Shown: positions 1 through 64,000 of the stretch, one piece after another
Numbering within the stretch: the first letter of the stretch is position 1
Layout of the letters: each line of letters opens with the position of its first letter
NCBI RefSeq assembly: GCF_017302975.1
Contig: NZ_JAFIMT010000003.1
DNA from: Corallococcus exiguus
GTDB lineage: Bacteria; Myxococcota; Myxococcia; Myxococcales; Myxococcaceae
Direction: 5' to 3' (one strand)
Length of the DNA: 64,000 nt
Notes under the pieces: generated by a model
What the model saw: the letters and a program-made list of their open reading frames with translations, nothing else
Databases searched by the model: none
What the model was told of the DNA's origin: nothing
Made by a program: the position numbers and the translations under genes

Positions 1-453
1 ACCAGGGCGTCTCGCCCGTCGCCGGATGGTACGGCTTGGGGTGCTCGTCCGGGAACAGCCGGGCCTCCACCAGTCCCGTGTCCGCCCGCTGATCCGCCAC
101 CCGCGCCAGCTCCCGCACGCAGTCCGGATGCAGGAGCCCGTCCGGATTCACACAGACGTAGTACCGAGCACCACCCGAGCCGAAGGCCTCCGTCATCAGC
201 CGATTGTGCGCGGCCCCGAAGCCCAGGTTCCTCCCGGCGTGCCGGTAGTCCGCGTCCGCGTCCAGCCGCGCCACCCGCGCGCGCAGCGTGTCGTCCGGCG
301 AGTTGTCCATCCAGACGACCCGGAACGCGGGCGCACCCGGGGCCTCGCGGTTCCACCGGAGCGACTCCCACAGTCGCTCCAGCTCCCGCTCCGGGTTCCG
401 GTAAAGCACGATGCCCAGCCAGATGCCCGGCCTTCCCCCATTCGCCGAAGCAG
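1..453 (-). CDS. GT2 glycosyltransferase (WbgA-like); runs off the window start, so the C-terminus is missing
   Basis: Hand translation of the minus strand gives ...GIWLGIVLYRNPERELERLWESLRWNREAPGAPAFRVVWMDNSPDDTLRARVARLDADADYRHAGRNLGFGAAHNRLM..., typical of a family-2 glycosyltransferase. It is not in the ORF track because there is no stop inside the window. The likely GTG start is at 453, 7 nt after the wzt stop. Confidence 0.6.
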
Positions 454-459
454 GGCCGC

Positions 460-1770
460 TCACGATCCGACGTCTCGCACTGGCGCCACGCGAGCCGCGG
501 CGCCCTCCACGATCCACCGGTGCGGAGGCCGCGTCAGGCCCCCGTCTCGCACGCTGGAGCGCACCTCGAAGGCGCACGCCGCCTCGCGCTTCTCCCGCAC
601 CTGCCCTGCCCGGTCTCGCACCACCACCGTGAACGCGTAGCGCCCCGCGGTAAGGCCCAGCCGGTCCACCACGAAGCGCACCGTCCCGCTGCCGGCCGCC
701 GCCGCGCAGAAGGGCACGTCCTCCGCGAACGTGTCCGTGGCGTGCACCAGCACCCCGTCCGCCCGGGAGAGCTCCAGCCCCAGGCCCAGCTCCGGCGCGG
801 GCGTGCGCGCGGTGTACGCCACGCTCAGCTCCAGGCCGTCCTCGGTGTCCACGAACTCCACCGCCGCGCCGTCCCGGCCCAGCAGCCGCACCGCGTCCAC
901 GGTGAGCGCAGACGGTTCGGCCTGGGGCGCCGCCAGCGACGGCAGCGCACCGCCATCCGACGCCAACGCGGGCGCCTCCATGGACATGCCACGCTCCTCC
1001 GCCAGCGCCACCGCGCGACGGTAGCTGCGGATGACGTCCGCGGGCGGACCGAACTCGCGGATGCGCCCGGCGTCGATCCACGCGCCCAGGTCGCACCAGC
1101 GCTCCAGCGTCCCCAGGTCGTGGGTGACGATGACGATGGTCTTCCCGGCCCGCTTGAACTCCGTCATCTTCGCCAGGCTCTTCTTGCCGAAGTGCTCGTC
1201 ACCGACGGCGAGGATCTCGTCGATGATGAGGATGTCCGGATCCACGTGCGTGGCCACGGAGAACGCTAGGCGCATGTACATGCCGCTGGAGTAGGTGCGC
1301 ACCGGCTCGTCGATGAAGTCGCCCAGCTCGCTGAAGGAGATGATCTCCTCCATCCGCGCCTTCACCTCCGCGCGCGACATCCCCAGGATGATGCCGTTGA
1401 TGAGGATGTTCTCCCGGCCGGAGAAGTCCGGGTGGAAGCCCGCGCCCAGGTCCAACAGCGCGCTGATGCGCCCGTTGATGTCGATGGTGCCCGTGGTCGG
1501 CGTGTAGATGCCGGAGATGAGCTTGAGCAGCGTGCTCTTGCCGGAGCCGTTGCGCCCGATGATGCCCACCGTCTTGCCGCGGGGCACCACCAGGTCAATG
1601 CCCCGGAGCGCTTCGATCATGGACTTGCCGTCCCTGTCGCGCTGGCCACGCAGGAGGCGGATGAGCTCCGACTTGATGGTGGTGTACTCGCGCCGGATGG
1701 TGCTCTTCCGGAAGCTCTTCACCACGTTGCGGAGCACGATGGCGTCCGGAGACGCGATGGCGCTGGTCAT
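460..1770 (-). CDS. wzt: O-antigen/teichoic-acid-type ABC exporter ATP-binding protein (Wzt/TagH-like) with a C-terminal carbohydrate-binding-like extension
   Basis: Walker A GRNGSGKST, ABC signature YSSGMYMRLAF and Walker B ILIIDE are present; an extra roughly 200-aa C-terminal domain is as in Wzt. The start is taken at MTSAIAS (ATG about 1770) inside ORF 460..1851. Confidence 0.85.
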   Translation of the reverse strand: MTSAIASPDAIVLRNVVKSFRKSTIRREYTTIKSELIRLLRGQRDRDGKSMIEALRGIDLVVPRGKTVGIIGRNGSGKSTLLKLISGIYTPTTGTIDINGRISALLDLGAGFHPDFSGRENILINGIILGMSRAEVKARMEEIISFSELGDFIDEPVRTYSSGMYMRLAFSVATHVDPDILIIDEILAVGDEHFGKKSLAKMTEFKRAGKTIVIVTHDLGTLERWCDLGAWIDAGRIREFGPPADVIRSYRRAVALAEERGMSMEAPALASDGGALPSLAAPQAEPSALTVDAVRLLGRDGAAVEFVDTEDGLELSVAYTARTPAPELGLGLELSRADGVLVHATDTFAEDVPFCAAAAGSGTVRFVVDRLGLTAGRYAFTVVVRDRAGQVREKREAACAFEVRSSVRDGGLTRPPHRWIVEGAAARVAPVRDVGS

Positions 1771-2567
1771 ATGAACTCCGCGAAGTCCTCGCGACGGCGC
1801 TCGAAGATGCCGGCCGCGATCCACAACAGCGCCAGGGAGATGCCCATCCACATCAGGAGCGGGCCGGGCTGCGGCAGCTGGTGTTCGTAGAAGATGGACT
1901 GGTACGACGTCACCATCACCGCCATGGGGTTGAGCAGGACAATCGGCCCCCGGGCCACCTCAGGTAGCGAGTCCACCCGGTAGAACACCGGCGTGACGAA
2001 GAACCACATCGTCAGGAGATTCGCGATGATCTGCTGCAGGTCCCGGAACGTCACGTTGAGCGCGGACACGATGTAAACGAGCGCCACCGTCATGCACAGC
2101 TGCGTGAGCAGCACCACCGGGAACGCCACCACGTGCCAGCTGGGCACGTAGCCCAAGAGCAGCCCCAGCGCGACCATCAGCGGCAGGGACAGCACGTAGT
2201 TGCACAGGTTGGTCACCACCACCGTGGCCGGCAGCACCTGCGCGGGGAAGCGCACCTTGGTGAGCAGGTCGCGCCGATCACTGATGGCGCTGGCCCCCGT
2301 CCCCAGCGACGTGGAGAACCAGATCCACGGGAGCAGACCGATGAAGACGAAGAACGTGTACCCGGGGATCTTCTGCCGCATGTAGACGGTGAAGAGCAGC
2401 GAGTAGACGCCCATCTGGAGCATCGGGTTGAGGAACGTCCAGAAGAAGCCGAGCACCGAGTTCCGGTACCGCGCCTTCAGCTCGCGCTGGGTCAGGCTGA
2501 GCAGGAGGCCCCGGTACTGGTAGAGCTCACGGAGGTTGCGAAGCATGCGGCGCCATCCATACCTCAT
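1767..2567 (-). CDS. wzm: ABC-2 type polysaccharide exporter permease (Wzm-like)
   Basis: The product is multi-pass membrane protein; the LRELYQYRGLLLSLTQRELKARYRNSVLGFFW opening is characteristic of ABC-2/Wzm permeases. It overlaps wzt by 4 nt. The start is ambiguous between 2603, 2567 and 2546. Confidence 0.8.
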   Translation of the reverse strand: MRYGWRRMLRNLRELYQYRGLLLSLTQRELKARYRNSVLGFFWTFLNPMLQMGVYSLLFTVYMRQKIPGYTFFVFIGLLPWIWFSTSLGTGASAISDRRDLLTKVRFPAQVLPATVVVTNLCNYVLSLPLMVALGLLLGYVPSWHVVAFPVVLLTQLCMTVALVYIVSALNVTFRDLQQIIANLLTMWFFVTPVFYRVDSLPEVARGPIVLLNPMAVMVTSYQSIFYEHQLPQPGPLLMWMGISLALLWIAAGIFERRREDFAEFI

Positions 2568-2660
2568 GCCCCCGGAAGGTGTCAGGCATGGGACTCCAGC
2601 CATCCACGCGAAAGCCCGTCTGGCCGGCAGCCCTCGCGCGCCCTCTGAGAGGCCATCTTG

Positions 2661-2695
2661 GAAAAGAAAAAGGCCCCCTGGTTTCCCAGAGGGCC
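2661..2695 (-). terminator. Intrinsic terminator downstream of the tandem tRNA-Gly genes (could act bidirectionally)
   Basis: A GC stem GGCCCCCTGG/CCAGAGGGCC with loop TTTC is followed by a U-run on the minus strand (TTTTTCTTTTC). Confidence 0.5.
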
Positions 2696-2701
2696 TTTGA
2701 T

Positions 2702-2776
2702 TGGAGCGGGAAAAGGGATTTGAACCCTCGACCCTCGCCTTGGCAAGGCGATGCTCTACCGCTGAGCTATTCCCGC
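2702..2776 (-). tRNA. tRNA-Gly (anticodon GCC)
   Basis: The reverse complement GCGGGAATAGCTCAGCGGTAGAGCATCGCCTTGCCAAGGCGAGGGTCGAGGGTTCAAATCCCTTTTCCCGCTCCA folds as a cloverleaf with anticodon loop TTGCCAA (GCC), a T-arm GGTTCAAATCC and an encoded CCA. Confidence 0.9.
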
Positions 2777-2806
2777 ATCAGGTACTGCGGTGCTGCGTGC
2801 TTCGTT

Positions 2807-2881
2807 TGGAGCGGGAAAAGGGATTTGAACCCTCGACCCTCGCCTTGGCAAGGCGATGCTCTACCGCTGAGCTATTCCCGC
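2807..2881 (-). tRNA. tRNA-Gly (anticodon GCC), second identical tandem copy
   Basis: This 75-nt sequence is identical to the copy at 2702..2776 and lies 30 nt away from it. Confidence 0.9.
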
Positions 2882-2966
2882 ATCAGGTACCGCTGTGTTG
2901 CTCGCCACCCACCGGTCGGTGCCGCGCCGGAGGTGGGGTGCGATATACAGAGGCCCTTCGGACACG

Positions 2967-3656
2967 TCAAACACTTTTCGCATCCGGATCCGTGCTGCCC
3001 CGGCGGGCAAGCATGTTGAGGAACGCGCGGAAGTAGACGACCGCGCTCCACACGGAGAACGCACCCGACAGGTACACCAGCACCTTGCCCACCTGGTTGT
3101 AGTCCACGGTGACGACGCGGAAGCCCACGTCCAGCGGGTGCACGTAGTGGACGCACAGGGAGATGATCCCCACCAGCTGGAGGGACGTCTTCCACTTCCC
3201 CTCCTGCCCCGCGGCGATGACCATGCCTTCACTGGCGGCGATGGTGCGCAGGCCGGTGACGATGAACTCACGGGCCAGCAGCACGATGACGACCCAGGCG
3301 GCGATGCGGCCCAGGCGCACCATCATCACCAGCGCGGCCATGGCGATGAGCTTGTCCGCCAGCGGATCCATGAACTTGCCGACGACGGTGATGAGGTTCC
3401 AGCGGCGCGCCAGGTAGCCGTCAATCACGTCGGTGATGGCGGCCACGGCGAACACCAGGCCCGCCAGCAGCGAGTGCAGGGGGTCCGCGTCGTAGGTGAG
3501 CCAGACGAACACGGGGATGAGGAGGATGCGCCCCAGCGTCAGCATGTTGGGCAGGTTCCAGAATTCCTGCACCAGGATGCTGGGACGGCGGGACGCGCGG
3601 CGGCGGGCCCGCTCCTCGCGCTTGCGCTGCTTCCTGAGGGCTCGCTCGGTGGCCAT
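2967..3656 (-). CDS. pgsA: CDP-diacylglycerol--glycerol-3-phosphate 3-phosphatidyltransferase
   Basis: It carries the CDP-alcohol phosphatidyltransferase motif DGYLAR...G...DPLADK and the product is multi-pass membrane protein. The position next to tRNA-Gly is a common arrangement. Confidence 0.85.
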   Translation of the reverse strand: MATERALRKQRKREERARRRASRRPSILVQEFWNLPNMLTLGRILLIPVFVWLTYDADPLHSLLAGLVFAVAAITDVIDGYLARRWNLITVVGKFMDPLADKLIAMAALVMMVRLGRIAAWVVIVLLAREFIVTGLRTIAASEGMVIAAGQEGKWKTSLQLVGIISLCVHYVHPLDVGFRVVTVDYNQVGKVLVYLSGAFSVWSAVVYFRAFLNMLARRGSTDPDAKSV

Positions 3657-3667
3657 GGGCGCGCGTT

Positions 3668-5458
3668 CTACCGGACCCCGAGTGCGATGAGGGCAAATCC
3701 TTCACCGCCCAGCTCCACCGCCGCCTTCAGTGTCTCCCCGGCGGCGGATGTCACGAGCGGCACCACGCGGGGCGTGAGGTTGCCCACCCAGCCCACCAGG
3801 TGCGTGAGGGGCACCGTCACCGGCTGGTCCATGGCCACCGGCACCGAGCGCAGCGGCCCCGTCAGGCTGAGCAGCACCCGCCCCTGCCCGCGCAGGTGCA
3901 CCAGGTCCAGGTCCTGGGCCAGGTCCGACGGCACGCGGCCGTTCTCGAAGACGACGGGCTCCTCGAAGGAGAAGACGCACGCGTCGCGCAGGTAGACGGA
4001 CTCGTCGTCCAGGGAGACAGCCACCCACTGCCGCCCGGACACGGGCTCCAGGTGCAGCGTCCCCTGCCCCCGGGCGCGCACCATGGACTGGTCGCCCTCG
4101 CCAAAGGGCTTGTCCGTGGCCCGCCCCCGGAAGCGCTTCATCTCCGGCTCGAAGGTGACCTGGCCGCGCACGGCGATCAGCCCCTCCAGGCGCGTGAGCA
4201 GCTCGCCTTCCACCGCGAGCGCCATCGCGGACACACATTGGGTGAAGGCCTGGCCCGGCGCCGCGCCCGGCAGCGCCACCGAGGGCACCCACGCGGTGAG
4301 CACCGGTGGACTCACGCCGGTTCCGGCATCAGGCGAGGAAGGCGGTTCGGCGGAGTGGGTCACCTGAAGCGACCCGATGGACCGGGTCAACTGGATCGGC
4401 TCGGCAGGCCGGGTCTCCTGAAGCGACCCGGCGGGCCGGGTCGTGGGGGGCTGCTCGCTCGTGGCCAGCGCGGCGAAGGTCTCCGCGAAGGCGTCGCCGG
4501 GCTCCGACTCCAGGTCGGACGCGAGGACGGGCGGCTCCTCCGAGACCTCGATCTCCTCCGACACCGGCGTGGGGGGCAGCTCGTCGGCGACCTCGACGTC
4601 GTCACCGGAGGTGTCCGCGTCCGTGGTGGCGGCGAGCTCCGCGTCTTCGTCAAAGAGGCTCTCGCCCGCGGCCAGGCTGGGGTCCTCGTCCTCCTGGACC
4701 TGGGTCCCGGCGCGCAAGGTGAAGGCGTGGTCATCCGTGGGAGCAGGAGGGCCCTCGTCCTCCGCGAAGCGCATGTCGTCGTCCGGCGGCTTCGCCGCGA
4801 CCTGGGGCGGCGGCGCGGCGGCGGTGCGAGGACTGCGCGGCGCCTCATCCAGACCGAACTGGGCACCCCAGTCACTCTCGCCGGAGGCGGGCGCGGGCGG
4901 CGCGGCGGTCTCCTCCTCCGCCTCCTCGCGCGGACGGGCCGGCATGGGGGCGGCGGGCGGACGGCTGTAGACCTCGCCGGCGATGGCGCGCGACATCTTC
5001 TCCGCCATGGCGTCGCTGCCAGACAGGAGGAAGTGTTCGCGCGCGCGGCCGTACTCGCCCATCTGGGCGAAGGTCAGGCCCAGGTAGTTGTGGGCCTTCT
5101 TGTGATCCGGAGCCAGGTCGGTGGCGGTCTCGAATTCGCGCGCCGCGCGCTGGAGCGCGTTCGTCTTCAAGTAGACGAGCCCCAGGTTCACGCGCAGCGT
5201 CGGGTCCACCGGGTTGTCCCGCACGAGCATCTCGTACAGGTCGGCGGCGCGGTCGAAGAGGCCCAGCTTGAAATACGTCAGGCCCAGGAGGTTCTGGGCC
5301 TTCTCATGGCGCGGCTGGAGCTGGTGCGCACGCTCCAGGAAGTCCTTCGCTTCGGTGACCTTGCCGGCGCCCAGCAGCTCGCTCCCGCGATGGAGCTGCT
5401 GCAGGAACTCCTCTTCATCGGGGCCCGGCGGCTTCGTCCCCTTCGTGCGCGTCGTCAT
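3668..5458 (-). CDS. TPR-repeat protein with an acidic/Pro-rich linker and a conserved C-terminal domain (possibly AIM24/DUF124-like)
   Basis: Three N-terminal TPR motifs are present (AKDFLERAHQLQP..., LGLTYFKLG..., LGLVYLKTN...). The long non-repetitive ORF has good codon bias. The start is either ATG 5458 or GTG 5476, and either choice overlaps the upstream SLT gene by 44 or 62 nt. Confidence 0.7.
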   Translation of the reverse strand: MTTRTKGTKPPGPDEEEFLQQLHRGSELLGAGKVTEAKDFLERAHQLQPRHEKAQNLLGLTYFKLGLFDRAADLYEMLVRDNPVDPTLRVNLGLVYLKTNALQRAAREFETATDLAPDHKKAHNYLGLTFAQMGEYGRAREHFLLSGSDAMAEKMSRAIAGEVYSRPPAAPMPARPREEAEEETAAPPAPASGESDWGAQFGLDEAPRSPRTAAAPPPQVAAKPPDDDMRFAEDEGPPAPTDDHAFTLRAGTQVQEDEDPSLAAGESLFDEDAELAATTDADTSGDDVEVADELPPTPVSEEIEVSEEPPVLASDLESEPGDAFAETFAALATSEQPPTTRPAGSLQETRPAEPIQLTRSIGSLQVTHSAEPPSSPDAGTGVSPPVLTAWVPSVALPGAAPGQAFTQCVSAMALAVEGELLTRLEGLIAVRGQVTFEPEMKRFRGRATDKPFGEGDQSMVRARGQGTLHLEPVSGRQWVAVSLDDESVYLRDACVFSFEEPVVFENGRVPSDLAQDLDLVHLRGQGRVLLSLTGPLRSVPVAMDQPVTVPLTHLVGWVGNLTPRVVPLVTSAAGETLKAAVELGGEGFALIALGVR

Positions 5459-6104
5459 TCTCGGGTGTGGGCTCACGGCTGCTGGCCTCGGCCTGGGCGA
5501 GCCGCTCGCGCTCCTTGTAGTGTTGGTAGAGCTGGAGGACCTTGCGCACGTAATCCTGCGTCTCGGCGTACGGCGGCACCTGGCCTCCGTACTTCTTCAC
5601 CGCGTCCGGCCCGGCGTTGTACGCGGCGACCATCTTCACCATGTCGCCATCGAACATGTTGGCCAGCACGCGCAGGTAGCGCACGCCGCCCTCGATGTTG
5701 TCCTTCGAGTCGAAGATGTCCTTCACGTACATGTCCGACGCGGTGCCCGGCATGAGCTGCATCAGCCCGCTGGCGCCCTTGTGGCTGAGCGCGTTCGGGT
5801 TGAAGTTGCTCTCCGTGTGCATGATGGCGCGCACCAGCGCCGGCGGGATGCGGTAGCGCAGCGCCGCGTTGGTGATGTGCGGATCCAACTCCGTGGGCGT
5901 CCGCGAACGGCCCCGAACGGGAGCGGACTTGGCCGGCGCGGGCGTGAAGGTCCCGGACAGCTTGCGGGCCTTGCGCGCGCCTCCAGGCGGCACGTTCGTG
6001 TAGACGATGGTGCCGTCCTTCTCCACGTAGCTGTAGATGCCGTCCGAGGCGGCGGCCGGCAGGGCGGCGGTCAACAGGACGACGAGGGCGGTCAGGACAC
6101 GCAT
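5415..6104 (-). CDS. Lytic transglycosylase (SLT domain), secreted
   Basis: There is a signal peptide and the SLT catalytic motif HTESNFNPNALSHKGASGLMQLMP, followed by AYNAGP. Confidence 0.8.
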   Translation of the reverse strand: MRVLTALVVLLTAALPAAASDGIYSYVEKDGTIVYTNVPPGGARKARKLSGTFTPAPAKSAPVRGRSRTPTELDPHITNAALRYRIPPALVRAIMHTESNFNPNALSHKGASGLMQLMPGTASDMYVKDIFDSKDNIEGGVRYLRVLANMFDGDMVKMVAAYNAGPDAVKKYGGQVPPYAETQDYVRKVLQLYQHYKERERLAQAEASSREPTPENDDAHEGDEAAGPR

Positions 6105-6187
6105 GGCGGCGGTGCGAAACCTTAGACAACGCCCGGAAAGTCCTCAAGAAAACGCCTTGTTTCCAGCACTTACCGCCATTAAGGCTG

Positions 6188-7780
6188 TTGGCCATGCCCC
6201 ATCGGTTTGATTTTCTGGTCATGGGCGGCGGCGTGGCCGGACTTTCGTTCGCCCTCCAGGCGGCCCGGCACGGCACGGTCGCCGTGCTCACCAAGCGCGA
6301 GCGCGGCGAAGGCAACACCGCCTACGCCCAGGGGGGCATCGCCGGGGTACTTTCCCCCACGGACACCTTCGATTCGCACATCGAGGACACGCTCGTGGCG
6401 GGCGCGGGCCTGTGCCACCGCGACGCGGTGGAGGTGACGGTGCGGGAGGGGCCCGCGCGCCTCAAGGAGCTGGTGGCGCTGGGCGCTGCGTTCGATCAGC
6501 GCGGCGGCGAGTTCGACCTCACGCGCGAGGGGGGCCATTCCGCCCGCCGGATCATCCACGCGGGCGACATCACCGGCCGCGAGGTGCAGCGCGCGCTGCT
6601 GGCCGCGTGCGACGCGCAGCCCAACATCACCTTCTTCCAGAACACGGCCGCCATCGACCTCATCCTGGACCGGCGTCCGCACACCCCGGCCGGCAGCCGG
6701 TGCCTGGGCACGTACGCGCTGATGGAGGACGGCTCCATCGAGCGCTTCCTCTCCAAGGTGACGGTGCTGGCCACGGGTGGCGCGGGCAAGGTGTACCTCT
6801 ACACGTCCAACCCGGACGTCGCGACGGGCGACGGCGTGGCCATGGCGTACCGCGCGGGCGCGCGCGTTGCGAACATGGAGTTCTACCAGTTCCACCCCAC
6901 GTGCCTCTTCCACCCGGAGGCCAAGAGCTTCCTGATCAGCGAAGCGCTGCGCGGCGAGGGCGGCAAGCTGCGGCTCAAGGGCGGCCAGACGTTCATGGAC
7001 CGCTACCACCCCATGCGGGACCTGGCCCCGCGCGACGTGGTGGCGCGCGCCATCGACGCGGAGCTCAAGCGCACGGGCAATGACTGCGTCTACCTGGACA
7101 TGACGCACCTGGGCCGCGCGTACCTCACCGAGCGCTTCCCCAACATCTACGCCACCTGCAAGGCCTTCAACATCGACATGGCGGTGCAGCCCATCCCCGT
7201 GGTGCCAGCGGCCCACTACCAGTGCGGCGGCGTGGTGACGGACCTGCACGGGCGCACCAACATCCCGGGCCTCTACGCCATCGGCGAGGTGTCCTGCACC
7301 GGCCTGCACGGCGCGAACCGGCTCGCCTCCAACTCGCTGCTGGAGGGCCTGGTGTACGGCCACCGCGCGGTGCAGGTGGCCTCGGAGGAGCTGGCGTCCC
7401 TGACGCTGCCGAAGGAGGACCCGCCGGCCTGGGACTCCGGCAGCGCGGTGGACTCCGACGAGAGCGTGGTCGTCACCCACAACTGGGATGAGATCCGCCG
7501 GCTGATGTGGAACTACGTGGGCATCGTCCGCACGGACAAGCGGCTGATGCGCGCGCGGCGGCGGCTGGAGCTCTTGCGCGAGGAGATCCGCGACTACTAC
7601 TGGCGCTTCAAGGTCACTCGCGACGTCATCGAGCTGCGCAACATCGCGGAGGTGGCGCACCTCATCGTGGACTGCGCCAGCCGCCGCAAGGAGAGCCGGG
7701 GCCTGCACTACACCCTGGACTACCCCCACACGGACGAGCACCAGGGCACGCGCGACACCGTCCTTTCGCGGGAGCTGTGA
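6188..7780 (+). CDS. nadB: L-aspartate oxidase
   Basis: The FAD-binding N-terminus reads DFLVMGGGVAGLSFAL; it has AQGGIAG and HYQCGGV motifs and the full 530 aa length typical of NadB. Confidence 0.9.
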   Translation: MAMPHRFDFLVMGGGVAGLSFALQAARHGTVAVLTKRERGEGNTAYAQGGIAGVLSPTDTFDSHIEDTLVAGAGLCHRDAVEVTVREGPARLKELVALGAAFDQRGGEFDLTREGGHSARRIIHAGDITGREVQRALLAACDAQPNITFFQNTAAIDLILDRRPHTPAGSRCLGTYALMEDGSIERFLSKVTVLATGGAGKVYLYTSNPDVATGDGVAMAYRAGARVANMEFYQFHPTCLFHPEAKSFLISEALRGEGGKLRLKGGQTFMDRYHPMRDLAPRDVVARAIDAELKRTGNDCVYLDMTHLGRAYLTERFPNIYATCKAFNIDMAVQPIPVVPAAHYQCGGVVTDLHGRTNIPGLYAIGEVSCTGLHGANRLASNSLLEGLVYGHRAVQVASEELASLTLPKEDPPAWDSGSAVDSDESVVVTHNWDEIRRLMWNYVGIVRTDKRLMRARRRLELLREEIRDYYWRFKVTRDVIELRNIAEVAHLIVDCASRRKESRGLHYTLDYPHTDEHQGTRDTVLSREL

Positions 7781-7786
7781 GAACCC

Positions 7787-8551
7787 ATGTCCCGTCCGCG
7801 CCGCATGCTGGATGACCTCCCCGGCCCCTCCGGGCTGGGAGACGAAAAGGACAACGCGCCCCGTGGACAGGGCGGGGACGGACCGCCCCCGGGCCCCCAG
7901 CAGCCCCGGCCCGCGCTGCCCACGCCCTATGTCAGCTTCGCCATCATCGCGGGCGCGGTGGGGATGTTCGTCCTCAGTCGCTCCCTCGGCCGGCCGCTGA
8001 TCATCGACGGGACGAACTACGGCATCGTGGGGCCGCTGGCGCTCTACGGGCCGTGGGTCCAGGCGGGCGAGTACTGGCGCCTGCTCGGCATGGTGTTCGA
8101 GCACGGCGGCGCGATGCACCTGCTCTTCAACATGCTCGCCGTCTATTCGCTGGGCGCGTCGCTGGAGCGCGGCATCGGAAGCCTGAGGTTCCTGGGGCTG
8201 TCGCTCGTCACCGCGCTGGGCGGCTCCGCGTTCGCGCTCTTCTTCAACTTCGACATCGTGACGGTGGGCGCGTCCGGAATGATCCTCGGCTGGGGCGGCG
8301 CGATGCTGCCCATCCTCAACCAGCAGGGCCGCCGGGATCACATGTTCTGGCTCGTGCAGGTGGCGGTCATCAGCCTGCTGCCCGGGGTGAGCTGGGCGGG
8401 GCACCTGGGCGGCTTCGTCTTCGGCCTGCCATGCGGCATGGCGCTGCGCATGGGCCCGAAGGTCTACGCGCGCGCCATCCCCGTCCTGCTGTTCATCGCC
8501 GCGGCGCTGGCCGTGGTCGCCGCCCATCCCGGGCGCCTTGGAGGCCTTTGA
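7787..8551 (+). CDS. Rhomboid-family intramembrane serine protease
   Basis: It has 6-7 TM helices, the GASGMILG (GxSG) catalytic serine motif and a conserved His in AGHLGG. Confidence 0.8.
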   Translation: MSRPRRMLDDLPGPSGLGDEKDNAPRGQGGDGPPPGPQQPRPALPTPYVSFAIIAGAVGMFVLSRSLGRPLIIDGTNYGIVGPLALYGPWVQAGEYWRLLGMVFEHGGAMHLLFNMLAVYSLGASLERGIGSLRFLGLSLVTALGGSAFALFFNFDIVTVGASGMILGWGGAMLPILNQQGRRDHMFWLVQVAVISLLPGVSWAGHLGGFVFGLPCGMALRMGPKVYARAIPVLLFIAAALAVVAAHPGRLGGL

Positions 8552-8553
8552 CG

Positions 8554-9156
8554 ATGGCTGAACCCACCGTGCGCAGCGTCTGCGTCTTCTGTGGCTCGCG
8601 CTCCGGCGTGCGCGCCGAGTACCGCGAGGCCGCTTCCAGGATGGGGGCGGCGCTGGCGAAGCGGGGGCTGACGCTCGTCTACGGCGGCGCCAGCGTGGGG
8701 CTGATGGGCGCGGTGGCGGACGCGGTCATCGCCAACGGCGGCAAGACCGTGGGCGTGCTCCCCCACTTCATGGACGCGAAGGAGCTGGCCCACCCGCGGC
8801 TGACGGAGCTGCACCGGGTGGACTCCATGCACTCGCGCAAGGCGATGATGGCCGAGCGCTCGGACGCCTTCGTCGCCCTGCCCGGCGGCTTCGGCACGCT
8901 GGACGAGCTCTTCGAAATCGTCACCTGGGCGCAGCTGGGCCTGCACCGCAAGCCCATGGGCCTGCTGGACGTGGACGGCTTCTTCCAGCCGCTGCTCGCG
9001 ATGGCGAAGCAGATGGTGGAGGCGGGCTTCGTCCCGGAGACGCAGGGCGTGCCCTTCGCGGTGAATGCCTCGCCGGACGCGCTCCTGGACCGCCTGCTCG
9101 CGGGGCCCACGATGCCGCTCACGTCGAAGTGGCTGAAGGACGGCCAGCAGACCTGA
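8554..9156 (+). CDS. LOG-family cytokinin riboside 5'-monophosphate phosphoribohydrolase (TIGR00730)
   Basis: The sequence VCVFCGSRSG...LVYGGASVGLMGAVA...PGGFGTLDELFE is the LOG signature. The ATG at 8554 lies directly after the rhomboid stop. Confidence 0.85.
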   Translation: MAEPTVRSVCVFCGSRSGVRAEYREAASRMGAALAKRGLTLVYGGASVGLMGAVADAVIANGGKTVGVLPHFMDAKELAHPRLTELHRVDSMHSRKAMMAERSDAFVALPGGFGTLDELFEIVTWAQLGLHRKPMGLLDVDGFFQPLLAMAKQMVEAGFVPETQGVPFAVNASPDALLDRLLAGPTMPLTSKWLKDGQQT

Positions 9157-9173
9157 AGGCCGTCCCGCCGCGT

Positions 9174-9803
9174 TCAGCGCGCGTGGACCTTCAGCTCCGC
9201 GTTCCCCAGCGACGAGGCGACGCGGAGCATCACCTTCTCGGTGCCGTCGGGGATGACGGGCTGGCCGTCGGTGAAGGTCTTGGGGAAGCGCACGCGGTAG
9301 CCCACCCAGAAGAGGCTGGCGTAGGGGTAGTAGGCGCGCACGTTGAGGTCCGCCCGGCCCAGGCGGCGGATCTCCATGGGCGTGATTTCGCCCGCGGGCG
9401 TCACCAGCGCGATCCGCCAGATGCTGTTGCGGTGGGCGAAGTCGTCGTAGCGGTAGTCGTTGACGTGCACCGCCAGGAAGAACTCGTGGAACTTCGCCGC
9501 GTCGGCCTGTTCCTCCGCCAGCAGCTGCTCCACCTTCGCCGCGGGCAGCGTCTGGAAGATGGCGCGGCGGTGGATGCGGGCCTCGCGGAACGCAGGCGTC
9601 TGGAACGTGGCCCCCGCGAAGACGCGCGTGTCGAAGCCGTCGTAGATCTCCTTGCGGTCCGAGTACCGGTCCAACACCGCCATGTAGGCGGACTCCTGCT
9701 TGGGGTCATCCAGCGTGGGCGCGGGCTCTCCGACGATGGGGGGCGAGGTGGAGCAGCCGCCCAGCACGCCCAGCAGCACCGCGGCCACCAGCAGCCTTCT
9801 CAC
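9174..9803 (-). CDS. Lipoprotein of unknown function
   Basis: It has a signal peptide with the lipobox LGGC; no recognised catalytic motifs. Confidence 0.6.
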   Translation of the reverse strand: MRRLLVAAVLLGVLGGCSTSPPIVGEPAPTLDDPKQESAYMAVLDRYSDRKEIYDGFDTRVFAGATFQTPAFREARIHRRAIFQTLPAAKVEQLLAEEQADAAKFHEFFLAVHVNDYRYDDFAHRNSIWRIALVTPAGEITPMEIRRLGRADLNVRAYYPYASLFWVGYRVRFPKTFTDGQPVIPDGTEKVMLRVASSLGNAELKVHAR

Positions 9804-10375
9804 GGGATGAAGTCCTTGCGCGTGAACAGCGTGGTGAGGCGGTGGCCGGCGGACTCCACGGCCTCGCGTCCGCCCTCCAGCCTGTCCACCAGCGCGAAGG
9901 CGCCCAGCACCGTCAGGCCCTCCAGCTTCGCGCGCTCAATCGCCTTGAGGGTGGACGCGCCCGTCGTCACCACGTCCTCCACGATGGCCACCGGGGCGCC
10001 GGGGCTCAGCGCGGACAGGCCTTCAATCCACTGGCCGGTGCCGTGGCCCTTGGGCTCCTTGCGCACGATGAACGCGTGCAGGGGCTTCTGGCCGCCGCCC
10101 TCCAGGAAGCTGGTCAGGCTCACCGCCGACGCGAGCGGATCCGCGCCCAGCGTCAGCCCGCCCGCGGCCACCGCCGACGGAGCGTCGCGCCGGATGGCCT
10201 CCAGCAGCAGCCGGCCGATGAGGTAGTGGCCCTCGGCGAGCAGCGCCGTGCGCTTGCAGTCGATGTAGAAGTCCGACTCCTTGCCGGAGGAGAGCACCAC
10301 GCGCCTGCGCTCGAAGGAGCGCTGCGTGAGCACCTCCAGGAGCCGGGCGCGGTCGCGTTCGAGCGTTTCCGCCAT
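9800..10375 (-). CDS. pyrE: Orotate phosphoribosyltransferase
   Basis: It has the PRPP-binding motif VAIVEDVVTTGAS and the length and composition typical of PyrE. Confidence 0.9.
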   Translation of the reverse strand: MAETLERDRARLLEVLTQRSFERRRVVLSSGKESDFYIDCKRTALLAEGHYLIGRLLLEAIRRDAPSAVAAGGLTLGADPLASAVSLTSFLEGGGQKPLHAFIVRKEPKGHGTGQWIEGLSALSPGAPVAIVEDVVTTGASTLKAIERAKLEGLTVLGAFALVDRLEGGREAVESAGHRLTTLFTRKDFIP

Positions 10376-10378
10376 GGC

Positions 10379-11704
10379 CTACAGACCCTCCAGGTATGCC
10401 ACCAGCTGCGCCGAGTAGCGCAGCTGCATGAGCAGCTCCGCCTTGCGCGATTCGTCCAGCGCCGCGAACACGTCCGCGAGCAGCGACAGTTCCTGATTGA
10501 GGACGCCCATGCGCTGCGCGACGTCCGCCGCCAGTTCGTCCGCGTCGATCTCCTCCTCGACGCCCTCCGGGGCCAGCGTCTCCTCGGTGGCGAGCGCCTT
10601 CTCCAGCATGTCGCGCACCGGCGCCGTCAGCCGGCCTTCGGCCTCCAGCGACTCGCGCTTGGCCTCCAGCACGTCGTGCTCCACCGGCGAGGCGTGGATG
10701 GCCTCCGCCAGGGACAACAGGAGCGCGTCCTCGTCGGACAGCTCCTCGTGCACGCGCACCTGGAGCTGGTCGCGCTTGAGGAAGCGCAGCGCCGCCACGC
10801 GCCGGAAGCCGCAGATGAGCTGGTAGCGATCCTCGCCGCGCGGGCGCACGTCCACCGGGAACAGCTGGCCCAGTCGCGCCAGGTCCGTGGCCAGCTCGGA
10901 CACGTCGCCCTCGTCCCGCAGGCGGAAGGTGGTGTCCTCCTCCAGTCGCTCCAGCGGCAGCACCATCGCCGTCACCTGTCCCATCACGCGCGGCTCGATG
11001 GCCTGCGCGTGGGGCTCCCCTTCCGAAGTCGCCGCGCCGTCGTTGGCGCTGTGTTCCGAACCGTCTCCGGAGCCCATGGAGCCCGCGTCCTCCTGGCTCG
11101 CACGGCTCGCCACGTCCCAGATGCCGGCGCTCAGCAGCGCGTCGTCCGCGCCCGACACCGGACCGGAGCGCGGCTCCGCCACCACATCCTTCGCCTCGCC
11201 GCCAACGTCGCTGCCCGTGCCGGAGGCGTCCTGGACGCTCTCGCCCGAGGACAGCTCCACGTAGCGGCCGGGGCCCGAAGAGGCCTCCGCGTCCGCCGGG
11301 GTGCTGGTGCCCTCGCCCTGCACGGTCGCCCCGGAGCCTTCCGGTTCGCCGCCCTGGGCGGATGCTCCACCCGACGTCGCGACGTCCCCGGCGGGAGTCT
11401 CTTCCCCGGTACGGCCCGGCGACGCGTCGCCCTCGGTGCGTGTCTCCGGCTCACTGGAGGCTCCGGCGGCCGTGCTGGCCTCGGTCGCGCTCACGGTGGC
11501 CTGCCCACTCTCTTCAGGCACGTCGGTCTGGGCCCCACCCGCTTCAGCCTGGGGAGCACCTTCCGGCGTCACGTCTCCACTCGCGCCCTCGCCATGCTTC
11601 GGCGCGGACGCGTCAGCCGCTCCCTCCTGCTGGGACGGCATCTCATTCTCCCCAGGTGTGCCCGGCATCCCTTCCTGTCCCTCGGCCCTGTGCTCGGCGT
11701 CCAT
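10379..11704 (-). CDS. padC: ParB/Srx-domain protein with an acidic low-complexity N-terminus (PadC-like bactofilin adaptor)
   Basis: Its C-terminal half contains a ParB N-terminal-like fold ([28 protein letters not shown]). It sits immediately downstream of three bactofilin genes, as in the M. xanthus bacNOP-padC operon. Confidence 0.75.
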
Positions 11705-11765
11705 GGTGGCACCCCCGGTTGTTCCACCCCCGCGCCGCCGGAAACGACGGCGCGGCGGGCGGGCT

Positions 11766-12479
11766 CTAACGGGACTTCTTCACCACGACCTTCTTCTTCG
11801 CGCCAGCACCCATCACGCGGGTCAGGGGCGCGCCGGCACTGCTCGCCTGCTCAGTGACTGCCGGACGAGGAGGCTCCGGAGCCCGGGTCGTGGTCGCGGC
11901 GGGAGGCGGGGGCGGCGGCAGCGGCTTGGCCGACGGACGGGCCACGACGGTGGCCGGCGCCGACGCGGGCTGCGTGCGCGCGGGGGGCGGGGGCGGCGTC
12001 GGGGCGGCGCGCGGCGGCGCGGCCGGCGGCGTCGGAGGACGCGGCGGGGTGGCCCCCGGACGCACCGTGGGACGCGTCACCGCCTGGGGACGGGCCACGG
12101 CGGGGCGTTCGGACGGCAGCCGGCCCGGTTCCACGTCTCCCATGTCCACGCGGCCGCGGAAGCTGGCCCCGTCCACGATGATGACGCGGGGGGCGCGGAT
12201 GTCGCCCACCATGCGGCCTTCGCGGGTGAGCTCCACGCTCTCCGTGGCGTTGATGTTGCCCACCACCACGCCGCTGACGATGGCGTTTCTCACCGCCACG
12301 TTGGCCTTCACCACGCCGGACGGCTCCACGATGAGGGTGCGGCTGAGGGTGAGTTCACCCTCGACGCGCCCGCGGACCGTGAGGTCCTCGTCACCCGTGA
12401 GCCGACCGCTGATGAGGATGGAGGGCCCCACCACGGTGTTGTCGACGGCGTTGCCTGCAAGATCCTTCGCGGTCGCCAC
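11766..12479 (-). CDS. bacP: Bactofilin with a Pro-rich C-terminal extension (BacP-like)
   Basis: It has a DUF583 bactofilin beta-helical core (...[29 protein letters not shown]...) followed by a roughly 110-aa P/A-rich tail ending in [10 protein letters not shown]. Confidence 0.8.
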
Positions 12480-12482
12480 GGA

Positions 12483-12806
12483 TCAGCGCTCCTTCATGTC
12501 CATGTCGACGTTGCCCTTGAAGGAGGCACCGTCGGCGATGAGGATGCGCGGGGCCTTGATGTCGCCCACCACGCGGCAGTCCGTCTTCAGCTCGACCTTG
12601 TCGGTGGCGGCGATGTTGCCCGTCACGCGGCCGGCGATCTCCACGTTCTGCGTCTCGATGTCCGCCTCGACGACGCCCGAGCCCTCCACGTAGAGGCTCT
12701 CCTTGAGGGAGATCTTCCCCTTCACGGTGCCCTGGATGACCAGGTCCTCGTCACCGGAAATCTCCCCATCGATGACGATGCTCGAGCCAATGATCGTATT
12801 CGCCAT
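12483..12806 (-). CDS. bacO: Bactofilin (BacO-like)
   Basis: The 107-aa product is an all-beta bactofilin domain with the DGASFKGNVDM C-terminal motif. Confidence 0.8.
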   Translation of the reverse strand: MANTIIGSSIVIDGEISGDEDLVIQGTVKGKISLKESLYVEGSGVVEADIETQNVEIAGRVTGNIAATDKVELKTDCRVVGDIKAPRILIADGASFKGNVDMDMKER

Positions 12807-12868
12807 GAGTGTGTCCGCCTTCTCGAAGCTGTGCGCCTGGGGGGCCGTGGGTCGGTCCCCGGTGGATG

Positions 12869-13210
12869 CTAGATGTCGTCCGGCAACTTCACGTCCATCT
12901 CGATGGAGCCGTTGAACACGGCACCATCCTCGATGACGACCCGTGGGGCCTTGATGTCGCCCGCGACCTTCGCCGAGGCGTTGATGGCCACGCGCGTGGA
13001 GGCGTCGATGTTGCCGCTCGCCTCGCCGTTGATGGTCAGTTCCTCGGCGCGGATGTCCGCCTGCACCTTGCCGGTGCCCTCGATGGTGAGGTGGTTCTTC
13101 AGGGCGATCTGCCCCTCCACGCGTCCTTCGATGACCAGGTCCCCTCCGCCCGTGAGGTTGCCCCTGATGACGATGCCCTTGCCAATGATGCCCGTTTCAC
13201 CCTGTGCCAT
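12869..13210 (-). CDS. bacN: Bactofilin (BacN-like)
   Basis: The 113-aa product has a bactofilin domain and is paralogous to the two downstream bactofilin genes. Confidence 0.8.
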   Translation of the reverse strand: MAQGETGIIGKGIVIRGNLTGGGDLVIEGRVEGQIALKNHLTIEGTGKVQADIRAEELTINGEASGNIDASTRVAINASAKVAGDIKAPRVVIEDGAVFNGSIEMDVKLPDDI

Positions 13211-13263
13211 GAGGTGATCCTCGCCAGCGCCTGCTCCGTCGGGAGCGGGGCGACCTGATTATG

Positions 13264-14100
13264 TCAGAGATGCGCGGAGATCCAGCCGGAGATGTCCTGG
13301 AACACCGTCGCGCGGTCCCGCTCGTTGAGCGGCTCGTGCCGCATGCCGGGGTACTCCTTGAACTTCTTGTCCGCCGTCCCCGCCGCCTCGAAGAAAGCCC
13401 GCGCAGCCGCCGGCAGCGCCACCCCGTCCTCCTGACCGCACAGCACGAACAGCGGCACTTGAATCTTCGGCGCCAGCCCGAGCGTCTGCGCCTGGGCGGC
13501 CGTGGACTCCACGAACCAGCGGGGCGTGGCGAAGGGCACGTAGAGCGGGTCCGCCCCGACTGCCTTCTGGATGTCCGGGTCGGTGCTGAGCATCTCCGGA
13601 GCCAGGCCCGAGGGGACCTTCATCCACGGCACCAGGGTGCCCACCATGCGCGCGGCGAGCACCTTCGCGGCCGGCGGGCTGATGGCCAGCTTGAGGTAGG
13701 GCGCGGAGAGGATGGCGCCGGAGAGGCCTTCCAGTCTCCCGGTCAGGGCGTGCGCGGCCATCAGGCCGCCGTGGCTGTGGGCGAGCAGGAAGATCTTCTC
13801 GTTGCCCGCGGCCTTGCGCACGCGTTGCCAGAAGCCGTCCAGGTCGTCGAGGAACTCGGTCCACTTGGCGGCGTAGGCGCGCCGGCCGTCCGCGCGGCCG
13901 TGGCCCCGGTAGTCGAAGCCGTGCACGGCGAAGCCGTCCTGCACCAGCGCGTCGATGACGGGCCTGTAGCGGCCGATGTGGTCGCCGTAGCCATGGACGA
14001 TGGCGACGTGCGCGCGCGGAGCCGCGTCCGGCAGGTCGAGCGTCCAGAACAGCCGGGTGTTGTCCTTCCCGGTGAAGAAGCCTTCGTCGTGGCGGGCCAT
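13264..14100 (-). CDS. Alpha/beta hydrolase (lysophospholipase/monoacylglycerol-lipase-like)
   Basis: It has an HGYGDH oxyanion region and the nucleophile elbow AHSHGG. Confidence 0.8.
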   Translation of the reverse strand: MARHDEGFFTGKDNTRLFWTLDLPDAAPRAHVAIVHGYGDHIGRYRPVIDALVQDGFAVHGFDYRGHGRADGRRAYAAKWTEFLDDLDGFWQRVRKAAGNEKIFLLAHSHGGLMAAHALTGRLEGLSGAILSAPYLKLAISPPAAKVLAARMVGTLVPWMKVPSGLAPEMLSTDPDIQKAVGADPLYVPFATPRWFVESTAAQAQTLGLAPKIQVPLFVLCGQEDGVALPAAARAFFEAAGTADKKFKEYPGMRHEPLNERDRATVFQDISGWISAHL

Positions 14101-14112
14101 GAGCCCGGGACC

Positions 14113-16002
14113 TTAGCGGCCCGGCGCGGTCGAGGGTAGCGCCTTCAACTTGCGCTGCAGGGTGATGCGCTGGTCCGCGGGCTCGGCGGCCTCCGGCTCC
14201 AGCGTCAGCACCTCCAGCGCGCGCTTCCAGGTCCGGACGGCCTCCGGGGCGCGGCCCGCCTTGAGGTACGCGTCCCCCAGGTGCTCCAGGATGGCGGGGT
14301 CGTCCGGGGCCAGCTCCACCGCGCGCTCCAGGACCTCCACGGCCTTCTTCGCGTCGCCACGCTGGAAGAGGACCCACCCCAGCGAGTCCACGTAGGCCCC
14401 GTTGTCCGGCCGGAGCGCCAGCGCACGGCGCACCAGCCGCTCCGCCTCGTCCAGGTCCCGGCCCCGCTGCGCCATCACGTAACCCATGAAGTTCAGCGCG
14501 GCGGAATGGTCCGGCTTCAGCGCGAGCACCGCCCGCATGCGAGACAGCGCCCCCGCCACGTCGCCCTGGCGATCCAGCAGGGTGGCCAGGGCGAACTGCA
14601 GGTCCTGGTTCCTCGGCGTTTTCGCGACGGCGTCCCTCAAGAGCGCGAGCGCGTCCGGAGCCCGGCCCTGGCGCTCCAGCAGGGTGGCCAGCGCGTCGTA
14701 CGCCAGCGCCCCGCCCTCCCCCGCCAGCGCCTCGCGCAGCACGCCTTCCGCTCGCGCCGCGTCCCCGCTGCGCTCCAGCGCCCGGGCGTAGCCGACGCGC
14801 ACCTCCACGTCGTCGGGCGCTTCCGACATGGCCATGCGGTAGAGCACCAACGCGCGTGGGTGGTCTCCCAGCAGCGACAGACAGCGGGCCTGGCGCACGC
14901 GGGCGTCGGGGAACACCTCCGAGTCCGGGGGCACGCCCGCGAAGTCCGCGGCGGCGACGGAGAAGCGGCGCGTGCGCTCCGCGACGAGGCCGGCGTAGTA
15001 CGCGAGGCGGGGCTCGTCCGGCGCGTCCTTGCGCGCGGCGTCCAGCACCTCCTTCGCTGCGGCGGGCTCTCCTGAGGACAGGTAGCTGAAGGCCACCCTC
15101 ACAGCCAGCTCCGGCGACGCGGAGAGCGATAGCAGCCGGTCGAAGTAGGCCCGCGCCCGGGTCGCCGACCCGCCCTTCAGCGCGGCACGGCCCGCGGACA
15201 GCAACACCTCCCGGCTGTCCGGATCCGCCTCCAGCGCGCGGGCCAGCGCGTCCTCCGCCTCCTTCGGACGGCCAGAGTCCTCGTAGAGCCGGGCCAGCGT
15301 GGACCACACCTCCACGTCGCCCGGGTCGCGCTCGGAGGCCTTCGCGAGCAGGCGCTCGGCGCGGGCCGCGTCGCCGCGCTCGGCCAGCACGAGCCCCAGC
15401 CGCCGGTAGCCGGAGGCCTCTCCCGGCAGCGCGTGGGCCAGCGACTCCACCACCTTCACCGCCTCGTCGGGGGCCTTCGCGTCCAGGTACAGCTGCGACA
15501 GGACGAGGTACGCCTCCGGCTCGCGGGGACGCAGGGCCACCGCGCGGCGCAGGTGCTGCTTCGCGCGCGCCGTGCGGCCGGACTCCAGCAACACCCGGCC
15601 CAGGAGCACGTGGGCGGCGTAGTGCGTGGGCGCCTTCTCCACGGCCCGGCGAAGTTCGCGTTCGGCGCGCTCCAGGTCACCCAGGCGCGCGTACTCCTCG
15701 CCCAGCTGGGTGAGGAGGGTCGGGTTGCCGTCGTCGGTGGCGAGCGCCAGCCGCAGCTCGTCCACCGAGGCCCGGTGGTTGCCCTCCAGGTGCATCAGCC
15801 GCGCCTGGAGGTAGTGCGCGTAGCTGGCGGACGACGCGGACGGCTCGTCGTCGCGGTCGCTCGAATCCATGGCCTCGCGCATCGCCTCGCGATCGACGTG
15901 CGGGGCCGGGGCCTTCCTCGCGGGCGCGGCCCCCGAACCTCCGGCGGCCAGCGCGAGGCACATCACGGCGGCACGGCTGAGGAGCGGGAGCGAGCGCACG
16001 CG
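14113..16002 (-). CDS. Secreted or periplasmic TPR-repeat protein
   Basis: It has more than 12 TPR motifs throughout and a signal-peptide-like N-terminus (LPLLSRAAVMCLALAAGG). The start is uncertain (GTG 16002 or ATG 15963). Confidence 0.7.
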   Translation of the reverse strand, partial: RVRSLPLLSRAAVMCLALAAGGSGAAPARKAPAPHVDREAMREAMDSSDRDDEPSASSASYAHYLQARLMHLEGNHRASVDELRLALATDDGNPTLLTQLGEEYARLGDLERAERELRRAVEKAPTHYAAHVLLGRVLLESGRTARAKQHLRRAVALRPREPEAYLVLSQLYLDAKAPDEAVKVVESLAHALPGEASGYRRLGLVLAERGDAARAERLLAKASERDPGDVEVWSTLARLYEDSGRPKEAEDALARALEADPDSREVLLSAGRAALKGGSATRARAYFDRLLSLSASPELAVRVAFSYLSSGEPAAAKEVLDAARKDAPDEPRLAYYAGLVAERTRRFSVAAADFAGVPPDSEVFPDARVRQARCLSLLGDHPRALVLYRMAMSEAPDDVEVRVGYARALERSGDAARAEGVLREALAGEGGALAYDALATLLERQGRAPDALALLRDAVAKTPRNQDLQFALATLLDRQGDVAGALSRMRAVLALKPDHSAALNFMGYVMAQRGRDLDEAERLVRRALALRPDNGAYVDSLGWVLFQRGDAKKAVEVLERAVELAPDDPAILEHLGDAYLKAGRAPEAVRTWKRALEVLTLEPEAAEPADQRITLQRKLKALPSTAPGR

Positions 16003-16004
16003 GG

Positions 16005-18518
16005 CTAGTGGACCTCGGGCGGGGGGGCTCCCAGCTTCTCCAGCAGCTTCTCCACTGGATCGCTGTCCTGGCTGACGTCCGCCATGGCGGCCCGGTACTC
16101 GATGGAGGTCACGTTCTCCACGTCCGGCATCAGGCGGTTGATGACCGTGCGCGCCGCGTCCGCGTTGCACTCGGGCAGCACCACCGCGAAGACGCCCAGC
16201 CCCAGGTGGGCGATGGAGTCCGGGTGGCGCACGCGCTTGCGCATCACCTCCGCCATGTTGGGCGGCATGGCGTCCAGGTCGCGGTCCGGGCGCAGCACCG
16301 CCAGCGTGAGGGCGCGGTGGTAGCGCCGGCTGCGGGCCACCTCCTGCTCCAGGCGCAGGAGCAGGCCGCGGCGGTCGAGCAGGCCCGTCACCGGATCGCT
16401 GCCGGTGCGCCGCTGCAGCGAGTTCGCCTTGTCCTGCTGATCCTTCTCACCCCGGCTCAGCTTGAGCGCGCGCTCGGTGCGGTTGAGCAGCTCCACCGCG
16501 TTGAAGGGCTTGGCCATGTAGTCCACCGCGCCCAGGTTGAGCGCGCGGACCTTGTCGGCCACGCCCTGGTGGGCGGACAGGAGGATGACCGGGATGTGCG
16601 CGGTGTCCGACGAGGACTTGAGCGCCATGGCCGCGTCCAGGCCGTCCAGCTTGGGCAGGAACACGTCCATCACCACCAGATCCGGCCGTGAAGCACGTGC
16701 CTTCGCCAGGCCCTCCGCGCCGTCGCGAGCCACCTCCACGCGGTACTTCGAGCGCAGCACCTCCGACAGCACCGCCGCGATTTCGGGCTCGTCCTCCACC
16801 ACCAGCACGCGAGGCTGCTCGGGCGCGGCGCCGGGCGCGGGCTGCGGCCGGGGGTTGCGCGCGGCCTCCTGCGCCAGGGGCAGCGTGAAGACGAAGGTGC
16901 AGCCGCCGTCGGCCGGGCTCTCCGCCCAGATTTCACCGCCGTGCAGCTCCACGAACTCCTTGCAGATGGCCAGCCCCAGCCCCGTGCCCTTGGGCCCGTG
17001 GCGGTAGCGGTCGAAGACGAGGTGCAGCTCGTCCGGGGGAATGCCCACCCCGTTGTCGCTCACCATCACCCGCACCGCGTCGCCGTCCGGCCGCGACAGC
17101 CGCTGCGTGCGCACCACCACCACGCCCGGGTCGCTGGCGTGCTGGATGGCGTTGCTGATGAGGTTCTGCAGCACCTCGTGCAGCTTCACCTCGTCGCCAA
17201 TCAACATCAGGCTGTCGGGGCACTCGGAGCGCAGCGACACGGCCTTCTCCGCCGCCAGAATCTCCAGCTCCGCCACGGCGTCGCGGCACAGCTGCGCCAC
17301 GTCCAGCACGCGGGGCTCGATGGACAGCCGCGCCGCCTCGCCCTTGCCCTTCTCCAGCAGGGACTCGACCAGGGTGAGGATCTTCCGGCCCTGGCGGATC
17401 ATCGCCTCCGCGGACTGCTTCTGCTGCGTCTCCAGCGGCCCTTCCAGCAGCAGCCGGCCGTGCCCCAGGAGCACCTGGAGCGGCGCGCGCAGGTCGTGGC
17501 TGCACACCGCGATGATCTCATCCTTGAGGCGGTTGAGCTCCTTCAGGCGGCGGTTCGCGTCGTTGAGCTCGCGGTAGCGCTCCACGTACGCCAGCTCCAG
17601 GTCCTCGCGCTTCTTCTTCACCGCCGTGTGCAGGCGCGCGTTGCGGATGGAGTTGGCGAGCACACCCGCCACCGCCTCCGCGAACTCCTGCTCGTCGCGG
17701 CCGATGGACGCCTCGCCCTTGGACACGCGCAGGAAGAGCGCGCCCAACAGGTCGTCCTGGCAGATGAGCGGCTGCACCAGGATGGACTTCACGCCCTGCG
17801 GGAGCAGCGACGTGCGCACCTCCGCCATCAGCGGGTCGCGCTGCGCCTCTTCAATCAGGACGGGCTGCCGCGTCTCCAGCGCGCGGCGCAGCTCCGGGTA
17901 GCGCGCCACCTCGATGTCCAGCTGGACGAGGCTCGGGTCCTCCTGCGTCGCGACGACCGTGGCCGTGCGCGCGTGGCTGCCCTCCACCAGCACCACGGAG
18001 CAGCGGTCCGTGCCCGTCACCTGGCCGACCTTCTCCACCGCGATGCGGAGGATCTCCTCCAGCTCCAGCGAGCTGGTGGCCGCCTGGGTGATTTCGAGCA
18101 GCATCCCCATGCGCATCCGGATGCGCTCCTCGCGCTCCTTGAGCCTCCAGGCGCGCAGGGCGGACTCCAGCCGGGGCACCAGTTCGTCGGCGCCACGCAC
18201 GAAGTCGTCCACCGCCAGCCGCTTGAAGGCCTCCGCGGAGCGAGCGCGGCCCTGATCCACCAGCACCGGCAGGCGCTGGAGTTTGTCCGTCTTGCGCACC
18301 GTCTCCAGCAGCTCCGCGGCCCGCTTGGCCGTCACCGCCAGGAGCACCACCTCCGGCTGGAGCTGATCCACCATCTCCGCCAGCCCGGTCTCCCGTTCCG
18401 TGGAGGCGCACTGGTAGCCACTCGCCGTGAGCCGCTCCACCAACGCGTCACCCGCGGCCTTGGCCGCGAGCACCAACACCCGCCCCCGCTGCTCAGACGA
18501 CAACATCTCGATCCTCAC
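16005..18518 (-). CDS. Hybrid sensor histidine kinase: pseudo-REC, GAF, HisKA/HATPase, REC, and a degenerate GGDEF domain
   Basis: It has an H-box SHDLRAPL, N/G boxes (DNGVGIPP, GTGLGLAICK), and a receiver with DLVVMD...KP. The C-terminus is GGDEF-like but HLGLGVF replaces the GG[DE]EF motif. Confidence 0.85.
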   Translation of the reverse strand: MRIEMLSSEQRGRVLVLAAKAAGDALVERLTASGYQCASTERETGLAEMVDQLQPEVVLLAVTAKRAAELLETVRKTDKLQRLPVLVDQGRARSAEAFKRLAVDDFVRGADELVPRLESALRAWRLKEREERIRMRMGMLLEITQAATSSLELEEILRIAVEKVGQVTGTDRCSVVLVEGSHARTATVVATQEDPSLVQLDIEVARYPELRRALETRQPVLIEEAQRDPLMAEVRTSLLPQGVKSILVQPLICQDDLLGALFLRVSKGEASIGRDEQEFAEAVAGVLANSIRNARLHTAVKKKREDLELAYVERYRELNDANRRLKELNRLKDEIIAVCSHDLRAPLQVLLGHGRLLLEGPLETQQKQSAEAMIRQGRKILTLVESLLEKGKGEAARLSIEPRVLDVAQLCRDAVAELEILAAEKAVSLRSECPDSLMLIGDEVKLHEVLQNLISNAIQHASDPGVVVVRTQRLSRPDGDAVRVMVSDNGVGIPPDELHLVFDRYRHGPKGTGLGLAICKEFVELHGGEIWAESPADGGCTFVFTLPLAQEAARNPRPQPAPGAAPEQPRVLVVEDEPEIAAVLSEVLRSKYRVEVARDGAEGLAKARASRPDLVVMDVFLPKLDGLDAAMALKSSSDTAHIPVILLSAHQGVADKVRALNLGAVDYMAKPFNAVELLNRTERALKLSRGEKDQQDKANSLQRRTGSDPVTGLLDRRGLLLRLEQEVARSRRYHRALTLAVLRPDRDLDAMPPNMAEVMRKRVRHPDSIAHLGLGVFAVVLPECNADAARTVINRLMPDVENVTSIEYRAAMADVSQDSDPVEKLLEKLGAPPPEVH

Positions 18519-18961
18519 GGCGCGCCTCCGCCCCGCCCAGACTGGGAACGACGTCGCGGAAACCCGTTGGGTGCGAAAGGGGTCATGGTCGATTCCGGAT
18601 CATGCCGTCTAACCCGTCCGCGGGCCAGCGGTTGAACGGGGCTCTCCTCAAGCGAGAGGGGTGGGAAAAGGCGCGCGACGTATACCCCGGACCGGTGTTC
18701 TTCCTCCGGAATCCCGCACGCGCGTGACGGTCCGATGACCGGAAACCGCCCGTCCACCCCTTGTAGCGGTGGAATCCCACGAAAACAGCCTGACTGTCAC
18801 TTTCTTCCAACACCACCCTCGCCGTCCAGCCGGAGGCAGGGTGAGCGGGCAGGCGTCGGCGGGGGTTTTCAGGGCTCTCGCGATCAGGATTCCGGAGGAA
18901 GGGCGCGGTAAGGGACGTGGCCCCGCCCGCTTCCCGAGGGAGCGCGGTAGAGTGCGGAACC

Positions 18962-20524
18962 ATGCACTCCGTCCCTTCGCGCCCGTTCGCGCCGCGGGCC
19001 TTCCTGGCCTCGCTGACCTTCTGCGCTTCCGTGTTCGCCGCCTGTGGTGGTGAGAAGCCGGCTCCCACTCCGGACCCGCCGACGGTGACCCTCACCGTGC
19101 CGCAGCCCAACACGGCGGCCCCGTCGCTGACGGTGCGGGTCATCGTGTCCGGGTGTGACTCCGTGTCGCGGGTGGACATCTACGACAAGGACACGTTCCT
19201 GAAGACCGTGCCCTACACCAGCGGGTCCATGGACTTCGAGCTGGCCTCGAATGAAATCAAGTACACCCGCGGCCTCGCCGTGAGCCTGTCTCTCAACGCG
19301 CGGGCGACGTGCTCGGACGGCCGGACGAACTCGTCCCAGCCGCAGGCGGCCACGTTCCTGCCGGTGACGAAGGTCATCAAGGATCCGGACCCCAACGGCC
19401 AGGTGGTGACGGACTTCTTCATCGCCGAGGGCAGCGGCACCAACGTCGCCTTCATCGGGTGCGGCAACCCCACCACGGGCTCCGGCACGCTCTTCCGCGT
19501 GGACTCCGCGGGCGTGGTGCGCAACTCGGTGGAGCTGGGCATCCCGTGCAGCTCCTCCACCGTCATCACCAGCATCAACCCGACGAGTGGCAAGCGGTGG
19601 GTGTGGACGCCGGGCTCGGGCGCCGTGGCGGTGGACTCCAACTTCGCCACCTCCGGCCGCACCGCGGCCACGTACAAGCTGCAGCAGCTGTCGGTGATGG
19701 CCAACGGCGACGCGCTGGTGAACGACCTCTACACGGTGTCGCGCCTCAAGCACACGTCGTCCGGCGGCTCCTTCCAGTGGATGTTCGAGAACGCGCCGCT
19801 GCAGCCCATCACCCCGCCCAAGGAGAAGGGCCAGCAGGTGCTGGTGGCCTATCCGAACACCGCGGGTGGCGGCGGGCCCGCCTTGCAGATCGAGGTCGCA
19901 ACCCTGGACGCGAACGCCACGAGCCAGGACCTCCAGCCGGTGAGCACGCGCATCATCTACCAGTACAACGGCCTCATCAGCGCGCCGCCGCCCGCGTCGT
20001 TCAGCGTGGATGGTTCCACGCTCTTCATGTCCTTCGACTTCAACAACAACCAGTCGCGCATCGAGGCCTGCTCCACGGAGGCCGCGGGCTGCGAGGGCAA
20101 CGCGTACCGGTGGTCCAGCACCACCTTCCCGGTGCCCATCCGCTTCCTCCTGCCGTTCAACGGCGGCTCGAAGGTGGCGGCCATTGGCGACCAGCGCGTG
20201 TGGTTCCTGAACTCGACGAGCGGCCTCGTCATGAACAAGGGCGGCACGTCCGTGGACGCGTCCGGACAGCTGCGCATCCTCCAGGTGCAGTTGGGCCAGC
20301 CGACGAGCGCGGAGTTCTACCTGCTCACCGGCCCGAACGTGGCGGGCGCCCTGCCCCAGGAAATCGTCGCGGTGGACTCCGCCGAACAGGGCGAGCTGTT
20401 CCGCTACGAGGTCTCCAGCAGCCTGTCCTGCTCCGTGGATGACAGCGGGCGGCTGTGGATGCGCGTGGGCAACAACCTGGTCCAGGCCCTCACGCTGCCC
20501 GAGTACCGCGCCGTCAAGCCGTGA
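18962..20524 (+). CDS. Secreted lipoprotein, Ser/Thr/Gly-rich, unknown function
   Basis: It has a signal peptide with the lipobox FAAC; the start is taken at MHSVPSRPF within ORF 18917..20524. Confidence 0.65.
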   Translation: MHSVPSRPFAPRAFLASLTFCASVFAACGGEKPAPTPDPPTVTLTVPQPNTAAPSLTVRVIVSGCDSVSRVDIYDKDTFLKTVPYTSGSMDFELASNEIKYTRGLAVSLSLNARATCSDGRTNSSQPQAATFLPVTKVIKDPDPNGQVVTDFFIAEGSGTNVAFIGCGNPTTGSGTLFRVDSAGVVRNSVELGIPCSSSTVITSINPTSGKRWVWTPGSGAVAVDSNFATSGRTAATYKLQQLSVMANGDALVNDLYTVSRLKHTSSGGSFQWMFENAPLQPITPPKEKGQQVLVAYPNTAGGGGPALQIEVATLDANATSQDLQPVSTRIIYQYNGLISAPPPASFSVDGSTLFMSFDFNNNQSRIEACSTEAAGCEGNAYRWSSTTFPVPIRFLLPFNGGSKVAAIGDQRVWFLNSTSGLVMNKGGTSVDASGQLRILQVQLGQPTSAEFYLLTGPNVAGALPQEIVAVDSAEQGELFRYEVSSSLSCSVDDSGRLWMRVGNNLVQALTLPEYRAVKP

Positions 20525-20533
20525 CGGCGGGCC

Positions 20534-21274
20534 TCAGGGCCTGTCGGCGACGAGGAGCGCTTCCACGTTGCCGGCGGGCCCGGGCACGGGTGAGTCCATC
20601 AACCCGCGCACGCTGAGCCCGTGCTCGCGCACGAAGGCCGTCACGGTGTCGATGGCGTCCTGCCGCGCTTCCGGGTCGCGCACCACGCCGCCCTTGCCCA
20701 CGCGCTCCGGGCCCACCTCGAACTGGGGCTTCACCAGGGCGATGAGCAGCCCGCCCGGTGAGAGGAACGGAAGCACCGACGGCAGCACCTGGGTGAGCGA
20801 GATGAAGCTCACGTCGATGACGACCACGCCCACCTTCTCCGGCAGGTCCTCGTCCGTGAGGTAGCGCGCGTTGACCCGCTCGCGGGAGCGCACGCGCGGA
20901 TCCACGCGCAGCTTCTCGTGCAGCTGGCCGTAGCCCACGTCGATGGCGTGCACCCGCACCGCGCCGTGCTGGAGCAGGCAGTCGGTGAAGCCACCCGTGC
21001 TGGCGCCAATGTCCGCGCCCACGCGGCCCGTCACGTCCAGGCCGAAGCGGTCCATGGCCCCCTTCAGCTTGAGGCCGCCGCGCGACACGTACGGCATCAC
21101 CTCGCCCTTGAGGCGCAGCTCGGCCTCCACCGGAACGAGGGAGCCGGGCTTGTCCACGCGCTGATCCGCCACCACCACCTGGCCGGCGAGGATGAGCGCC
21201 TGGGCCTTGGTGCGCGACTCGGCGAGCCCGCGCTCCACCACCAGCACGTCCAGGCGTTCCTTCTTCGGCTTCAC
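20534..21274 (-). CDS. tlyA: TlyA-family rRNA 2'-O-methyltransferase (hemolysin A-like)
   Basis: It has an S4 domain followed by an FtsJ-like methyltransferase domain with GADIGASTGGFTD (SAM binding). Confidence 0.85.
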   Translation of the reverse strand: MKPKKERLDVLVVERGLAESRTKAQALILAGQVVVADQRVDKPGSLVPVEAELRLKGEVMPYVSRGGLKLKGAMDRFGLDVTGRVGADIGASTGGFTDCLLQHGAVRVHAIDVGYGQLHEKLRVDPRVRSRERVNARYLTDEDLPEKVGVVVIDVSFISLTQVLPSVLPFLSPGGLLIALVKPQFEVGPERVGKGGVVRDPEARQDAIDTVTAFVREHGLSVRGLMDSPVPGPAGNVEALLVADRP

Positions 21275-23199
21275 CGGCTCTCCTCTCCCAGCAGCGCACG
21301 GCCCGCGCGCCGCAGGCCCGCCGCATCCAGTCCCAGCTGCGTGCGCTGCACCCGCGCGTCCCCGTGCGGCAGGAAGACATCCGGCATGCCCAGGAGCGTC
21401 ACCCTGGGGGACACGCCCGACGCGGCGTACAGCTCCAGCACCGCGCTGCCCAGGCCGCCCCGGACGGTGCCCTCCTCCGCCACCACCACGTGCCCGCCCG
21501 CCGCGGCCTCCAGGAGCGCGGCCTCATCCAAGGGCCACGCCCGGCGCGCGTCCAGCACGCTCCAGTCCGGCTCGCTCCGCACGGCCTCCAGCGCGGACAG
21601 GCCCAGCGGGCCCAGTGTCACCAAGGTCAGCCGCGAGCCGGGCACACGCTTCAGCCAGCGGGCGCCCGGCATGGGGACCGCGGCCGGTGTCAGCCGCGAG
21701 GCCGTTGAGCTCTTGCCCCCTTCCGCGCCAGCGCGCACGTCGTGCGCCGGCGCCTCGGTCCCGTCCCGTGCCAGCTCCGGCGGCAGGTCCGGCAACGTCC
21801 CGCGCGGGAAGCTCGGCACGGAGGGCCCGGGCGAGGACGGTCCCTGCGCCTCCGTCCCGTCCTGTGCCAGCTCCAGCGGAAGGTCCGGCAGCGTTCCGCG
21901 CGGGAAGCGCAGCACGGAGGGCCCGGGGGCCTGGAGCGCGGTGGCGAGCATGGGCCCCAGGTCCTCGCCCACCACCGGAGCCCACTGCGTAAGGCCCGGC
22001 AGCGGCCGGAGGAAGGACACGTCGTAGGCGCCCTGGTGCGTGGCGCCATCCGCGCCCACGAGCCCCGCCCGGTCCACCGCGAACACGACGGGCAGCCCCG
22101 GCAGGCACACGTCGTGGACCACCTGGTCGTACGCGCGCTGGAGGAAGGTGGAGTAGATGACGCACACCGGCTTCGCGCCCGCCGCGGCCAGCCCCGCGCA
22201 GAACGTCACCGCGTGCTGCTCCGCGATGCCCACGTCGTGCACGCGGTCCGGGAAGCGCGCCTTCAAGCCAGTGAGCGCGCTGCCCTCCAGCATCGCGGGC
22301 GTCACGGCCACCACGCGGGGGTCCCGCTCCAGCGCGTCACCCAATACCTGGGCGAAGGCCTCGCTGAACGTGGGCCGTCCCCCGCGCGAGCGCACCAGCT
22401 TTCCGTCGCGCCACTCGTACGGCCCCATCGCGTGGCCGCGCGTCTGCTCGTCGGCTTCGGCGGGCGGGAAGCCGCGTCCCTTCTTCGTCAGCGCGTGCAC
22501 CACCACCGGGCGAGATGACGCCTTCGCCTCGCGCATCGCCCGCGTGAGCGCGCCCAGGTCGTGCCCGTCCACCGGGCCCAGGTAGGTGAAGCCCAGCGAT
22601 TCGAAGAAGGCGCGGGCGTTGCGCGTGCGCAGGAGCGCGGGGATGGCGCCCACGTTCGCGCTGATGGACATCTGGTTGTCGTTGAGCACCACCACGAGCG
22701 GCAGCGGGCTGCCCCCCGCGTTGTTGAGCCCCTCGAAGCTCAGGCCGCCGGTGAGCGCGCCGTCACCCACCACCGCCACCACGTGCCCCGAGTGCCCCAG
22801 CTGCCGCCGGCCGGAGAGCAGGCCCAGCGCCGCGGAGATGGCCGTGCACGCATGCCCGGCCGCCAGCGCGTCGTGGTGGCTCTCCCGCGGATCCAGGAAC
22901 GGCGCGATGCCGTCCGCCTGCCGCAGCGTGTGCATCCGGTCGCGCCGGCCGGTGAGCAGCTTGTGCGCGTACGCCTGGTGCCCCACGTCGAAGAGGAGCG
23001 CGTCCTGCGGCGTGTGGAAGACGCGGTGCAGGGCCACGACCAACTCGACCGCGCCCAGCGACGCGCCCAGGTGGCCTCCGACGCGGCCGCAGGTGGTGAT
23101 GATGGCCTCGCGCAGCGCCTCGCACAGGCCGGGCAGCGCGTCCTCGGGGAGCGCGCGCACATCCGCGGGAGACGCGACACCGGACAGCACGTCCGCCAT
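21271..23199 (-). CDS. dxs: 1-deoxy-D-xylulose-5-phosphate synthase
   Basis: It has the ThDP-binding motif GDGALTGG and a transketolase-like pyrimidine domain. At 642 aa it carries an internal roughly 60-aa duplicated insertion. Confidence 0.9.
   Translation of the reverse strand: MADVLSGVASPADVRALPEDALPGLCEALREAIITTCGRVGGHLGASLGAVELVVALHRVFHTPQDALLFDVGHQAYAHKLLTGRRDRMHTLRQADGIAPFLDPRESHHDALAAGHACTAISAALGLLSGRRQLGHSGHVVAVVGDGALTGGLSFEGLNNAGGSPLPLVVVLNDNQMSISANVGAIPALLRTRNARAFFESLGFTYLGPVDGHDLGALTRAMREAKASSRPVVVHALTKKGRGFPPAEADEQTRGHAMGPYEWRDGKLVRSRGGRPTFSEAFAQVLGDALERDPRVVAVTPAMLEGSALTGLKARFPDRVHDVGIAEQHAVTFCAGLAAAGAKPVCVIYSTFLQRAYDQVVHDVCLPGLPVVFAVDRAGLVGADGATHQGAYDVSFLRPLPGLTQWAPVVGEDLGPMLATALQAPGPSVLRFPRGTLPDLPLELAQDGTEAQGPSSPGPSVPSFPRGTLPDLPPELARDGTEAPAHDVRAGAEGGKSSTASRLTPAAVPMPGARWLKRVPGSRLTLVTLGPLGLSALEAVRSEPDWSVLDARRAWPLDEAALLEAAAGGHVVVAEEGTVRGGLGSAVLELYAASGVSPRVTLLGMPDVFLPHGDARVQRTQLGLDAAGLRRAGRALLGEESR
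21757..21928 (-). repeat. In-frame tandem duplication of about 90 bp inside dxs
   Basis: The DNA direct repeat cc(g)tcccgt(g/c)ccagctcc(g/a)gcgg(c/a)aggtccggca(a/g)cgt(c/t)ccgcgcgggaagc...cacggagggcccggg encodes FPRGTLPDLPLELAQDGTEAQGP... followed by FPRGTLPDLPPELARDGTEAP. Confidence 0.6.
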
Positions 23200-24092
23200 C
23201 AGGACTTCCGCTCCACCGAGTAGCGCGCCAGCGCCGCCAGCGGACCGTCCACGCCCTCCAGCGGGCGCACCGCCGCCTCCGCGCGGGCCACCAGCTCGTC
23301 GGCCATGCGGCGGGATTCGTCCAACCCCACCACCGCCGGGAAGGTGAAGCGCCCGGCCTCCGCGTCCGCGCCCACCGGCTTGCCCATGGCCTCCGCGCTG
23401 GAGGTCACGTCCAGCACGTCGTCGGCGATCTGGAAGGCCAGGCCCACCGCCTCACCGTACGTCACCGCGCTGGCGAGCGCCGCCGCGTCGCCCCCGGCCG
23501 CAAGGACGCCCATCCGGCACGCCGCGAGGATGAGCGCGCCCGTCTTCATCCGGTGCAGCCGCAGGAGGTAGTCCAGGGCCGCGGCCCGGTCCGCCGCGAT
23601 GTCCAGCACCTGCCCGCCCACCATGCCGCTCGCGCCCGCCGCGCGCGCCAGCTCCGCGCACAGGATGCCGCGCACCGGCTCCGGCCCCGACGCGAGCACG
23701 TGGAAGGCCTCCGTCAACAGCCCGTCCCCGGCCAGCAGCGCCAGCGGCTCGCCATAGACCTTGTGGTTCGTGGGCCGGCCCCGCCGCAAGTCGTCGTTGT
23801 CCAGGCAGGGCAAATCATCGTGCACCAGCGAATACGTGTGCACGTACTCCAGCGCGCAGGCCGCGTCCGCCACCACGGCGGCGTCGGTGCTCGACTTGGA
23901 CACCGCGTCCGCGAAGGCCAGGCACAGCACCGGGCGCAGGCGCTTGCCACCCGCGAGCAGCGAGTAGCGCATGGCCTCCGCCAGCCGGGGCGGAGTGCCC
24001 GCGGGACCCAGGCGGTCCGCGCGTTCAAGCAGGCGTGCTTCCACCCGCGCCTGCTGCGTGCGCATGAAGGGGTCCAGGTTGAAAGCGGCCAT
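23199..24092 (-). CDS. ispA: (2E,6E)-farnesyl/geranylgeranyl diphosphate synthase
   Basis: It has polyprenyl synthase motifs FARM (LVHDDLPCLDNDDLRRG) and SARM (FQIADDVLD). The start is taken at MAAFNLD rather than the upstream GTG. Confidence 0.85.
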   Translation of the reverse strand: MAAFNLDPFMRTQQARVEARLLERADRLGPAGTPPRLAEAMRYSLLAGGKRLRPVLCLAFADAVSKSSTDAAVVADAACALEYVHTYSLVHDDLPCLDNDDLRRGRPTNHKVYGEPLALLAGDGLLTEAFHVLASGPEPVRGILCAELARAAGASGMVGGQVLDIAADRAAALDYLLRLHRMKTGALILAACRMGVLAAGGDAAALASAVTYGEAVGLAFQIADDVLDVTSSAEAMGKPVGADAEAGRFTFPAVVGLDESRRMADELVARAEAAVRPLEGVDGPLAALARYSVERKS

Positions 24093-24097
24093 CGGCG

Positions 24098-24487
24098 TCA
24101 GGGCTCCTTCGCCACGTCGGCGGGGATGAGTTCGCGGATGCGCTTGACGAGCGCGTCCAGCTCCAGCGGCTTCACGAAGTAGTCGGCCGCGCCGACCTCC
24201 ATGCCTCGCCGCTTGTCCTCCGGGTCTCCCCGCCCGCTGATGAAGATGATGGGGATGTCCCGGAACTGCTTGTTCTGCTTCACGGCCTGACACAGCTCGA
24301 AGCCGTTGATCCAGGACATGTTCACGTCCAGGAGGATGGCGTGCGGCCGGTGCAGCTCCAGCGACGCGACGAGCCGCAGGCCATTGGCCGCGGACATGAC
24401 CTCGAACCCCTCGGCCCCCAGGGCCTCGGCGAGCAGCTCGCGCGTGTCGCGGTCGTCATCGACAATCGTAATCTTCGGCTTCGACAT
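24098..24487 (-). CDS. Single-domain CheY-like response regulator
   Basis: It has the DDD acidic pocket, the phospho-acceptor D in ILLDVNM and a conserved K in YFVKP. Confidence 0.85.
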   Translation of the reverse strand: MSKPKITIVDDDRDTRELLAEALGAEGFEVMSAANGLRLVASLELHRPHAILLDVNMSWINGFELCQAVKQNKQFRDIPIIFISGRGDPEDKRRGMEVGAADYFVKPLELDALVKRIRELIPADVAKEP

Positions 24488-24514
24488 GCCCGGCCTCCAC
24501 CCTTCCCCTGATAC

Positions 24515-24853
24515 CTAGAACGGGACATCGTCCTCCGGTGGCGGACGCGCCTGCGCGGTCGTCCGGGGGGCAGCCTGCGGAGCGGGCCGGGCAGCCACCG
24601 CCAGCGGCGCCGCCACGTCCTGGCCGTCCTCGTCCACCAGCAGCTGTTCGATTCGCTGCTCGGCCTCCGTGAGCAGCTTCTCACCCCGGCGGACGAGGCG
24701 GATGCCCTCCTCGAACGCCTTGAGCGACTCTTCCAACGACAGGTCGCCGCTTTCCAGCCGCGCCACCGTGTCTTCCAGGCGCGACACCACGTCTCCGTAC
24801 TGCTCCGGAGCGGGCTCCACCTTGGGGTTCTTGTCCGACTTCGCCACGGCCAT
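24515..24853 (-). CDS. xseB: Exodeoxyribonuclease VII small subunit
   Basis: The LEDTVARLESGDLSLEESLKAFEEGIRLVR sequence is diagnostic of XseB. Confidence 0.85.
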   Translation of the reverse strand: MAVAKSDKNPKVEPAPEQYGDVVSRLEDTVARLESGDLSLEESLKAFEEGIRLVRRGEKLLTEAEQRIEQLLVDEDGQDVAAPLAVAARPAPQAAPRTTAQARPPPEDDVPF

Positions 24854-24894
24854 CCACCTCCCCGAGCGGGGCGCGGAATGTAGAGGGTGGCCCG

Positions 24895-26625
24895 CTAGCA
24901 GTCCACCGGGCCTTTCAGGCTGGTAACGGTGGCTTCGATTTCTTCACACCCGCCCAGGGTTTTCGCCCCGTGGGCCGCCAGCTTGATGCCCAGCACGTCC
25001 CCCACCACCACGTCCGCCGTGGAGCGAACCACGACGCCGTCCCGCTGGCGGAACGTCACCGCGTAGCCGCGAGACATCACCTTCAGGGGGCTCAGGGCGT
25101 CCAGGCGGCCCCCCAACCGTCCGAAGTGCGTCTGCGCGGTCGCCAGCATGCCCCGCTGCAGCTCCAGGAGCCGCGAGCGCGTCTGGGCCACCTTCGCCCG
25201 CTCGGCCGCCACCCGCGCCATGGGGGATTGCCGCTCCAGCCCCAGCCGCGCGTCCGCCAGCGCGCCCCGCCGACGGGTGACGCCCGCGCGCGCCGCCTCC
25301 GACAGGCGCATGGCCAGCTTGAGCAGGTGGGCCCGCTGCTCCGACAGCCGCGTCTGGGGCCGCGCCCGCTGCAGCCGCTCCTGCAAGGCGCGCAGCGTCT
25401 CGCGGTGCTCGCGCGCGCGAGGGCGCAGCACGCGCATCATCGCCTCCACCTGTTCGGACAGGTGCAGGCGCTGGTGGTTCACCTCGCGGCGCGGGTCCGG
25501 CAGCCGAGCGCGAAGCTGGCCCTGGCTCTGACGCAGCTCCAGCACCCGCCGCTCCATGGCCCGGCGCAACCGGCCGGACTGCGTGGCCAGCGTCAGCTCC
25601 AGGTCCGCCAGTACCGGCGCCAGCCGCTCCGCCGCCGCGCTGGGCGTGGGCGCGCGCAGGTCCGCGACGAAGTCCGAAATGGTGAAGTCGATTTCGTGGC
25701 CGATGGCGGACACCACCGGCACCGGCGAGGCGAAGATGGCGCGCGCCACCCGCTCCTCGTTGAACGTCCAGAGGTCCTCCACGGAGCCTCCGCCGCGCGT
25801 CACGACGATGACGTCCACGTCGGTGCGCGAAAGCCGCTCGATGGCCCGCGCCACGTCCTCCGCGGCGCCCTCGCCCTGCACGCGCGCGTCCGCCAGCAGC
25901 ACGCCCAGCCGGGGGTTGCGCGAGTGCAGCACGCGCAGGAAGTCCTGGAGCGCCGCGCCGGTGCGGCTGGTGACGACGCCAATCCGCCGGGGAAGGAACG
26001 GCACGGGCCGGGGCGGCCGCACGCGCCGGTCGCCGATGAGCCCCTCCGCGGCCAATCGCTGCTTGAGCTGCTCGAACGCGAGCGCCAGCGCGCCCTCGCC
26101 CACCGGCTCCAGCCGGGACACGATGAGGCTGTAGCGGCCCTGCGGCTCGTACAGGTCCACGCTGCCCTCGGCCACCACCTCCATGCCGTCGCGCAGCGCG
26201 AAGCGGATCCGCCCCGCCATGGACGCCCACACCTTCGCGTCGATGGAGGCGTCCGCGTCCTTGAGCGTGAAGTACCAGTGGCCGCGCGCGTTGGCGCCGC
26301 GGAAGCTGGACACCTCACCGCGCACCATCACGCGCGGGAAGCGCGTCTCCACCGTCTGTTTTATCTGCCGGGTGAGCTCGCCCACCGACAACACCGTGCG
26401 CTCCGGGCGCGGCGGCGGGGTGACGGCGGCGGGGGGCGGTGGGGCGACTTCAGCCACCGGCGCGGACGAATGAGCCGGGGGAGCCGGGGGGGCCGGAGGC
26501 GTCTTGCCTCCGCTGGCGGCCTTCGCGGGCGCGGGACGCAAGGGGGGTAGCAGCGACGTGCCGAACAGGTCGCCCTGCCCCGGCTCGTCGGCCGGGGGCG
26601 GCTCCAGCCCCTTGCGCTTCTTCAT
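24895..26625 (-). CDS. xseA: Exodeoxyribonuclease VII large subunit with an N-terminal Pro/Ala-rich extension
   Basis: It has an OB-fold followed by a catalytic core (GVVTSRTGAALQDFL...VIVVTRGGGSVEDLW), and about 75 aa of PAPPAPP-rich leader. Confidence 0.85.
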   Translation of the reverse strand: MKKRKGLEPPPADEPGQGDLFGTSLLPPLRPAPAKAASGGKTPPAPPAPPAHSSAPVAEVAPPPPAAVTPPPRPERTVLSVGELTRQIKQTVETRFPRVMVRGEVSSFRGANARGHWYFTLKDADASIDAKVWASMAGRIRFALRDGMEVVAEGSVDLYEPQGRYSLIVSRLEPVGEGALALAFEQLKQRLAAEGLIGDRRVRPPRPVPFLPRRIGVVTSRTGAALQDFLRVLHSRNPRLGVLLADARVQGEGAAEDVARAIERLSRTDVDVIVVTRGGGSVEDLWTFNEERVARAIFASPVPVVSAIGHEIDFTISDFVADLRAPTPSAAAERLAPVLADLELTLATQSGRLRRAMERRVLELRQSQGQLRARLPDPRREVNHQRLHLSEQVEAMMRVLRPRAREHRETLRALQERLQRARPQTRLSEQRAHLLKLAMRLSEAARAGVTRRRGALADARLGLERQSPMARVAAERAKVAQTRSRLLELQRGMLATAQTHFGRLGGRLDALSPLKVMSRGYAVTFRQRDGVVVRSTADVVVGDVLGIKLAAHGAKTLGGCEEIEATVTSLKGPVDC

Positions 26626-28370
26626 CGCGACAGCTTCTCGACCCAGCCCTGGGCCTTGCCGTGCAACTCGTCGTCAGGCGGCGTCATCGCGACGACGTCG
26701 CGGAACTTGGGCAGCGCGTCCTCCGGGCTGGAGTCCTTGATGGAGTAGGCCTGCATGTACAGGTCCTTCGCCTTGCCCTTGAGGTCGTTGACGATGTTGG
26801 CGGCGCCCGTGTGGCTGGGGTCGGCCTGGAGGGCGCGGCGGGCGAACTCCATGGCGCGCGACCACTGGCCGGCGGCCTTCGCGCCCGCGGCGCTCTTGTA
26901 ATAGATGTTGCCCGCGCGGGTTCCCGCGTTGCGCGCCATCTTGCTGGTGCGCCCGTCGGTGATTTCCTTGTCCAGCGAGAGCAGGCGGGTGAGGCCCTTG
27001 GCGTCCAGGTCCTCCAGCTTCTTGTAGAGGTTGCCGAACTCCGTCACCTGCGCCATCAGCTGCTTGCACTGGGGCGTCTTGGCCGAGCACGCGTTGAGGA
27101 TGGCCACCGCGCCGGTGATGTCCGCGTCGCGGAAGCGGTCCACCGCGGGCTCCCACGGCTTGGGCGTCGCGGCCACGCGCACGGGGTCCGGACGCGTCAG
27201 GTCCGCGATGACGCGCACGGCGTCGTCGTTGACCAGCTTGCCGTCGCGGTGCTCGGGGAAGGTCGCGAGCACGTCGTCGGTGATGGCCTTGGCCTTCTGC
27301 ACGTTCTCCAGCGAGCGGGTGTCCAGGAGCCCCTTGGCCTCCTTCGTGCGCTTGTCGGCGGCGTCCGTCAGGTTCTTGCGCGCCGTCTTCAGCTGCTCGT
27401 ACTGCTGGGTGTCGCTGGTCACCTTCTCGATGGACGCCTTCGCGCTGGCCAGCTCGCCCTTGTCCAGCGCCGCCTGGGCCGTGCTCAGGTGCTTCTGGTT
27501 GGGAATCTCCCGCTCCGCGGCCTTCAGGTAGTCCGCCACGCCAGGGTAGTCATCCGCCCGCGTGTGGAGCTCCTCCAGCTTCGCCTTGGCCTGCTCCCAC
27601 TGGCCTTCGCGCACCAGGTTCTTGGCCTCCTGGAAGAGCGCGCCCAGCTGCGCACGGTACTCGCGCTGCTCCGCCTCGATGCGGCCCTGCTCCTCCGCCT
27701 GCTGCCGCATGCGCGAGCGCGCGACGCCCAGGCCCGCGAAGAGCAGCACCAGCACGGCGACGCCCGCGAGCTTGATCCGCAGCCGCTTGCGCTGCGCTTC
27801 CGGAGTGAGCTCCGCGGCGGCGGCGGCGCGCGACGTCTGCGGGCGCGCGCGGCCCTCCCGGGCGGGACGCGTGGGCACGGCCGTGGGACCGCGGCCCGCC
27901 GCCGAGGACGGACGGGGCCGGGAGCCGGTGGGGGCCTGCACCTTCGCGGTGCTGTTGGCGGTGTCCTCGTAGCGCAGCTCCGAGTCGCCCAACGTGATGA
28001 CGTCGCCGTTGGCGAGGAGCGTCTCCTCGGAGATGGGCTCGCCGTTGAGGATGGTTCCGTTGCCGGAGCCCATGTCACTGACCATCCAGCCGGAGGACTC
28101 CTTGCGCAGCGTCACGTGCTTGCGGGAGACGGACGTGTCCTGGATGCAGATGGGGTTGTCAGCGGAGCGGCCGACCGTGTACTCGAGCTCGGAGAGCGCG
28201 AACTCCTCGCCCTCCATGGGGCCGGCGACGACGACGAGCTTCGCGGGGCGGGCCGCGGCGGCACCGGCGGTCGACCGGCGGACCGGCGCGCGCGAACCGC
28301 TCCCGGAGGAGGGCGTACCGGACGTAGGCCGTCGGCGGGCGGGGGGAGGTGCGTTCGACATGGAGGTCAC
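26622..28370 (-). CDS. FHA-domain membrane protein with a long coiled-coil/TPR-like periplasmic region (first gene of the Tad-like cluster)
   Basis: An N-terminal FHA domain (EYTVGRSADNPICIQDTSVSRKHVTL...SGNGTILNG) is followed by one TM helix (IKLAGVAVLVLLFAGLGV) and a helical repeat region. Confidence 0.75.
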   Translation of the reverse strand: MTSMSNAPPPARRRPTSGTPSSGSGSRAPVRRSTAGAAAARPAKLVVVAGPMEGEEFALSELEYTVGRSADNPICIQDTSVSRKHVTLRKESSGWMVSDMGSGNGTILNGEPISEETLLANGDVITLGDSELRYEDTANSTAKVQAPTGSRPRPSSAAGRGPTAVPTRPAREGRARPQTSRAAAAAELTPEAQRKRLRIKLAGVAVLVLLFAGLGVARSRMRQQAEEQGRIEAEQREYRAQLGALFQEAKNLVREGQWEQAKAKLEELHTRADDYPGVADYLKAAEREIPNQKHLSTAQAALDKGELASAKASIEKVTSDTQQYEQLKTARKNLTDAADKRTKEAKGLLDTRSLENVQKAKAITDDVLATFPEHRDGKLVNDDAVRVIADLTRPDPVRVAATPKPWEPAVDRFRDADITGAVAILNACSAKTPQCKQLMAQVTEFGNLYKKLEDLDAKGLTRLLSLDKEITDGRTSKMARNAGTRAGNIYYKSAAGAKAAGQWSRAMEFARRALQADPSHTGAANIVNDLKGKAKDLYMQAYSIKDSSPEDALPKFRDVVAMTPPDDELHGKAQGWVEKLSR

Positions 28371-28397
28371 CGCGTCCTGCTGAGGGGGGCACGGGCC

Positions 28398-31300
28398 CTA
28401 AAGCTCGTGCTCATAGGCTTTTTCCTGCGCGAGATTGTGGCAGCGATGCTCGGCCGTAGGGAAGCGTCTCCGTACGTCTTCCAGGGTCGCGACCGCATCC
28501 CGTCGGCTGCGGAACTGAACCGCCCGCTGGAACTGCATCATCAGTTGGCTGCAGCGGTGGTCCAGCTCCATTGAAATCTGGGCAATCCGCTCCCGGACGT
28601 CCTCGTAGAGCTCCGGCTTGTCGTCCAGCGCTTCCAGGGTGATCCACGCGGCGCGGTATTCCCGCCACGCCTTGAACAGGTTCTCCGCGCCCACATCCTT
28701 GAGTTCGTAGAAGCGGGCCCCCGCCGTCGCGGCCTCCCGGGCGGAGGTGACCAGCTGATCCGGCGGCGCCTCCGGCACCGGGATGATCTCCAGCCGCAGG
28801 TTCCAGATGCGCCACGGGTCGCGGCCGGGCGGGTTGAGGGCGTTGTCGAAGAGGATCTGGTTGTTGGCGTTGCGCCGCAGGAGGCTGGGCGGGAGGATCT
28901 GCTCCAGCTCACGCTCGGCCGTCTGCGCCGTGTCCGGGGGCACCCAGCCCAGGGAGACGCCGTTGAGGGACAGGTTGACCTCGTCCCGGGCGATGCTGCT
29001 GGCCTGGTAGTGCAGCACCGCCACGGCGCGCGTGGGGGACACGAAGCGGAAGTCGAAGAGCTTGTCGTCGGCGTGGACCCAGCGCACGCCGTCGCCCAGG
29101 CCGAAGGAGTCCGTCACCGGCTCCATGCCCAGCGTGAAGGGTTCGCGGCCCGGGAGCCGGATGGCCGTGGGGGCCGCGAGCGCCACGAGCAGCGTCACCA
29201 CGCCCAGCACGGCCACGCCCGCCAGCGACGCGATGGCGATCCGCTTGGGCAGCGACTGGCGCTTCCAGAAGAGGATGAACCGGCCCTGGAGCGACTTGCC
29301 CAGCTGACGCCGCTGGCGGGCCTTGTCGGCGGCGGACGAGGGCTCGACCTTCGCGACGACCGTCACCGGGCCGTTGGGCACGGGCTGGACGAAGGAGTCC
29401 TCCAGGTCGGCCGGCACGGGCTGGGTGGCATCCCCCTCCCCGTCCGCGGAGGGCACGGGGGCCAGTGGGAACTCGCCCGGCAGCGGGCCGGGGTCCAGGG
29501 TCGGGGCAGGCACGGCGCGGTCCCGGCCGACGAACGTCACCGGCTCCGGCGAAGGCGGCGGGACGGGAGGGCTCCAGGCCGGCGGAGGCGCCACGGGGGC
29601 GGGGGCAACCTGGCCCGTGAAGGTCCCCGAGGCCCGGGTCTCCTCGGGGGCCGCGAAGAGGTCATCGTCCTGGCCGACGAAGGTCGAGGGCTCGCTGGAG
29701 TCGGGCGCGGGGACGGGCACGCTCGCGACGCGCACCGGAGGGGCCACGAGCGGACTGACCGGGGTGATGGGCCGGAGGTCGAGAACGGTCCGCTCCTCGG
29801 GCTCCTCCATCATCGGCGGAGGCAGCGCGGGCGAGGCCGCCTGTGGCGGAGCCGACTCTTCCAGGGGCGGCGCTTCCGGGGTCGCCGGAATCGCCATCAG
29901 CGTGCGCTCCTCGGGCTCATCCAGCTCCGGGAACGGCAGCGCGGGGGGCGGCAACGCGGCGGGCTCGAGCGAGTTCACCGTGGAGATCGCCATCAGCGTG
30001 CGCTCCTCGGGCTCGTCCAGTTCCGGGAGGGGCAGCACGGGAGACAGCGCCGCGGCGGGTGCGTCCGCCGTGGGAATCGCCATCAGCGTGCGCTCCTCGG
30101 GTTCATCCGACACCACCGGGGCCAGGTCCACGGGAGGCGGAACGACGGAAGGCCGAGTCGGAGGCGGCGGAGCCATGAGCCCCGGCGGCGACATCAACGG
30201 CAGTCCGGATGAGGAAGCCGCGGCACTCCGGGCCGCGGGAGCAGCGGACGCGCGCGCGGCGCCAAGCCCCAGCGAGGGACGGTTCAGTGCGGGAGCACCG
30301 ATACCGGGCAGACTCGTGACGCCGTTCCGCTTCGCGGGAGCCGCTGGCTCCACGGGAGCTGGGGCCGCGACCCTCTCCGGCGCGGAGGTCACCGCCGGAA
30401 CAGCCCCGGTCAAGGCAGGAGTTCCGGCCGCGGGAAGCTCGAGCGCGGTGATGTGCGCGGGCTCGGGCGCGGACGACCGGCTCGGTCCCGAGGAACCGAC
30501 CGCGGACAGTCCAGGCCCGGAGGCCCGGACGGAGGCGGAAGGTCCCGGAGCCTTGTTCGCGGCCGGAGCGCTCAGCACCGGGGGGCCCCCAGGAGCCTGG
30601 GCTGGCGCACCCGAGCCCGAAGCGGCAGGCCCCAACACCGGGGGCCCCACGGGAGTCCTGGCGGGCGCGGTCGCTCCCGGCGCCGAAGGTCCCGACACAG
30701 GAGGCGCGCCGGGAACCTTGCCCGAAGCAGCCGACGCGGAGGCCCCCAACACAGGCGGACCCGAAGGAGGCCTGGGAGGAGTCACCGCACCCGGAGCGGA
30801 AGCCCCCGGCACAGGAGCTCCCGGTGCAGGCCGGGCCGGCGCAGCGGATGCCGGCGAGGAAGCTCCCACCACTGGAGCTCCCGGTGCAGGCCGAGCCGGC
30901 GTCGCCGCACCCGGCGCGGAAGCTCCCGACACAGGAACTCCCGGTGCAGGCCGAGCCGGCGCAGCGGATGCCGGCGCGGAAGATCCCAGCACGGGAGTTC
31001 CAGGTGCAGGCCGGGCCGGCGCAGCGGATGCCGGCGAGGCAGCTCCCGCCGCTGGAGTTCCAGGTGCAGGCCGGGCCGGCGCAGCGGATGCCGGCGAGGA
31101 AGCCCCCGGCACAGGAGGCCCGGCGGGAGGCTTGGGCGGAGCCGCCGCACCCGGCGCGGATGCGCTGAGCACAGGCCCCGGAGGAGGCCGGACCGGCGCG
31201 GGGGCACTGACCGCCGGCAGATCCGGAGCGGAGGGCCGCTTCGGTGTGGCGGCCGGCACCGGCATCGCAGGGGTCGCCCCACCCTTCGCCGCGGGCACCG

Positions 31301-31706
31301 CCATTCCCGGGCGCGGCGGAGATACTGGCCGGGCCATGGCCGGCATCGACTGCTGGTAGCTCGTGGGCGCCGCTTCGATTTCCGCGAGCGAGGCCTGCCC
31401 CAAGCCCTGCGGCGACACGTTCGCGTGGGGCGGCGCGAGCACCCGCCGGATGGGCCGGGTGACGTCGTCGTCATCCTCCGGCGGCATCCACACGAAGGTG
31501 AACTCCACCGGCCCCACGGTGATGCGGTCGCCGTCGCGCAGCTGCTTCTCGCCAGCCAGCGGCTGGCCGTTCAGCTGCGTGCCGTTCGCGCTGCCAACGT
31601 CCGCCGCGAAGTAGCGCCCATCCCTCGCCGTGATGCGGGCATGACGCCGGGAGACACCGTGGTCATGCAGCACCAGGTCGTTCTCCGAGGTCCGGCCGAT
31701 CTTCAC
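28398..31706 (-). CDS. Giant FHA-domain protein (1102 aa) with a TM helix and an extensive Pro/Ala/Gly/Ser low-complexity region containing 20-aa tandem repeats
   Basis: The FHA core reads GRTSENDLVLHDHGVSRRHARI...GSANGTQLNG. There is a single TM helix (IAIASLAGVAVLGVVTLLVALAA) and a C-terminal globular part. The first canonical start (GTG 31706) truncates FHA strand 1, and the upstream in-frame sequence has no ATG, GTG or TTG. Confidence 0.75.
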   Translation of the reverse strand: MKIGRTSENDLVLHDHGVSRRHARITARDGRYFAADVGSANGTQLNGQPLAGEKQLRDGDRITVGPVEFTFVWMPPEDDDDVTRPIRRVLAPPHANVSPQGLGQASLAEIEAAPTSYQQSMPAMARPVSPPRPGMAVPAAKGGATPAMPVPAATPKRPSAPDLPAVSAPAPVRPPPGPVLSASAPGAAAPPKPPAGPPVPGASSPASAAPARPAPGTPAAGAASPASAAPARPAPGTPVLGSSAPASAAPARPAPGVPVSGASAPGAATPARPAPGAPVVGASSPASAAPARPAPGAPVPGASAPGAVTPPRPPSGPPVLGASASAASGKVPGAPPVSGPSAPGATAPARTPVGPPVLGPAASGSGAPAQAPGGPPVLSAPAANKAPGPSASVRASGPGLSAVGSSGPSRSSAPEPAHITALELPAAGTPALTGAVPAVTSAPERVAAPAPVEPAAPAKRNGVTSLPGIGAPALNRPSLGLGAARASAAPAARSAAASSSGLPLMSPPGLMAPPPPTRPSVVPPPVDLAPVVSDEPEERTLMAIPTADAPAAALSPVLPLPELDEPEERTLMAISTVNSLEPAALPPPALPFPELDEPEERTLMAIPATPEAPPLEESAPPQAASPALPPPMMEEPEERTVLDLRPITPVSPLVAPPVRVASVPVPAPDSSEPSTFVGQDDDLFAAPEETRASGTFTGQVAPAPVAPPPAWSPPVPPPSPEPVTFVGRDRAVPAPTLDPGPLPGEFPLAPVPSADGEGDATQPVPADLEDSFVQPVPNGPVTVVAKVEPSSAADKARQRRQLGKSLQGRFILFWKRQSLPKRIAIASLAGVAVLGVVTLLVALAAPTAIRLPGREPFTLGMEPVTDSFGLGDGVRWVHADDKLFDFRFVSPTRAVAVLHYQASSIARDEVNLSLNGVSLGWVPPDTAQTAERELEQILPPSLLRRNANNQILFDNALNPPGRDPWRIWNLRLEIIPVPEAPPDQLVTSAREAATAGARFYELKDVGAENLFKAWREYRAAWITLEALDDKPELYEDVRERIAQISMELDHRCSQLMMQFQRAVQFRSRRDAVATLEDVRRRFPTAEHRCHNLAQEKAYEHEL
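30780..31180 (-). repeat. About six tandem copies of a 60-bp coding repeat inside the giant FHA gene
   Basis: Near-identical units gcaggccgggccggcgcagcggatgccggcgaggaagctcccaccactggagctcccggt encode a repeated roughly 20-aa PASAAPARPAPG(A/T)PV(x)GASS motif. Confidence 0.6.
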
Positions 31707-31779
31707 TTCGGCCTGCTCGAAGGCGAGCTCCCGTCCGACCTGGAGCCCCTGGGTGATGGTGAGCAGGATGGGCAGAGGA

Positions 31780-32670
31780 CTAGCCCCCGACGTTGCCGAA
31801 CATGAACTGGAACACGATGGGCCCGAAGAGCACCATGAACACCGTCGGGAAGATGCAGGCGATGAGCGGGAAGAGCATCTTCACCGGCGCCTCGCCCGCC
31901 AGCTTCTCCGCGCGCTGCGTGCGGTCGATGCGCATCTGCGTGGACTGGATGCGCAGCACCTTGCCCAGGCTCGTACCCATCTTGTCCGCCTGGATCAGCG
32001 CCGTGACGAACGTCGTCAGCGACGGCAGGTCCACGCGCACGATCATGCTCTTGAGCCCCTCTTCACGCGTCTTGCCCATCTTGAGCTGCTTGAGCACCAG
32101 CTGCAGCTCCTCGCGCAGCGGACCCTGGCGGCCCTTCTCCACCACCTTCGCCAGCGCGCCCGTGAAGTCCATGCCCGCTTCCACCGACAGCGTCAGCAGG
32201 TCCAGGTTGTACGGAAGCGCGCGGCTGATGGCCAGGTGACGGCGCTTCACCTGATCGTTCAACCAGATGAGCGGATAGAACAGGCCCAGCAGCATCACCA
32301 GCAGCGACCAGGCCAGGTTCATGCCCATGCCGTTGACGACGAACAGGCCGGCCAGCAGCGCCAGGAAGGCGCTGATCTCCTGCAGCGCCATGATGTCCTC
32401 GGGCTTGTACTGCGACGGCTCGCCCGCCTTGATCAGCTTGCGGCGCGTCTTGGACTCGTAGCCCGGCCACATGAAGCGCCGGTTCATCGCGCCCAGCTTG
32501 CGGACGGCGACGGAGCCAGCGCCCTTCATGCCGCCCGCGGACTCGTCCCGGACTTCCGTGAGGAAGCGCTCCAGGAGGTTGGAGTACAGGCCGATGCCCA
32601 GGAACGCCACCGCGCCCGCGGTCAGCAGTGCCGAGCCGCCCATCAGCAGAAATGTCAGGACTTCCTGCAC
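31780..32670 (-). CDS. tadC: Tad/Flp pilus assembly inner-membrane platform protein TadC (T2SS-F family)
   Basis: It has the T2SSF domain and TM topology (LALLAGLFVVNGMGM..., LFPLIACIFPTVFMVLFGPIV). It is paired with TadB immediately upstream. Confidence 0.8.
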   Translation of the reverse strand: MQEVLTFLLMGGSALLTAGAVAFLGIGLYSNLLERFLTEVRDESAGGMKGAGSVAVRKLGAMNRRFMWPGYESKTRRKLIKAGEPSQYKPEDIMALQEISAFLALLAGLFVVNGMGMNLAWSLLVMLLGLFYPLIWLNDQVKRRHLAISRALPYNLDLLTLSVEAGMDFTGALAKVVEKGRQGPLREELQLVLKQLKMGKTREEGLKSMIVRVDLPSLTTFVTALIQADKMGTSLGKVLRIQSTQMRIDRTQRAEKLAGEAPVKMLFPLIACIFPTVFMVLFGPIVFQFMFGNVGG

Positions 32671-32683
32671 GGTGCGCCTCGTT

Positions 32684-33529
32684 TCAGATGTCGATGTTGA
32701 CGATGCGCCGGATGATGAGGATGCCCATGATCTCCATGATGGCGATCAGGGTCACCAGGATGTAGCCGAAGATGTGGTTCATCATCGGCTCCATCAGGTC
32801 CGGGCGCATGTAGTTGAGCACCATGCCCAGCACCGCCGGCATGGCCGCGACGATCCACCCCTGCAGCTTGCCCTGGGAGGTCAGCGCGTCGATCTTGCCT
32901 TCCAGACGGAAGCGCTCGCGGATCACCGTGGAGATGGTCTCGAACATCTCCGCCATGTTGCCGCCCAGCTGGCGCGCGATGTTCGTGGACACGACCACCA
33001 GCTCCAGGTCGTCGCTGCCCACGCGCTTGCCCATGTTGACGAGCGCCTCTTCCAGCGGCACGCCCAGCTTCACTTCCTTCACGAAGAGGCCGAACTCCTG
33101 GGACAGGGGCGGCATCGCTTCGCGAGCCACGTGCTCGATGGCCTGGGGGAACGTGAGACCCGCCTTGAACGCGTTGGCCATGGCCTGCAGCGCGTCCACC
33201 AGCTGCACGTTGAACTTCTTGATGCGGCGCTTGCGGTAGTGCTTCACGAGCAGCATCGGCAGGAAGAAGCCGAAGATGGTCGCGAGCACCGCAAGGATGG
33301 GGTTGAAGACGATGTAGCTGAGGATGCCCAGGAGGCACATGCAGGCGATGTTGAGGATCAACATCTGCCGCGCATCGATGAAGAGGAACATGTCGCTCAA
33401 GTCGTTCATCGACTTGGCGACGTACCGCTCCTGGTACTGCTCATACGCCTTTGACAGGACGCTGAAGATCACCAGGCTGAAGAAGAACACCGAGCCGGTG
33501 ACGAGAAGGAGGACGATACCTGCGAGCAT
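32684..33529 (-). CDS. tadB: Tad/Flp pilus assembly inner-membrane platform protein TadB (T2SS-F family)
   Basis: It has T2SSF-family topology and is the platform paralogue of the downstream TadC. Confidence 0.8.
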   Translation of the reverse strand: MLAGIVLLLVTGSVFFFSLVIFSVLSKAYEQYQERYVAKSMNDLSDMFLFIDARQMLILNIACMCLLGILSYIVFNPILAVLATIFGFFLPMLLVKHYRKRRIKKFNVQLVDALQAMANAFKAGLTFPQAIEHVAREAMPPLSQEFGLFVKEVKLGVPLEEALVNMGKRVGSDDLELVVVSTNIARQLGGNMAEMFETISTVIRERFRLEGKIDALTSQGKLQGWIVAAMPAVLGMVLNYMRPDLMEPMMNHIFGYILVTLIAIMEIMGILIIRRIVNIDI

Positions 33530-33607
33530 GGGCGCGAATCCCCGGGGGATGAGGGAGGGGTCGGCAGGGCCGCTTCAGCGTCAAGCGAAGCGGCCCCGCG
33601 CGCAGGA

Positions 33608-34426
33608 CTACGGAGAGCCGGCCGAGGCCTTCTCGCCGCCGCCACTGCCCTTGATGATCTGGATGATCTCCCGGCGCTTCTGCTCCAGCACGCGGGTGCG
33701 CTCACCGGAGAGCAGCGTGCTGATGGTCGCGCGGCCACGCTCCTCGATGAGGTCCACGTCGTCCTCGTTGCGCAGGGACAACGTCAGCTGGCCCAGTTCC
33801 GCCGCCAGCACCAGGATCTCCGCCTCTTCCGGCAGCACCATCAGCGAGACGTTGGAGTACTCGCGCTGGTTCTCCGGGATGAGGTTGATGTTCGTGGTGC
33901 CGGTGATCTTGCCCGTGGCGACCACGATGATGTTCTGCAGCAGCGTCACCGCGACGCTCTCGTCCGTCTGCGGATCGCGGAACGTGCCGATGATGTCCAC
34001 GTGATCGTTGGGGCGGATCCACCCGCCCACGGACGTGGTCTGCTTCGCCTCGATGGTGATGGCGCGCGCCTTCTTCTGCACCTTCGTGGACAGGCGCTCG
34101 GCGGCCTTCGTCGTCTCGAACTGGCTCCAGAGGATGGGGTCGCCGGCCTGCAGCGCCACCAGCACCTTCTGGTTCACGATGTAGTTGGCGGAGTCCGGCT
34201 TCACCACCGACGAGGTGACGAACTGCTCCGGCACGGAGCGCTGGGAGATCATCTCGTACGTGATGACCGAGCCCTCGGGCATGTCCTGGCCCGCCACCAC
34301 CACGGGCACCAGGTTCCACCCGCGGCGCACATCGGATTCCTTCTTCTTGATGGCCGAGTAGGCCACGATGCCCGCGAGCAAACCGAGCACCAGTGCGACG
34401 ACGAGTGGGGTCTTACCCTTCAACAT
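33608..34426 (-). CDS. cpaB: Flp pilus assembly protein CpaB/RcpC (SAF domain)
   Basis: It has an N-terminal TM anchor and a SAF/CpaB-like beta-rich periplasmic domain; its length and position match CpaB. Confidence 0.8.
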   Translation of the reverse strand: MLKGKTPLVVALVLGLLAGIVAYSAIKKKESDVRRGWNLVPVVVAGQDMPEGSVITYEMISQRSVPEQFVTSSVVKPDSANYIVNQKVLVALQAGDPILWSQFETTKAAERLSTKVQKKARAITIEAKQTTSVGGWIRPNDHVDIIGTFRDPQTDESVAVTLLQNIIVVATGKITGTTNINLIPENQREYSNVSLMVLPEEAEILVLAAELGQLTLSLRNEDDVDLIEERGRATISTLLSGERTRVLEQKRREIIQIIKGSGGGEKASAGSP

Positions 34427-34658
34427 GGTTCAAAGTCCTCCAGAACGGTGGGGCGCCGTCGTGGCGGCAGGACTGCTTTGGACGAGGGGGCGATGCCAGG
34501 GCGCGAACGAGGCAAGATGTTAGCCATGCCCCAGAGCAGGTGTCAAAACCACCTCTCGTGACAAAGCGGAATCCCGGGACCTCCGGAGCTCGCGGAGCCT
34601 GTCCGCCCAGGGGGGAGGACGGCTCGACGCAGTGAGTTGATCCGCGGACTGCCGTCCC

Positions 34659-34961
34659 TCAGGGGAACGGCAGGTTCAGCACGAAGTAGAACGAGTCGTA
34701 ATAGATCTGGTACGCCTCGAGGAACAGGTCGATGACGTTGGTCTGCCGGTCGTCCGTCCAGCGGATCTTCACCGTGGCGCCGACGACGAGCCCGACGATC
34801 AACACCCAGTTGATCATCGAGTACTCCACCATGGCCTGGCCACGGCGGGCCCGGCGCGGGGAGCGCGGCGGCGACTTCCGGGGGCTGTTCACGGGGGGAG
34901 CGTGCACGTCCGACGTCATGTCCCCATTATCCAGGACCCGGGCCCCGGACGCATCGGTCAT
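34659..34961 (-). CDS. Candidate Flp/TadE-type prepilin with an unusually long basic leader
   Basis: It contains a G/XXXXEY-type processing motif (RRGQAMVEY) followed by a hydrophobic helix SMINWVLIVGLVVG. The mature part would be about 58 aa. A stem-loop lies just after the stop. Confidence 0.5.
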   Translation of the reverse strand: MTDASGARVLDNGDMTSDVHAPPVNSPRKSPPRSPRRARRGQAMVEYSMINWVLIVGLVVGATVKIRWTDDRQTNVIDLFLEAYQIYYDSFYFVLNLPFP

Positions 34962-34979
34962 GTGGACTGCCGCCCTCCC

Positions 34980-36431
34980 CTACTGCGCGCGCTGGGCTGG
35001 CGCGGCCCTGTCCGTGTCCGCGGAGGGCGTGACCTGACGCAGGCGGCGCTGGGCCAGCTGCGCCGCGCTGGAGCCGGGGGCCTCGGTGATGATCTGCCCG
35101 CAGATGGCGGCGGCCTCCTGGGTCCGTCCCTGGACGGACTCCGACTCGCAGAGCCGTGAGAGCAGGGCCAGCCGCTCGCTGCCGCTGGCTCCAGCCGCGA
35201 GCGCGGCGCGCAGCAGCTGTGCCTCCCGGGCGCGGTCCCCCTGGTTCGCGGCGGCCTGGGCCTGGGCGGACAGGTCGCGCGCAGTCATCGCCTCCTTGGA
35301 GACGGACTTCTCCATGGACGCAGGCTTCGCGGGCTCCGCGCGGGCGGACTCCTGCTTGGGCTTGGCGTTCGAAAGCCCCGGGGGCGTGGACGGAGGCATC
35401 GCACCGCCGATGGAGCCCACGGCGGAGGGGGCCATGGGCGCGGCCTGGACCACAGGCGCGGAGGCCACGGCGGGAGGCGGCGGAGCCGCGCCCGCTGCCA
35501 CCTCGTCGTCCCCATCCGAGATGAGCCCACGGCCATAGGCCGTCTCACCCATCCGCAGGGAATCGCCCTTCGAGCCCGGGGCCTTGTCGCTGAGTTTGCC
35601 CGCGGAACGCCGCGGCGCGGACTCATCCTTCGCGAGGTAGCCGTCGAGGGCCTGCTCTTCCCTCGGAGGCGGCTCCATCAAGGGTGCCCCGGCCGTCGCC
35701 TGTTCGAGCGCGGCGAACTCTTCCTCCGCGTCCCGGACGGCCTTGGACATCTTCTTCTTGGGAGCCTCGGCGTTCGCGCGGCGCTCCAGCAGCCCGCCAC
35801 CACTGCCCGCGTTCATCCAGTCGGACGGACGGGCCGCGGCGGTGCCCTTGCGCTGCGCCTTGGCCTCCATCTGGTTCCGGTTGATCTCCATCTCGCCCGG
35901 CGCGGGCGCGGCCGCCAGTGCGTCCGAGGCACCCTCGGGCACGTCCACTTCCATGGTCGCGCTTGACGGCGCGGGGGCCACGGCGCTCGGGGCGCTCTTT
36001 TCCCGCGTCTGGGATTCCTGCTTCGCCGCCACCATCGCCGGGCTGGGGGCGCGCTGAGACAGGTTCGGCGACAGGTCCAGGTTCTCGCTCACCGTCAACG
36101 TCAGGACGCCGAAGGTGCCCACCGTTGCCAGGCCCACCGCGGGCAGCAGGAAGCGGCGCCAGCGCGAGGGCTTCGGCTCGGGGCCGGCGGCGGCGCGGCG
36201 CGCGGACTGCTGCGCGTACGCGAGCAGCGACTCCAGGCCCGCGTCCGGCGCGGGCTCCGACGACAGCTGCGCCATGGTCGTGCGCACGCCGCGGATGTCC
36301 GCCAGCGCCTTCGTGCAGCGCGCACAGCCCTGGACGTGCTGCTCCAGCACATGGGCCTCCGACGCGGGCAGTTCGCCGTAGGCGAAGTCGAGGAGCCGGT
36401 CCTCGTGCGCGTGGGCATTCTGGGCATTCAT
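34980..36431 (-). CDS. Membrane anti-sigma factor (zinc-finger type) with a Pro/Ala-rich periplasmic region
   Basis: It has an N-terminal HxxxCxxC anti-sigma motif (HVQGCARCTKAL) and one TM helix. Its start overlaps the stop of the upstream ECF sigma gene (ATGA). Confidence 0.7.
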   Translation of the reverse strand: MNAQNAHAHEDRLLDFAYGELPASEAHVLEQHVQGCARCTKALADIRGVRTTMAQLSSEPAPDAGLESLLAYAQQSARRAAAGPEPKPSRWRRFLLPAVGLATVGTFGVLTLTVSENLDLSPNLSQRAPSPAMVAAKQESQTREKSAPSAVAPAPSSATMEVDVPEGASDALAAAPAPGEMEINRNQMEAKAQRKGTAAARPSDWMNAGSGGGLLERRANAEAPKKKMSKAVRDAEEEFAALEQATAGAPLMEPPPREEQALDGYLAKDESAPRRSAGKLSDKAPGSKGDSLRMGETAYGRGLISDGDDEVAAGAAPPPPAVASAPVVQAAPMAPSAVGSIGGAMPPSTPPGLSNAKPKQESARAEPAKPASMEKSVSKEAMTARDLSAQAQAAANQGDRAREAQLLRAALAAGASGSERLALLSRLCESESVQGRTQEAAAICGQIITEAPGSSAAQLAQRRLRQVTPSADTDRAAPAQRAQ

Positions 36432-37075
36432 CCCGCCACCGTCCTTCCATCCTCCGACAGGTCGCCGTCCACGCCCAGCTCACCCAGGCGGCGGCGCAGG
36501 CCCTCCAACGCGTAGCGCATGCGGCTCTTCACCGTGTTCTCGGACACGCCCGTCACCTCGGCGATCTCCTTGAACGGGATGCCGCTGTACTCGCGCAACA
36601 CGAACACCTCGCGCTGCTCCTCCGGCAGGGCGGACAGGGCCCGCTCCAGCAGGGGCCGGAGGCGGGCGTTGTGCGCGCCGCGCTCCGGGCTGGCCCCGGC
36701 ATCCGGCAGCCCCTCGCCCAGCGGACGTCCCTCGTCGCCGTCGGCACCCGCCGAGGGGGCTTCCAGGGACGTCGTCTGGCGGTAGCTCTCTTTGCGCGTG
36801 CTGTCCACGCAGAGGTTCCTCGCGATGGTGTACAGCCAGGTCGTGAACCGGGCCTTGGGCTCGTATTCCCGGGCGCTGCGGACCACCTTGAGCCAGGTCT
36901 CCTGCAGCACGTCCTCCGCCCGCGCCCTATGGCCTACGAAGCGCAGGATGAAGTTGAACACCGGCGCGCGGTGCTTGCGCACCAACGCATCGAACGCACG
37001 CGCGTTTCCCGCCTGGAAGGCGAGCATCAGCTGCTCGTCTGAGGTTTCGGGTGCCAAACTTCCCCCAGTGCCCAT
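36428..37075 (-). CDS. ECF (sigma-70 family) RNA polymerase sigma factor
   Basis: It has region 2 (LQETWLKVVR...FTTWLYTIARN) and region 4 (EQREVFVLREYSGIPFKEIAEVTGVSENTVKSRMRYA). The start is uncertain (37075, 37027 or 37108). Confidence 0.8.
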   Translation of the reverse strand: MGTGGSLAPETSDEQLMLAFQAGNARAFDALVRKHRAPVFNFILRFVGHRARAEDVLQETWLKVVRSAREYEPKARFTTWLYTIARNLCVDSTRKESYRQTTSLEAPSAGADGDEGRPLGEGLPDAGASPERGAHNARLRPLLERALSALPEEQREVFVLREYSGIPFKEIAEVTGVSENTVKSRMRYALEGLRRRLGELGVDGDLSEDGRTVAG

Positions 37076-37139
37076 GAAGCCACGGGTGCCATCCCCTTCA
37101 CCGCCCACGGCCTGTAACGGACAGCCGTGCGCGAAAGGT

Positions 37140-37553
37140 CTATTCCGGCCGTGGCCGCCGGTAAGTGGCGAGAATGACAGGGACCGCCACCCCTGTCACC
37201 AGAAGTGCCTGCGCAAGTAATACCGCCGGCAGCGGGCGCTGCACATGCACGTACAGCGAGCGGCCGAGCCCCACTCCCAACAGGATGCCCGTCAGCGTAC
37301 GTACCGCGTTGGAACCCGAGGCGGGCCGGAAGCGTCCCACCGCCCAGTCCACGAGCGCGGGCAGCGTGAGTCCCAGCACCACCGGCACGTCCCACTCCCA
37401 CTGGAGCGGCGCCTTCAGCGCGAACAGCGCGAGGAACACGCCCGCGAGCACCGGGTACGTACCCAGGCACCGCGCGCACACGCGCACGCCCGCGAGCACG
37501 TACGTGCGGTTGTACTCATCCGGGTGATGATGGCTGAGCCAGAACACCGGCAC
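37140..37553 (-). CDS. DUF2085-family membrane protein
   Basis: It has [10 protein letters not shown]...[10 protein letters not shown] (a Cys-rich DUF2085 signature) followed by TM helices. The start was trimmed to avoid a 170-nt overlap with the upstream ABC ATPase. Confidence 0.55.
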
Positions 37554-38567
37554 CTCCTCCGGACGTGGAAACAGCGGGCCCGTCCTGCACGTCGCGCGAA
37601 TCCCCTTCGGCCAGGAAGCAAGCCGCGGCGTGGCCTCCGCCCAGGGGATACAGCGGCGGTGACTCGCGGCGGCAGCGCTCCATCGCATGCGGGCAGCGCG
37701 GATGGAACGCGCAACCGGTCGGCGGCGACAGGGGCGAAGGCGGCTCTCCCGGCAGCAGCAGCCGCGCGCGGGGACGCTCCGGATCCGGCACCGGCACCGC
37801 GGACAGCAGCGCCTGCGTGTACGGATGGCGAGGCCCGGCGTACAGCGCCCGGGACGGCGCCACCTCCACGATGCGGCCCAGGTACATCACCGCCACGCGC
37901 GTCGACACGTACTCCACAATCTTCAGGTCGTGCGCGATGAAGACGTAGGTGAGCCCGCGCTCGCGCTGCAGGTCCACCAGCAGGTTGACGATCTGCGCCT
38001 GGATGGAGACGTCCAGCGCGCTGATGGGCTCATCCGCCACCACCAGCTCCGGACGCAACGCGATGGCACGTGCAATGCCGATGCGTTGACGCTGGCCGCC
38101 GGAGAACTCGTGCGGGTAGCGCTGGCGCGCCTCGCGGGGCAACCCCATGGCGTCGAGCAGCGCCAGCACCTCGTCGTCGCGCGCCTTGCCCTTCGCGAGG
38201 CCGTGGATGGCGAAGGGCTCCGCGAGGATGTCCCCCACCGTCATGCGCGGGTTGAGCGACGCGTACGGATCCTGGAAGACGAGCTGCATCTGGCGGCGCA
38301 GCGGCCGTAATTCGCGCTGCGACAGGCCGGTCAGCTCGCGCCCCGCCACGCGGATGGAGCCGGAGGTCGGGTCGATGAGCCGCAGCACCGCACGCCCCAG
38401 GGTGCTCTTGCCGCAGCCACTCTCCCCTACCAGGCCCAGCGTCTCCCCACGGGCGACATCGAAGGACACGCCGTCCACCGCGCGCACCGTGCCGCGCGTG
38501 CGCCCCAACAAGCCGCCCTTCACCGGGAAGTGCACCTTCAGGTCGCGCACCTGGACCAGCGGTTCGC

Positions 38568-38571
<4 letters not shown>
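37516..38571 (-). CDS. ABC transporter ATP-binding protein, peptide/nickel (OppF/DppF) type
   Basis: Walker [10 protein letters not shown], signature [14 protein letters not shown] and Walker B LVVADEP are present, with the oligopeptide-type C-terminal extension. The start is at MSEPLVQV. Confidence 0.8.
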
Positions 38572-39595
<1,024 letters not shown>

Positions 39596-39599
<4 letters not shown>

Positions 39600-40609
39600 T
39601 TCTGGGCCAGCTCCTCCAGGAACTCCGCCTCCTGGATGAGCCCCTTGCGGATGAGCAGGCGGATGAGGCTCGCGACCATGCGCGCGGGCTTCACCTTCTC
39701 CGTGTCCAGGCTGGCCTCCTCGCCGCGCGAGATGCGGTCGATGTCGTCCAGCACCGCCAGGTCCTCCTCGGAGAAGTCCGGCTTGGGCGTGAGCGCCACG
39801 GACGGCTTCACGCCCTGCGCGGCGCCACCGAAGAGCACCACCGGCACGCGCGGCTTGCTCGGATCCTCCGGCTCCGCGGGGGGCGGAGGCGGAGGCGGCG
39901 GACGGGCAGCAGCGGGAGGAGGCGGCGGACGCGGGGCCTTGGGGACCTTGGGACGGGGCGTGGAGCCCAGGATGTCCTCCAGCACCTCCGCGCCGTCGGC
40001 GGACGCGTCGCCCTCGTGCGGCGGAGGCGGCGGCAGGTCCCAGTCCAGCGTCGGCGGCGCGGGTGGGCGCGGCGGCGGAGGCGGGCGCGCGGCCGCGGGA
40101 GGGGGCGGCGGCAGGATGTCCGGCGAATCGTCCTCGTCCATGTCCATCGGTTCAGCCTCCACGATGTCCAGGGGCTCGCCCCGGCCGCGCGCGAGCGCCT
40201 GCTCCAAGTCGTCCGGCGCTACGACGAACACCTTGAGCGGTTTGCGCAGCTGGAAGCGCAGCTCGTCCACCAGCATCAGGTTGCCCGGGTCTTCCACCGC
40301 GACGTGGATCTTCTCGCTGCGGCCGTCCTGCTCCGCCGCGAAGAGGAGCACCCGGTGCTCGGTCTGGAAGTCCATGGACACCAGCGAGGACACCGCATGC
40401 GGGATGTACTCGGGGATCTCCACGAACGGCAGCTCGTGCTGCGCCGCGAGTGCCCGCGCGATGTCCCGGCCCGTGCACAGGCCCATGGACACCAGCACCT
40501 CACCCAGCTTGCGGCCCTGGCCGCGCCGTCCGGACGCGAGGGCCTGCTTCACCTGCTCGTCCGTCACCACTCCGGCCTGGACGAGGAGTTCACCAATCTT
40601 CTTGCGCAT
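39596..40609 (-). CDS. Protein with a GspE/T2SSE N-terminal (MshEN-like) domain, a Pro-rich linker and a short conserved C-terminal helix; no ATPase domain
   Basis: The N-terminus [20 protein letters not shown]...[32 protein letters not shown] matches the T2SSE_N fold. The middle is PPPPP-rich. The C-terminus [20 protein letters not shown] is shared with its neighbour. Confidence 0.65.
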
Positions 40610-40618
40610 GGCCGGGGG

Positions 40619-41368
40619 CTACCGCTTGACCTTGGCGAGGTATTCCTCGCGGGAGAAAACGCCCTTCTCGATGAGCAGCTCCACCATGGCCTTCAGCGCC
40701 GCGACCTCCTTGCGCTGGACGTCCTCCACGCTCTTGAGCAGCTCCGCGGGGCTGCCAGAGGCCGCGCGAGGCGGCTCCGGCGGGGGGGCCTGGCGAGGGG
40801 GCGGCGCGGCGGCGGGCTTGGGGGACATGGCGACGGCGGCGGCCGGGTCCAGGTCCTTGAGGTTCTTCACGACGGTGCGGCCCTGCGCGTCCACCACCTT
40901 GAAGTTGGTGTCCGCGTCCTCCAACTCCGCCGTCTCCTCGTAGAGGCGCGCGAACGCCCGCGCCACGGAGGTGCGCCCGGCCACGTTCGCCACGATGCGG
41001 CACTTGGACAGGGCCCGCAGCTCGTCCAGCACCCGGACGTTGAGCGGGTCCGACATGGCGACCACCAGCGTCTTGCCGTCGTCGCGCAGCTGCAGCGGGA
41101 CGACAGAGAAGTCGCGGGCCGTCTGCGCCGGAATCTTGGCCTTCACGTGCGGCGGCACCATCTGCACGGAGTCCAGGTTCACCGCCGGCATGCCCAGCTG
41201 CTTCGACAAGGCGCGCACGAGGATGTCCTCGGAGACGAGGTTCATCCGGACGAGGATCTCGCCCAGCTTCCCGCCCCACTTGGCCTGCTCGGCGAGCGCC
41301 GCCTTGAGCTGGCTCTCCTGCAGGACGTTCGCCTTGATCAGCAGTTCTCCAAGCTTGATCTGTGCCAT
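40619..41368 (-). CDS. Second protein with only a GspE/T2SSE N-terminal (MshEN-like) domain; paralogue of the adjacent gene
   Basis: Its domains read LGELLIKANVLQESQLKAAL...KLGEILVRMNLVSEDILVRALSKQLGMPAVNL and the C-terminus VELLIEKGVFSREEYLAKV. It has no Walker motifs. Confidence 0.65.
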   Translation of the reverse strand: MAQIKLGELLIKANVLQESQLKAALAEQAKWGGKLGEILVRMNLVSEDILVRALSKQLGMPAVNLDSVQMVPPHVKAKIPAQTARDFSVVPLQLRDDGKTLVVAMSDPLNVRVLDELRALSKCRIVANVAGRTSVARAFARLYEETAELEDADTNFKVVDAQGRTVVKNLKDLDPAAAVAMSPKPAAAPPPRQAPPPEPPRAASGSPAELLKSVEDVQRKEVAALKAMVELLIEKGVFSREEYLAKVKR

Positions 41369-41427
41369 GTCGTGCGCGCCATAGTACCCGGTTTGCGCCG
41401 GGACGCTGCCTTTCGACGCCTGGAAGC

Positions 41428-42258
41428 TCAGGAACCCGGCGCGGGGGGCGGCTGGGACACCGGCTCCCCCGAGCGGACCTGCTGGCCCCGCGCGTCGACG
41501 TCCACCACCTTCGCCCCCTGGGGCGCGCCCAGTTCGTAGAGCGTCAGGTCCGGGCGGCCGTTGAGGCGGATGTCCGTGTACTTCAGGTCCAGCTTCGTGT
41601 CCGCCGTGGCGGCGATGAGGTGCACCTTGCCCGGGAAGAACTGGTCGCCCCGCTGCTCGAAGTCCTCGAACGCCAGGTCGTAGCCCGGCACGCCCCGGAC
41701 CTCGCTCTTCACCACGCGCAGGTGCTTGGGATCCACGCGCAGTGTCTGCGTCGCGGGCCCCCGCTGGAGCTTGAGCACGTACACCCGCTCCTTCTCGTCC
41801 AGCTCCAGGGTCATGGACTCCGGCGGCAGCAGGGGGACCTGCCCCAGCATCACCGCCACCAGCTCCTCGCTCGGCAGGACGACAGGCAGGAAGCGGGACA
41901 CGTTCTCCGCGCTCGCCGGGCCCTGGAGGTACGTGTTCTCCCCTGCCTGGTAGACGCCAAAGCGTTCGCCGTCGGAGACGAGCGAGGCCACCGGGCGGTT
42001 GAAGAAGTCGTAGGTCTCCAGGTGGATGAGGGCCGGGCGGGTGATGGAGAGGTACGTGGAGAGCGTTCCGCTGCCCTGGGGCGAGTCCACGTGCAGCTTG
42101 GCGTCACCCTCCAGGTTCACCACCTTCGCCTGCCGCTCGCGCACGTGCTGGTAGAGCGTCTGGGCGTCCTCGATGCGGCCCTCCGGACCGAACTCGAGGC
42201 GTTTGGGGCAGGCCGAACAGAGGAGGACCAGGAAGATTGCGGCGGCTGCGCGGTTCAT
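41428..42258 (-). CDS. Outer-membrane-type lipoprotein (DUF4292/LolB-like fold?)
   Basis: It has a signal peptide with the lipobox LCSAC; this is the first gene of the long minus-strand cluster. Confidence 0.6.
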   Translation of the reverse strand: MNRAAAAIFLVLLCSACPKRLEFGPEGRIEDAQTLYQHVRERQAKVVNLEGDAKLHVDSPQGSGTLSTYLSITRPALIHLETYDFFNRPVASLVSDGERFGVYQAGENTYLQGPASAENVSRFLPVVLPSEELVAVMLGQVPLLPPESMTLELDEKERVYVLKLQRGPATQTLRVDPKHLRVVKSEVRGVPGYDLAFEDFEQRGDQFFPGKVHLIAATADTKLDLKYTDIRLNGRPDLTLYELGAPQGAKVVDVDARGQQVRSGEPVSQPPPAPGS

Positions 42259-42300
42259 ATGTCCTAGTGTGAGCCAGGGCCGCCTGCCCGGTCATCCATC

Positions 42301-43032
42301 ATGAGCCTGAACGATCTACTTCATTACCTTCGCCTGGGCGGCGTCACCCTCGCCCTCCTCCTGGGCGCCTCCGTGGTGGCCCTGGGCGTGGCCATCGAGC
42401 GGCTCATCGCCCTCTGGGGCGTGAGCGAGCGCTCCCGCAACCTGGGCGAAATCGTCCAGAAGCACCTCCTCCGGGGTGACATGGCCGCCGCCCGCACCGC
42501 CGCCGAGCGCTCCGACGCCGTGGCCGCCGACATCTTCCTCGCCGGGTTCGACCGCTGGGAGCGCTCCCGCTCCTCTGGTGGCAACGGCATCGAGTCCGCC
42601 GTGGAGCGCGAGCGCGCCCAGGTGGGACTCAAGCTGCGGCGCAACCTGTGGCTGCTCGCCACCATCGGTTCGACGACGCCCTTCGTGGGCCTCTTCGGCA
42701 CCGTGGCCGGCATCATGCGTTCCTTCAAGGACCTGGGCGTGGACGTGGAGGCCGGCGGCACCGGCGGCTCCGCGGCCGTGATGACGGGCATCTCCGAAGC
42801 GCTCGTCGCCACCGCCGTGGGCATCCTCGTCGCCGTGCAGGCGATGGTCTTCTACAACTACTTCCAGGCCCGGCTGTCCCGCGTGCTGGTGGAGCTGCGG
42901 CTGTTGGGCGACGAGTTCGCGGAGGTGCTCAAGGAGCGCTCGGCCGGCGGCACGCTGCCGGAAGCCACCCCGCCCCCTCGCGAAAGCACCACGCCCCCGG
43001 CGCCCCGCCCGGATCCGCAGCCCGCCTCGTAA
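42301..43032 (+). CDS. MotA/TolQ/ExbB-family proton-channel protein
   Basis: It has three TM helices and the conserved TTPFVGLFGTVAGIMRSF...EALVATAVGILVAV region. Confidence 0.85.
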   Translation: MSLNDLLHYLRLGGVTLALLLGASVVALGVAIERLIALWGVSERSRNLGEIVQKHLLRGDMAAARTAAERSDAVAADIFLAGFDRWERSRSSGGNGIESAVERERAQVGLKLRRNLWLLATIGSTTPFVGLFGTVAGIMRSFKDLGVDVEAGGTGGSAAVMTGISEALVATAVGILVAVQAMVFYNYFQARLSRVLVELRLLGDEFAEVLKERSAGGTLPEATPPPRESTTPPAPRPDPQPAS

Positions 43033-43047
43033 GGAGACACGCCCACC

Positions 43048-43503
43048 ATGGCCATGGGAAAGACGCCCGGCTCGGGCGACGACGAGGTGGAGGGCGCGGG
43101 CTTCGCGGAGATCAACATCACGCCGCTGACGGACGTGATGCTCGTGCTGCTCATCATCTTCATGGTGACCAGCTCGGTCATCACCCAGCAGGGACCGGGC
43201 GGCGGCGCGAAGGCGGGCCTCAAGGTGAACCTGCCCAAGGGCGGCGCCGCGGACGTCACCGCGCGCACCACGGACCTGTCCGTGGCGGTGCTGGCGGACG
43301 GCCGCTTCGTGCTCGCGGGCAACGTCGTCGCGGAGGCCGAGCTGAAGCAGGCCTTCGACAACGCGAAGAACCAGAACCCCGACACCGTGGTGATTGTGCA
43401 GGCGGACGAAGGCGTCCCCCACGGCACCGTGGTGCAGGTGATGGAGCTGGCGAAGAAGGCCGGCCTCGCGCAGCTGGCCATCGGCGTGCGCGAAGGCAAC
43501 TAG
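43048..43503 (+). CDS. ExbD/TolR-family protein
   Basis: It has INITPLTDVMLVLLIIFMV and a conserved TM Asp; its 151-aa length is typical. Confidence 0.85.
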   Translation: MAMGKTPGSGDDEVEGAGFAEINITPLTDVMLVLLIIFMVTSSVITQQGPGGGAKAGLKVNLPKGGAADVTARTTDLSVAVLADGRFVLAGNVVAEAELKQAFDNAKNQNPDTVVIVQADEGVPHGTVVQVMELAKKAGLAQLAIGVREGN

Positions 43504-43526
43504 GCTCAGGCTCGCACTCGCAAAGG

Positions 43527-43571
43527 AAAAGGCCCCCCGGCGCGTCACGTGCCGGAGGGCCTTCTTCATTT
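43527..43571. terminator. Bidirectional intrinsic terminator between exbD (+) and the acyl-CoA dehydrogenase gene (-)
   Basis: A stem GGCCCCCCGGC/GCCGGAGGGCC with a 9-nt loop is flanked by an A-run upstream and TTCTTCATTT downstream. Confidence 0.5.
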
Positions 43572-43590
43572 CAGGACTTCAGGTTCCGCT

Positions 43591-45435
43591 TCAGACGCCG
43601 CCGAACGCCGCGTCGGTGATGTCCATCGGGGACGTGTCCTCGGTGGCGATGAGGCGCGCGGCGTACTCCACGTTGGGCAGCACGTTGCGCGCGTACCACA
43701 GGGCGCTGAACTTCTTGCCCTCGTAGAACGCCTTGTCCGGGTGGTCGGCGGCCACGTTGGCGGCGGCCTTCTCCGCGATGACGGCCGCGTCCAGCAGCAG
43801 CCAGCCCACGGCGACCTCGGACATCATGTTGAGGAAACGGTTCGCGGACAGGGGGATGAGGGGGAAGCGGCCCTGGTCCTGCGACCAGCCGAACAGCGCC
43901 ATCGCGCTGGACATCAGGCCTTCCTGCGCGCCGGCCAGCGTCTTCACGGCCTCGCCCAGCACCGGGTGCTCGCGGTGCGCTTCCACGAAGCTGCCCACGT
44001 CACCCATGAACTGCTGGAAGTGCGCGCCGCCCGCCTGGCCCATCTTGCGGCCCACCAGGTCCATGGCCTGGATGTGGTTGGTGCCCTCGTAGACGGAGAA
44101 GATCTTCGAGTCGCGCGTGTACTGCTCCACCGGATAGTCCTGGATGTAGCCGGCGCCGCCGTACACCTGGATGGCCTGCGCGCAGAGGCGGAAGGCCTGG
44201 TCGGAGCCGTAGGACTTCACCAGCGGCGTCAGCACCTCGACCTGCCCCTTGTGGTAGGTGGCCGCGTCGTCGTCCTTGCCCGCCAGCTGCTTCGCCTTGT
44301 CCAGGTGCATGGCCAGCTTGATGACCAGCGCGCGGATGCCCTCCACGTGCGCCTTGATGTCCAGCAGCATGCGGCGGACGTCCGGGTGCTCGATGATGGA
44401 GGCGCGCGGCGCGGACGGGTCCTTCCACTTGGTGAAGTGGGAGCCCTGCTTGCGGTCCTTCGCGTAGTCGAGCGCGTTGTAGTACGCGGCCGACGCCAGG
44501 CTCACGCCCTGGATGCCCACGGCGATGCGCGCGCCGTTCATCATCTTGAACATCTGGCTCATGCCCACGTGCTCGACCGTGCCCACGAGCTCGCCCAGAC
44601 AGCCGTCGTTCTCACCGAAGTTGAGGACACAGGTGGCGGAGCCGTTGATGCCCATCTTGTGCTCGATGGACCCGACGGTGACGTCGTTGGCCTGGCCGGA
44701 GGAACCGTCCGCGTTGATGCGCAGCTTGGGGACGATGAACAGCGACAGGCCCTTGGTGCCGGCCGGCGCGCCGTCGATGCGCGCGAGCACCAGGTGGATG
44801 ATGTTCCCGGCCATGTCATGGTCGCCGCCGGAGATGAAGATCTTCGTGCCCTTGATGCTGTAGGTGCCGTCCCCGTTGCGCTTCGCGGTGGACTTGGCCG
44901 CGCCCACGTCGGAGCCGGCGTGCGGCTCCGTGAGGCACATGGTGCCGCCCCAGGTGCCGTTGAGCATGCGCTCCACGAACTGCTTCTGCTGCTCGGGCGT
45001 GCCGCACTCCGCGACAACTTCCGCCGCGCCGAAGGCCAGGCCCGGGTACATGTTGAACGCGGTGTTGGCTCCGGAGAGGATCTCCTCCACCGTCACCTGG
45101 AGCATCATCGGCGCGCCCTGGCCACCGTGGTCGGGGCTCACCGCCACCGTCTTGAAGCCCTGCTCGTAGAGCTTGTTCCAGGCGTCCTTGAAGCCCTTGG
45201 GCGTGAAGACGGAGCCGTTCTCCAACCGGCAGCCCTCGCGGTCACCCACCGAGTTGAGGGGCCCCAGCACCTCGCGCGCGAAGCGGTACGTCTCCGTGAG
45301 GACCGCCTTCGCTTCGTCCGGGCCCCAGGCGTCGTAGGGGGCCGTGCCCGCCACCTGGCCGAAGCCGAACTGCTCGAACAGCGTGAAGAAGATCTCTCGA
45401 AGGTCGGTCTTGTAGGTGTTGATGCCGGCGGACAT
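43591..45435 (-). CDS. Long-chain acyl-CoA dehydrogenase (FadE-like, about 614 aa)
   Basis: It has an acyl-CoA dehydrogenase N/M/C domain architecture plus a C-terminal extension, and the catalytic region YEGTNHIQAMDLVGRK. The start is taken at MSAGINTY. Confidence 0.85.
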   Translation of the reverse strand: MSAGINTYKTDLREIFFTLFEQFGFGQVAGTAPYDAWGPDEAKAVLTETYRFAREVLGPLNSVGDREGCRLENGSVFTPKGFKDAWNKLYEQGFKTVAVSPDHGGQGAPMMLQVTVEEILSGANTAFNMYPGLAFGAAEVVAECGTPEQQKQFVERMLNGTWGGTMCLTEPHAGSDVGAAKSTAKRNGDGTYSIKGTKIFISGGDHDMAGNIIHLVLARIDGAPAGTKGLSLFIVPKLRINADGSSGQANDVTVGSIEHKMGINGSATCVLNFGENDGCLGELVGTVEHVGMSQMFKMMNGARIAVGIQGVSLASAAYYNALDYAKDRKQGSHFTKWKDPSAPRASIIEHPDVRRMLLDIKAHVEGIRALVIKLAMHLDKAKQLAGKDDDAATYHKGQVEVLTPLVKSYGSDQAFRLCAQAIQVYGGAGYIQDYPVEQYTRDSKIFSVYEGTNHIQAMDLVGRKMGQAGGAHFQQFMGDVGSFVEAHREHPVLGEAVKTLAGAQEGLMSSAMALFGWSQDQGRFPLIPLSANRFLNMMSEVAVGWLLLDAAVIAEKAAANVAADHPDKAFYEGKKFSALWYARNVLPNVEYAARLIATEDTSPMDITDAAFGGV

Positions 45436-45633
45436 GGCCACTCCTGCGTAGGGGCTCGCTGCCTGCCTGCTTCCCGCAGGGCGGGAAAAAGTAAGGGTCA
45501 GCGGCCCATGTGACGCAGGAAGTGTGGCGTCGACTGATTTTTGAGTCAACCCAAGATGACACCCCGCGTTGACGAGCGGTCGAAGCCGCCCTTCTGGAAC
45601 GCGGGAATTCGCCTTGGAACGCCCCTGGAAAGC

Positions 45634-46338
45634 CTACTTCTTGGCCTTCTTCGCGGCCGGGAGGGACGCCGTCTTGGCGGCGGGCTTCTCCCGGGGCGCG
45701 GTCTTCTTGGACGAGGCGCCGTTGCGGGGCTCGTCCGCCTCCTCGTCATCGTCCTCGTCGTCCTCGTCCCGGTCGCGCTCCGGCGCGGCGGGCACAGGCG
45801 CGCTGGTGGCGGCCTCCGGGGTGGCGGGGGCTGGAACGACCAGGCTCTCGCGGGGCACCTCCACCACGATGGGGGACTGGCCGGAGCGCTGCCGGTTCTC
45901 GTCCTCCAGGGAGTAGAAGAGCTGGATCTGCGAGCCGCCCTTCATGACGAGCTCGCCCTTCTGGTTCTCCGCCCAGAGGTCGATTTCGACGAAGTACCGG
46001 CCGCCTGAGCCGTGGCGGTCGCTCACGCGGCCCTTGCAGACCACGGTGTCGCCCGGCCACACCATCTTGATGAAGCGGACGTTGTAGCGCCGCAGCTGGC
46101 CGCCGCGGGCCCAGTCGCTGATGAGCTGGCCCAACATGCCCATGACGAGCATGCCGGGGGCGTAGACGGACGGCATGCCCACGCTCTTGGCGTAGAGCTC
46201 GTCCACGTGCACGGGGTTGTAGTCGCCGGAGGCGCCCGCGTAGCGCGACAGCTGGACGCGGTCCACCGGGGCCTTGGCCAACGCCGGCAGCTCGTCACCG
46301 ACGCGGATGGATTCGAAGTAGAGCTTGCGCGCGGGCAT
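45634..46338 (-). CDS. MaoC-like (R)-specific enoyl-CoA hydratase with an acidic/Lys-rich C-terminal tail
   Basis: It has a hot-dog fold with the GDYNPVHVD motif. Confidence 0.8.
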   Translation of the reverse strand: MPARKLYFESIRVGDELPALAKAPVDRVQLSRYAGASGDYNPVHVDELYAKSVGMPSVYAPGMLVMGMLGQLISDWARGGQLRRYNVRFIKMVWPGDTVVCKGRVSDRHGSGGRYFVEIDLWAENQKGELVMKGGSQIQLFYSLEDENRQRSGQSPIVVEVPRESLVVPAPATPEAATSAPVPAAPERDRDEDDEDDDEEADEPRNGASSKKTAPREKPAAKTASLPAAKKAKK

Positions 46339-46787
46339 CAGGCGTTCTCCTTGGCGGCACGCACCACGAGGGTCCGGCGGGCGCGGAAGACGAGGTTTCC
46401 CTCTTCGTCCCGGCCTTCGTCCTCGATGACCGCGATGTCCATCTTGCCGGACATGCCCGGCCGCTCGAAGACGTCCGACACGCGGGTGGACACGTAGATG
46501 CGGTCCCCCGCGAAGATGGGCCGCTCGTAGTCGAAGCCCTGCTCGGCGTGCAGCAGGCTCTTGATGCCCACCCCCAACAGCTCCCGGAGGTCCGCGGCGG
46601 AATGGAACGACGCGGGGAACGTGGGCGGCGCGACGATGGTGGGGTAGCCCGAGGCCCGGGCGTACTCCTCATCGTAGTAGATGGGATTGTAGTCGCCGAT
46701 TGCCTCGGCGAAGCGCCGGATGGCGCCCTTCTCCACCTCGTTGAGCGTCGGCGGCGAGGCGCGGCCAATCGCGTTCTTGTCCAGCAT
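46338..46787 (-). CDS. MaoC-family dehydratase, N-terminal-type hot-dog protein
   Basis: It has the GDYNPIYYDEEYA motif. It is adjacent to, and forms a start/stop overlap with, the other MaoC gene, suggesting a two-subunit hydratase. Confidence 0.75.
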   Translation of the reverse strand: MLDKNAIGRASPPTLNEVEKGAIRRFAEAIGDYNPIYYDEEYARASGYPTIVAPPTFPASFHSAADLRELLGVGIKSLLHAEQGFDYERPIFAGDRIYVSTRVSDVFERPGMSGKMDIAVIEDEGRDEEGNLVFRARRTLVVRAAKENA

Positions 46788-46807
46788 TTCCCTCTCCTGA
46801 TGAGTCT

Positions 46808-47809
46808 TCAGCGTCCTGACGGAAGCTCGAGCACCGTCAGGAGCCCGGCCTCCGCGGCCGTCAAACGTGGCGCGGCATTCACCAGCGCGTTCGCGGTGGC
46901 CCGGTCGCCCGCCACTCCCCCCGGGATCTCCAGAACCAGCCTGGGGTCCGCGTCGATTTCGATGCGATCCCGTGGGTTGTCCGCCCCCACCGCGATGGTC
47001 AGCTCCAGGCGGACCCGCTCCTGCCCCTCCTCCAAACCCACCACGGACTGGAACATGCCCGCGACGCGGCCTTTCTTCACGACAAATGCGCCGCCGGTGA
47101 TCTCCTCCTCGGCGAACACGGGAGTCACTTCCTCCTCGAAGTCGTCACAATCCAGCCCCAGCCCCACCGCCGCCAGCGCCGCGGACTCCACCAGGCCCAC
47201 GTGGCCCAGCTCCTCGCGGTCCACCAGGTCGAAGAACTCCTCCTCCGTCAGGCCCGCGCCCACCTTGCGCTGCAGGGCCTCACGGCGCGTGCGCGCGTCC
47301 ACCACGCGGCTGGCCAGCACCTTGCGCACGGGGCCGCACACCTGACCGGCGGTGGCCACCAGGCGGTCCAGGACGAAGCCCGGGTTCACGCCCGTGCCCA
47401 CGATGGCGACGCCCGCCTTCTCCGCGGCGCGCTCCAGCTTCTCCGCCAGCTCCGGGTACTTGAGGTGCGGGAACGCCAGCTCCTCGCAGGTGCTGGCCAC
47501 CGGCAGGCCCAGCTTCAGCGCGTCCAGCAGCTGATCCATCACCTGGGAGAGCCGCGAGCTGGTGGCGTGCAGCACCACCACGCCCTTGCGGCGCCCCACG
47601 GCGCGCTCCAGCGAGTCCGCGACCTTGAAGCGCGGCCCGGCCAGCCCCAGCACGTCGCCCAGGGGACGCCCCACCAGGGAGGGCTGCGGGTCCACCGCTC
47701 CCATCAACTCCACTTCGGGGGACGACAGGGCGGCCCTGGCAATCTCCTGCCCGATGAACCCCAGCCCCATCACCACCACCGGCACCGGCCCATCAGGGGC
47801 TCTAGCCAT
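46808..47809 (-). CDS. DapB-like NAD(P)-dependent oxidoreductase (dihydrodipicolinate reductase family)
   Basis: It has an N-terminal Rossmann motif VVVMGLGFIGQEIA and a DapB-type fold. Confidence 0.65.
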   Translation of the reverse strand: MARAPDGPVPVVVMGLGFIGQEIARAALSSPEVELMGAVDPQPSLVGRPLGDVLGLAGPRFKVADSLERAVGRRKGVVVLHATSSRLSQVMDQLLDALKLGLPVASTCEELAFPHLKYPELAEKLERAAEKAGVAIVGTGVNPGFVLDRLVATAGQVCGPVRKVLASRVVDARTRREALQRKVGAGLTEEEFFDLVDREELGHVGLVESAALAAVGLGLDCDDFEEEVTPVFAEEEITGGAFVVKKGRVAGMFQSVVGLEEGQERVRLELTIAVGADNPRDRIEIDADPRLVLEIPGGVAGDRATANALVNAAPRLTAAEAGLLTVLELPSGR

Positions 47810-48055
47810 CGGAGATTGCTCCCGAATTCCAAGGGGTTACAGCCATTTACGTTGGGTAGGAGGCCACCATAGAACACGGCTCGACGGGCAGGCAAGCAGG
47901 ACGTGGAATCCAGCGACCACCCGTTTCGGGGAAACCTCAAGAATTCCGGTAGTTTGGCGGCACTGGAAAGCTTGGGGGGGCCTGTTTGGCCGTCTGCGGA
48001 CCGGCTATAAGAGTCTGAGAAAAACGCAGCCCACTCGCTCGGAGCGTATCAGCCC

Positions 48056-49177
48056 ATGGCTCGAATCCTCGTGGTGGACGACGACGTGCTCATCCTCGCC
48101 GCGCTGTCCCGAATCCTCCAGGCGGAGGGTTACGAGGTCGTGACCCACAGCGACCCGGTGGTGGCGGCGCGGGAGCAGGGATTCGACGTCGTCCTCACGG
48201 ACTTCATGATGCCGTACCTCAACGGCATCGAGCTGTTGTCGGCGCTCCGGGAGAAGAACCCTCGCGCGGTGCGGCTGATGCTGACGGCGGCGGCGGACTT
48301 CAAGACGGCGTCGGAGGCGGTGAACCGGGGCGAGGTCTTCCGCCTGCTGGGCAAGCCGTGGGCGTTGAGCGACCTGACCAGCAGCATCCGGCAGGCCTTC
48401 GAGCACCACCGGCTGGTGGCGACCAACGAGCGGCTGACTCGCGAGGTCGCGGAGAAGAACGCGGAGCTCCTCTCCATCAACGAGGGGTTGGAGCGCCGGG
48501 TCATCGAGCGCACCACGGGCCTGCTGGACGGGCTCATCAGCGCGCTGGACTACCGCGACACGGAGACGCAGTGGCACTCGCGGCGCGTGTCGCTGTACGC
48601 GCGGCGGCTGGCGCAGGAGATCGGCCTCACCGGACCGGCGCTGGACGTGGTGGAACAGGGCGCGCTGCTGCACGACATCGGGAAGATTGGCGTGCGGGAC
48701 TCCATCCTGCTCAAGCCCGGGCCGCTCACGCCGGAGGAGTGGGTGGAGATGAAGCTGCACCCGGAGTTCGGCTACCGGATGCTGGCGAAGATGCCGTACC
48801 TGCACGAGGCGGCGCTCATCGTCCTGCAGCACCAGGAGCGCTGGGACGGCAAGGGCTACCCGCTGGGGCTCAAGGGCGAGGAGATCGTCATCGGGGCGCG
48901 CATCTTCTGCCTCGTGGACACGCTGGACGCCATCACCTCCGACCGGCCCTATCGCAAGGGGCGCCCCATGAGCGTGGCGCGCGACGAGGTCCGCCGCTGC
49001 GCGGGCACGCAGTTCGACCCGATGCTCGCGGAGGCGTTCCTCGGGCTGCCGGAGACGGAGTGGGCCCGCATCCGCCGTGAAGTGGAGACGATGGAGGAGG
49101 CGGAGAGCCACCGCTGGACGGGCGCGAAGCTCAACGCCCAGGGCGAGCCCGTGCCCGCGCGCGCCGCCGGGGCCTGA
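48056..49177 (+). CDS. Response regulator with an HD-GYP c-di-GMP phosphodiesterase output domain
   Basis: It has a REC domain with DDD and the phospho-acceptor D in VVLTDFMMP...KP, and an HD-GYP domain with HDIGK and HQERWDGKGYP. Confidence 0.85.
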   Translation: MARILVVDDDVLILAALSRILQAEGYEVVTHSDPVVAAREQGFDVVLTDFMMPYLNGIELLSALREKNPRAVRLMLTAAADFKTASEAVNRGEVFRLLGKPWALSDLTSSIRQAFEHHRLVATNERLTREVAEKNAELLSINEGLERRVIERTTGLLDGLISALDYRDTETQWHSRRVSLYARRLAQEIGLTGPALDVVEQGALLHDIGKIGVRDSILLKPGPLTPEEWVEMKLHPEFGYRMLAKMPYLHEAALIVLQHQERWDGKGYPLGLKGEEIVIGARIFCLVDTLDAITSDRPYRKGRPMSVARDEVRRCAGTQFDPMLAEAFLGLPETEWARIRREVETMEEAESHRWTGAKLNAQGEPVPARAAGA

Positions 49178-49194
49178 CGCGCGAGGGGCCTGCG

Positions 49195-51291
49195 TCAGGG
49201 GGCGCGGGTGCCGACGATGACCTCGTCGATGACCGTGCCCTCCAGCAGCGCGTCCACCACGTCCAGGCCTTGAGTCACTTCACCAAAGGCCGTGTAGCGG
49301 CCGTCCAGGTGCGGCTGCGGTGAGTGGGTGAAGAAGAACTGGCTGCCGCCGGTGTCCTTGCCCGACAGCGCCATCCCCACGGTGCCCCGCGCATACGGCC
49401 GGCGCGTCATCTCGCAGCGGATGGAGTAGCCGGGGCCGCCCTCCCCGTCTCCGCGCGGGTCTCCGCCCTGCGCGACGAAGTCCGGCACCACGCGGTGGAA
49501 GGTGATGCCCCGGAAGTAGCCCTGCTTCGCGAGCGCCATCAGGTTGCCTCCCGTGAGCGGCGCGTCCGGATCCAACAGGACGGTGATGTCGCCCTTGCGC
49601 GTGCGCAACGTGAGCGTCGTGCCCGGGGGCGCGGCCGGCGGACGGTACGTCTCAGGAGGCAGCTCCACGCGGGCGGAGCGGACCGGCGTGCCCGTGAGTG
49701 ACGTGAGGGACTCGGCCGCGACCCGGCGCACGTTGGCGTGGGGATGGGTCAGCCATTCGCGCAGGCGGGGTTCCGCCGCGCGGCCCTTCAACACGACGAG
49801 CGCGCCGGCCACCGCCTCCGCCAGGTCCGGCTCCTTGGGGACGCGGTCGGCCAGGGCCTCCAGCGCGGGCAGGGCTTCGGCGTCCTTCAGCTTGCCGGCG
49901 GCGGCAGCGGCGAGCCCCGCCACCACCGCGTCCCCTCCTCCGATGAGCGCGCGAATGGGCGCCAGCGCTTCGGGCACGGGGCGTTCAGAGAGTGCGTCCA
50001 GCGCGGCGCCGCGCACGATGGGACTGACGTGGTCCAGGTAGGGCACCGCGAACGCGGCGCCAGTGGGCTGCCCCTTGAACTGCGCCACCTCGTGCAGTCC
50101 CAGCGCGAGCCATCGGGCTTCGGGGACGCGGCCGTAGCCGCACTGGAGCACCTGGTCCAACGCGCCCTGCTGTCGGTCCATTGCCGCCGCGAGCCGGCAG
50201 TCCAGCCAGGCGAGGTCCGCGTGGGCTTCGTCGGACACGGCGGCGCGGTCTGCTTCCGCAAGCGCACTCCTCAGGCGCGACAACACCGGCCGGCCCTGGA
50301 GCGGAAGTCCCTGCTGCGCCACCGCGAGCAACGCGTGGCCCTGCGCCGCCTTCCCCTCCGCCACCTGCTTCGCCCGGTACACCTGGCCTTCCAGCGCGAG
50401 CAGCGGATCACAGGGCGATCCGGCCTCGCACTTCGCGGAGAGCTTCGCCAGCACACGCGCCGCCTCCGCCGACACGCGGGGCGTGGCGTTGCCCAGCGTC
50501 AGGTTCAGCGCCACCCAGTCCCGCGGGCTGCCCACGTCGCCCAGGCCCTTCACGCAGAGGGCCATCACATCCGGATGCCCGATGGCCAGGCAGGAGCGGA
50601 GCGCATCCGCTGCATCCGGCCGCTTCGACGCCGCCAGGAGGTACGCCCCGGCGACGTTCACCTCGCTCCGCAATCGGGGCTTCAGCAGCGCGCGGATCGT
50701 CTCCAGGGGGACGTTCGCCACGGCCGCGGCTCCGGCCTTGCGCGCGGTCACGCCCAGCGCCATCGCCGCGGCCTCGGACCAGGGGCCATCGGCTGGAGAC
50801 AGCCGGGCCGTCAGCACCTCCACCGCACCGGGCGTGGCCAGCTTGCCCAGGGCCTCCAGCAGCGCGATGCGCACCCAGCCGTCGGCTTCCGTGGCCTCCG
50901 CTCGCACCAGCGCTTCCGTGAGCGCCGTCCGTGCATCCTCCGGCAGCGGCTCCCACGACTGCGCCAGCTCACCCGCCGCGAAGGCGGCCTCTTCGCGCAC
51001 GGCCTTGTCCGGCGCCGTCAGCCCGGAGAGGACGGCGTCCAACGTCGCCACGTCCTGGATGCGCGCCAGGGCCCGGAGGGCGCGCACACGCACGGCCACC
51101 TCCGGCGCGGCGGTGACGAGCCGCACCAGGTCACCACCCCCCAGCGAGCGGCGGTCCTCCCAGTCCTGGATCCGCGCGATGACCTGTGAGGGCTCTTCCT
51201 GGGGCGGAGGCACGTCGGGCGTCGGCACCGAGCGGACACAGGCGCTCACGAGGAGGAATCCGGCGGACACTGCGGCGGGCAGGCGGGCCAT
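49195..51291 (-). CDS. Lipoprotein with HEAT/PBS-lyase-like repeats fused to a C-terminal cyclophilin-type peptidyl-prolyl isomerase
   Basis: It has a signal peptide and lipobox LLVSAC, repeated ALRALARIQD / LEALGKLATPGAVEVL HEAT-like units, and a C-terminal cyclophilin signature FHRVVPDFVAQGGDP...GTVGMA...GSQFFFT. The start is taken at MARLPAAV. Confidence 0.75.
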   Translation of the reverse strand: MARLPAAVSAGFLLVSACVRSVPTPDVPPPQEEPSQVIARIQDWEDRRSLGGGDLVRLVTAAPEVAVRVRALRALARIQDVATLDAVLSGLTAPDKAVREEAAFAAGELAQSWEPLPEDARTALTEALVRAEATEADGWVRIALLEALGKLATPGAVEVLTARLSPADGPWSEAAAMALGVTARKAGAAAVANVPLETIRALLKPRLRSEVNVAGAYLLAASKRPDAADALRSCLAIGHPDVMALCVKGLGDVGSPRDWVALNLTLGNATPRVSAEAARVLAKLSAKCEAGSPCDPLLALEGQVYRAKQVAEGKAAQGHALLAVAQQGLPLQGRPVLSRLRSALAEADRAAVSDEAHADLAWLDCRLAAAMDRQQGALDQVLQCGYGRVPEARWLALGLHEVAQFKGQPTGAAFAVPYLDHVSPIVRGAALDALSERPVPEALAPIRALIGGGDAVVAGLAAAAAGKLKDAEALPALEALADRVPKEPDLAEAVAGALVVLKGRAAEPRLREWLTHPHANVRRVAAESLTSLTGTPVRSARVELPPETYRPPAAPPGTTLTLRTRKGDITVLLDPDAPLTGGNLMALAKQGYFRGITFHRVVPDFVAQGGDPRGDGEGGPGYSIRCEMTRRPYARGTVGMALSGKDTGGSQFFFTHSPQPHLDGRYTAFGEVTQGLDVVDALLEGTVIDEVIVGTRAP

Positions 51292-51414
51292 GGCCCGAGG
51301 GGCTAGGTCAATTCCCCGCGAAAATCCAGGGGTTATGGCGCTGAACGGGTTTGACAGCCGCGCGCTGGGGCCGGGAAGATATCGGGCCGTTTCCCCCCTC
51401 ACGGAGCACCGGCC

Positions 51415-52362
51415 CTGAACTGCCCAGGCTGCAATCGCAAGGTCGCGGAAGACACCGCCATCTGCCCCCACTGCGACCACATCATCGACGAGTCCTTCCT
51501 CGGGGGAGCCGGGGATGAGGGGGACTCTGGCGGCGATGACGAGAGCACCGGAGTCCGGCCGCCGCCGCGCTCGCGGCCTCCTCCGGCCCGCGCCGCTCCG
51601 GAGCCTCGCGCACGCCCTGCCCCAGCCCGCGCCAGGACGGGCGCCCGCCCCGCCGCGCCGCCGCCGAGCGACGACGCCACCAACGTGCGGAGCATGGACG
51701 ACATCGCCCGGGAGAAGGCCCAACGTGCCGCTCCTCCAGCCCGGGGCGGTGGCGCCGCCAAGGCCGCTCCCGCCCGTGCGCCGGCCCGCCGCGCCCCGGC
51801 GCCCGCTCCCGTCGACGAGGATGAGGACGACGCCGGCGACGCGGTGGCGGATCCCTGGTCCCGCGAAGCCCGTGAGCTGGAGTCCCCGCGCTCCCCCATC
51901 GACGATCCGGAGGTCCTGCTCGACGACGCGCGCTCGTTCCTGGGCGAGCTGCAAGGCGGCGACCGCATCGCGTTCTGGGGCGCGGCGCTGGTGGTGCTCT
52001 CCTGCTTCATTCCGTGGAAGGAGACGGCGGAGGGCGGCGACTTCCTGGGCCTCATCAGCCTGGGATTCATCTCCTTCATCTTCGCCGTCGCGACCATGGT
52101 GTTCGTGGGCCTGCGGGCGCGTGAGGTGATGACCTGGGTGAACCCCATGCTGCCGTGGGGCGCGCAGATGGTCTGCAGCGTGGTGACCCTCGTCTGGTCG
52201 CTGGTGTTCCTGAAGCTCTCCTCGGACACCACCCTCGTGCCGTCGCCCATGGGCAACGCGGAGATGATGAACTCGTCGCCGAGCATCGGCTGCTTCCTGG
52301 GTATCCTCGGCGGCGTCATCGCGGTGCTGGGCACCCTGATGGGCCTGAAGCGCCAGGAGTAG
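51415..52362 (+). CDS. Zinc-ribbon-containing membrane protein; start codon uncertain
   Basis: The frame is open from 51355. It encodes CPGCNRKVAEDTAICPHCDH (a double CxxC zinc ribbon) at 51421-51480, in frame with a Pro/Ala-rich linker and a 4-TM C-terminal domain. The first in-frame ATG is only at 51685; a possible CTG start at 51415 would give LNCPGC. Confidence 0.5.
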   Translation: MNCPGCNRKVAEDTAICPHCDHIIDESFLGGAGDEGDSGGDDESTGVRPPPRSRPPPARAAPEPRARPAPARARTGARPAAPPPSDDATNVRSMDDIAREKAQRAAPPARGGGAAKAAPARAPARRAPAPAPVDEDEDDAGDAVADPWSREARELESPRSPIDDPEVLLDDARSFLGELQGGDRIAFWGAALVVLSCFIPWKETAEGGDFLGLISLGFISFIFAVATMVFVGLRAREVMTWVNPMLPWGAQMVCSVVTLVWSLVFLKLSSDTTLVPSPMGNAEMMNSSPSIGCFLGILGGVIAVLGTLMGLKRQE

Positions 52363-52418
52363 GCCCGAGGATTTCGCTGCCGCGCCGGACGTGAGGCGGG
52401 CTACCGTCGCCCGCCACC

Positions 52419-53354
52419 ATGTCCGACGCCACGCCCCTCTCCCGCCTCCTCGACGCGCTGGGCTCGGCCGTCGTGGGCCAGCCCCGCGTGCTGGCCGACC
52501 TGGTGACGGCCTTCCTCGCGCGCGGCCACGTGCTGCTGGAGGGCGTACCCGGGGTCGCCAAGACGCTCACCGCGCGCAGCATGGCGGGGGCGCTGGGCCT
52601 GTCCTTCTCCCGCGTGCAGTTCACCCCGGACCTGATGCCCGCGGACATCCTGGGCACCAACGTCTTCCAGCCGCAGGAGCAGACGTTCCGCCTGATGAAG
52701 GGCCCCGTCTTCACGGAGGTCCTGGTCGCGGATGAAATCAACCGCACGCCGCCCAAGACGCAGGCGGCGCTCCTTGAGGCCATGGAGGAGCGGCAGGTCA
52801 CCATCGACGGCGTGACGCACGCGCTGCCGCCGCACTTCTTCGTCGTCGCCACGCAGAACCCGCTGGAGCTGGAGGGCACCTATCCCCTCCCCGAGGCGCA
52901 GTTGGATCGCTTCCTCATGCGCGTGCGCGTGGGCTACCCGGACGGCGACGCCGAAACCTCGCTCCTGCGCGCCTTCCACCAGCGCGAGGGCCGGCCACCC
53001 GCCGTGTCCCGCGTGCTGGACGCCGCCACGCTGACGGAGTTGCAGGACCGCGCCGCGCGCGTCGCGTGTGACGACTCCATCCTCCAGTACGTGGTGCAGC
53101 TCGTGCGCGACACCCGTGCCCATCCCCGCGTGCGGCTGGGCGCGAGCCCCCGCGCGGCGCAGGCCCTGCTCGCGGCGTCCAAGGCGCATGCGGCGCTCCG
53201 GGGCACCGACTTCGTCACTCCGGATGACGTGAAGGCCGTCACGCCCAGCGTCCTCAACCACCGCCTCCTGCTCAAGGCCGAGGCGGAGGTGGAGGGCGTC
53301 ACCGCGGATGACGTGTTGAAGCAGATGCTCGAACGGGTGCGAGTGCCCCGGTGA
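52419..53354 (+). CDS. MoxR-family AAA+ ATPase
   Basis: It has Walker A GVPGVAKT and Walker B LVADEINR, with sensor motifs typical of MoxR. Confidence 0.9.
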   Translation: MSDATPLSRLLDALGSAVVGQPRVLADLVTAFLARGHVLLEGVPGVAKTLTARSMAGALGLSFSRVQFTPDLMPADILGTNVFQPQEQTFRLMKGPVFTEVLVADEINRTPPKTQAALLEAMEERQVTIDGVTHALPPHFFVVATQNPLELEGTYPLPEAQLDRFLMRVRVGYPDGDAETSLLRAFHQREGRPPAVSRVLDAATLTELQDRAARVACDDSILQYVVQLVRDTRAHPRVRLGASPRAAQALLAASKAHAALRGTDFVTPDDVKAVTPSVLNHRLLLKAEAEVEGVTADDVLKQMLERVRVPR

Positions 53355-54676
53355 GCCTCGGGCGCCCCGTCCCCAGCGGCCTCGCCGTGGCGCTGTTCGC
53401 CGGAGCGCTGGTGCCCGCCGCGCTCGCGGTGGCGAGCCCCGCCTTCGGATGGCTGGCGCTCGCGGTGGACGTGGCCGTCCTGCTCCTGTGCGCGGTGGAC
53501 TTCCTGCGCGCGCCGCATGCCCGTGACGTCGACGCGCGCCGCGAGGTGGAGCCCATCCTCTCCTCCGGCGTGGACAACACCGTGCGCTGGGACCTGCGTT
53601 CGCGCACGGACCGGCCCGTGCGCGGTGAGCTGCGCGACGAGCCGCCCCTGGACGTGGAGAGCCACGGCCACCGTCAGCCCTTCACCCTGGAGCCGAACGA
53701 CGCCACTCGGCTGACGTACCGCGTGCACCCTCCCTCCCGGGGCGACGCGCGCTTCGGCGACGTGAACCTGCGCCTGATGGGGCCCCTGGGCCTGTGCTCG
53801 CGGCAGGTGCGGCTGCCCGCGGGCCAGGACGTGAAGGTGTATCCGGACCTGCGCGCCCTCTCTCGCGAGGCGCTGACGCTGGCGCGCGCGTCGGAGGCCG
53901 TGTCCGCGCGCACGCTCCTGCGCAAGTCCGTGGAGGGCCGCGAGTTCGAATCGCTGCGTGAGTACCGCCCCGGCGACGACTACCGGCACATCGACTGGAA
54001 GTCCTCCGCGCGCCACGGCCACACGCTGGTGCGCACGTGGCAGCCGGAGCGCAACCAGCCGGTGCTGCTGCTCCTGGACTGTGGCCGGCACATGGCGGGC
54101 CGGGTGCAGGGACGCCGGAAGTTGGACCACGCGGTGGACGCGGCGCTGCGGCTGGCGCGCGTGAGCCTGGACGCGGGGGACGTCGTGGGCGTGCTCGCGT
54201 TCGCCAGCGACGTGCGCACCTTCCTGCCCCCGCGCAAGGGCGCGGAGCACCTGCGCCTCATCACCGAGTCCCTCTATCGCGCGGAGGCCGGCCTGGAGGA
54301 GAGCGACTACGGCCGCGCGTTCGACTTCGCCTTCGCCCGCCAGACGCGCCGCGCGCTGGTGGTGCTCTTCACCGACCTGGTGGATCCGGACGCGTCCTCC
54401 GCGCTCCTCACGCGCACGCTGGCGCTGCGCCCCCGGCACCTGCCTGTCGTCGCGTCACTGCTGGACGAGGACCTGGAGGCCGCCGCCACCGACGTTCCCG
54501 GCGACGCGACCTCCGCCTACGCGCGGCAGGCCGCCTCCCGCATGGAGTCCGAGTACCGCCGCACCGCCACCACGCTGCGTGACGCGGGGGCGCTGGTGGT
54601 GCGCGCTCCGGCACGCGGCTTCGGCGCCGCTGCACTCAACGTGTACCTGGACGTGAAGGCGCGCGGGCGGCTCTGA
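53351..54676 (+). CDS. DUF58-domain protein (vWA-like), MoxR partner
   Basis: It has N-terminal TM helices and the DUF58 signature EFESLREYRPGDDYRHIDWKSSAR. It overlaps the MoxR gene by 4 nt. Confidence 0.85.
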   Translation: MSLGRPVPSGLAVALFAGALVPAALAVASPAFGWLALAVDVAVLLLCAVDFLRAPHARDVDARREVEPILSSGVDNTVRWDLRSRTDRPVRGELRDEPPLDVESHGHRQPFTLEPNDATRLTYRVHPPSRGDARFGDVNLRLMGPLGLCSRQVRLPAGQDVKVYPDLRALSREALTLARASEAVSARTLLRKSVEGREFESLREYRPGDDYRHIDWKSSARHGHTLVRTWQPERNQPVLLLLDCGRHMAGRVQGRRKLDHAVDAALRLARVSLDAGDVVGVLAFASDVRTFLPPRKGAEHLRLITESLYRAEAGLEESDYGRAFDFAFARQTRRALVVLFTDLVDPDASSALLTRTLALRPRHLPVVASLLDEDLEAAATDVPGDATSAYARQAASRMESEYRRTATTLRDAGALVVRAPARGFGAAALNVYLDVKARGRL

Positions 54677-54810
54677 GCGCCCGCGACGCATTCGTCAAGC
54701 CCTTTGAGACATTCCAACGCTCTCGCGCGCATGTGTCACTTCGCCGAACAGCACGCTTGCCAATCGCGCGGAGGCCGAGTTTTCGGCCTCGGGGAGGACC
54801 CCCTTTACAG

Positions 54811-57639
54811 ATGCGGATCGCTGCCCACAATGGCGCGCCTCAACTGTTCGCGCGCACGCGCGCACGCTCCAAACCGGACGGGAGGCGGGACTTGGCGGAG
54901 GTCGCGAGGGGTTTGAAGCTGGAAGTGGAAGCAGACGCCGCGGCCATCGCGGCCCGTGCCGCGGAGGAGCTGGTGGAGGCGGGGCTGACGCCCTTCCACG
55001 AGCGGCTCCTCGCCGAGGAGTTGCTCGCGCGCAGCGGTGACACGCAGCAGCGGCTGGCGAACGCGCTGGCCGAAGCGAAGGTGGACCTCAACCCGCATCA
55101 GGTCGAAGCGGCGATGTTCGCGCTGGACGCGCTGTCGCGCGGCGGCTGCATGCTCGCGGACGAGGTGGGCCTGGGGAAGACCATCGAGGCGGGCCTCGTC
55201 ATCGCCCAGCTCATGGCGGAGGGAAAGAACCGCATCCTCATCCTCGCCCCCGCCGTGCTGCGCGCGCAGTGGAACGCTGAATTGCGCGAGAAGTTCGACC
55301 TGGACAGCGTCCTCGTCGACGGCCGCGACGTGAAGAAGCACAACAACTGCTTCGATCAGCCCTTCCCCGTCATCTGCTCGCACCCGTTCGCGGCGAACCG
55401 CTCTCCGCTCGTGTCGGAGATTCCGTGGGACCTGATCATCATCGATGAGGCCCACCGGCTCCGGAACGCGCACCGGCCCAACAACAAGACGGGACAGGCG
55501 CTGCGCGCGTCGCTCGCGGGCCGCCCCAAGCTGCTGCTCACCGCCACCCCGCTCCAGAACGACCTGATGGAGCTGTTCGGCCTGATGTCGCTCCTGGACG
55601 AGCAGATTTTGGGCCCCGAGCACGCCTTCCGCAGCCGCTACCGCGCCGACGAGGGCGGCGGCATGACGGAGGCCGCCGCTTGCGAACTCAAGGAGCGGCT
55701 GGCCCCCGTGGTGCAACGCACGCTGCGCCGTCAGGTGCGCGAATACGTCCGCTACACCAACCGCCGCAGCATCGTGGAGGACTTCCTCCCCTCCCCCGAG
55801 GAGCACGACCTCTACGAGAAGGTCAGTGAGTACCTGCAGCGCTCGGAGGCCGCGGCCATCGAGCCGGGCAAGAAGACGCTCCTGACGCTGTGCTACCGCA
55901 AGCTGCTGGCCTCCTCCACGTTCGCCATCGCGCCCACGCTGCGCCGGCTGTCGGAGAACCTGGAGAAGCGCCTGGCGGCCGCGCGGCTGGGACAGCAGGC
56001 CCTGGCGCTCTTCGAGCCGGAAGAGGCCAAGCAGTTCATGGAGGAAGGCGAGGAGTGGTCCGACGACCCCGCCAAGGCACCCCAGGTCCGCACGCTGGAG
56101 CAGGAGGTGTGGGAGCTGCGTCAGTACGCGGACCTCGCGGACTCCATCCGCATCAACGCCAAGGGTGAGGCGCTCAAGCGCGCCCTGGACCGCACCTTCG
56201 CGGTGATGCGCACGCACTCCTGGCCGGAGAAGGCGCTCATCTTCACGGAGTCCAAGCGCACGCAGCAGTACCTCTTCAGGCTGCTGTCGGAGCACGGCTA
56301 CAAGGACAAGATTTCACTCCTGTCCGGCGACGCTGGCGGCACACCCGAGGAGCGCAGGGCGCTGGTGGAGGAGTTCCGCCACAAGACGCAGATCCTCATC
56401 TGCACCGAAGCGGGCGCGGAAGGCCTCAACCTCCAGTTCTGCAACCTGGTGGTGAACTACGACCTGCCGTGGAACCCGCAGCGCGTGGAGCAGCGCATCG
56501 GCCGGTGCCACCGTTACGGCCAGCAGCGCGACGTGCTGGTGGTGAACTTCCTCAACCGGCAGAACGCGGCGGACGCACGCCTGTTCGAGCTGCTGGAGAA
56601 GAAGCTCAACCTCTTCGACGGCGTGTTCGGCGCGTCGGACGAAATCCTGGGCGCGCTGGAGAGCGGCGTCGACTTCGAGCGGCGCGTGCTGGACATCTAC
56701 CAGTCCTGCCGCAACCCGGCGGACATCAACGTCGCCTTCGACAAGCTGCGCGAGGAGCTGGAAGGCAGCATCACCCAGCGCATGACGTCGATGCGCTCCG
56801 TGGTGCTGGAGCGCTTCGACGGCGACGTGCGCCGCCGGCTGCGCGTGGCGGGAGACGCCACCAAGGAGGTCGTGGCCAAGCGCCAGCAGGAGGCGAGGGC
56901 GCTCACCGGCTCCGTGCTGGGCAGCCGCACCTCCGGACGGCTCCAGGTGGCCAAGGCCGCCTACGCGGTGCGCGACCGCACCCAGGACACCGTCAGCTAC
57001 CTGCAGCTGGACGCGGCGGGCCTGCCCTCACGGCTGGCGCGGCTGGCCGGCAGCGAGGGCTGGTGGTTCGTCTACAAGTTCGAGACGACGGGCCTCAAGC
57101 CAGAGGAGAAGCTGGTCCACCTGGTGCTGGTGAAGGACCGGGACGGCGGCTTCCGCGCCCTGCCGCTGACGGACGGCGTCCACTTCACGAAGCTCGACGC
57201 CAAGGAAGAGAAGCGCCGTCAGCCCGCGCCGGTGTCGGTCCAGCTCATGCAAGAGCAGTCGCTCATGACCGCCAAGGATGAGCTGATTCGGGCCGCGGAA
57301 CGGCGCAACGCGTTGGAGCTGGACAAGGCCAAGGAGCGCGCGGACCGCTACGTCGAGGACTGCCTGATGGAGTCCCGCGAGGTGGTGGAGTCCGCCCGTC
57401 AGGCGTGGTTCGACGCGCGCAAGGAAGTCTCCGGCATCGAGGACGTCGCGGAGCGCGCGAAGGCCCGGGCTCACTCGGACCGGCAGGAGCGCGACTACCG
57501 CCGCAAGCTGGCGTCGCTGCGCAACGAGGAGGAGAAGCGCTACGCCTCCAAGGACCGGCAGATGGCGGAGCTGGCCAACAAGGCGCGCGTGACGGAGAAG
57601 CGCACCCTCATCGCGTCCGCGTACTTCTGGCTGTCCTGA
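54811..57639 (+). CDS. SNF2-family helicase (RapA/HepA-like)
   Basis: Its helicase motifs are ADEVGLGKT (I), DEAHRLRN (II), and motifs V/VI TEAGAEGLNLQ...QRIGRCHRYGQ. There is a GGGGAGGA RBS 10 nt upstream of ATG 54811. Confidence 0.85.
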   Translation: MRIAAHNGAPQLFARTRARSKPDGRRDLAEVARGLKLEVEADAAAIAARAAEELVEAGLTPFHERLLAEELLARSGDTQQRLANALAEAKVDLNPHQVEAAMFALDALSRGGCMLADEVGLGKTIEAGLVIAQLMAEGKNRILILAPAVLRAQWNAELREKFDLDSVLVDGRDVKKHNNCFDQPFPVICSHPFAANRSPLVSEIPWDLIIIDEAHRLRNAHRPNNKTGQALRASLAGRPKLLLTATPLQNDLMELFGLMSLLDEQILGPEHAFRSRYRADEGGGMTEAAACELKERLAPVVQRTLRRQVREYVRYTNRRSIVEDFLPSPEEHDLYEKVSEYLQRSEAAAIEPGKKTLLTLCYRKLLASSTFAIAPTLRRLSENLEKRLAAARLGQQALALFEPEEAKQFMEEGEEWSDDPAKAPQVRTLEQEVWELRQYADLADSIRINAKGEALKRALDRTFAVMRTHSWPEKALIFTESKRTQQYLFRLLSEHGYKDKISLLSGDAGGTPEERRALVEEFRHKTQILICTEAGAEGLNLQFCNLVVNYDLPWNPQRVEQRIGRCHRYGQQRDVLVVNFLNRQNAADARLFELLEKKLNLFDGVFGASDEILGALESGVDFERRVLDIYQSCRNPADINVAFDKLREELEGSITQRMTSMRSVVLERFDGDVRRRLRVAGDATKEVVAKRQQEARALTGSVLGSRTSGRLQVAKAAYAVRDRTQDTVSYLQLDAAGLPSRLARLAGSEGWWFVYKFETTGLKPEEKLVHLVLVKDRDGGFRALPLTDGVHFTKLDAKEEKRRQPAPVSVQLMQEQSLMTAKDELIRAAERRNALELDKAKERADRYVEDCLMESREVVESARQAWFDARKEVSGIEDVAERAKARAHSDRQERDYRRKLASLRNEEEKRYASKDRQMAELANKARVTEKRTLIASAYFWLS

Positions 57640-57645
57640 GCCCCG

Positions 57646-57984
57646 TCACAGGGGCTTGAGCCGCACCCACGTCGCGCCCCAGCCTCCGTCCGCTTCGGAG
57701 GCTGTCTGGAAGCCATCCACTTCCGGCAGCGTGGGCAGCAGGGACTGCACGGTGCGCCTCAGCGCGCCCGTCCCCTTGCCGTGGATGATGCGCACGTCGA
57801 GCACACCCTTCTGGCGGCAGGCCCAGAGGTACTCGGTGACGAGGTCCTTCACGTCGCGAGGCTGGAAGAGATGCAGGTCGAGGTTTCCATCGACCGGAAT
57901 TTCTACCGCTCCCAACTCATCGGGCGTGGGCGGCGGCTCCGGACCCTCCGGAGGCAGGGGCGGGAGTGGCTTTCGGCGTGACAC
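57646..57984 (-). CDS. Smr-domain protein
   Basis: It has the Smr signature LDLH...VLDVRIIHGKGTGALRRTVQSLL. The N-terminal part overlaps a small upstream ORF, so the true start may lie further downstream. Confidence 0.7.
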   Translation of the reverse strand: MSRRKPLPPLPPEGPEPPPTPDELGAVEIPVDGNLDLHLFQPRDVKDLVTEYLWACRQKGVLDVRIIHGKGTGALRRTVQSLLPTLPEVDGFQTASEADGGWGATWVRLKPL

Positions 57985-58234
57985 CGTAGCGTGCCTCCTC
58001 CTGGCGCTGCTTCTCCTCGGCCGCCAGACGCTGACGCTCGCGCGCCAGCCGGAACTCTTCCTTGAGGCTGGTGATCTCCCCCTTGAGCGAGTTGATGTCC
58101 TCCTTCACCGCTCGCGGGTGGCTTTCGCCAGCCGGGTCCTGATGGTTGCCCGCACGCTTGCCCTCCGAGCCGGCTCCACCGGAGGCGGTCATCTGCATCA
58201 ACAGCGCGGCCAGGGTCATCACCATCATGAGCAT
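57917..58234 (-). CDS. Small putative secreted coiled-coil protein
   Basis: It has a hydrophobic N-terminus (MLMMVMTLAALLMQMTA) then a charged coiled coil (KEDINSLKGEITSLKEEFRLARERQRLAAEEKQRQ). Its last 68 nt overlap the Smr ORF. Confidence 0.35.
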   Translation of the reverse strand: MLMMVMTLAALLMQMTASGGAGSEGKRAGNHQDPAGESHPRAVKEDINSLKGEITSLKEEFRLARERQRLAAEEKQRQEEARYGVTPKATPAPASGGSGAAAHAR

Positions 58235-58266
58235 TCACGTAAGCAAGCGCCGTGCTCGCGCGCAAG

Positions 58267-59325
58267 TCATGTTGCGTGAACGGCGCCTCTCTGGCCGCCC
58301 TCCTCCTTGTGTGACACGACGCGTTCGGCGAGCCGGACGGCGGACAGCGGGGCGCTCCCTTCCGCCTTGTTGTTGATGGTCACGAAGACGGGACGCTCGC
58401 GTCGCACCGCCGCCATGCACACGCGCGCCAGCACGTCGCGGGTGCCCACGTCCTCGTCCACCAGCCGGTTGAAGGGCGCATAGCGGGCGTAGGCCTCCTC
58501 GTAGCCGAGGTTCGGCGGCAGCATCCATCGCACCACCACGGCGCGGGCCTCGAATGCGCGCGTGAGCTTCGCCTGCCGCGCGACGGGCGGCATGTGGGCC
58601 CACACCGCGAGCACCGGGCTCACGCCCGTGTCCGCGAGCGCCTGCGCGAAGCCCTCCGTGAGCAGCTCCTCGTTGCGAACCTCCACCGCGTACAGCGGCC
58701 CCCGGGGCAACGCGGAGAAGAACGCGTGCAGCCGCTCCACGAAGCGGCCCGCGCCCCCCAGCGCCGCGGGGTCCTGCGGCGGGAACTGGAAGACGAGCGG
58801 CCCGGCCTTGTCGCCCAGACCCTCCATGAACGGCGCCACCACGTGGTCCACGGCGTAGGCCGCCTGGAGGAAGCGCTCGTTCACCTGCCCCCGGTTCGCG
58901 CCATAGCGATCGTGCACGGGGAAGCGCGCCAACGTGCAGGCCTCGTGGGCCTTCACCAGGAAGCGGAAGCCGTCCGGCACCTGCTGGGCATACTCAGCGA
59001 AGGTCGCGGCCGGCACCGGCGCGTAGAACGTCCGGTCGATGCCGACCGTGCGCAGCACCGGGTGGTGCGCGTAGGCGGCCAGGCCCTCGCGCGCCAGCTG
59101 GGTCGTACTGGCCTCATGGTCGTAGACGAGCCCGTTCCAACCCGGGAAGGTCCATGACGACGTGCCCAGGTAGACGCCGCGCGGGAGCTGCTCGCCCAAC
59201 ATGCGCAGGCTGTCGGACGGCTCGGCGGGCCCCACCGGCTGGGTCCTGCGCCGCGACGACGCGGGGGCTTCCTCCACCGCGCCGGTGAAGAGGTCGAACT
59301 GCGCGGGTCGTCGCGGTGCGCTCAT
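58267..59325 (-). CDS. DUF72-family protein
   Basis: It has the YLGTSSWTFPGW motif and the length and composition of DUF72 (TIM-barrel-like) proteins. Confidence 0.8.
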   Translation of the reverse strand: MSAPRRPAQFDLFTGAVEEAPASSRRRTQPVGPAEPSDSLRMLGEQLPRGVYLGTSSWTFPGWNGLVYDHEASTTQLAREGLAAYAHHPVLRTVGIDRTFYAPVPAATFAEYAQQVPDGFRFLVKAHEACTLARFPVHDRYGANRGQVNERFLQAAYAVDHVVAPFMEGLGDKAGPLVFQFPPQDPAALGGAGRFVERLHAFFSALPRGPLYAVEVRNEELLTEGFAQALADTGVSPVLAVWAHMPPVARQAKLTRAFEARAVVVRWMLPPNLGYEEAYARYAPFNRLVDEDVGTRDVLARVCMAAVRRERPVFVTINNKAEGSAPLSAVRLAERVVSHKEEGGQRGAVHAT

Positions 59326-59497
59326 GCGTGCAGCTCCTCTCCCACGTTGGGGCGGCGGGGGAACCCTGGGAGTAATCCCCGAGCCCAGACGATGCAGCAG
59401 GTTGCCCGGATTCTACGAGACGTTCCAGGTTTCCGGCACGCCCCCCAGGCGGACGGGCACGCACGGACAGTCCTCTTTCAACCACCACGGTATGTGA

Positions 59498-59513
59498 TTG
59501 GACCTTTGTCCAA
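59498..59513. promoter_or_regulatory. Palindromic operator-like site TTGGACCTTTGTCCAA upstream of the PAS-LuxR gene
   Basis: Perfect 6-bp inverted half-sites TTGGAC/GTCCAA flank a 4-nt T-rich spacer. It lies in an AT-richer intergenic region about 100 bp upstream of ATG 59611. A near-identical site occurs at 60681. Confidence 0.5.
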
Positions 59514-59610
59514 ATGCAAACGCAGTCGACTCGCTGTAAGCTATTTAAACCAAGAAATTCAGCATTACTCCTGTAAAGCTTGGACTGGATTGCAACGGCC
59601 GGGGGGCCTC

Positions 59611-60534
59611 ATGGACTGGTCGTTGACCGCATCGCTGCTCGCGGAGCGGGACACGCGGCCCATCGTCGTGATGGACCGGCGCGGCCGCATCGAGCTGGCG
59701 AACGGCGCGTTCACGTCGTTGCTGGGCCGACCCCGTGAGGAGTTGTTGGGGCGCCGCTGGACGGATGTCTGCACGCCACGCGAGCACGGACGCGAGGTGG
59801 GACAGGCGCTGCGAGCCATCTTCAGCAGCGCGGAGACGCGGCTGGAGACGGAGGTGCTCACGCGCGATGGCGAGCGGCTGTCGGTGGAACTGGACGTGGC
59901 CGCGGTGGGCCGCCCTCCCCTGCGCCTGGTGGCCATCATCACCCGCTCCGCCCCGCCCCTCTCCGTCCCCGAGCGCAACGTCGTCCCGGAGCCGATCCAG
60001 GCCCGCGGAGCACACCGGGACATGAGCTACGAAATCTCCACCGAGCTGTCGTCGTTCGGGACGCTCAAGGCGGTGTGGACGTCCGGGGAGGCGCGGCAGG
60101 AGGAGATGGTGGGCCGGCCGTGCTTCGGCGCCTTCGCCGACCGCGACGCGCCCTGTCTGGACTGTCCGCTGACGATGGCGGCGCCTGCCTCGTGGCCGCA
60201 CACCATCGTGAGGCAGGCCTCCGAGCATGCGGAGGGCTACGAGGTCGTCACCGCCACACCCACGGGCGCTGGCACCGCGCGTGTCAGCGTTCACACCATT
60301 GGAGATGAAACACTCAGCGGCCTCTTCGAAGCGAAGGTGCGGCGCATGGCGAACGCCGCGCGGCTGTCCGAGCGGGAAGGCGATGTGTTGCGATATCTCG
60401 CGCTCGGCCGCTCACCGACCGACATTTCGACCGTGTTAGGAATTACCGAGCGCACGGTTAAATTCCACCAGGCCAACCTTCTCCGGAAGCTGGGCGCGGA
60501 GACGCGATACGACCTGCTCCGCCTGTTCTTCTGA
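59611..60534 (+). CDS. LuxR/GerE-family transcriptional regulator with an N-terminal PAS-like sensor and a Cys-rich segment
   Basis: It has a C-terminal HTH EREGDVLRYLALGRSPTDISTVLGITERTVKFHQANLLRKLG and an N-terminal PAS-like region IVVMDRRGRIELANGAFTSLLGR...; it also has CFGAFADRDAPCLDCP. Confidence 0.75.
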   Translation: MDWSLTASLLAERDTRPIVVMDRRGRIELANGAFTSLLGRPREELLGRRWTDVCTPREHGREVGQALRAIFSSAETRLETEVLTRDGERLSVELDVAAVGRPPLRLVAIITRSAPPLSVPERNVVPEPIQARGAHRDMSYEISTELSSFGTLKAVWTSGEARQEEMVGRPCFGAFADRDAPCLDCPLTMAAPASWPHTIVRQASEHAEGYEVVTATPTGAGTARVSVHTIGDETLSGLFEAKVRRMANAARLSEREGDVLRYLALGRSPTDISTVLGITERTVKFHQANLLRKLGAETRYDLLRLFF

Positions 60535-60680
60535 TCAGGGCGCCTTCCCTCTGGGACAGCTTTCACGCCGTTGACTTTGGAGGATGCTGGGCTTTCGACT
60601 CCGGAGTCTTGTGGGTCGGGGGGGCCGTTGCCCATGGGCAGCGCCAGTCAATTCCGTCTCATCAAACACATACAGTCTGT

Positions 60681-60696
60681 TTGGACTTTTGTCCAA
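60681..60696. promoter_or_regulatory. Palindromic operator-like site TTGGACTTTTGTCCAA upstream of cheA
   Basis: It has the same half-sites and 4-nt spacing as the site at 59498, and lies about 45 bp upstream of the cheA ATG at 60740. Confidence 0.5.
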
Positions 60697-60739
60697 GGGC
60701 GTCCTGTCCGTGAGTGAAACTCCGGGCTGGGACGACGTG

Positions 60740-62878
60740 ATGCGGGAGTTCCTCCTCGAGTCTCGCGAGCACGTGCAGAGCATCGAGGCGACGGTGCTGG
60801 AGCTGGAGGCGCAGCCGGGCTCGCAGCCGTTGCTGGCGCAGCTGTTCCGGGCCCTGCACACCGTGAAGGGCACCTGCGGCTTCCTGGGCTTCAGCCGCCT
60901 GGAGGCGCTGATGCACGCCGCCGAGGAGATGCTCGGCCTGGCGCGCGACCGGCGTCTGGTGCTGGACCGCGAGCGCGTGTCCACGCTGCTGGCGGCGGCG
61001 GACGCGGCGCGCGGGACGCTGGAGCACATCGAGGCGACGGGCCTGGAGCCCGCGGTGGACCACTCCGCGCTGCTCGCTCGCATGGCGGGCGCGGCGGCGG
61101 GCTCCGCGCCGCTGGAGGTGTCCGAGCCGCTGACGCCTCCGGGCGCCGTGCCCTGGCGCGGCGCCGCGACCGGGGTGGACTCCAAGCTGCGCGTGGACGT
61201 GGCGCTGTTGGACCGGTTGATGAACCTGATGGGCGAGCTGGTGCTGGCGCGCAACCGCATCCTCCAGTGCGCGGCCTCGCCCACGCCGGGCGCGGACCTG
61301 CTCACCGCGTCGCAGCGGTTGGACGTCGTCACCACGCAGGTGCAGCAGGTGGTGATGAAGACGCGGCTCCAGCCGGTGGGCCAGGTGTGGAACCGCTTCC
61401 CCCGGCTGGTGCGCGAGCTGGCGCACGGGTGCGGCAAGCAGGTGCGTCTGCAATTGCAGGGCGCGGACACGGAGCTGGACAAGACCCTGGTGGAAGCACT
61501 GCATGATCCGCTCACCCACCTCTTGCGCAACGCCGTGGACCACGGCGTGGAGACGCCCGAGCAGCGTATGGCCGCGGGCAAGCCGCCCGTCGGGTGCCTG
61601 ACGCTGAGCGCGTCGCATGAGGGCGGGCTCGTGCACCTGGGCATGTCCGATGACGGCGCGGGCATCGACGTGCAGCGTGTGCGGCAGGTCGCGGTGCAAC
61701 GGGGACTGCTCACGGCCGACCAGGCGGCGCGGATGCCGGACGCGGACGCGCTGATGCTCATCTTCATGGCGGGCTTCAGCACCGCGGAGCGCGTCACGTC
61801 GCTGTCCGGCCGGGGCGTGGGCATGGACGTGGTGCGCTCGCAGGTGGAGCGCATTGGCGGCACCGTGGAGGTGCACAGCCGGCCCGGACAGGGCACGACG
61901 TTCACCCTGAAGATTCCCCTCACGCTGGCCATCATCCCGGCGCTGCTCGTCACCTGCCGGGGGGACCGCTACGCGCTGCCGCAGGCCTCCCTGCGGGAGG
62001 TGGTGTTCCTGGAGCCGGCCCAGGCGCGCAGGGACATCACCCGCATCCAGGGCGCGTGCGTCCTGCGGCTGCGCGGGGAGCTGCTCCCGCTGGTGGTGCT
62101 CGCCGCCGAGCTGGGCGTGGGGCCGGCGATGCCGGACCTGGACGAGGGCGCCACCGTCGTCGTGCTGCAGGCCGGTGAGCGCACCTTCGGGCTGTGGGTG
62201 GACGCCATCCACGACACGGAAGAGATTGTCGTCAAGCCGCTGTGGAAGCACCTCAAGGGGCTGGCCTGCTACGCGGGGGCGACGGTGCTGGGCGACGGGC
62301 GCGTGGCGCTCATCCTGGACGCCATGGGCCTGGGCCGCCGCGCGGGCATGGTCACCGAGGCGCAGGCCCAGGTCGTCATTCCGGAGGCCGCTCCGGATGC
62401 ATCGGCGCCGGAGGAGCCACGCGAACGGGTGCTGCTGTGCCGCAACGGCGCGGAGGGCCGCGTGGCCATCCCGCTGTCGCACGTGGCCCGGCTGGAGGAG
62501 CTGCCCGCGTCGGACATCGAGCGGCTGAGCGGAGGCATGGAGATGGCGCGCTACCACGGGCAGCTGCTGCCGCTGGTGCGCGTGGCGTCCGTGCTGGAGG
62601 CGAGGCCCGGCGCGACCGAGCGGATGGCGCAACACATCCAGGTCGCCCTGGGCGAGTCGCTGTCCGTCGTCGTCACCCAGCACGCGGACACGCGCGTGGG
62701 GCTGGTGGTGGACGCCATCCTCGACGTCGCGGAGGTGGAGCTCGCGCTCCAGTGGGAGACGCGCCGCCCGGGCGTGCTCGGCTCCATGGTGGTGCAGTCC
62801 CGGGCCACCGAGTTCCTGGACGTGGAGGGCACCGTGCGCGCCGTGCACCCGGAGCTGCTGACAGGCGGTGCGCCATGA
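60740..62878 (+). CDS. cheA: Chemotaxis histidine kinase CheA with two C-terminal CheW-like domains
   Basis: It has an Hpt domain (FRALHTVKGTCGFLGF), a dimerisation domain, HATPase (HLLRNAVDHGVE...GRGVGMDVV...GQGTTF) and two CheW-like domains at the C-terminus. An alternative GTG start at 60710 is possible. Confidence 0.85.
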   Translation: MREFLLESREHVQSIEATVLELEAQPGSQPLLAQLFRALHTVKGTCGFLGFSRLEALMHAAEEMLGLARDRRLVLDRERVSTLLAAADAARGTLEHIEATGLEPAVDHSALLARMAGAAAGSAPLEVSEPLTPPGAVPWRGAATGVDSKLRVDVALLDRLMNLMGELVLARNRILQCAASPTPGADLLTASQRLDVVTTQVQQVVMKTRLQPVGQVWNRFPRLVRELAHGCGKQVRLQLQGADTELDKTLVEALHDPLTHLLRNAVDHGVETPEQRMAAGKPPVGCLTLSASHEGGLVHLGMSDDGAGIDVQRVRQVAVQRGLLTADQAARMPDADALMLIFMAGFSTAERVTSLSGRGVGMDVVRSQVERIGGTVEVHSRPGQGTTFTLKIPLTLAIIPALLVTCRGDRYALPQASLREVVFLEPAQARRDITRIQGACVLRLRGELLPLVVLAAELGVGPAMPDLDEGATVVVLQAGERTFGLWVDAIHDTEEIVVKPLWKHLKGLACYAGATVLGDGRVALILDAMGLGRRAGMVTEAQAQVVIPEAAPDASAPEEPRERVLLCRNGAEGRVAIPLSHVARLEELPASDIERLSGGMEMARYHGQLLPLVRVASVLEARPGATERMAQHIQVALGESLSVVVTQHADTRVGLVVDAILDVAEVELALQWETRRPGVLGSMVVQSRATEFLDVEGTVRAVHPELLTGGAP

Positions 62879-63363
62879 GCGGCTTCCGCCAGATGTGCTC
62901 GTTCCAGGTGGGCGACCACCTGTTCGGTCTGGACATCGAACGCGTGCAGGAGATTTTGCTCCCACCCCCGCTCACGCGCGTCCCCGGCGCGCCTCCGGAA
63001 GTGGCGGGGCTGCTCAACCTGCGCGGGCAGATCGTCCCCGCCATCGACCTGCGCCGCCGTCTGGAATTGCCCGAAGGCACCGCCCCCGCGGACGCGCCCC
63101 ACGTCGTCCTGCGCGGCGACGAGGGCGCGGTGAGCCTTCGCGTGGATGCCATTGGCGACATCCTCCCCTTCGAGCAGTCGGACCTGGCGCCGCTGCCGGA
63201 CAACCTGCGCGGGCCGCTGCGCCCGTTCCTGCTGGGTGTCCACGCGCTGCCGGACCGGCTGCTGCTCGTGTTGTCCGCGGACGCGGTGGTGGACGGGCTC
63301 TCGCCCGCGTCCAGCGCTTCCGCCTCCCCTTCCTTCCCCGTGCTTCCCCAGGAGTCCCGCTGA
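62875..63363 (+). CDS. cheW: Chemotaxis coupling protein CheW
   Basis: It has a CheW fold (FQVGDHLFGLDIERVQEIL...GLLNLRGQIVPAIDLR). Its ATG overlaps the cheA stop (ATGA). Confidence 0.85.
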   Translation: MSGFRQMCSFQVGDHLFGLDIERVQEILLPPPLTRVPGAPPEVAGLLNLRGQIVPAIDLRRRLELPEGTAPADAPHVVLRGDEGAVSLRVDAIGDILPFEQSDLAPLPDNLRGPLRPFLLGVHALPDRLLLVLSADAVVDGLSPASSASASPSFPVLPQESR

Positions 63364-64000
63364 TGGCCCGCCCGACCGCGCCCGCCGTGAAAACCACCCT
63401 CTTCCAGCGCCTGGGCGGCAAGGCCCCCCTGACGGCCGCCGTGCAGAAGCTCTACGCGCGGGTGATGACGGACGCGCTGCTCAAGCCCTACTTCCGCCGC
63501 GCGGACATGATCCAGCTTCAGCGCCAGATGGTCGCGTTCCTCACCCAGCACCTGGGCGGGCCGGCCGTCTACAAGGGCCCGTCCATGCGCGACGTGCACG
63601 CGCGCATGGAGCTCAAGCCCCATCACTTCGGGCGCGTCGCCGAGCACCTGGCCACCGTGCTGGATGAGTTGGACGTGCCGGGCTCCGTCGCCCGCGAGCT
63701 GCTGGCCGCCGTGGGCACGTTGCAGGAGGACATCGTGAGCAGGCCCGCGGCGAAGGCCTCCTCCCGGACCGCCGCCGTGAAGCGCGCTCCGGCGCGTGCA
63801 TCCCGGACGGAGGGACGCCGGGTCGCCACGGCGTCCGCGCCCGCGGCCCGGTCCTCGCGCCGCCGCGCGCCCACGCCGCTCGAAGGCGCCCTGAGCGAGG
63901 CGGTGCTGGACGCGGCGAGCGTCAACCTGTTCATCCTGGACGCGGACCTGGCCATCGTCTTCTCGAACGCGTCCTCGTCGGAGGCCATCGAGCGCATCAG
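63363..64000 (+). CDS. Protein with a truncated-hemoglobin (2/2 globin) N-terminal domain; runs off the window end, so the C-terminus is missing
   Basis: The sequence TLFQRLGGKAPLTAAVQKLYARVMTDALLKPYF...QRQMVAFLTQHLGGPAVYKGPSMRDVHARMELKPHHF matches the trHb group I/II fold. It continues into an Arg/Ala-rich linker and a further domain beyond the window. It is not in the ORF track because there is no stop. Confidence 0.7.
   Translation, partial: MARPTAPAVKTTLFQRLGGKAPLTAAVQKLYARVMTDALLKPYFRRADMIQLQRQMVAFLTQHLGGPAVYKGPSMRDVHARMELKPHHFGRVAEHLATVLDELDVPGSVARELLAAVGTLQEDIVSRPAAKASSRTAAVKRAPARASRTEGRRVATASAPAARSSRRRAPTPLEGALSEAVLDAASVNLFILDADLAIVFSNASSSEAIERI

Follow-up and report, generated by a model that had tools for sequence, protein, structure and literature searches.

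A Corallococcus gene array that very probably holds the orthologue of kil cluster II beside an Opp-like neighbour

The minus-strand gene array analysed here, part of a 64-kb stretch of DNA (the window), very probably consists of the Corallococcus orthologue of Myxococcus xanthus kil cluster II and a separately transcribed neighbour. The system itself is already published: in M. xanthus, MXAN_4648-4661 make up the second of the gene clusters for Kil, the pilus with which myxobacteria kill prey (Seef et al. 2021, eLife, PMC8460266; Herrou et al. 2025, Nat Commun, PMC12075869). A sequence-only reading had described 14 co-directional genes and their domains at 26622-42258, and all 14 were recovered on the minus strand by third-codon-position GC (GC3) gene calling and Pfam. 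Judged by its sequence, the window is Corallococcus chromosome: several Corallococcus genomes encode an identical KilB protein, and in four of them the DNA of the region is about 96.5% identical. The region falls into two adjacent blocks, A (42258-37140) and B (37075-26622), which are probably functionally separate. The genes of block B and the promoter-like elements are the following:

37116-37198, minus strand: conserved cis element upstream of the ECF sigma gene, with the palindrome TGACAG-N12-CTGTCA (37198-37175), TTCTCGCCACTTAC and TAGACC-N17-CGTT (37142-37116)
36428-37075, minus strand: ECF sigma factor, 215 aa, MXAN_4662 equivalent (Pfam Sigma70_r2, r4_2)
34980-36431, minus strand: zf-HC2 transmembrane anti-sigma protein, 483 aa, MXAN_4661 orthologue (Pfam zf-HC2, residues 10-39)
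34926-34960, minus strand: promoter-like element TGACCGATGC...GATAAT before kilK, ending 6 nt upstream of the kilK ATG
34659-34919, minus strand: KilK orthologue, a Flp-type adapter prepilin, 86 aa (RRG/QAMVEYS motif and hydrophobic helix)
34517-34546, minus strand: sigma-70-like promoter TTGACA-N18-TAACAT upstream of kilB, the only promoter-like match in 19.5 kb
33608-34426, minus strand: KilB, CpaB/RcpC homologue, 272 aa (Pfam SAF and RcpC)
32684-33529, minus strand: KilG, TadB/CpaG-type platform protein, 281 aa (Pfam T2SSF)
31780-32670, minus strand: KilH, TadC/CpaH-type platform protein, 296 aa (Pfam T2SSF)
28398-31775, minus strand: MXAN_4649-type FHA protein, about 1125 aa from a CTG start (Pfam FHA, Yop-YscD_cpl)
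26622-28370, minus strand: MXAN_4648-type protein, 582 aa (Pfam FHA, Yop-YscD_cpl, weak TPR)

The assignment of block B to Kil cluster II follows from orthology, synteny and the published gene table for MXAN_4648-4661. Comparison with M. xanthus gave one-to-one orthology, with identities of 92% for KilB, 95% for KilG, 82% for KilH, 69-77% for KilK and 85% for the ECF sigma factor, and the gene order is that of M. xanthus DK1622-type loci as well as that of the published table. Both loci contain the genes for the zf-HC2 anti-sigma protein (4661), KilK (4655), KilB (4652), KilG (4651), KilH (4650), the FHA protein (4649) and the FHA-TPR protein (4648). They are flanked downstream by xseAB and upstream by genes for the ECF sigma factor, DUF2085, two ABC, two MshEN and a lipoprotein and by divergent exbBD, and they share promoter-like elements before kilB and after the anti-sigma gene. 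The earlier suggestion of one half of a split Tad-like system resembling the second Kil cluster is thereby confirmed, and Pfam matches for T2SSF, CpaB/SAF and FHA were found among the cluster products. An equation of the 14 genes with MXAN_4648-4661 is not supported: only seven of them correspond, the other seven lie upstream (MXAN_4662-4668 equivalents), and the locus lacks Tip4 and four hypothetical genes. Tip4 (KilM4, KilN4 and KilL4) and MXAN_4653, 4654, 4656 and 4657 are absent from the Corallococcus locus, and KilK therefore comes directly after the anti-sigma gene. No KilL4, KilM4 or KilN4 minor pilin was detected in the window by tblastn with M. xanthus queries (best E = 2.5), nor was any TadE or Tad domain gene.

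The window also carries no Tad ATPase, secretin or prepilin peptidase, as first noticed from the sequence alone. Pfam retrieved no T2SSE ATPase, secretin or A24 peptidase from nearly all GC3-supported genes of the 64-kb window, and a six-frame motif scan of the whole window found neither the T2SSE Walker A motif nor the A24 peptidase motif. The missing motor genes are kil cluster I, about 80-90 genes distant in C. coralloides according to published tables, in which KilA, KilC, KilF and KilD have gene indices 4689-4692 and KilB, KilG and KilH 4609-4611. In M. xanthus the motor genes are likewise encoded elsewhere in the genome, although there cluster I is about 1500 genes away. Features that the Corallococcus locus has in common with canonical Tad/Flp systems (type IVc; Caulobacter cpa, Aggregatibacter tad) are CpaB/RcpC, the paired TadB/TadC platform proteins and a prepilin of Flp type carrying the G/XXXXEY motif. 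However, it has no TadA/CpaF, RcpA/CpaC, TadV/CpaA, TadZ/CpaE, TadD or TadE/F/G; in their place, FHA-transmembrane proteins and an ECF sigma/anti-sigma pair are encoded.

KilK, for which no Pfam match was obtained, shares 77% identity with its M. xanthus counterpart in a 60-residue alignment (E = 1.5e-33), and its C-terminus ...YYDSFYFVLNLPFP is conserved suborder-wide. KilB, encoded directly upstream of kilG, scored 190 bits with TIGR03177 and matched RcpC in the PDB (9gzr, E = 1.6e-9). Four transmembrane segments are predicted in KilG, and the positions of kilG and kilH match MXAN_4651 and MXAN_4650 by tblastn. [quoted passage not shown] According to this model, prey contact causes the platform, KilB and the secretin to assemble at the contact site, a short KilP pilus primed by a Tip trimer via KilK is polymerized with power from KilF, and the prey dies (PMC8460266, PMC12075869). 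The block B products would act together with cluster I (KilA peptidase, KilC secretin, the FHA-fused ATPase KilF and KilD), the major pilin KilP and Tip minor-pilin trimers, all encoded at other places in the genome; a prey-killing function in Corallococcus is proposed here by analogy with M. xanthus.

The giant FHA protein had been listed among accessory genes with no assigned mechanistic role, and both FHA proteins are still uncharacterized in the literature. The MXAN_4649-type protein comprises a cytoplasmic FHA domain, approximately 700 Pro/Ala/Ser-rich repeat residues, one transmembrane segment (residues 819-837) and a periplasmic beta-sandwich and TPR-like domain; an AlphaFold2 model of the last 265 residues had a mean pLDDT of 88 and gave only generic fold matches. 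At about 1100 aa it is far larger than the M. xanthus homologue (484 aa), which aligns full-length except for the repeat insert, and homologues elsewhere are mostly 460-530 aa. About 600 residues of the enlargement are Pro/Ala repeats, and the gene contains tandem repeats of 60 bp and 96 bp. Its start is most likely a conserved CTG at 31775, not the GTG at 31706, whereas the M. xanthus gene starts with GTG; several genome annotations miss the CTG, and the FHA domain is truncated in them. The MXAN_4648-type protein consists of FHA, one transmembrane segment (199-217) and a TPR-like region, and its orthologues are full-length even in the deepest lineages. Both FHA domains retain the phosphothreonine-binding residues GR, SxxH and NG, and for both proteins a topology of cytoplasmic FHA, single membrane span and periplasmic domain can be given. 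They may be phosphothreonine-dependent scaffolds spanning the inner membrane.

The ECF sigma factor scored 266 bits with NCBIfam PRK12513 (cutoff 206), and its gene overlaps by 4 nt that of the anti-sigma protein, whose transmembrane segment spans residues 94-112 and whose periplasmic part is of low complexity. In M. xanthus, the anti-sigma MXAN_4661 is listed within kil cluster II (Seef 2021, PMC8460266). The element upstream of the sigma gene is conserved at the nucleotide level in 21 out of 21 lineages, rare CCT/ATT/ACT codons included, and the window has one occurrence of TAGACC-N17-CGTT, compared with an expected 0.08. In Archangium the element is kept with the sigma gene even though DUF2085 has been separated. 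The second element lies downstream of the anti-sigma gene in Corallococcus, before kilK, and in Myxococcus, Hyalangium and Citreicoccus, before the TadE gene kilM4. The third, before kilB (TTGACA and TAaCAT), is maintained in 25 of 26 lineages regardless of the upstream gene and lies inside the 232-nt kilK-kilB junction. These promoter-like elements are phylogenetic footprints in the sequence rather than mapped transcription starts. The sigma/anti-sigma pair would head a transcription unit from its own conserved promoter, and kilK and kilB would have additional internal promoters.

Such a layout is at odds with the single 14-gene transcription unit proposed earlier, as is the Archangium array, which is broken by an opposite-strand gene and an inversion. 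In order from 42258, the junctions of the 14 genes measure 59, 9, -4, -4, -32, 64, -4, 60, 232, 78, 13, 4 and 27 nt. However, the tight, co-directional array extends past 26622 through xseA (which overlaps the MXAN_4648-type gene by 4 nt), xseB, a response regulator gene, ispA, dxs and tlyA to 20534, and the logic of tight junctions would equally take in xseAB, dxs and tlyA. Close to the array there is also a response regulator gene whose product has an HD_5 (HD-GYP-type) domain. In a DiscOperon preprint, kil cluster II (MXAN_RS22530-RS22635) was recovered as a predicted 20-gene operon; tag mapping showed that this interval begins at the sigma gene and leaves the ABC and MshEN genes outside. 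No terminator was found between blocks A and B, and the gap is only 64 nt, so read-through from block A is possible.

Block A contains these genes:

41428-42258, minus strand: DUF4292/LolB-like probable lipoprotein, 276 aa (Pfam DUF4292, 55 bits)
40619-41368, minus strand: MshEN-only protein 1 (MshEN1), 249 aa (Pfam MshEN; no ATPase domain)
39596-40609, minus strand: MshEN-only protein 2 (MshEN2) with a Pro-rich linker, 337 aa (Pfam MshEN)
38568-39599, minus strand: OppD/DppD-type ABC ATPase, 343 aa (Pfam ABC_tran and oligo_HPY)
37516-38571, minus strand: OppF/DppF-type ABC ATPase, 351 aa (Pfam ABC_tran and oligo_HPY)
37140-37547, minus strand: DUF2085 membrane protein, 135 aa, closing the Opp-like block (Pfam DUF2085)

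This block is most likely a LolB-like lipoprotein gene plus a remnant of an Opp operon, merely adjoining Kil. In 14 deeper lineages, oppA-oppB-oppC lie directly upstream of the same MshEN-MshEN-ABC-ABC-DUF2085 block, and the ABC ATPases are therefore identified as OppD and OppF of a peptide importer. The OppD-type ATPase has intact Walker A, signature and Walker B motifs, and scored 370 and 367 bits with the NCBIfam DppD and OppD models, below their equivalog cutoffs (541 and 575). The OppF-type gene starts at the ATG at 38571, with a 4-nt overlap, as in gene calls from Corallococcus genomes. The DUF2085 gene, which overlaps the ABC gene by 32 nt, came after the second ABC gene in every locus inspected. 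As in Opp/Dpp importers, ABC_tran is combined with oligo_HPY in both ATPases, whose C-termini are Cys-rich, and related lineages encode them behind one SBP_bac_5 protein and two BPD_transp_1 permeases. In contrast to those importers, two MshEN genes separate the ATPase genes from the place of the permeases, and the ATPase genes are followed by one for DUF2085. BPD_transp_1 permeases (two copies) and a family-5 substrate-binding protein are absent from the window; the binding-protein and permease genes would have been lost from the locus, with MshEN and DUF2085 genes embedded in the operon. The lipoprotein has an N-terminal signal sequence with LLCSAC and scored 44.3 bits with NCBIfam LolB1_Flavo, just below the cutoff of 50. 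Its gene, orthologous to the M. xanthus 278-aa gene adjoining divergent exbBD, is probably a neighbour of Kil rather than a part of it.

MshEN domains carry a tandem RLGxx(L/V/I)(L/V/I)xxG(L/V/I)(L/V/I)xxxxLxxxLxxQ motif. MshEN1 contains two tandem 24-residue motifs, KLGELLIKANVLQESQLKAALAEQ and KLGEILVRMNLVSEDILVRALSKQ, exceeds the cutoff of the NCBIfam c-di-GMP_motif profile (64.8 bits versus 38), and can be aligned, over residues 4-160, to the N-terminal domains that PilB, PilF and MshE show in PDB structures; from its sequence, it looks like a c-di-GMP receptor. Nevertheless, the first motif residue is Lys, not Arg, in both motifs of MshEN1 and MshEN2, and the motif Gly, retained in MshEN2, is Asn in both MshEN1 motifs. 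With these substitutions of the key Arg and Gly in MshEN1, c-di-GMP binding is uncertain. With MshE, PilB and PilF the Corallococcus proteins share a complete N-terminal domain, the two tandem motifs and a score above the profile cutoff, but they stand alone, with no ATPase domain and with a Pro-rich linker and a short C-terminal helix. Tandem repeats with units of 18-20 bp lie within the MshEN2 gene, at 40052-40112.

The two blocks are syntenic in all loci of Myxococcus, Corallococcus and Archangium with sufficient flank, as well as in the deeper oppABC-bearing lineages. Considering this synteny, the two may be functionally linked. Block A could be separately transcribed and yet regulate Kil: the ECF sigma/anti-sigma pair would be an envelope-signal switch for the Kil platform, into which MshEN-OppD-OppF-DUF2085 would feed c-di-GMP status (MshEN) or prey-peptide status (OppD/OppF, DUF2085), thus tuning Kil. 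This is a rather unlikely arrangement. The adjacency of MshEN-MshEN-OppD-OppF-DUF2085-sigma-anti-sigma-kilB persists across otherwise rearranged lineages, the proteins are well conserved (about 77-85% between genera), and the HD_5 response regulator is nearby. However, synteny within one suborder is weak evidence, xseAB being equally syntenic. No motif was found that block A shares with the kil promoters, the Arg and Gly of the MshEN1 motif are altered, and in one clade Tip genes, KilK and KilB occur with neither the block A genes nor the sigma pair within about 9-10 kb upstream.

That clade also bears on the view, held in the sequence-only reading, that the lipoprotein, MshEN, ABC and DUF2085 genes are accessories of the apparatus. 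In its fullest form, all 14 genes would be one Tad-like apparatus operon in which these products are non-canonical partners replacing the ATPase, secretin and peptidase, which we consider very improbable. All the genes run in one direction and their junctions are short or overlap, synteny is kept in most related genera, and MshEN domains normally occur on type IV pilus ATPases. On the other hand, the published tables place the canonical partners elsewhere in Corallococcus genomes, the ATPases, being OppD/OppF, have their cognate oppABC beside them in 14 lineages, and the lipoprotein is LolB-like. A conserved promoter/operator precedes the sigma gene, where an opposite-strand gene is inserted in Archangium, housekeeping xseAB, dxs and tlyA are equally tightly linked, and no literature link of MXAN_4662-4667 to Kil was found. 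That the locus belongs to an ordinary adhesive Tad/Flp pilus, or is a decaying remnant, is hardly credible despite its generic Tad domains (T2SSF, CpaB/RcpC, Flp motif) and the loss of Tip4 genes, given one-to-one orthology and synteny with the experimentally characterized kil cluster II, the Kil-specific FHA and zf-HC2 genes, proteins 82-95% conserved with intact reading frames, and the five Tip-like trimers that published models of C. coralloides place elsewhere in the genome.

The main value of assigning block B to Kil cluster II is correct filing: the locus belongs under the Kil predation pilus of Corallococcus, as its platform half, and not among motor-less or non-canonical Tad machines. 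A useful by-product for those working on Kil is the Corallococcus form of the cluster, which retains the adapter pilin KilK without the Tip4 genes. The three conserved promoter/operator footprints suggest how cluster II subdivides and offer concrete sites for mutation. The evidence for an Opp remnant argues against effort on the upstream ABC ATPases as Kil parts, unless genetics indicates otherwise. If the regulatory coupling were nevertheless true, stand-alone MshEN proteins within an opp operon would represent a novel type of ABC ATPase regulator, and the sigma switch together with block A would link feeding to killing.

The window has a G+C content of about 70%, so raw open reading frame (ORF) lists were crowded with spurious frames, and the gene set was defined as ORFs filtered by codon-position GC (GC3 ≥0.82). 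Between 42258 and 26622, this set contains 14 successive minus-strand genes. Every domain named in an earlier sequence-only reading was recovered among them with Pfam, and the gene calls, domains and junction lengths together confirm the array that it had described. In array order, the genes and their matches are:

42258-37140, minus strand: block A, comprising a lipoprotein gene (DUF4292), two MshEN genes (MshEN1 and MshEN2), two ABC ATPase genes (each ABC_tran and oligo_HPY) and a DUF2085 gene
37075-26622, minus strand: block B, comprising an ECF sigma gene, a zf-HC2 anti-sigma gene, kilK (86 aa, without a match), kilB (SAF and RcpC), kilG and kilH (each T2SSF), a large FHA gene (MXAN_4649-type) and a gene with FHA and a weak TPR match (MXAN_4648-type)

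The successive junctions measure 59, 9, -4, -4, -32, 64, -4, 60, 232, 78, 13, 4 and 27 nt. The kilK–kilB junction spans 232 nt, and the array does not end at 26622. The tight co-directional run goes past this position, with xseA overlapping the last array gene by 4 nt, and continues down to 20534 with xseB, a response regulator, a polyprenyl synthase, dxs and a TlyA/FtsJ methyltransferase. A 535-aa ORF at 18917-20524 (plus strand; GC3 of 0.95, unusually low GC1 of 0.58, no Pfam match) is the sole plus-strand gene breaking the long minus-strand run at 9-42 kb. The Rfam scan of the window retrieved two tRNA-Gly genes and nothing else; these are tandem tRNA-Gly(GCC) genes with identical scores (2702-2776 and 2807-2881, minus strand).

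Window proteins were placed by tblastn on 80 related loci, which belong to close relatives within the suborder. Several Corallococcus assemblies encode a KilB-like protein identical to that of the window, and a 20-kb region shares ~96.5% DNA identity with four of them. Identity to the Myxococcus xanthus locus is 92% for KilB, 95% for KilG, 82% for KilH, about 70% for KilK and 82% for xseA, in the same order. In M. xanthus, kil cluster II comprises MXAN_4648 (FHA and TPR), MXAN_4649 (FHA), MXAN_4650 (KilH), MXAN_4651 (KilG), MXAN_4652 (KilB), MXAN_4655 (KilK), MXAN_4658 (KilL), MXAN_4659 (TadG-like), MXAN_4660 (KilM) and MXAN_4661 (zinc finger), with MXAN_4653, 4654, 4656 and 4657 listed as unknown (cluster II table, Seef 2021 supplementary file, PMC8460266). 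A second M. xanthus locus shows the upstream part as well: divergent exbD and exbB, a 278-aa lipoprotein gene, two MshEN genes, two ABC genes, DUF2085, ECF sigma, zf-HC2, TadE, Tad (TadG-like) and TadE. These identities and the shared order identify the window, at the sequence level, as the Corallococcus orthologue of kil cluster II plus its conserved upstream neighbours (equivalents of MXAN_4662-4668), and the resemblance to the second Kil cluster that the sequence-only reading had pointed out proved correct. Genetics and imaging in M. xanthus have shown that contact-dependent prey killing requires KilB, KilG and KilH and that the Kil machine assembles where prey is contacted (PMC8460266). 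The major pilin is KilP (mxan_5121), with KilK serving as adapter for Tips 1, 2 and 4 (PMC12075869). Some metagenome-assembled genomes (MAGs) additionally carry a second KilB-like (CpaB) gene, 74-80% identical (loci L060, L076, L079, L081 and L082), at loci that lack kilG, kilH and FHA genes; both kinds of locus occur together in at least two MAGs (L044 with L060, and L049 with L082).

Synteny with MXAN_4648-4661 is partial. KilK, KilB, KilG, KilH, both FHA genes and the zinc finger are present, but the minor pilins of Tip4 (KilL4, KilM4 and KilN4) and MXAN_4653, 4654, 4656 and 4657 are absent. Eight genes separate the anti-sigma gene from kilB in M. xanthus (TadE of 329 aa, TadG-like of 694 aa, TadE of 397 aa, two unknowns, KilK of 75 aa and two further unknowns), whereas in the window and all Corallococcus loci kilK stands there alone. 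Searches with the M. xanthus proteins (tblastn) found no remnants of Tip4 or of the four unknowns anywhere in the window; the single MXAN_4654 match arises from the conserved 3' end of kilK read in another frame. The small ORF itself encodes a true Flp prepilin, with the motif RRG|QAMVEYS and a hydrophobic helix behind it, and the KilK C-terminus is nearly invariant throughout the suborder. At this spot, Myxococcus, Pyxidicoccus, Hyalangium and Citreicoccus carry a pilin region of 6-7 kb in direct orientation; in Archangium and Cystobacter its orientation is reversed, and the A. gephyra copy shows a TadE gene. Since these genera keep the region, secondary loss is the most parsimonious explanation for Corallococcus; the compact form without it also occurs in several deeper lineages. 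The compact Corallococcus form is not new information: five Tip-like trimers have been modelled for C. coralloides, none of them near kilB (Herrou 2025, PMC12075869), and a 2026 preprint describes kilK and Tip4 dropping out as genome divergence grows.

The 14 genes had been taken for a single transcription unit, a claim that is not supported, given conserved elements before the sigma gene, kilK and kilB and an insertion and an inversion in Archangium. A consensus scan of 19.5 kb retrieved one sigma-70-like site, TTGACA-N18-TAACAT (34546-34517), in the 232-nt gap before kilB. In the aligned 260 nt upstream of kilB, TTGACA and TA(A/C/G)CAT are kept in 25/26 lineages, with flanks that cannot be aligned and an upstream gene that varies by lineage. 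A second conserved element, TCCAnnTGACCGATGC...GATAATGG, lies right after the anti-sigma stop codon and ends 6 nt 5' of the first subsequent ATG. In Corallococcus this ATG is that of kilK; in Myxococcus, Hyalangium and Citreicoccus it is that of kilM4, a TadE gene. The position of the element supports the start of the 86-aa kilK. The third was found in 21/21 lineages, ahead of the ECF sigma gene, with a perfect palindrome (TGACAG-N12-CTGTCA) as its first part, TTCTCGCCACTTAC next and TAGACC-N17-CGTT last:

37116-37198, minus strand: sigma-gene element, conserved at the nucleotide level (14162-14243 in related locus L087, 15833-15913 in L088 of A. gephyra)

It is spelled in rare CCT, ATT and ACT codons of the DUF2085 3' end and looks like a promoter combined with the operator of some regulator. 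In A. gephyra (L088, 14351-20753), DUF2085 is separated from the ECF sigma gene by an opposite-strand WD40 gene and a 79-aa ORF, the element remains with the sigma gene, and an inversion affects the KilK/Tip block that follows the anti-sigma gene. We read all three elements as predicted promoters known from their sequence footprints; together with the Archangium rearrangements, they argue against a single obligatory 14-gene transcript and favour a boundary that separates DUF2085 from the sigma gene. The DiscOperon preprint, in which kil cluster II is the largest predicted M. xanthus operon (MXAN_RS22530-RS22635, 20 genes), supports this boundary independently: by locus-tag mapping, this range begins at the sigma gene, excludes the ABC and MshEN genes and extends into housekeeping genes downstream of the FHA genes. 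In a predation transcriptome, MXAN_4658-4660 were induced and kilB, kilG and kilH were not listed as induced, which is compatible with an internal promoter. On this reading, the sigma gene would head a single long unit, within which further promoters would serve kilK (or the Tip genes) and kilB. Terminator scans gave no more matches than shuffled expectation. A direct link from the sigma factor to the kil promoters is not supported by its motif, since TAGAYC-N15-19-CGTT is present at the sigma gene only and absent from the kilK and kilB upstream regions.

Block A had been read as apparatus accessories, a role for the ABC ATPases and MshEN proteins that the comparison with deeper lineages does not support. 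In 14 deeper Myxococcaceae loci (L065-L073, L075, L080, L083, L085 and L086; opp region about 1-3000), SBP_bac_5 and two BPD_transp_1 genes (oppA, oppB and oppC) lie directly upstream of the series MshEN-MshEN-ABC-ABC-DUF2085-sigma-anti-sigma-kilB, co-directional with it and with tiny gaps. Because oppABC precede the same series there, we assign the two 'orphan' ATPases, on synteny, as OppD and OppF of a peptide importer. Corallococcus, Myxococcus and Archangium lack the binding-protein and permease genes here and have the DUF4292 gene and divergent exbBD in their place. Both ATPases are probably functional, since they retain intact Walker A, signature and Walker B motifs and are ~80% identical between genera; they perhaps serve permeases encoded elsewhere. 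The oppABCDF operon of the deeper Myxococcaceae is unusual in having two MshEN-only genes placed between oppC and oppD, with DUF2085 at the end, and is ordinary in other respects. This arrangement hints that stand-alone MshEN proteins may act on ABC ATPases. Residues 4-160 of MshEN1 align with the c-di-GMP-binding N-domains of PilB, PilF and MshE, and the protein scores above the NCBIfam c-di-GMP_motif cutoff; Lys replaces the motif Arg and Asn the motif Gly, which makes c-di-GMP binding uncertain. Possible local c-di-GMP links are an HD_5 (HD-GYP-type) response regulator gene (48056-49177, plus strand), ~7 kb or less from the MshEN genes and syntenic in M. xanthus and Archangium, and a GAF histidine kinase gene with a receiver domain and a weak GGDEF match (16005-18518, minus strand), ~21 kb away. 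In L006 (JABELA010000158.1, a 22.8-kb contig), a 26-nt CCG-rich overlap at 4526-4551 links two Pro-rich stretches, the 3' end of the bactofilin gene bacP and the middle of MshEN2; compared with window positions 11899 and 39901, the contig is most likely misassembled there, at repeats of proline codons, rather than truly rearranged.

The DUF4292 protein (41428-42258) scored 44.3 bits against NCBIfam LolB1_Flavo (cutoff of 50), whose founder is a Flavobacterium outer-membrane lipoprotein insertase (PMC11885536). It may be a LolB-like outer-membrane lipoprotein insertase of Myxococcota, and a housekeeping role seems at least as likely as a pilotin role. Its gene is divergent from exbB-exbD (42301-43503), 42 nt apart. 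In one clade (L049 and L062), Tip genes, KilK and KilB are present, a GH31 glycosidase or M16 peptidase gene lies upstream of them, and the block A genes and sigma pair are absent within ~9-10 kb upstream. MXAN_4662-4667 are not mentioned in the literature searched. Block A is therefore treated here as a conserved neighbour and not as part of the apparatus, in a comparison that covers Myxococcaceae/Archangiaceae, the 80 best-matching loci being close relatives. The 2025 Kil paper likewise makes no mention of sigma, ABC or MshEN (Herrou 2025, PMC12075869).

The large FHA gene has its first canonical start at 31706; the match to the M. xanthus protein already begins 23 codons before it, at window position 31775. 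The 23 extra residues (LPILLTITQGLQVGRELAFEQAE) form the first strands of the FHA domain and are in frame and kept in all lineages with the gene; several genome annotations use the shorter start, which would remove these strands. The aligned start codon is GTG in M. xanthus and CTG in the other lineages examined (Corallococcus, Citreicoccus, Pyxidicoccus, Myxococcus eversor, Hyalangium and Archangium):

31773-31775, minus strand: CTG start placed by alignment, at the same site in related loci L001-L018, L022, L027, L048 and L051

No canonical start lies upstream of 31775 in that frame in the window. Given the conserved N-terminal residues and the aligned CTG/GTG codon, the gene most likely begins at this CTG, 4 nt past the kilH stop codon, a position that fits translational coupling of kilH and the FHA gene.

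Both FHA domains keep the canonical GR, SxxH and NG phosphothreonine-binding residues, and each domain is followed by the one transmembrane segment of its protein. In the 582-aa MXAN_4648-type protein, the part that is periplasmic by predicted topology is helical and TPR-like, and this protein has full-length orthologues down to the deepest lineages. The MXAN_4649-type is absent from these: in L064-L086 (about 12600-17000), the FHA-TPR gene stands alone after kilH, unlike in L045/L049 and the crown genera. By this distribution, the MXAN_4649-type gene, with its beta-sandwich C-terminus, is a later addition. It returned 104 homologues, all named ones from Myxococcaceae or Archangiaceae, mostly of 460-530 aa elsewhere versus 1026-1102 aa as annotated in Corallococcus; the size gap is a Pro/Ala/Ser-rich linker with a 60-bp repeat (5.4 copies) and a 96-bp repeat (2.4 copies). 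AlphaFold2 confidently modelled its last 265 residues (65 sequences) as a beta-sandwich followed by a helical repeat, with a mean pLDDT of 88 and a pTM of 0.80. A topology of cytoplasmic FHA, disordered linker, membrane span and periplasmic interaction domain is supported. We infer that the FHA proteins would be scaffolds coupling phosphorylation signals to the envelope-spanning machine, in agreement with proposals of the Kil authors (PMC8460266) and a 2025 review.

As claimed before, the window lacks a Tad ATPase, secretin and prepilin peptidase: neither Pfam searches of nearly all other GC3-supported window genes nor a six-frame motif scan of the window detected a T2SSE-type ATPase, secretin or A24 peptidase. 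These components belong to kil cluster I, and the picture of a machine lacking its motor is not supported. [quoted passage not shown] The Kil system is already described and its Corallococcus orthologues already tabulated, and those parts of the sequence-only reading that would have been novel (the single unit, the ABC/MshEN accessories and the motor-less machine) are all unsupported. The C. coralloides clusters are ~80-90 genes apart, which places cluster I outside a 64-kb window, versus ~1500 in M. xanthus (Herrou 2025, Supplementary Data 1, PMC12075869); the split between the kil clusters is much narrower in Corallococcus than in M. xanthus.

Follow-up and report, generated by a model that had tools for sequence, protein, structure and literature searches.

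A small prepilin gene beside kilB in Corallococcus is a probable kilK orthologue in a minimal kil locus

The window, a 64-kb stretch of Corallococcus DNA, carries on its minus strand genes for a DUF2085 protein, an ECF sigma factor, a zf-HC2 anti-sigma factor, a 100-codon open reading frame (ORF) which begins 18 nt beyond the end of the anti-sigma gene, and then kilB, kilG, kilH, an FHA protein and an FHA-TPR protein, the order closing with XseA (Table 1). It is colinear with kil cluster II (MXAN_4648–4661) of Myxococcus xanthus, in which Kil is a Tad-like apparatus for contact-dependent killing of prey (PMC8460266). The synteny runs from the anti-sigma gene through kilK to kilB-kilG-kilH-FHA-FHA/TPR, with seven genes which flank kilK in M. 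xanthus absent here. KilG is 95% identical to MXAN_4651 and KilH 82% identical to MXAN_4650, and the presence of CpaB together with TadB/TadC proteins is that of a tad-type locus. Over approximately 15 kb the window shares 94% nucleotide identity with Corallococcus coralloides KYC2213.

Table 1. Features of the Corallococcus kil locus discussed in the text
Feature	Position	Strand	Evidence or remark
DUF2085 protein	37140-37688	-	
ECF sigma factor	36428-37108	-	Pfam and NCBIfam matches; M. xanthus synteny
zf-HC2 anti-sigma factor, MXAN_4661 homologue	34980-36431	-	Pfam/NCBIfam; synteny with M. xanthus
Longest ORF, kilK orthologue (by sequence), 100 codons plus stop	34659..34961	-	ORF list; 265 homologues; tblastn
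Conserved non-coding box TGACCGATGC-N17-19-GGATAAT-N6-ATG, promoter/5' leader-like	34917..34960	-	Overlaps codons 1-15 of the long ORF
Alternative start ATG-15 (86 aa, 27-aa leader)	34917..34919	-	Positional homologue of the Myxococcus/Pyxidicoccus kilM4 start codon
Best-supported kilK CDS, GTG-24 to stop (77 aa, 18-aa leader) MNSPRKSPPRSPRRARRG	34659..34892	-	GTG alignment, lengths, substitution pattern
Predicted prepilin-peptidase motif G41|Q-A-M-V-E46-Y47	34821..34841	-	Conservation in alignments A2 and A3; hhalign to KilM4 N-termini
Mature N-terminal hydrophobic helix alpha1N, residues 42-64	34770..34838	-	Sequence; AlphaFold2 helix 35-63, pLDDT 76-88 in the stretch
Family-specific C-terminal motif YYDSFYFVLNLPFP	34662..34703	-	Nearly all positions invariant in 84 homologues
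10-bp hairpin CUGCCGUUCC-CCUGA-GGGACGGCAG	34649..34673	-	RNA fold; TGA stop in the loop
Sigma-70-like kilB promoter TTGACA-N18-TAACAT	34517..34546	-	Promoter scan, 10/12 matches against 0.1 expected
kilB (CpaB/RcpC)	33608..34426	-	TIGR03177 (E 4e-56), PF16976; 90% identity to MXAN_4652
kilG and kilH (TadB/TadC-type T2SSF platform proteins)	31780..33529 (genes 32684-33529 and 31780-32670)	-	PF00482
FHA protein	28398-31706	-	
FHA-TPR protein	26622-28370	-	

The protein specified by the longest ORF is MTDASGARVLDNGDMTSDVHAPPVNSPRKSPPRSPRRARRG|QAMVEYSMINWVLIVGLVVGATVKIRWTDDRQTNVIDLFLEAYQIYYDSFYFVLNLPFP, the bar marking the predicted cleavage point after G41. It possesses a leader, the G/XXXXEY motif in the form RRG|QAMVEY, and a hydrophobic stretch of about 20 residues (SMINWVLIVGLVVGATV) corresponding to alpha1N. 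These features had led a sequence-only reading of the DNA to propose a pilin-type ORF with a processing signature of this kind. Both points hold, and the ORF is conserved in related genomes. A search of 5.8 billion proteins yielded 265 homologues, all of them in kil loci of the Myxococcaceae and Archangiaceae; they come from Corallococcus (the closest, 91–98% identity), Myxococcus, Pyxidicoccus, Hyalangium and Archangium. In the two family alignments (84 close and 87 distant members) no substitution occurs at G41, Q42 or E46, and Y47 is either invariant or conserved to at least 90%. The C-terminal LNLPFP motif of the family is likewise invariant. The distant members retain RGQAMVEY(S/A) at the N-terminus and the pattern Y.DS.Y.VLNLPFP at the C-terminus. 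With a GC3 of 0.93 in its frame, this ORF is a real, conserved gene. The earlier size estimates, a mature peptide of about 58 residues behind a leader of 42, were nearly right; the count is 59 residues after G41 and, on the longest ORF, a leader of 41. No second candidate was discovered in a six-frame scan of the window for the motif followed by a hydrophobic tail.

Pfam scans of the full and mature protein returned no family at E<=10, and neither Flp_Fap (PF04964) nor TadE (PF07811), the models suggested beforehand as a check, matched at that threshold; an NCBIfam scan of the protein gave nothing even at E<=1. A profile of 84 homologues run against the PDB sequences found only a spurious beta-xylosidase match (E=2). 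The AlphaFold2 model, of moderate confidence (mean pLDDT 65.6, pTM 0.32), has a disordered leader, a helix at residues 35–63, a short beta-hairpin and a second helix at residues 76–95; Foldseek found no match to it in the PDB, its size and confidence being insufficient for an informative search. Among 1.84 billion cluster representatives an HMM search recovered only 118 proteins at E<=1e-3. The Pfam families matched by more than one of the 87 distant members were TadE (8), DUF4244 (7), Class_IIIsignal (7) and Flp_Fap (4, best E 0.015), all weakly. By hhalign the family aligned with the N-termini of TadE-positive KilM4 proteins over 23 columns (75% probability, E 2.4e-5), these columns running from the cleavage motif into the first part of alpha1N. 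The proposed similarity to the Flp/TadE families thus fails in Pfam HMM scans and appears in profile-profile comparison, for the shared N-terminal segment only. Assignment to the TadE/TadF pseudopilins is opposed by the want of both a profile match and a globular domain. Against the Flp size range of about 50–80 aa the protein would have 77 residues from GTG-24, 86 from ATG-15 and 100 from ATG-1. Judged from these comparisons, KilK is a distinct small family which has only the class-III signal and alpha1N module in common with Flp and TadE.

The identity of the gene can be traced through published mutants of M. xanthus. The M. xanthus member of the family (P0042, 75 aa) occupies positions 10001–10228 of locus L001, between genes for proteins of 269 and 248 aa, which is the position of MXAN_4655. 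The primers used in 2021 for the kilK deletion map to 9976–9998 and 10229–10248 of the same locus, and the interval removed is exactly the P0042 ORF; a 2025 deletion primer (AACCACCCGAAGACGCTGCGT|GTGCTGAACCTGCCGTTCCCG) encodes NHPKTLR|VLNLPFP, that is, both ends of P0042. A KilK C-terminus of ...PGKQ, read from the 2021 primer, was rejected; on L001 that sequence falls 3' of the stop codon. The window ORF shows 71% identity to P0042 over the whole alignment, and tblastn with M. xanthus KilK gave a single match in the window (34662–34841, residues 41–100, 77% identity). Because P0042 is the interval deleted with the published primers, and because of this 71–77% identity, the window ORF is on sequence grounds the Corallococcus orthologue of KilK (MXAN_4655). 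Its invariant G/XXXXEY motif and its position in the locus, taken with this orthology, support its designation as a Flp-like (type IVc) prepilin of the adjoining Tad-like machine; the authors who characterised KilK likewise term it a Flp pilin (PMC8460266, PMC12075869).

The sequence-only reading had drawn attention to an atypically long, basic leader. Most homologues are 74–78 aa long, and more than 90% of the family falls between 74 and 86 aa; models of 82–100 aa are confined to Corallococcus and use at least four different starts. In an alignment of the window with 12 Corallococcus-type loci, pairwise substitution rates at codon positions 1/2/3 were 0.171/0.208/0.180 for codons 1–14, 0.168/0.148/0.108 for codons 15–23, 0.098/0.091/0.138 for codons 24–41 and 0.079/0.034/0.099 for codons 42–100. 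A coding-type pattern is therefore seen from codon 24 on only, codons 1–23 being without periodicity. In one locus (L011) codon 5 is an in-frame TGA. None of the candidate starts serves in all 13 sequences: M1 is unusable in L011, M15 in L008 and V24 in L015, and in L015 the in-frame starts left are ATG-15 or the distal M1 ATG only. At codon 24, GTG-AAC falls opposite the GTG with which M. xanthus kilK begins; database models of 86 aa, as from ATG-15, also exist (P0006–P0008 and P0010).

The first codons of the long ORF coincide with the conserved box listed in Table 1. Besides the window it was found in 11 of the 12 aligned Corallococcus-type loci (all but L009) and in 11 loci of the Myxococcus/Pyxidicoccus type, in which it is intergenic and ends at the start codon of kilM4; across the aligned loci the ATG follows GGATAAT after 6–8 nt. 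ATG-15 lies 6 nt after the -10-like GATAAT, a distance which would be compatible with a transcript lacking a 5' leader. For myxobacteria such mRNAs have been proposed (PMC12754779), and on transcription start sites or leaderless mRNAs of M. xanthus the literature yielded an indirect mention only. As a canonical sigma-70 promoter the box was rejected, the distance from TTGACC/ATGACC to GATAAT being 24–26 nt, and no fit to a sigma-54 promoter was obtained. Because of the substitution pattern, the TGA in L011, the overlap with the kilM4 box and the alignment with the M. xanthus GTG, the kilK start is likely to be GTG-24 or ATG-15. The long leader, on the same evidence and that of the homologue lengths, is most likely an artefact of the choice of start codon, the longest ORF having been taken.

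The architecture of the locus was surveyed by tblastn with the full set of 16 M. xanthus cluster II proteins. A full layout, anti-sigma-kilM4-kilN4-kilL4-4657-4656-kilK-4654-4653-kilB, occurs in Myxococcus, Pyxidicoccus, Archangium, Cystobacter and others. A minimal layout, anti-sigma-kilK-kilB, occurs in the window, in all Corallococcus-type loci (L004–L015) and in nine loci from metagenome-assembled genomes (L049, L060, L067, L074, L075, L077, L079, L080 and L082). The seven genes absent from the Corallococcus locus are those of Tip4 and mxan_4653, 4654, 4656 and 4657. Since the upstream box of kilM4 survives before kilK, and since full loci are present in sister and outgroup genera, the Tip4 and four accessory genes were presumably deleted in the Corallococcus lineage. 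Published COCOR_* models suggest that C. coralloides possesses Tip triplets at other places in its genome (PMC12075869).

One might go further and suppose that the deletion, which would have occurred in Corallococcus and, as a separate event, in several uncultured Myxococcota, placed kilK behind the kilM4 box, so that a leaderless or near-leaderless mRNA beginning at the former kilM4 ATG specifies a KilK with a chimeric 27-aa leader. We consider this rather unlikely. Were it true, kilK would be expressed otherwise than in M. xanthus and might also have another role; the product might, for example, be a more abundant pilin, or come under the control of the adjacent ECF sigma/anti-sigma pair.

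Of the three starts, the distal ATG at 34961, from which the entire 41-aa Arg/Pro-rich leader would be translated, is the least likely, and we regard its use as improbable. The distal ATG is present in 13 of 13 Corallococcus-type sequences, the C. coralloides group has a GGAGG-like motif 12 nt upstream of it, the frame is kept open with such indels as are seen in multiples of three, and some database models run to 97–100 aa. Yet long open frames arise by chance in a genome of 70% GC, and codons 1–14 and 15–23 lack the periodicity of the mature part. The residues 'ATGACCGATGC' are part of the box, which reads TTGACCGATGC in M. xanthus and is intergenic there; the stop in L011 and the shorter length of over nine-tenths of the family (74–86 aa) point the same way. 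GTG-24 or ATG-15 is accordingly the start that we would prefer.

At the other end of kilK the sequence-only reading placed a stem-loop immediately after the stop codon and suggested that it tunes pilin stoichiometry. A stem-loop does exist, with the stop codon itself in its loop. Its 5' arm consists of the last four codons (LPFP), which are invariant. Of the 3' arm the C. coralloides group keeps a part, and C. sicarius, C. praedator, C. terminator and others have lost it. There is no U-tract 3' of the hairpin, and the terminator scan was empty. The window contains 26 stems of at least 10 bp with loops of 3–8 nt on the plus strand and 40 on the minus strand, while Markov simulations gave 19–35. 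RNAalifold of the 13 Corallococcus-type spacers did not include the stop hairpin in the consensus (covariation term -0.28). A second hairpin in these spacers shows both-side changes at one pair only. The fold of the whole kilK-kilB spacer was not significant (z = -1.48), and an Rfam scan of 34300–35100 found no family. The corresponding bases of M. xanthus form part of the next gene, which overlaps.

That this hairpin might be a functional terminator or attenuator which sets the kilK:kilB expression ratio seems to us quite improbable. In its favour one can cite a stable 10-bp stem at a gene end (-17.9 kcal/mol for the 40-nt segment), a 232-nt gap before kilB, and partial versions in the closest relatives and in Pyxidicoccus. 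An intrinsic (Rho-independent) terminator, on the other hand, is not what this stem resembles, as it spans the stop codon, lacks a U-tract, is of a kind found at chance frequency and is unconserved, with one arm fixed by the LPFP codons and the other freely variable; neither the consensus fold nor the M. xanthus position, within a gene, speaks for it. Furthermore kilB has a sigma-70-like promoter of its own, conserved across both architectures (20 of 21 loci), which is enough to uncouple its expression and offers a simpler basis than the hairpin for unequal expression of kilK and kilB.

The function of the protein must be considered in the light of what is published on Kil pilins. KilK was annotated as the Flp or major pilin by Seef et al. 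in 2021, and its deletion only partly lowered killing (PMC8460266). In the work of Herrou et al. in 2025 the major pilin proved to be KilP (mxan_5121, 97 aa), which is essential and forms the fibre: deletion of kilP abolishes predation by M. xanthus, and labelled KilP forms a visible fibre (PMC12075869). KilK and KilO are Flp minor pilins of low expression which act as adapters, KilK being required for Tip1, Tip2 and Tip4 and KilO for Tip3; the kilK kilO double mutant makes no KilP pilus, deletion of kilK alone gives a partial defect, and kilK transcription is very low in M. xanthus (PMC12075869). According to Supplementary Data 1 of that work, C. coralloides has a KilP orthologue (E 9e-48) at gene index 2247, a long way from kilB (index 4611), and a KilA orthologue some 80 genes from kilB (PMC12075869). 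Because an M. xanthus strain having only Tip1 needs KilK and not KilA, these data imply that KilK may be able to work without KilA.

It is very likely, in our view, that the window ORF specifies a KilK orthologue, a small Flp-like prepilin (type IVc) of the Tad-like Kil killing apparatus. For Corallococcus its adapter role, its processing and its start codon are inferred. The prepilin would enter the inner membrane via its hydrophobic alpha1N helix, and a prepilin peptidase would cleave after Gly41, giving a mature N-terminus Q-A-M-V-E-Y with Glu at +5 and Tyr at +6. The 59-aa mature KilK would take its place, as a single copy or a few, at the end of the pilus distal to the cell. There it would link a heterotrimeric minor-pilin Tip (KilL/M/N) with the KilP fibre and help to prime polymerisation by the KilB/G/H/F machine, without forming the bulk of the fibre. 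With the Tip4 genes which flank M. xanthus kilK absent from the Corallococcus locus, the set of partners may differ.

An alternative, which agrees with the 2021 view of KilK and with the sequence-only suggestion of a fibre subunit, is that the protein builds the fibre of the Tad-like pilus as its major subunit. It is small and Flp-like, carries G/XXXXEY, sits beside cpaB/kilB in the slot usual for flp/pilA in tad loci, was so annotated by Seef et al. (PMC8460266), and its gene is the sole pilin gene remaining in the locus of Corallococcus and several metagenome-assembled genomes. A major pilin should be essential alone, highly expressed and fibre-forming, and on all three counts the M. xanthus orthologue fails: loss of kilK is partial where loss of kilP is complete, the fibre is formed by KilP, and kilK, whose transcription is very low, acts as an adapter gene (PMC12075869). 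C. coralloides retains a KilP orthologue, and mature KilK is 70–80% identical between the genera, which argues for the same role in both. Since a fibre role is contradicted for the M. xanthus orthologue, the window protein is probably not the fibre subunit, and we hold the alternative to be very improbable. That the ORF is an ordinary small membrane-anchored protein other than a pilin, or spurious, is to our mind most improbable; it has in its favour the lack of Pfam, NCBIfam, PDB-sequence or Foldseek matches, and is opposed by strong purifying selection on the mature part, the GC3 value, the confinement of its 265 homologues to kil loci, the invariant or nearly invariant Gly(-1), Glu(+5) and Tyr(+6), the weak matches of distant members to TadE, DUF4244, Class_IIIsignal and Flp_Fap, the hhalign result with TadE-type N-termini, and the genetics of the M. 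xanthus orthologue (PMC12075869).

The gene in the window thus represents the already characterised KilK adapter pilin and not a new class of pilin. What is gained is firstly a clearer annotation, since the databases offer 'hypothetical protein' with at least four start codons for what is here assigned to KilK of the myxobacterial contact-dependent killing pilus. Two points are modestly new: cluster II of Corallococcus is a natural minimal variant in which kilK is kept and Tip4 and mxan_4653/4654/4656/4657 are gone, and the apparent long leader is most likely a remnant of the regulatory box upstream of the lost operon. The minimal locus and its relic box could guide comparisons of which Kil accessory genes are dispensable and of how the pilin gene is regulated.

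Compared with the canonical Flp/Fap pilins (Aggregatibacter Flp1, Caulobacter PilA), the window protein is likewise short, with a basic leader, G/XXXXEY and alpha1N, and is encoded beside homologues of cpaB/rcpC and tadB/tadC; it differs in its own Tyr-rich C-terminal motif, in lacking a PF04964 match, and in that the M. xanthus orthologue is an adapter and not the fibre. The TadE/TadF pseudopilins (KilM/KilL) have the N-terminal class-III signal and alpha1N start in common with it, but are proteins of 150–400 aa with a globular beta domain, whereas the window protein is modelled as a 59-aa helical hairpin. KilP is, like the window ORF product, a small alpha-helical Flp-like prepilin with a G/XXXXE motif serving the same machine. 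It is encoded at a distant locus, is 97 aa long, highly expressed, essential and fibre-forming, and the two are not orthologues, since their C-termini and lengths differ. KilO (mxan_1150) is short and Flp-like as is KilK, and redundant with it in priming KilP polymerisation; it is a 59-aa, Tip3-specific product of the tip3 cluster, ending, from the primer sequence, in ...SVIQAPI and not in LNLPFP as here. Closest of all is KilK of M. xanthus, whose gene has the same position between the anti-sigma gene and kilB, and which possesses the G|QAM(V/L)EY motif and a C-terminus (YYDSFYFVLNLPFP) identical to that of the window ORF; it has 75 residues against 77 here if the homologous GTG is the start. 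The Corallococcus gene differs in standing outside the kilM4-kilN4-kilL4-4657-4656-kilK-4654-4653 operon, directly behind a kilM4-type box, and in having a possible in-frame upstream extension of 9 or 23 codons relative to M. xanthus kilK.

Corallococcus carries a minimal kil cluster II. When window 34427–34980 is compared with 4029–12025 of the Myxococcus xanthus locus (L001), the Tip4 minor-pilin genes kilM4, kilN4 and kilL4 are missing, as are homologues of mxan_4653, 4654, 4656 and 4657, and only the pilin gene kilK is left between the anti-sigma gene and the CpaB/RcpC gene kilB. The same layout (anti-sigma–kilK–kilB) was found in nine loci from uncultured Myxococcota.

Two assemblies named Corallococcus terminator differ in this architecture. 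The CA054A assembly (L014) shows the minimal layout, whereas that of strain BB12-2 (L029) has a full Myxococcus-type locus that matches a Myxococcus species (L030) exactly at the C-terminal end of KilK and in the sequence downstream; the discrepancy points to a wrong taxonomic assignment. A complete Myxococcus-type cluster II is also present under the record title "Comamonas sp. KCTC 72670" (BNCN01000007.1), where the core Kil and Tip4 proteins share 88–99% identity with their M. xanthus counterparts; the assembly is probably mislabelled or contaminated.

Features of the kil region and its neighbours
Feature	Window position	Strand	Remarks
FHA protein, MXAN_4649 orthologue	28398–31706	(-)
kilB promoter, sigma-70-type, near-consensus, TTGACAC-N17/18-TAnCAT	34517–34546	(-)	also in L001 and 19 other loci
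Second hairpin, GAGCCGUCC...GGACAGGCUC	~34580–34610	(-)	between kilK and kilB promoter
Box, TGACCGATGC-N17-19-GGATAAT-N6-8-ATG	34917–34960	(-)	L001 counterpart 4084–4128
Stand-alone MshEN-domain protein (PF05157)	39596–40609	(-)	adjoins the next
Stand-alone MshEN-domain protein (PF05157)	40619–41368	(-)

The box is common to the regions upstream of Corallococcus kilK and of kilM4 in Myxococcus and Pyxidicoccus. Its two blocks lie 24–26 nt apart, a spacing at odds with standard promoters of either the sigma-70 or the sigma-54 type; the ECF sigma factor encoded next to it might recognise the box. The -10-like hexamer lies 6–8 nt from the ATG, a distance that would fit a leaderless mRNA. In Corallococcus sp. 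CA053C (L011 4492–4510) codon 5 of the long kilK ORF is an in-frame TGA, either genuine or an assembly error (19x coverage); if it is real, the distal ATG is unusable as the kilK start in this locus because of it.

The promoter of kilB lies 64–147 nt upstream of that gene across the loci examined. Since it is kept in 20 of the 21, whichever gene precedes it, its conservation implies that kilB and the platform genes kilG and kilH would be transcribed as a separate unit. In the second hairpin one pair is changed on both sides (GAGCC/GGCTC versus GCGCC/GGCGC) in 4 of 13 sequences; covariation over these 13 is negligible overall.

The kil genes are preceded, a few kb upstream, by the genes for the two MshEN-domain proteins, one of which has long poly-Pro tracts. 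MshEN is the c-di-GMP-binding N-domain of T2SS/T4P ATPases. Within the FHA protein, a linker of about 600 aa is rich in Pro and Ala and carries tandem repeats, with about six ...SAAPARPAPG... copies and three to four of ELDEPEERTLMAI, in a region whose GC content reaches 80%. This linker accounts for the extra length of the orthologue, which has 1102 aa in the window as against 484 aa in M. xanthus.

What the first reader, a model, noticed from the sequence alone, without database searches (positions are those of the whole stretch)
39596..41368. Two paralogous proteins with only a GspE N-terminal domain, possible c-di-GMP-responsive adaptors for a missing secretion ATPase
Both proteins have a T2SSE_N/MshEN-type N-terminal domain, a disordered Pro-rich linker and a shared about 25-aa C-terminal helix. 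The two helices are ...[20 protein letters not shown] and ...VELLIEKGVFSREEYLAKV. They have no Walker motifs. In canonical systems this N-domain is fused to the GspE/MshE ATPase and, in MshE, binds c-di-GMP. Here it is separated from any ATPase and duplicated. A REC-HD-GYP phosphodiesterase (48056-49177) and a degenerate-GGDEF hybrid kinase (16005-18518) lie in the same neighbourhood, which suggests c-di-GMP input.
Basis: inference. Interest (0 to 1): 0.6.

Follow-up and report, generated by a model that had tools for sequence, protein, structure and literature searches.

The report
Paired c-di-GMP sensor proteins beside Kil/Tad genes
Two neighbouring genes encode small proteins that are just the c-di-GMP-sensing head of a pilus/secretion motor, without the motor; the domain content was already catalogued in Myxococcus, but this pair turns out to be an ancient unit that sits next to the Tad-like "Kil" prey-killing machine in distant relatives.

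Summary
ORFs 40619-41368(-) (P2, 249 aa) and 39596-40609(-) (P1, 337 aa) each consist of a complete MshEN domain, a disordered Pro/Ala-rich linker and a conserved C-terminal helix-turn-helix. Neither has a Walker motif.

They are orthologues of M. xanthus MXAN_4667 and MXAN_4666. Wang et al. 2016 and Kuzmich et al. 2022 already list both as MshEN proteins. I found no functional study.

- The short-plus-long tandem pair recurs in lineages only 30-40% identical to the window's P2.
- The c-di-GMP contact residues are conserved across the P2-type family. P1 is partly degenerate.
- The C-terminal hairpin resembles a third, degenerate MshEN half-motif.
- In two deeply diverged clades the pair lies with DUF2085 next to Kil-type Tad genes (CpaB, TadB, TadC, two FHA proteins, or TadG-like).
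- In this lineage the pair is also joined to two orphan Opp/Dpp-type ABC ATPases. Basal relatives have the pair between the permease and ATPase genes of a complete transporter.

Best reading: paired in-trans c-di-GMP receptors or adaptors of a Kil-associated envelope module. The direct partner is unresolved among the Kil motor or platform, the ABC ATPases and the ECF sigma pair. This is a new variant of a known kind and of moderate interest.

The parts
40619..41368 (-). P2: a 249-aa stand-alone MshEN protein, orthologue of M. xanthus MXAN_4667 and first gene of the operon
   Evidence: ORF. Pfam and NCBIfam matches. AF2 model and Foldseek match to 5HTL. Orthology rests on the MXAN_4667 N-terminal sequence in the Wang 2016 supplement and on homologue P0020 from M. 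xanthus DK1622 at 85% identity.
41198..41356 (-). P2 53-residue c-di-GMP-binding region: motif I at residues 5-28, a 5-residue spacer AKWGG, and motif II at residues 34-57
   Evidence: Read from the sequence. NF053729 match covering residues 5-57. Key positions K/L/G/L/L/Q are present in both motifs; the turn Gly is replaced by Asn at residues 14 and 43. Conservation across 89 family representatives.
40928..41197 (-). P2 MshEN_C (T2SSE_N1-like) alpha/beta subdomain, residues 58-147
   Evidence: PF05157 match covering residues 58-147. AF2 strands and helices at pLDDT above 90.
40754..40921 (-). P2 disordered Ala/Pro-rich linker, residues about 150-205
   Evidence: Block-mean pLDDT 32-66 over residues 141-210 and below 50 at 172-205. 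Variable in length and sequence among orthologues. 30% Pro over residues 170-206.
40625..40750 (-). P2 conserved C-terminal helix-turn-helix, residues 207-248, sequence ...ALKAMVELLIEKGVFSREEYLAKVKR
   Evidence: AF2 helices 207-234 and 240-248 at pLDDT 81-92. Nearly invariant across genera. Present in about 88 of the top 150 representatives of 50%-identity clusters. hhalign against MshEN motif I gives 78.6% probability, in register.
39596..40609 (-). P1: a 337-aa stand-alone MshEN protein, orthologue of MXAN_4666 and second gene of the operon
   Evidence: ORF. Pfam and NCBIfam matches. AF2 model. Orthology. Located 9 nt after the P2 stop.
40439..40600 (-). P1 c-di-GMP motif region: motif I at residues 4-27 ending in G27 instead of Gln, a 6-residue spacer, and motif II at residues 34-57, which is canonical except for C45
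   Evidence: Read from the sequence. Statistics over 90 P1 family members.
40184..40435 (-). P1 MshEN_C subdomain, residues 59-142
   Evidence: PF05157 match covering residues 59-141. AF2 pLDDT 95-97.
39770..40183 (-). P1 Pro-rich disordered linker, residues 143-280, with [14 protein letters not shown] occurring twice
   Evidence: No secondary structure in the model; block-mean pLDDT 49-80 over residues 141-280. 34% Pro over residues 145-280, with the repeat at residues 167 and 228.
39602..39769 (-). P1 conserved C-terminal region: helix 281-294 followed by the hairpin 308-321 plus 327-336, sequence ...[27 protein letters not shown]
   Evidence: AF2 model. Invariant columns in the 90-sequence alignment. 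The same P1-type tail (IRLLLRKGVI..EFLEELK) occurs in distant lineages.
38568..39599 (-). Opp/Dpp-type ABC ATPase (ABC_tran plus oligo_HPY). Its GTG start overlaps the P1 stop as GTGA.
   Evidence: Pfam. Sequence of the junction. Synteny in every locus long enough to show it.
37516..38571 (-). Second Opp/Dpp-type ABC ATPase. No permease or binding-protein gene occurs in the window.
   Evidence: Pfam. Synteny. tblastn finds no SBP5 or permease in the window.
37140..37688 (-). DUF2085 membrane protein. These are the maximal ORF coordinates; the true start is probably near residues ..VFWLSHH, as in the homologues.
   Evidence: Pfam. Follows the pair in Myxococcaceae and in L094, L099, L102, L103, L116 and L161.
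36428..37108 (-). ECF sigma factor
   Evidence: Pfam. An ECF sigma gene also follows the pair in L081, L083, L089, L090 and L158.
34980..36431 (-). Anti-sigma factor with a zf-HC2 domain, counterpart of MXAN_4661, the last gene of Kil cluster 2 as defined by Seef et al.
   Evidence: Pfam. Seef supplement.
34659..34961 (-). Flp-type prepilin (KilK-like) with the motif G/QAMVEYSMI
   Evidence: Translation.
31780..34426 (-). Kil cluster 2 core: CpaB/KilB (33608-34426), TadB/KilG (32684-33529) and TadC/KilH (31780-32670)
   Evidence: Pfam RcpC/SAF and T2SSF matches. Seef annotation.
26622..31706 (-). Two FHA-domain proteins, counterparts of MXAN_4649 (28398-31706) and the FHA-TPR protein MXAN_4648 (26622-28370)
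   Evidence: Pfam. Seef supplement.
41428..42258 (-). DUF4292 lipoprotein, 59 nt upstream of P2. It is also directly upstream of the pair in L081, L089 and L090.
   Evidence: Pfam. tblastn and clustering.

Best explanation
P2 and P1 are an ancient tandem pair of stand-alone MshEN-domain proteins, orthologues of M. xanthus MXAN_4667 and MXAN_4666.

Proposed mechanism:
- Each protein binds c-di-GMP in its N-terminal four-helix bundle. This is inferred from sequence and fold. It is strong for P2 and weaker for P1.
- Each carries a conserved C-terminal helical hairpin on a flexible Pro/Ala-rich tether of very variable length. The hairpin looks like a third, ligand-incompetent MshEN half-motif. It most likely serves as a docking or dimerisation module, possibly pairing P1 with P2. 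This step is inference.
- Together with the DUF2085 membrane protein, the pair forms a regulatory module that travels with the Kil-type Tad (type IVc) apparatus. It would supply in trans the c-di-GMP input that PilB/MshE-type motors carry in cis. The Kil motor KilF has an FHA domain, not an MshEN domain, at its N-terminus and is encoded elsewhere.
- In the Myxococcaceae lineage the same pair is additionally co-transcribed and translationally coupled with two orphan Opp/Dpp-type ABC ATPases.

Shown here: domain identity, fold, motif conservation, gene order and its conservation.
Inferred: c-di-GMP binding, the role of the hairpin, and the Kil machine as the functional target.
For: Domain, motif and fold.

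Ligand-contact residues:
- Across 89 representatives of the P2-type family, position 1 is R/K, position 2 is L, position 3 is G, positions 17 and 21 are L, and position 24 is Q in 89/89 (motif I) and 84/89 (motif II) sequences.
- Lys or Leu at position 1 gives nanomolar affinity in PilF GSPII-B.

Conservation:
- The folded parts of P2 are almost invariant from Corallococcus to Archangium, Stigmatella and Hyalangium, while the linker is free to vary.
- The tandem short-plus-long pair recurs in lineages whose P2-type protein is only 30-41% identical to the window's.

Gene order:
- The window has P2-P1-ABC-ABC-DUF2085-ECF-antisigma-Flp-CpaB-TadB-TadC-FHA-FHA on one strand. This matches M. xanthus Kil cluster 2.
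- The order P2-P1-ABC-ABC-DUF2085-ECF-antisigma is kept in every genome locus long enough to show it.
- L102, L103 and L116 have P2-P1-DUF2085-(83 aa)-CpaB-TadB-TadC-FHA-FHA/TPR with nothing inserted.
- L094 and L099 have PilZ-P2-P1-DUF2085, followed further downstream by a TadE/G-like protein.

Open question this addresses: Seef et al. state that the signal that assembles Kil at prey contacts is unknown and may be encoded near the clusters.
Against: - No experiment exists on these proteins in the searched literature.
- Synteny with Tad genes is seen in two deep clades only. Other lineages carrying the pair show no Tad genes within the available flanks (L081-L083, L089/L090, L152/L155).
- In M. 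xanthus the pair has its own strong vegetative transcription start and is mildly down-regulated in starvation (log2FC -0.4 to -0.8). The kil genes are reported as starvation-induced.
- Operon structure and translational coupling point to the ABC ATPases as the closest partners in this lineage.
- P1 deviates from the binding consensus: motif I position 24 is Gly and the spacer is 6-7 residues.
- P2 has Asn at both turn positions, outside even the relaxed published motif.
- The AF2 output gives no contacts, so neither docking of the hairpin nor P1-P2 pairing could be examined.
Confidence: 0.4

Rival explanations
1. The pair regulates the adjacent ABC ATPases. P2 and P1 would be c-di-GMP-responsive accessory subunits of an Opp/Dpp-type ABC system. 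In basal relatives this is a complete peptide/nickel-type importer. In Corallococcus and Myxococcus only the two ATPases and DUF2085 remain. The neighbouring Kil genes would be unrelated in function.
For: - The P1 stop overlaps the ATPase start codon as GTGA.
- M. xanthus Operon 24 is MXAN_4667-4666-4665-4664-4663, with one strong transcription start.
- The ATPases follow the pair in every Myxococcaceae/Archangiaceae locus long enough to show it and in L161.
- In 22 loci SBP_bac_5 and/or permease genes lie directly upstream of P2 (18 have SBP_bac_5 plus both permeases; in L057, L064 and L076 the SBP was not found). The pair therefore sits between the permease and ATPase genes.
- The orphan ATPases stay 76-84% identical in genera that lack the permeases. 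This suggests a retained function tied to their neighbours.
Against: - The pair persists without any ABC gene in L094, L099, L102, L103, L116, L152 and L155. An ABC partner is therefore not ancestral to the pair.
- In L081 and L083 the ABC ATPase is of a different type, 266 aa without oligo_HPY.
- I did not find any MshEN-regulated ABC transporter in the literature searched.
- Without permeases, the window's ATPases cannot be a conventional importer.
Confidence: 0.25
2. The pair feeds c-di-GMP status into the adjacent ECF sigma/anti-sigma pair. It would act on transcription, for example of the downstream pilin and kil genes, rather than on a machine directly.
For: - An ECF sigma gene follows the pair in Myxococcaceae, in L081, L083, L089, L090 and L158, and in L161.
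- In the window the ECF/anti-sigma genes lie immediately before the Flp pilin gene.
- From general knowledge, c-di-GMP-dependent control of an anti-sigma factor has precedent in Streptomyces (RsiG with sigma-WhiG).
Against: - ECF genes are absent from the L102/L103/L116 and L094/L099 loci, where the pair abuts DUF2085 and Tad genes.
- The anti-sigma factor here is a zf-HC2 membrane type with no known link to MshEN.
- MXAN_4662 has its own transcription start, outside the MshEN operon.
Confidence: 0.1
3. One or both proteins no longer bind c-di-GMP. They would act only as protein-protein scaffolds through the T2SSE_N1-like subdomain and the C-terminal hairpin, like the non-binding MshEN-like domains of XpsE, PilF GSPII-A or FrgA.
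For: - Neither protein matches even the relaxed published motif exactly. P2 has Asn at both turn positions. P1 has G27 at position 24 of motif I, C45 at position 12 of motif II, and a 6-residue spacer.
- Documented non-binders exist with few substitutions.
Against: - All 12 ligand-contact positions are intact in P2 and are conserved family-wide.
- Both proteins score well above the NF053729 cutoff.
- The deviating turn position does not contact the ligand, and Asn is a common turn residue (general knowledge).
- Wang et al. list MXAN_4666 and MXAN_4667 in a separate column from FrgA, PulE, MXAN_1145 and MXAN_4627. I read that other column as the degenerate group, but I did not see the column header.
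Confidence: 0.15

Closest known systems
M. xanthus MXAN_4667 and MXAN_4666, annotated 'general secretion pathway protein E, N-terminal domain protein'
   Same: They are direct orthologues. MXAN_4667 (homologue P0020) is 85% identical to P2. P1-type homologues in Myxococcus are 55-62% identical. The order and operon context match. Both are listed among 22 (Wang 2016) or 17 (Kuzmich 2022) MshEN proteins of M. xanthus.
   Different: There is nothing beyond species divergence. In the papers I could search, those proteins are only catalogued, with RNA-seq and transcription-start data. No binding, mutant or partner data were found.
MshEN domains of V. cholerae MshE (5HTL) and T. thermophilus PilF GSPII-B (8PDK)
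   Same: The two-subdomain fold is the same, with TM 0.78-0.84. Both have two tandem 24-residue motifs with the same contact residues. Lys at position 1 matches the nanomolar binder GSPII-B.
   Different: Those domains are fused to a PilB/GspE ATPase. Here there is no ATPase. Instead there is a disordered tether and a conserved C-terminal hairpin. The proteins come as a conserved pair, and P1 has a longer spacer.
Xanthomonas PilB(N-terminal domain)-PilZ-FimX complex (7LKO)
   Same: It resembles how I propose this pair works. An MshEN-like domain acts as the docking site through which c-di-GMP information reaches a type IV filament motor by way of separate proteins. The structural match has TM 0.79. 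A PilZ-domain gene lies directly upstream of the pair in L094, L099 and L116.
   Different: There the MshEN-like domain is part of PilB and does not itself bind c-di-GMP. Here the domain is free-standing and keeps the binding residues. The system concerned is Tad-like, not T4aP.
Kil system of M. xanthus, the Tad-like prey-killing apparatus (Seef et al. 2021)
   Same: The window carries cluster 2 (FHA-TPR, FHA, KilH, KilG, KilB, Flp, zf-HC2) on the same strand, 6 genes downstream of the pair.
   Different: The pair lies outside the published cluster boundaries (MXAN_4648-4661). It was not deleted or discussed there, and no GspE, DUF2085 or PilZ term appears in that paper's supplement.
FrgA (MXAN_1130), a stand-alone MshEN-like protein of M. 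xanthus needed for aggregation
   Same: It is a small protein built on an MshEN-like N-terminus without an ATPase.
   Different: FrgA's motifs are degenerate (no RLG, for example), and Wang et al. list it apart from MXAN_4666 and MXAN_4667. I did not test whether it has the C-terminal hairpin.

Membership tests
MshEN-domain c-di-GMP receptors (Wang et al. 2016) | Significant match to the MshEN/T2SSE_N profile (PF05157) | tested here: met
   47.4 bits for P1 and 55.6 bits for P2, against a cutoff of 23.1.
MshEN-domain c-di-GMP receptors (Wang et al. 2016) | The 53-residue N-terminal binding domain, made of two 24-residue motifs joined by a 5-residue spacer | tested here: met
   NF053729 scores 61.7 and 64.8 bits, against a cutoff of 38. 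P2 has motifs at 5-28 and 34-57 with the 5-residue spacer AKWGG. P1 has motifs at 4-27 and 34-57 with a 6-residue spacer, and the spacer is 6-7 residues throughout its family. The feature is therefore met for P2 and only approximately for P1.
MshEN-domain c-di-GMP receptors (Wang et al. 2016) | Ligand-contact residues (R/K/L)1, L2, G3, L17, L21 and Q24 in both motifs | tested here: met
   P2 has K-L-G-L-L-Q in both motifs. P1 has K-I-G-V-L-G in motif I, where Q24 is replaced by Gly, and K-L-G-I-L-Q in motif II. The positions are conserved family-wide. The extended consensus allowing K or L at position 1 comes. The turn Gly at position 10 is Asn in both P2 motifs.
MshEN-domain c-di-GMP receptors (Wang et al. 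2016) | Fold of a four-helix bundle plus an alpha/beta T2SSE_N1 subdomain | tested here: met
   AF2 pLDDT of roughly 90 or more over the domain in both proteins. Foldseek matches 5HTL at TM 0.84 and E = 3.8e-10.
MshEN-domain c-di-GMP receptors (Wang et al. 2016) | Measured specific c-di-GMP binding | not testable with these tools
   This needs DRaCALA, ITC or DSF on purified protein. No published measurement was found.
GspE/PilB/MshE/CpaF secretion ATPases | A C-terminal T2SSE ATPase domain with Walker A and B motifs | tested here: not met
   No T2SSE Pfam match. No Walker A in either ORF. TIGR02538 and TIGR02533 match only the N-terminal part, about 140-150 residues, far below their cutoffs.
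Kil (Tad-like) apparatus components | Conserved genomic association with the kil cluster 2 genes | tested here: met
   The genes lie on the same strand as the cluster in the window. In L102, L103 and L116 the pair is separated from CpaB-TadB-TadC-FHA-FHA only by DUF2085 and an 83-aa ORF. In L094 and L099 the pair lies near a TadG-like gene. The association was not seen in five other lineages within the available flanks.
Kil (Tad-like) apparatus components | Required for contact-dependent killing, or recruited to prey contact sites | not testable with these tools
   MXAN_4666 and MXAN_4667 were not among the genes deleted by Seef et al..
Opp/Dpp-type ABC transporter operon members | Encoded within the operon, between the permease and ATPase genes | tested here: met
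   L065 has SBP_bac_5, two BPD_transp_1 permeases, P2, P1 and two ABC_tran+oligo_HPY genes in that order. 22 loci have transporter genes directly upstream of P2, 18 of them with SBP_bac_5 plus both permeases. In the window only the two ATPases remain.
SHOCT domain (PF09851), considered for the C-terminal hairpin | Match to the Pfam profile | tested here: not met
   No SHOCT match even at E <= 10 for the isolated C-terminal peptides. The resemblance was from memory only.

The most novel reading that the evidence does not exclude
The MshEN pair, with DUF2085, is the missing cytoplasmic sensor of the Kil prey-killing machine. It would be an in-trans c-di-GMP receptor module whose tethered C-terminal hairpins recruit or gate the FHA-fused Tad ATPase KilF, or the KilG/KilH platform, at prey-contact sites. 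This would be the first case of MshEN-type c-di-GMP control delivered in trans to a Tad (type IVc) motor.
Probability: 0.25. Interest if true: 0.75.

Novelty: new variant of a known kind. Interest (0 to 1): 0.52.

Why it matters
How the Kil machine is told to assemble at a prey contact is an open question. How c-di-GMP reaches Tad-type motors, which lack the MshEN domain of PilB and MshE, is also unclear. A conserved pair of free-standing MshEN receptors next to Kil-type Tad genes gives a concrete and cheap experiment in a tractable model: delete MXAN_4666 and MXAN_4667, measure c-di-GMP binding, and image KilF.

Separately, the family defines a widespread, unnamed C-terminal module. It occurs in about 88 of the top 150 representatives of 50%-identity clusters. 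The family also includes a curious case of ABC ATPases kept after their permeases were lost.

If the pair proves unrelated to Kil, it is still an uncharacterised, very strongly conserved c-di-GMP receptor candidate. It is one of about 20 MshEN proteins in Myxococcus, nearly all of unknown role.

Tried and rejected
- SHOCT identity for the C-terminal hairpin: no Pfam match.
The narrower alignment returned only Myxococcaceae and Archangiaceae among the 80 loci kept, out of 254 relatives. The taxonomic breadth in cultured genomes is therefore unknown.
- Third homologue search, with the diverse profile: it again listed mostly the same clade.
- Cluster look-up for distant representatives: no organism names, all metagenomic. 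The distant lineages remain unnamed.
- afdb50 fold search: the library was unavailable.
- Literature searches for MXAN_4662 to MXAN_4669 and for the RS locus tags: no relevant paper.
- Searches combining MshEN with Tad pilus, and Kil system with c-di-GMP: no paper linking the two.
- Search of the Seef et al. supplements for GspE, DUF2085 and PilZ: no occurrences.
- Recent tandem duplication: rejected. The paralogues are 28% identical, and both types recur in distant lineages.
- "No ATPase nearby": rejected, since two ABC ATPase genes follow directly.
- Hairpin docking on the N-domain, and P1-P2 pairing: not examinable, because the structure tool returns no coordinates and only takes single chains.
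Full report
**1. The observation**

The window is about 70% GC. Its closest match is Corallococcus coralloides KYC2213, at 99% protein identity for P2. Their GC3 values of 0.96 and 0.91 are typical of real genes here.

- Both match Pfam MshEN, at E = 5.2e-15 and 1.9e-12.
- Both match the NCBIfam 53-residue 'c-di-GMP_motif' domain, at 64.8 and 61.7 bits against a cutoff of 38.
- They are 28% identical over the N-terminal 190 residues or so.
- Neither has a Walker A motif. The only P-loops in the whole window belong to ABC ATPases.
- AF2 models (mean pLDDT 78.8 and 77.9) show the same layout in both. There is a four-helix MshEN_N bundle, an alpha/beta MshEN_C subdomain, a disordered linker and a confidently predicted C-terminal helix-turn-helix.
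- The P2 linker covers residues 150-205. The P1 linker covers 143-280, is 34% Pro and contains [14 protein letters not shown] twice.
- The P2 model superposes on MshE bound to c-di-GMP (5HTL, TM 0.84, rmsd 2.3 A) and on PilF GSPII-B bound to c-di-GMP. Sequence search of the PDB agrees.

The one refinement is that the 'shared helix' is a hairpin.

**2. The binding site**

P2 has the six contact residues in both motifs (K-L-G ... L ... L ... Q) and the canonical 5-residue spacer. The only deviation is Asn instead of the turn Gly at residues 14 and 43.

Lys at position 1 is not a defect. In PilF GSPII-B it contributes to a 6 nM affinity, and the published consensus has been extended to (R/K/L)LG....

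Across 89 representatives of the P2-type family the contact positions are almost invariant. Q24 is present in 89/89 and 84/89 sequences, and G3 in 86/89 and 89/89.

P1 is less canonical. Motif I ends in Gly here, and across its family that position is Q in 38, K in 24, R in 21 and G in 6 sequences. The spacer is 6-7 residues. Motif II is canonical. Distant P1-type proteins have Q24 and a 5-residue spacer.

I therefore rate c-di-GMP binding as likely for P2 and uncertain for P1. Neither can be tested here.

**3. The C-terminal module**

The last 45 residues or so of P2 (...VEEVQRKEVAALKAMVELLIEKGVFSREEYLAKVKR) are nearly invariant from Corallococcus to Archangium, Stigmatella and Hyalangium. 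So are the first 65 residues. The linker drifts freely in between.

An exhaustive HMMER search of 1.84 billion cluster representatives found 127 clusters at E <= 1e-30. About 88 of the best 150 share the whole architecture, including this tail. Pfam has no model for the tail.

Its hydrophobic pattern and its Gly turn are in register with an MshEN 24-residue half-motif, but it lacks R1, G3 and Q24.
- hhalign of the tail against motif I gives 78.6% probability, E = 1.7e-5.
- The same comparison against motif II gives 32%.
- The control, motif I against motif II, gives 97.6%.

I read the tail as a degenerate third half-motif. A lone helical hairpin of this kind would be expected to pair with another hairpin. 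This is inference only.

**4. What was already known**

The Wang et al. 2016 supplement prints the N-termini of MXAN_4666 (MRKIGELLVEAGVV...) and MXAN_4667 (MAQIKLGELLIKANVLQES...) and lists both among the MshEN proteins of M. xanthus. They appear apart from FrgA, PulE, MXAN_1145 and MXAN_4627. These are the orthologues of P1 and P2.

Kuzmich et al. 2022 list both among 17 MshEN proteins.
- They map one strong vegetative transcription start 5 nt upstream of MXAN_4667.
- They define an operon MXAN_4667-4666-4665-4664-4663.
- They find mild down-regulation in development.

The window has a TACTAT box 10 nt upstream of the P2 ATG, which fits such a start.

I found no paper that mentions these locus tags in its main text, and none that links free MshEN proteins to Tad pili or Kil.

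**5. The neighbourhood**

All of the following lie on the minus strand:
- a DUF4292 lipoprotein
- P2
- P1
- an ABC ATPase with an oligo_HPY domain, whose start overlaps the P1 stop as GTGA
- a second ABC ATPase
- a DUF2085 membrane protein
- an ECF sigma factor
- a zf-HC2 anti-sigma factor
- an Flp-type prepilin
- CpaB
- TadB
- TadC
- an FHA protein
- an FHA-TPR protein

From the anti-sigma factor onward this is Kil cluster 2 of Seef et al. (MXAN_4661 back to MXAN_4648). The Kil ATPase KilF, which is FHA-fused, the secretin and the peptidase are at another locus in M. xanthus. No secretion-type ATPase is present in this window.

**6. Comparative genomics**

*Genome loci.* In 80 genome loci from Myxococcaceae and Archangiaceae, the order P2-P1-ABC-ABC-DUF2085-ECF-antisigma is kept wherever the contig allows. 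CpaB-TadB-TadC follows at a variable distance.

*A complete transporter in basal relatives.* In 22 of the more divergent loci (P2 57-68% identical), SBP_bac_5 and/or permease genes lie directly upstream of P2. Eighteen have SBP_bac_5 plus both permeases. The pair therefore sits inside a complete Opp/Dpp-type importer operon. The window and its nearer relatives have lost the binding protein and permeases but kept the ATPases.

*Metagenome loci.* A metagenome scan with a distant subfamily recovered the same short-plus-long tandem pair in lineages 30-41% identical to P2.
- L102, L103 and L116: P2-P1-DUF2085-(83 aa)-CpaB-TadB-TadC-FHA-FHA/TPR, with no ABC or ECF genes.
- L094 and L099: PilZ-P2-P1-DUF2085, followed further downstream by a TadE/G-like protein.
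- L081-L083: REC-GGDEF, an OmpA-like protein, DUF4292, P2, P1, a different ABC ATPase and ECF.
- L089 and L090: DUF4292-P2-P1-ECF.
- L152 and L155 (GC 0.41-0.45): the pair beside CsgG-like lipoprotein genes.
- L161: divergent T3SS genes, then P2, a 1729-aa P1, ABC, ABC, DUF2085 and ECF.
- Single-copy relatives sit next to Ser/Thr kinases in L110 and L117.

The pair itself is therefore the stable unit. DUF2085, ECF, Tad genes, DUF4292 and ABC genes recur around it in different combinations. Adjacency to Tad genes is seen in two deeply separated clades.

**7. Interpretation**

The domain architecture and residue conservation make a c-di-GMP receptor the most economical reading. The tether-plus-hairpin design suggests an adaptor.

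Kil-type Tad genes recur as neighbours across a divergence in which intervening genes were gained and lost.

In this lineage, however, the tightest physical and transcriptional link is to two ABC ATPases. Expression in M. xanthus also does not follow the kil genes.

I therefore give the Kil-adaptor model 0.4. The rivals are ABC regulation at 0.25, ECF signalling at 0.1 and non-binding scaffold at 0.15.

The HD-GYP gene (counterpart of MXAN_4675) and the kinase at 16005-18518 are real but distant. The kinase matches SgmT (MXAN_4640), a known c-di-GMP receptor, in domain order and position. They add little.

**8. Verdict**

- The domain-level content is already catalogued for the M. xanthus orthologues.
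- The functional idea is partly supported and is sharpened by the new synteny evidence.
- This is a new variant of a known kind: free-standing, paired MshEN receptors with a conserved extra hairpin, associated with a Tad-like machine.
- Interest is moderate. It would be higher if the Kil link is confirmed.

Noticed in passing
window 34427-34979, compared with M. xanthus MXAN_4653-4660: Between CpaB/KilB and the anti-sigma gene the window has only one gene, an Flp-type prepilin with the motif G/QAMVEYSMI. M. xanthus has eight genes there, including the minor pilins KilL and KilM and a TadG-like gene. Corallococcus either lacks them or keeps them elsewhere.
   Followed up: partly
window 37516-39599; loci L055, L057, L058, L060, L062-L068, L070-L080: The window has two Opp/Dpp-type ABC ATPases with no permease or binding-protein gene anywhere in its 64 kb. 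More basal relatives have the complete transporter around the MshEN pair. The orphan ATPases remain 76-84% identical across genera, so they are still under selection.
   Followed up: yes
window 14113-18518: The GAF-HisKA-HATPase-REC kinase with a GGDEF fragment (16005-18518) matches M. xanthus SgmT (MXAN_4640), a published c-di-GMP receptor kinase, in domain order and position. The TPR protein beside it (14113-16170) corresponds in position to MXAN_4639, which Seef et al. list among Kil-related genes.
   Followed up: partly
window 39770-40183 (P1 linker); L161 10574-15763; L081 10911-13508: The P1-type linker is extremely variable in length. Total protein length runs from 337 aa here to 865 aa in L081 and 1729 aa in L161, while both ends stay conserved. 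In the window it contains the exact repeat [14 protein letters not shown] twice.
   Followed up: partly
L094 1875-2603; L099 8807-9514; L116 9250-9900: A PilZ-domain protein is encoded directly upstream of the MshEN pair in three distant loci. That places a second type of c-di-GMP receptor in the same module.
   Followed up: partly
L161 3-5626: Type III secretion export-gate and ring genes (FliP, FliQ-like, FliO, SepQ/FliN, YscJ) lie divergently upstream of the MshEN pair in a Myxococcales MAG. This is notable because a T3SS is reported to act with Kil in prey lysis.
   Followed up: no
L110 10004-13061; L117 9992-12701: Single-copy members of the family, without a P1-type partner, are immediately followed by a Ser/Thr protein kinase with PEGA or CarboxypepD_reg domains. 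This is a different context from the tandem pair.
   Followed up: no
L081 3964-5052; L082; L083: A REC-GGDEF diguanylate cyclase and an OmpA-family protein lie upstream of the DUF4292-P2-P1 unit in one distant lineage.
   Followed up: no
window 42301-43503: An ExbB/ExbD (MotA/TolQ-type) pair is transcribed divergently from the DUF4292-P2 unit. It keeps that position in all Myxococcaceae and Archangiaceae loci long enough to show it. Another M. xanthus MshEN gene, MXAN_6863, appears in the Wang et al. list; from memory it lies next to the aglRQS motor genes, which I did not check.
   Followed up: no
window 18917-20524 (+): A 535-aa ORF with GC3 of 0.95 has no Pfam match.
   Followed up: no
window 41369-41427: A TACTAT (-10-like) hexamer lies 10 nt upstream of the P2 start codon, with no obvious Shine-Dalgarno sequence. 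This is consistent with the near-leaderless transcription start mapped 5 nt upstream of MXAN_4667.
   Followed up: partly
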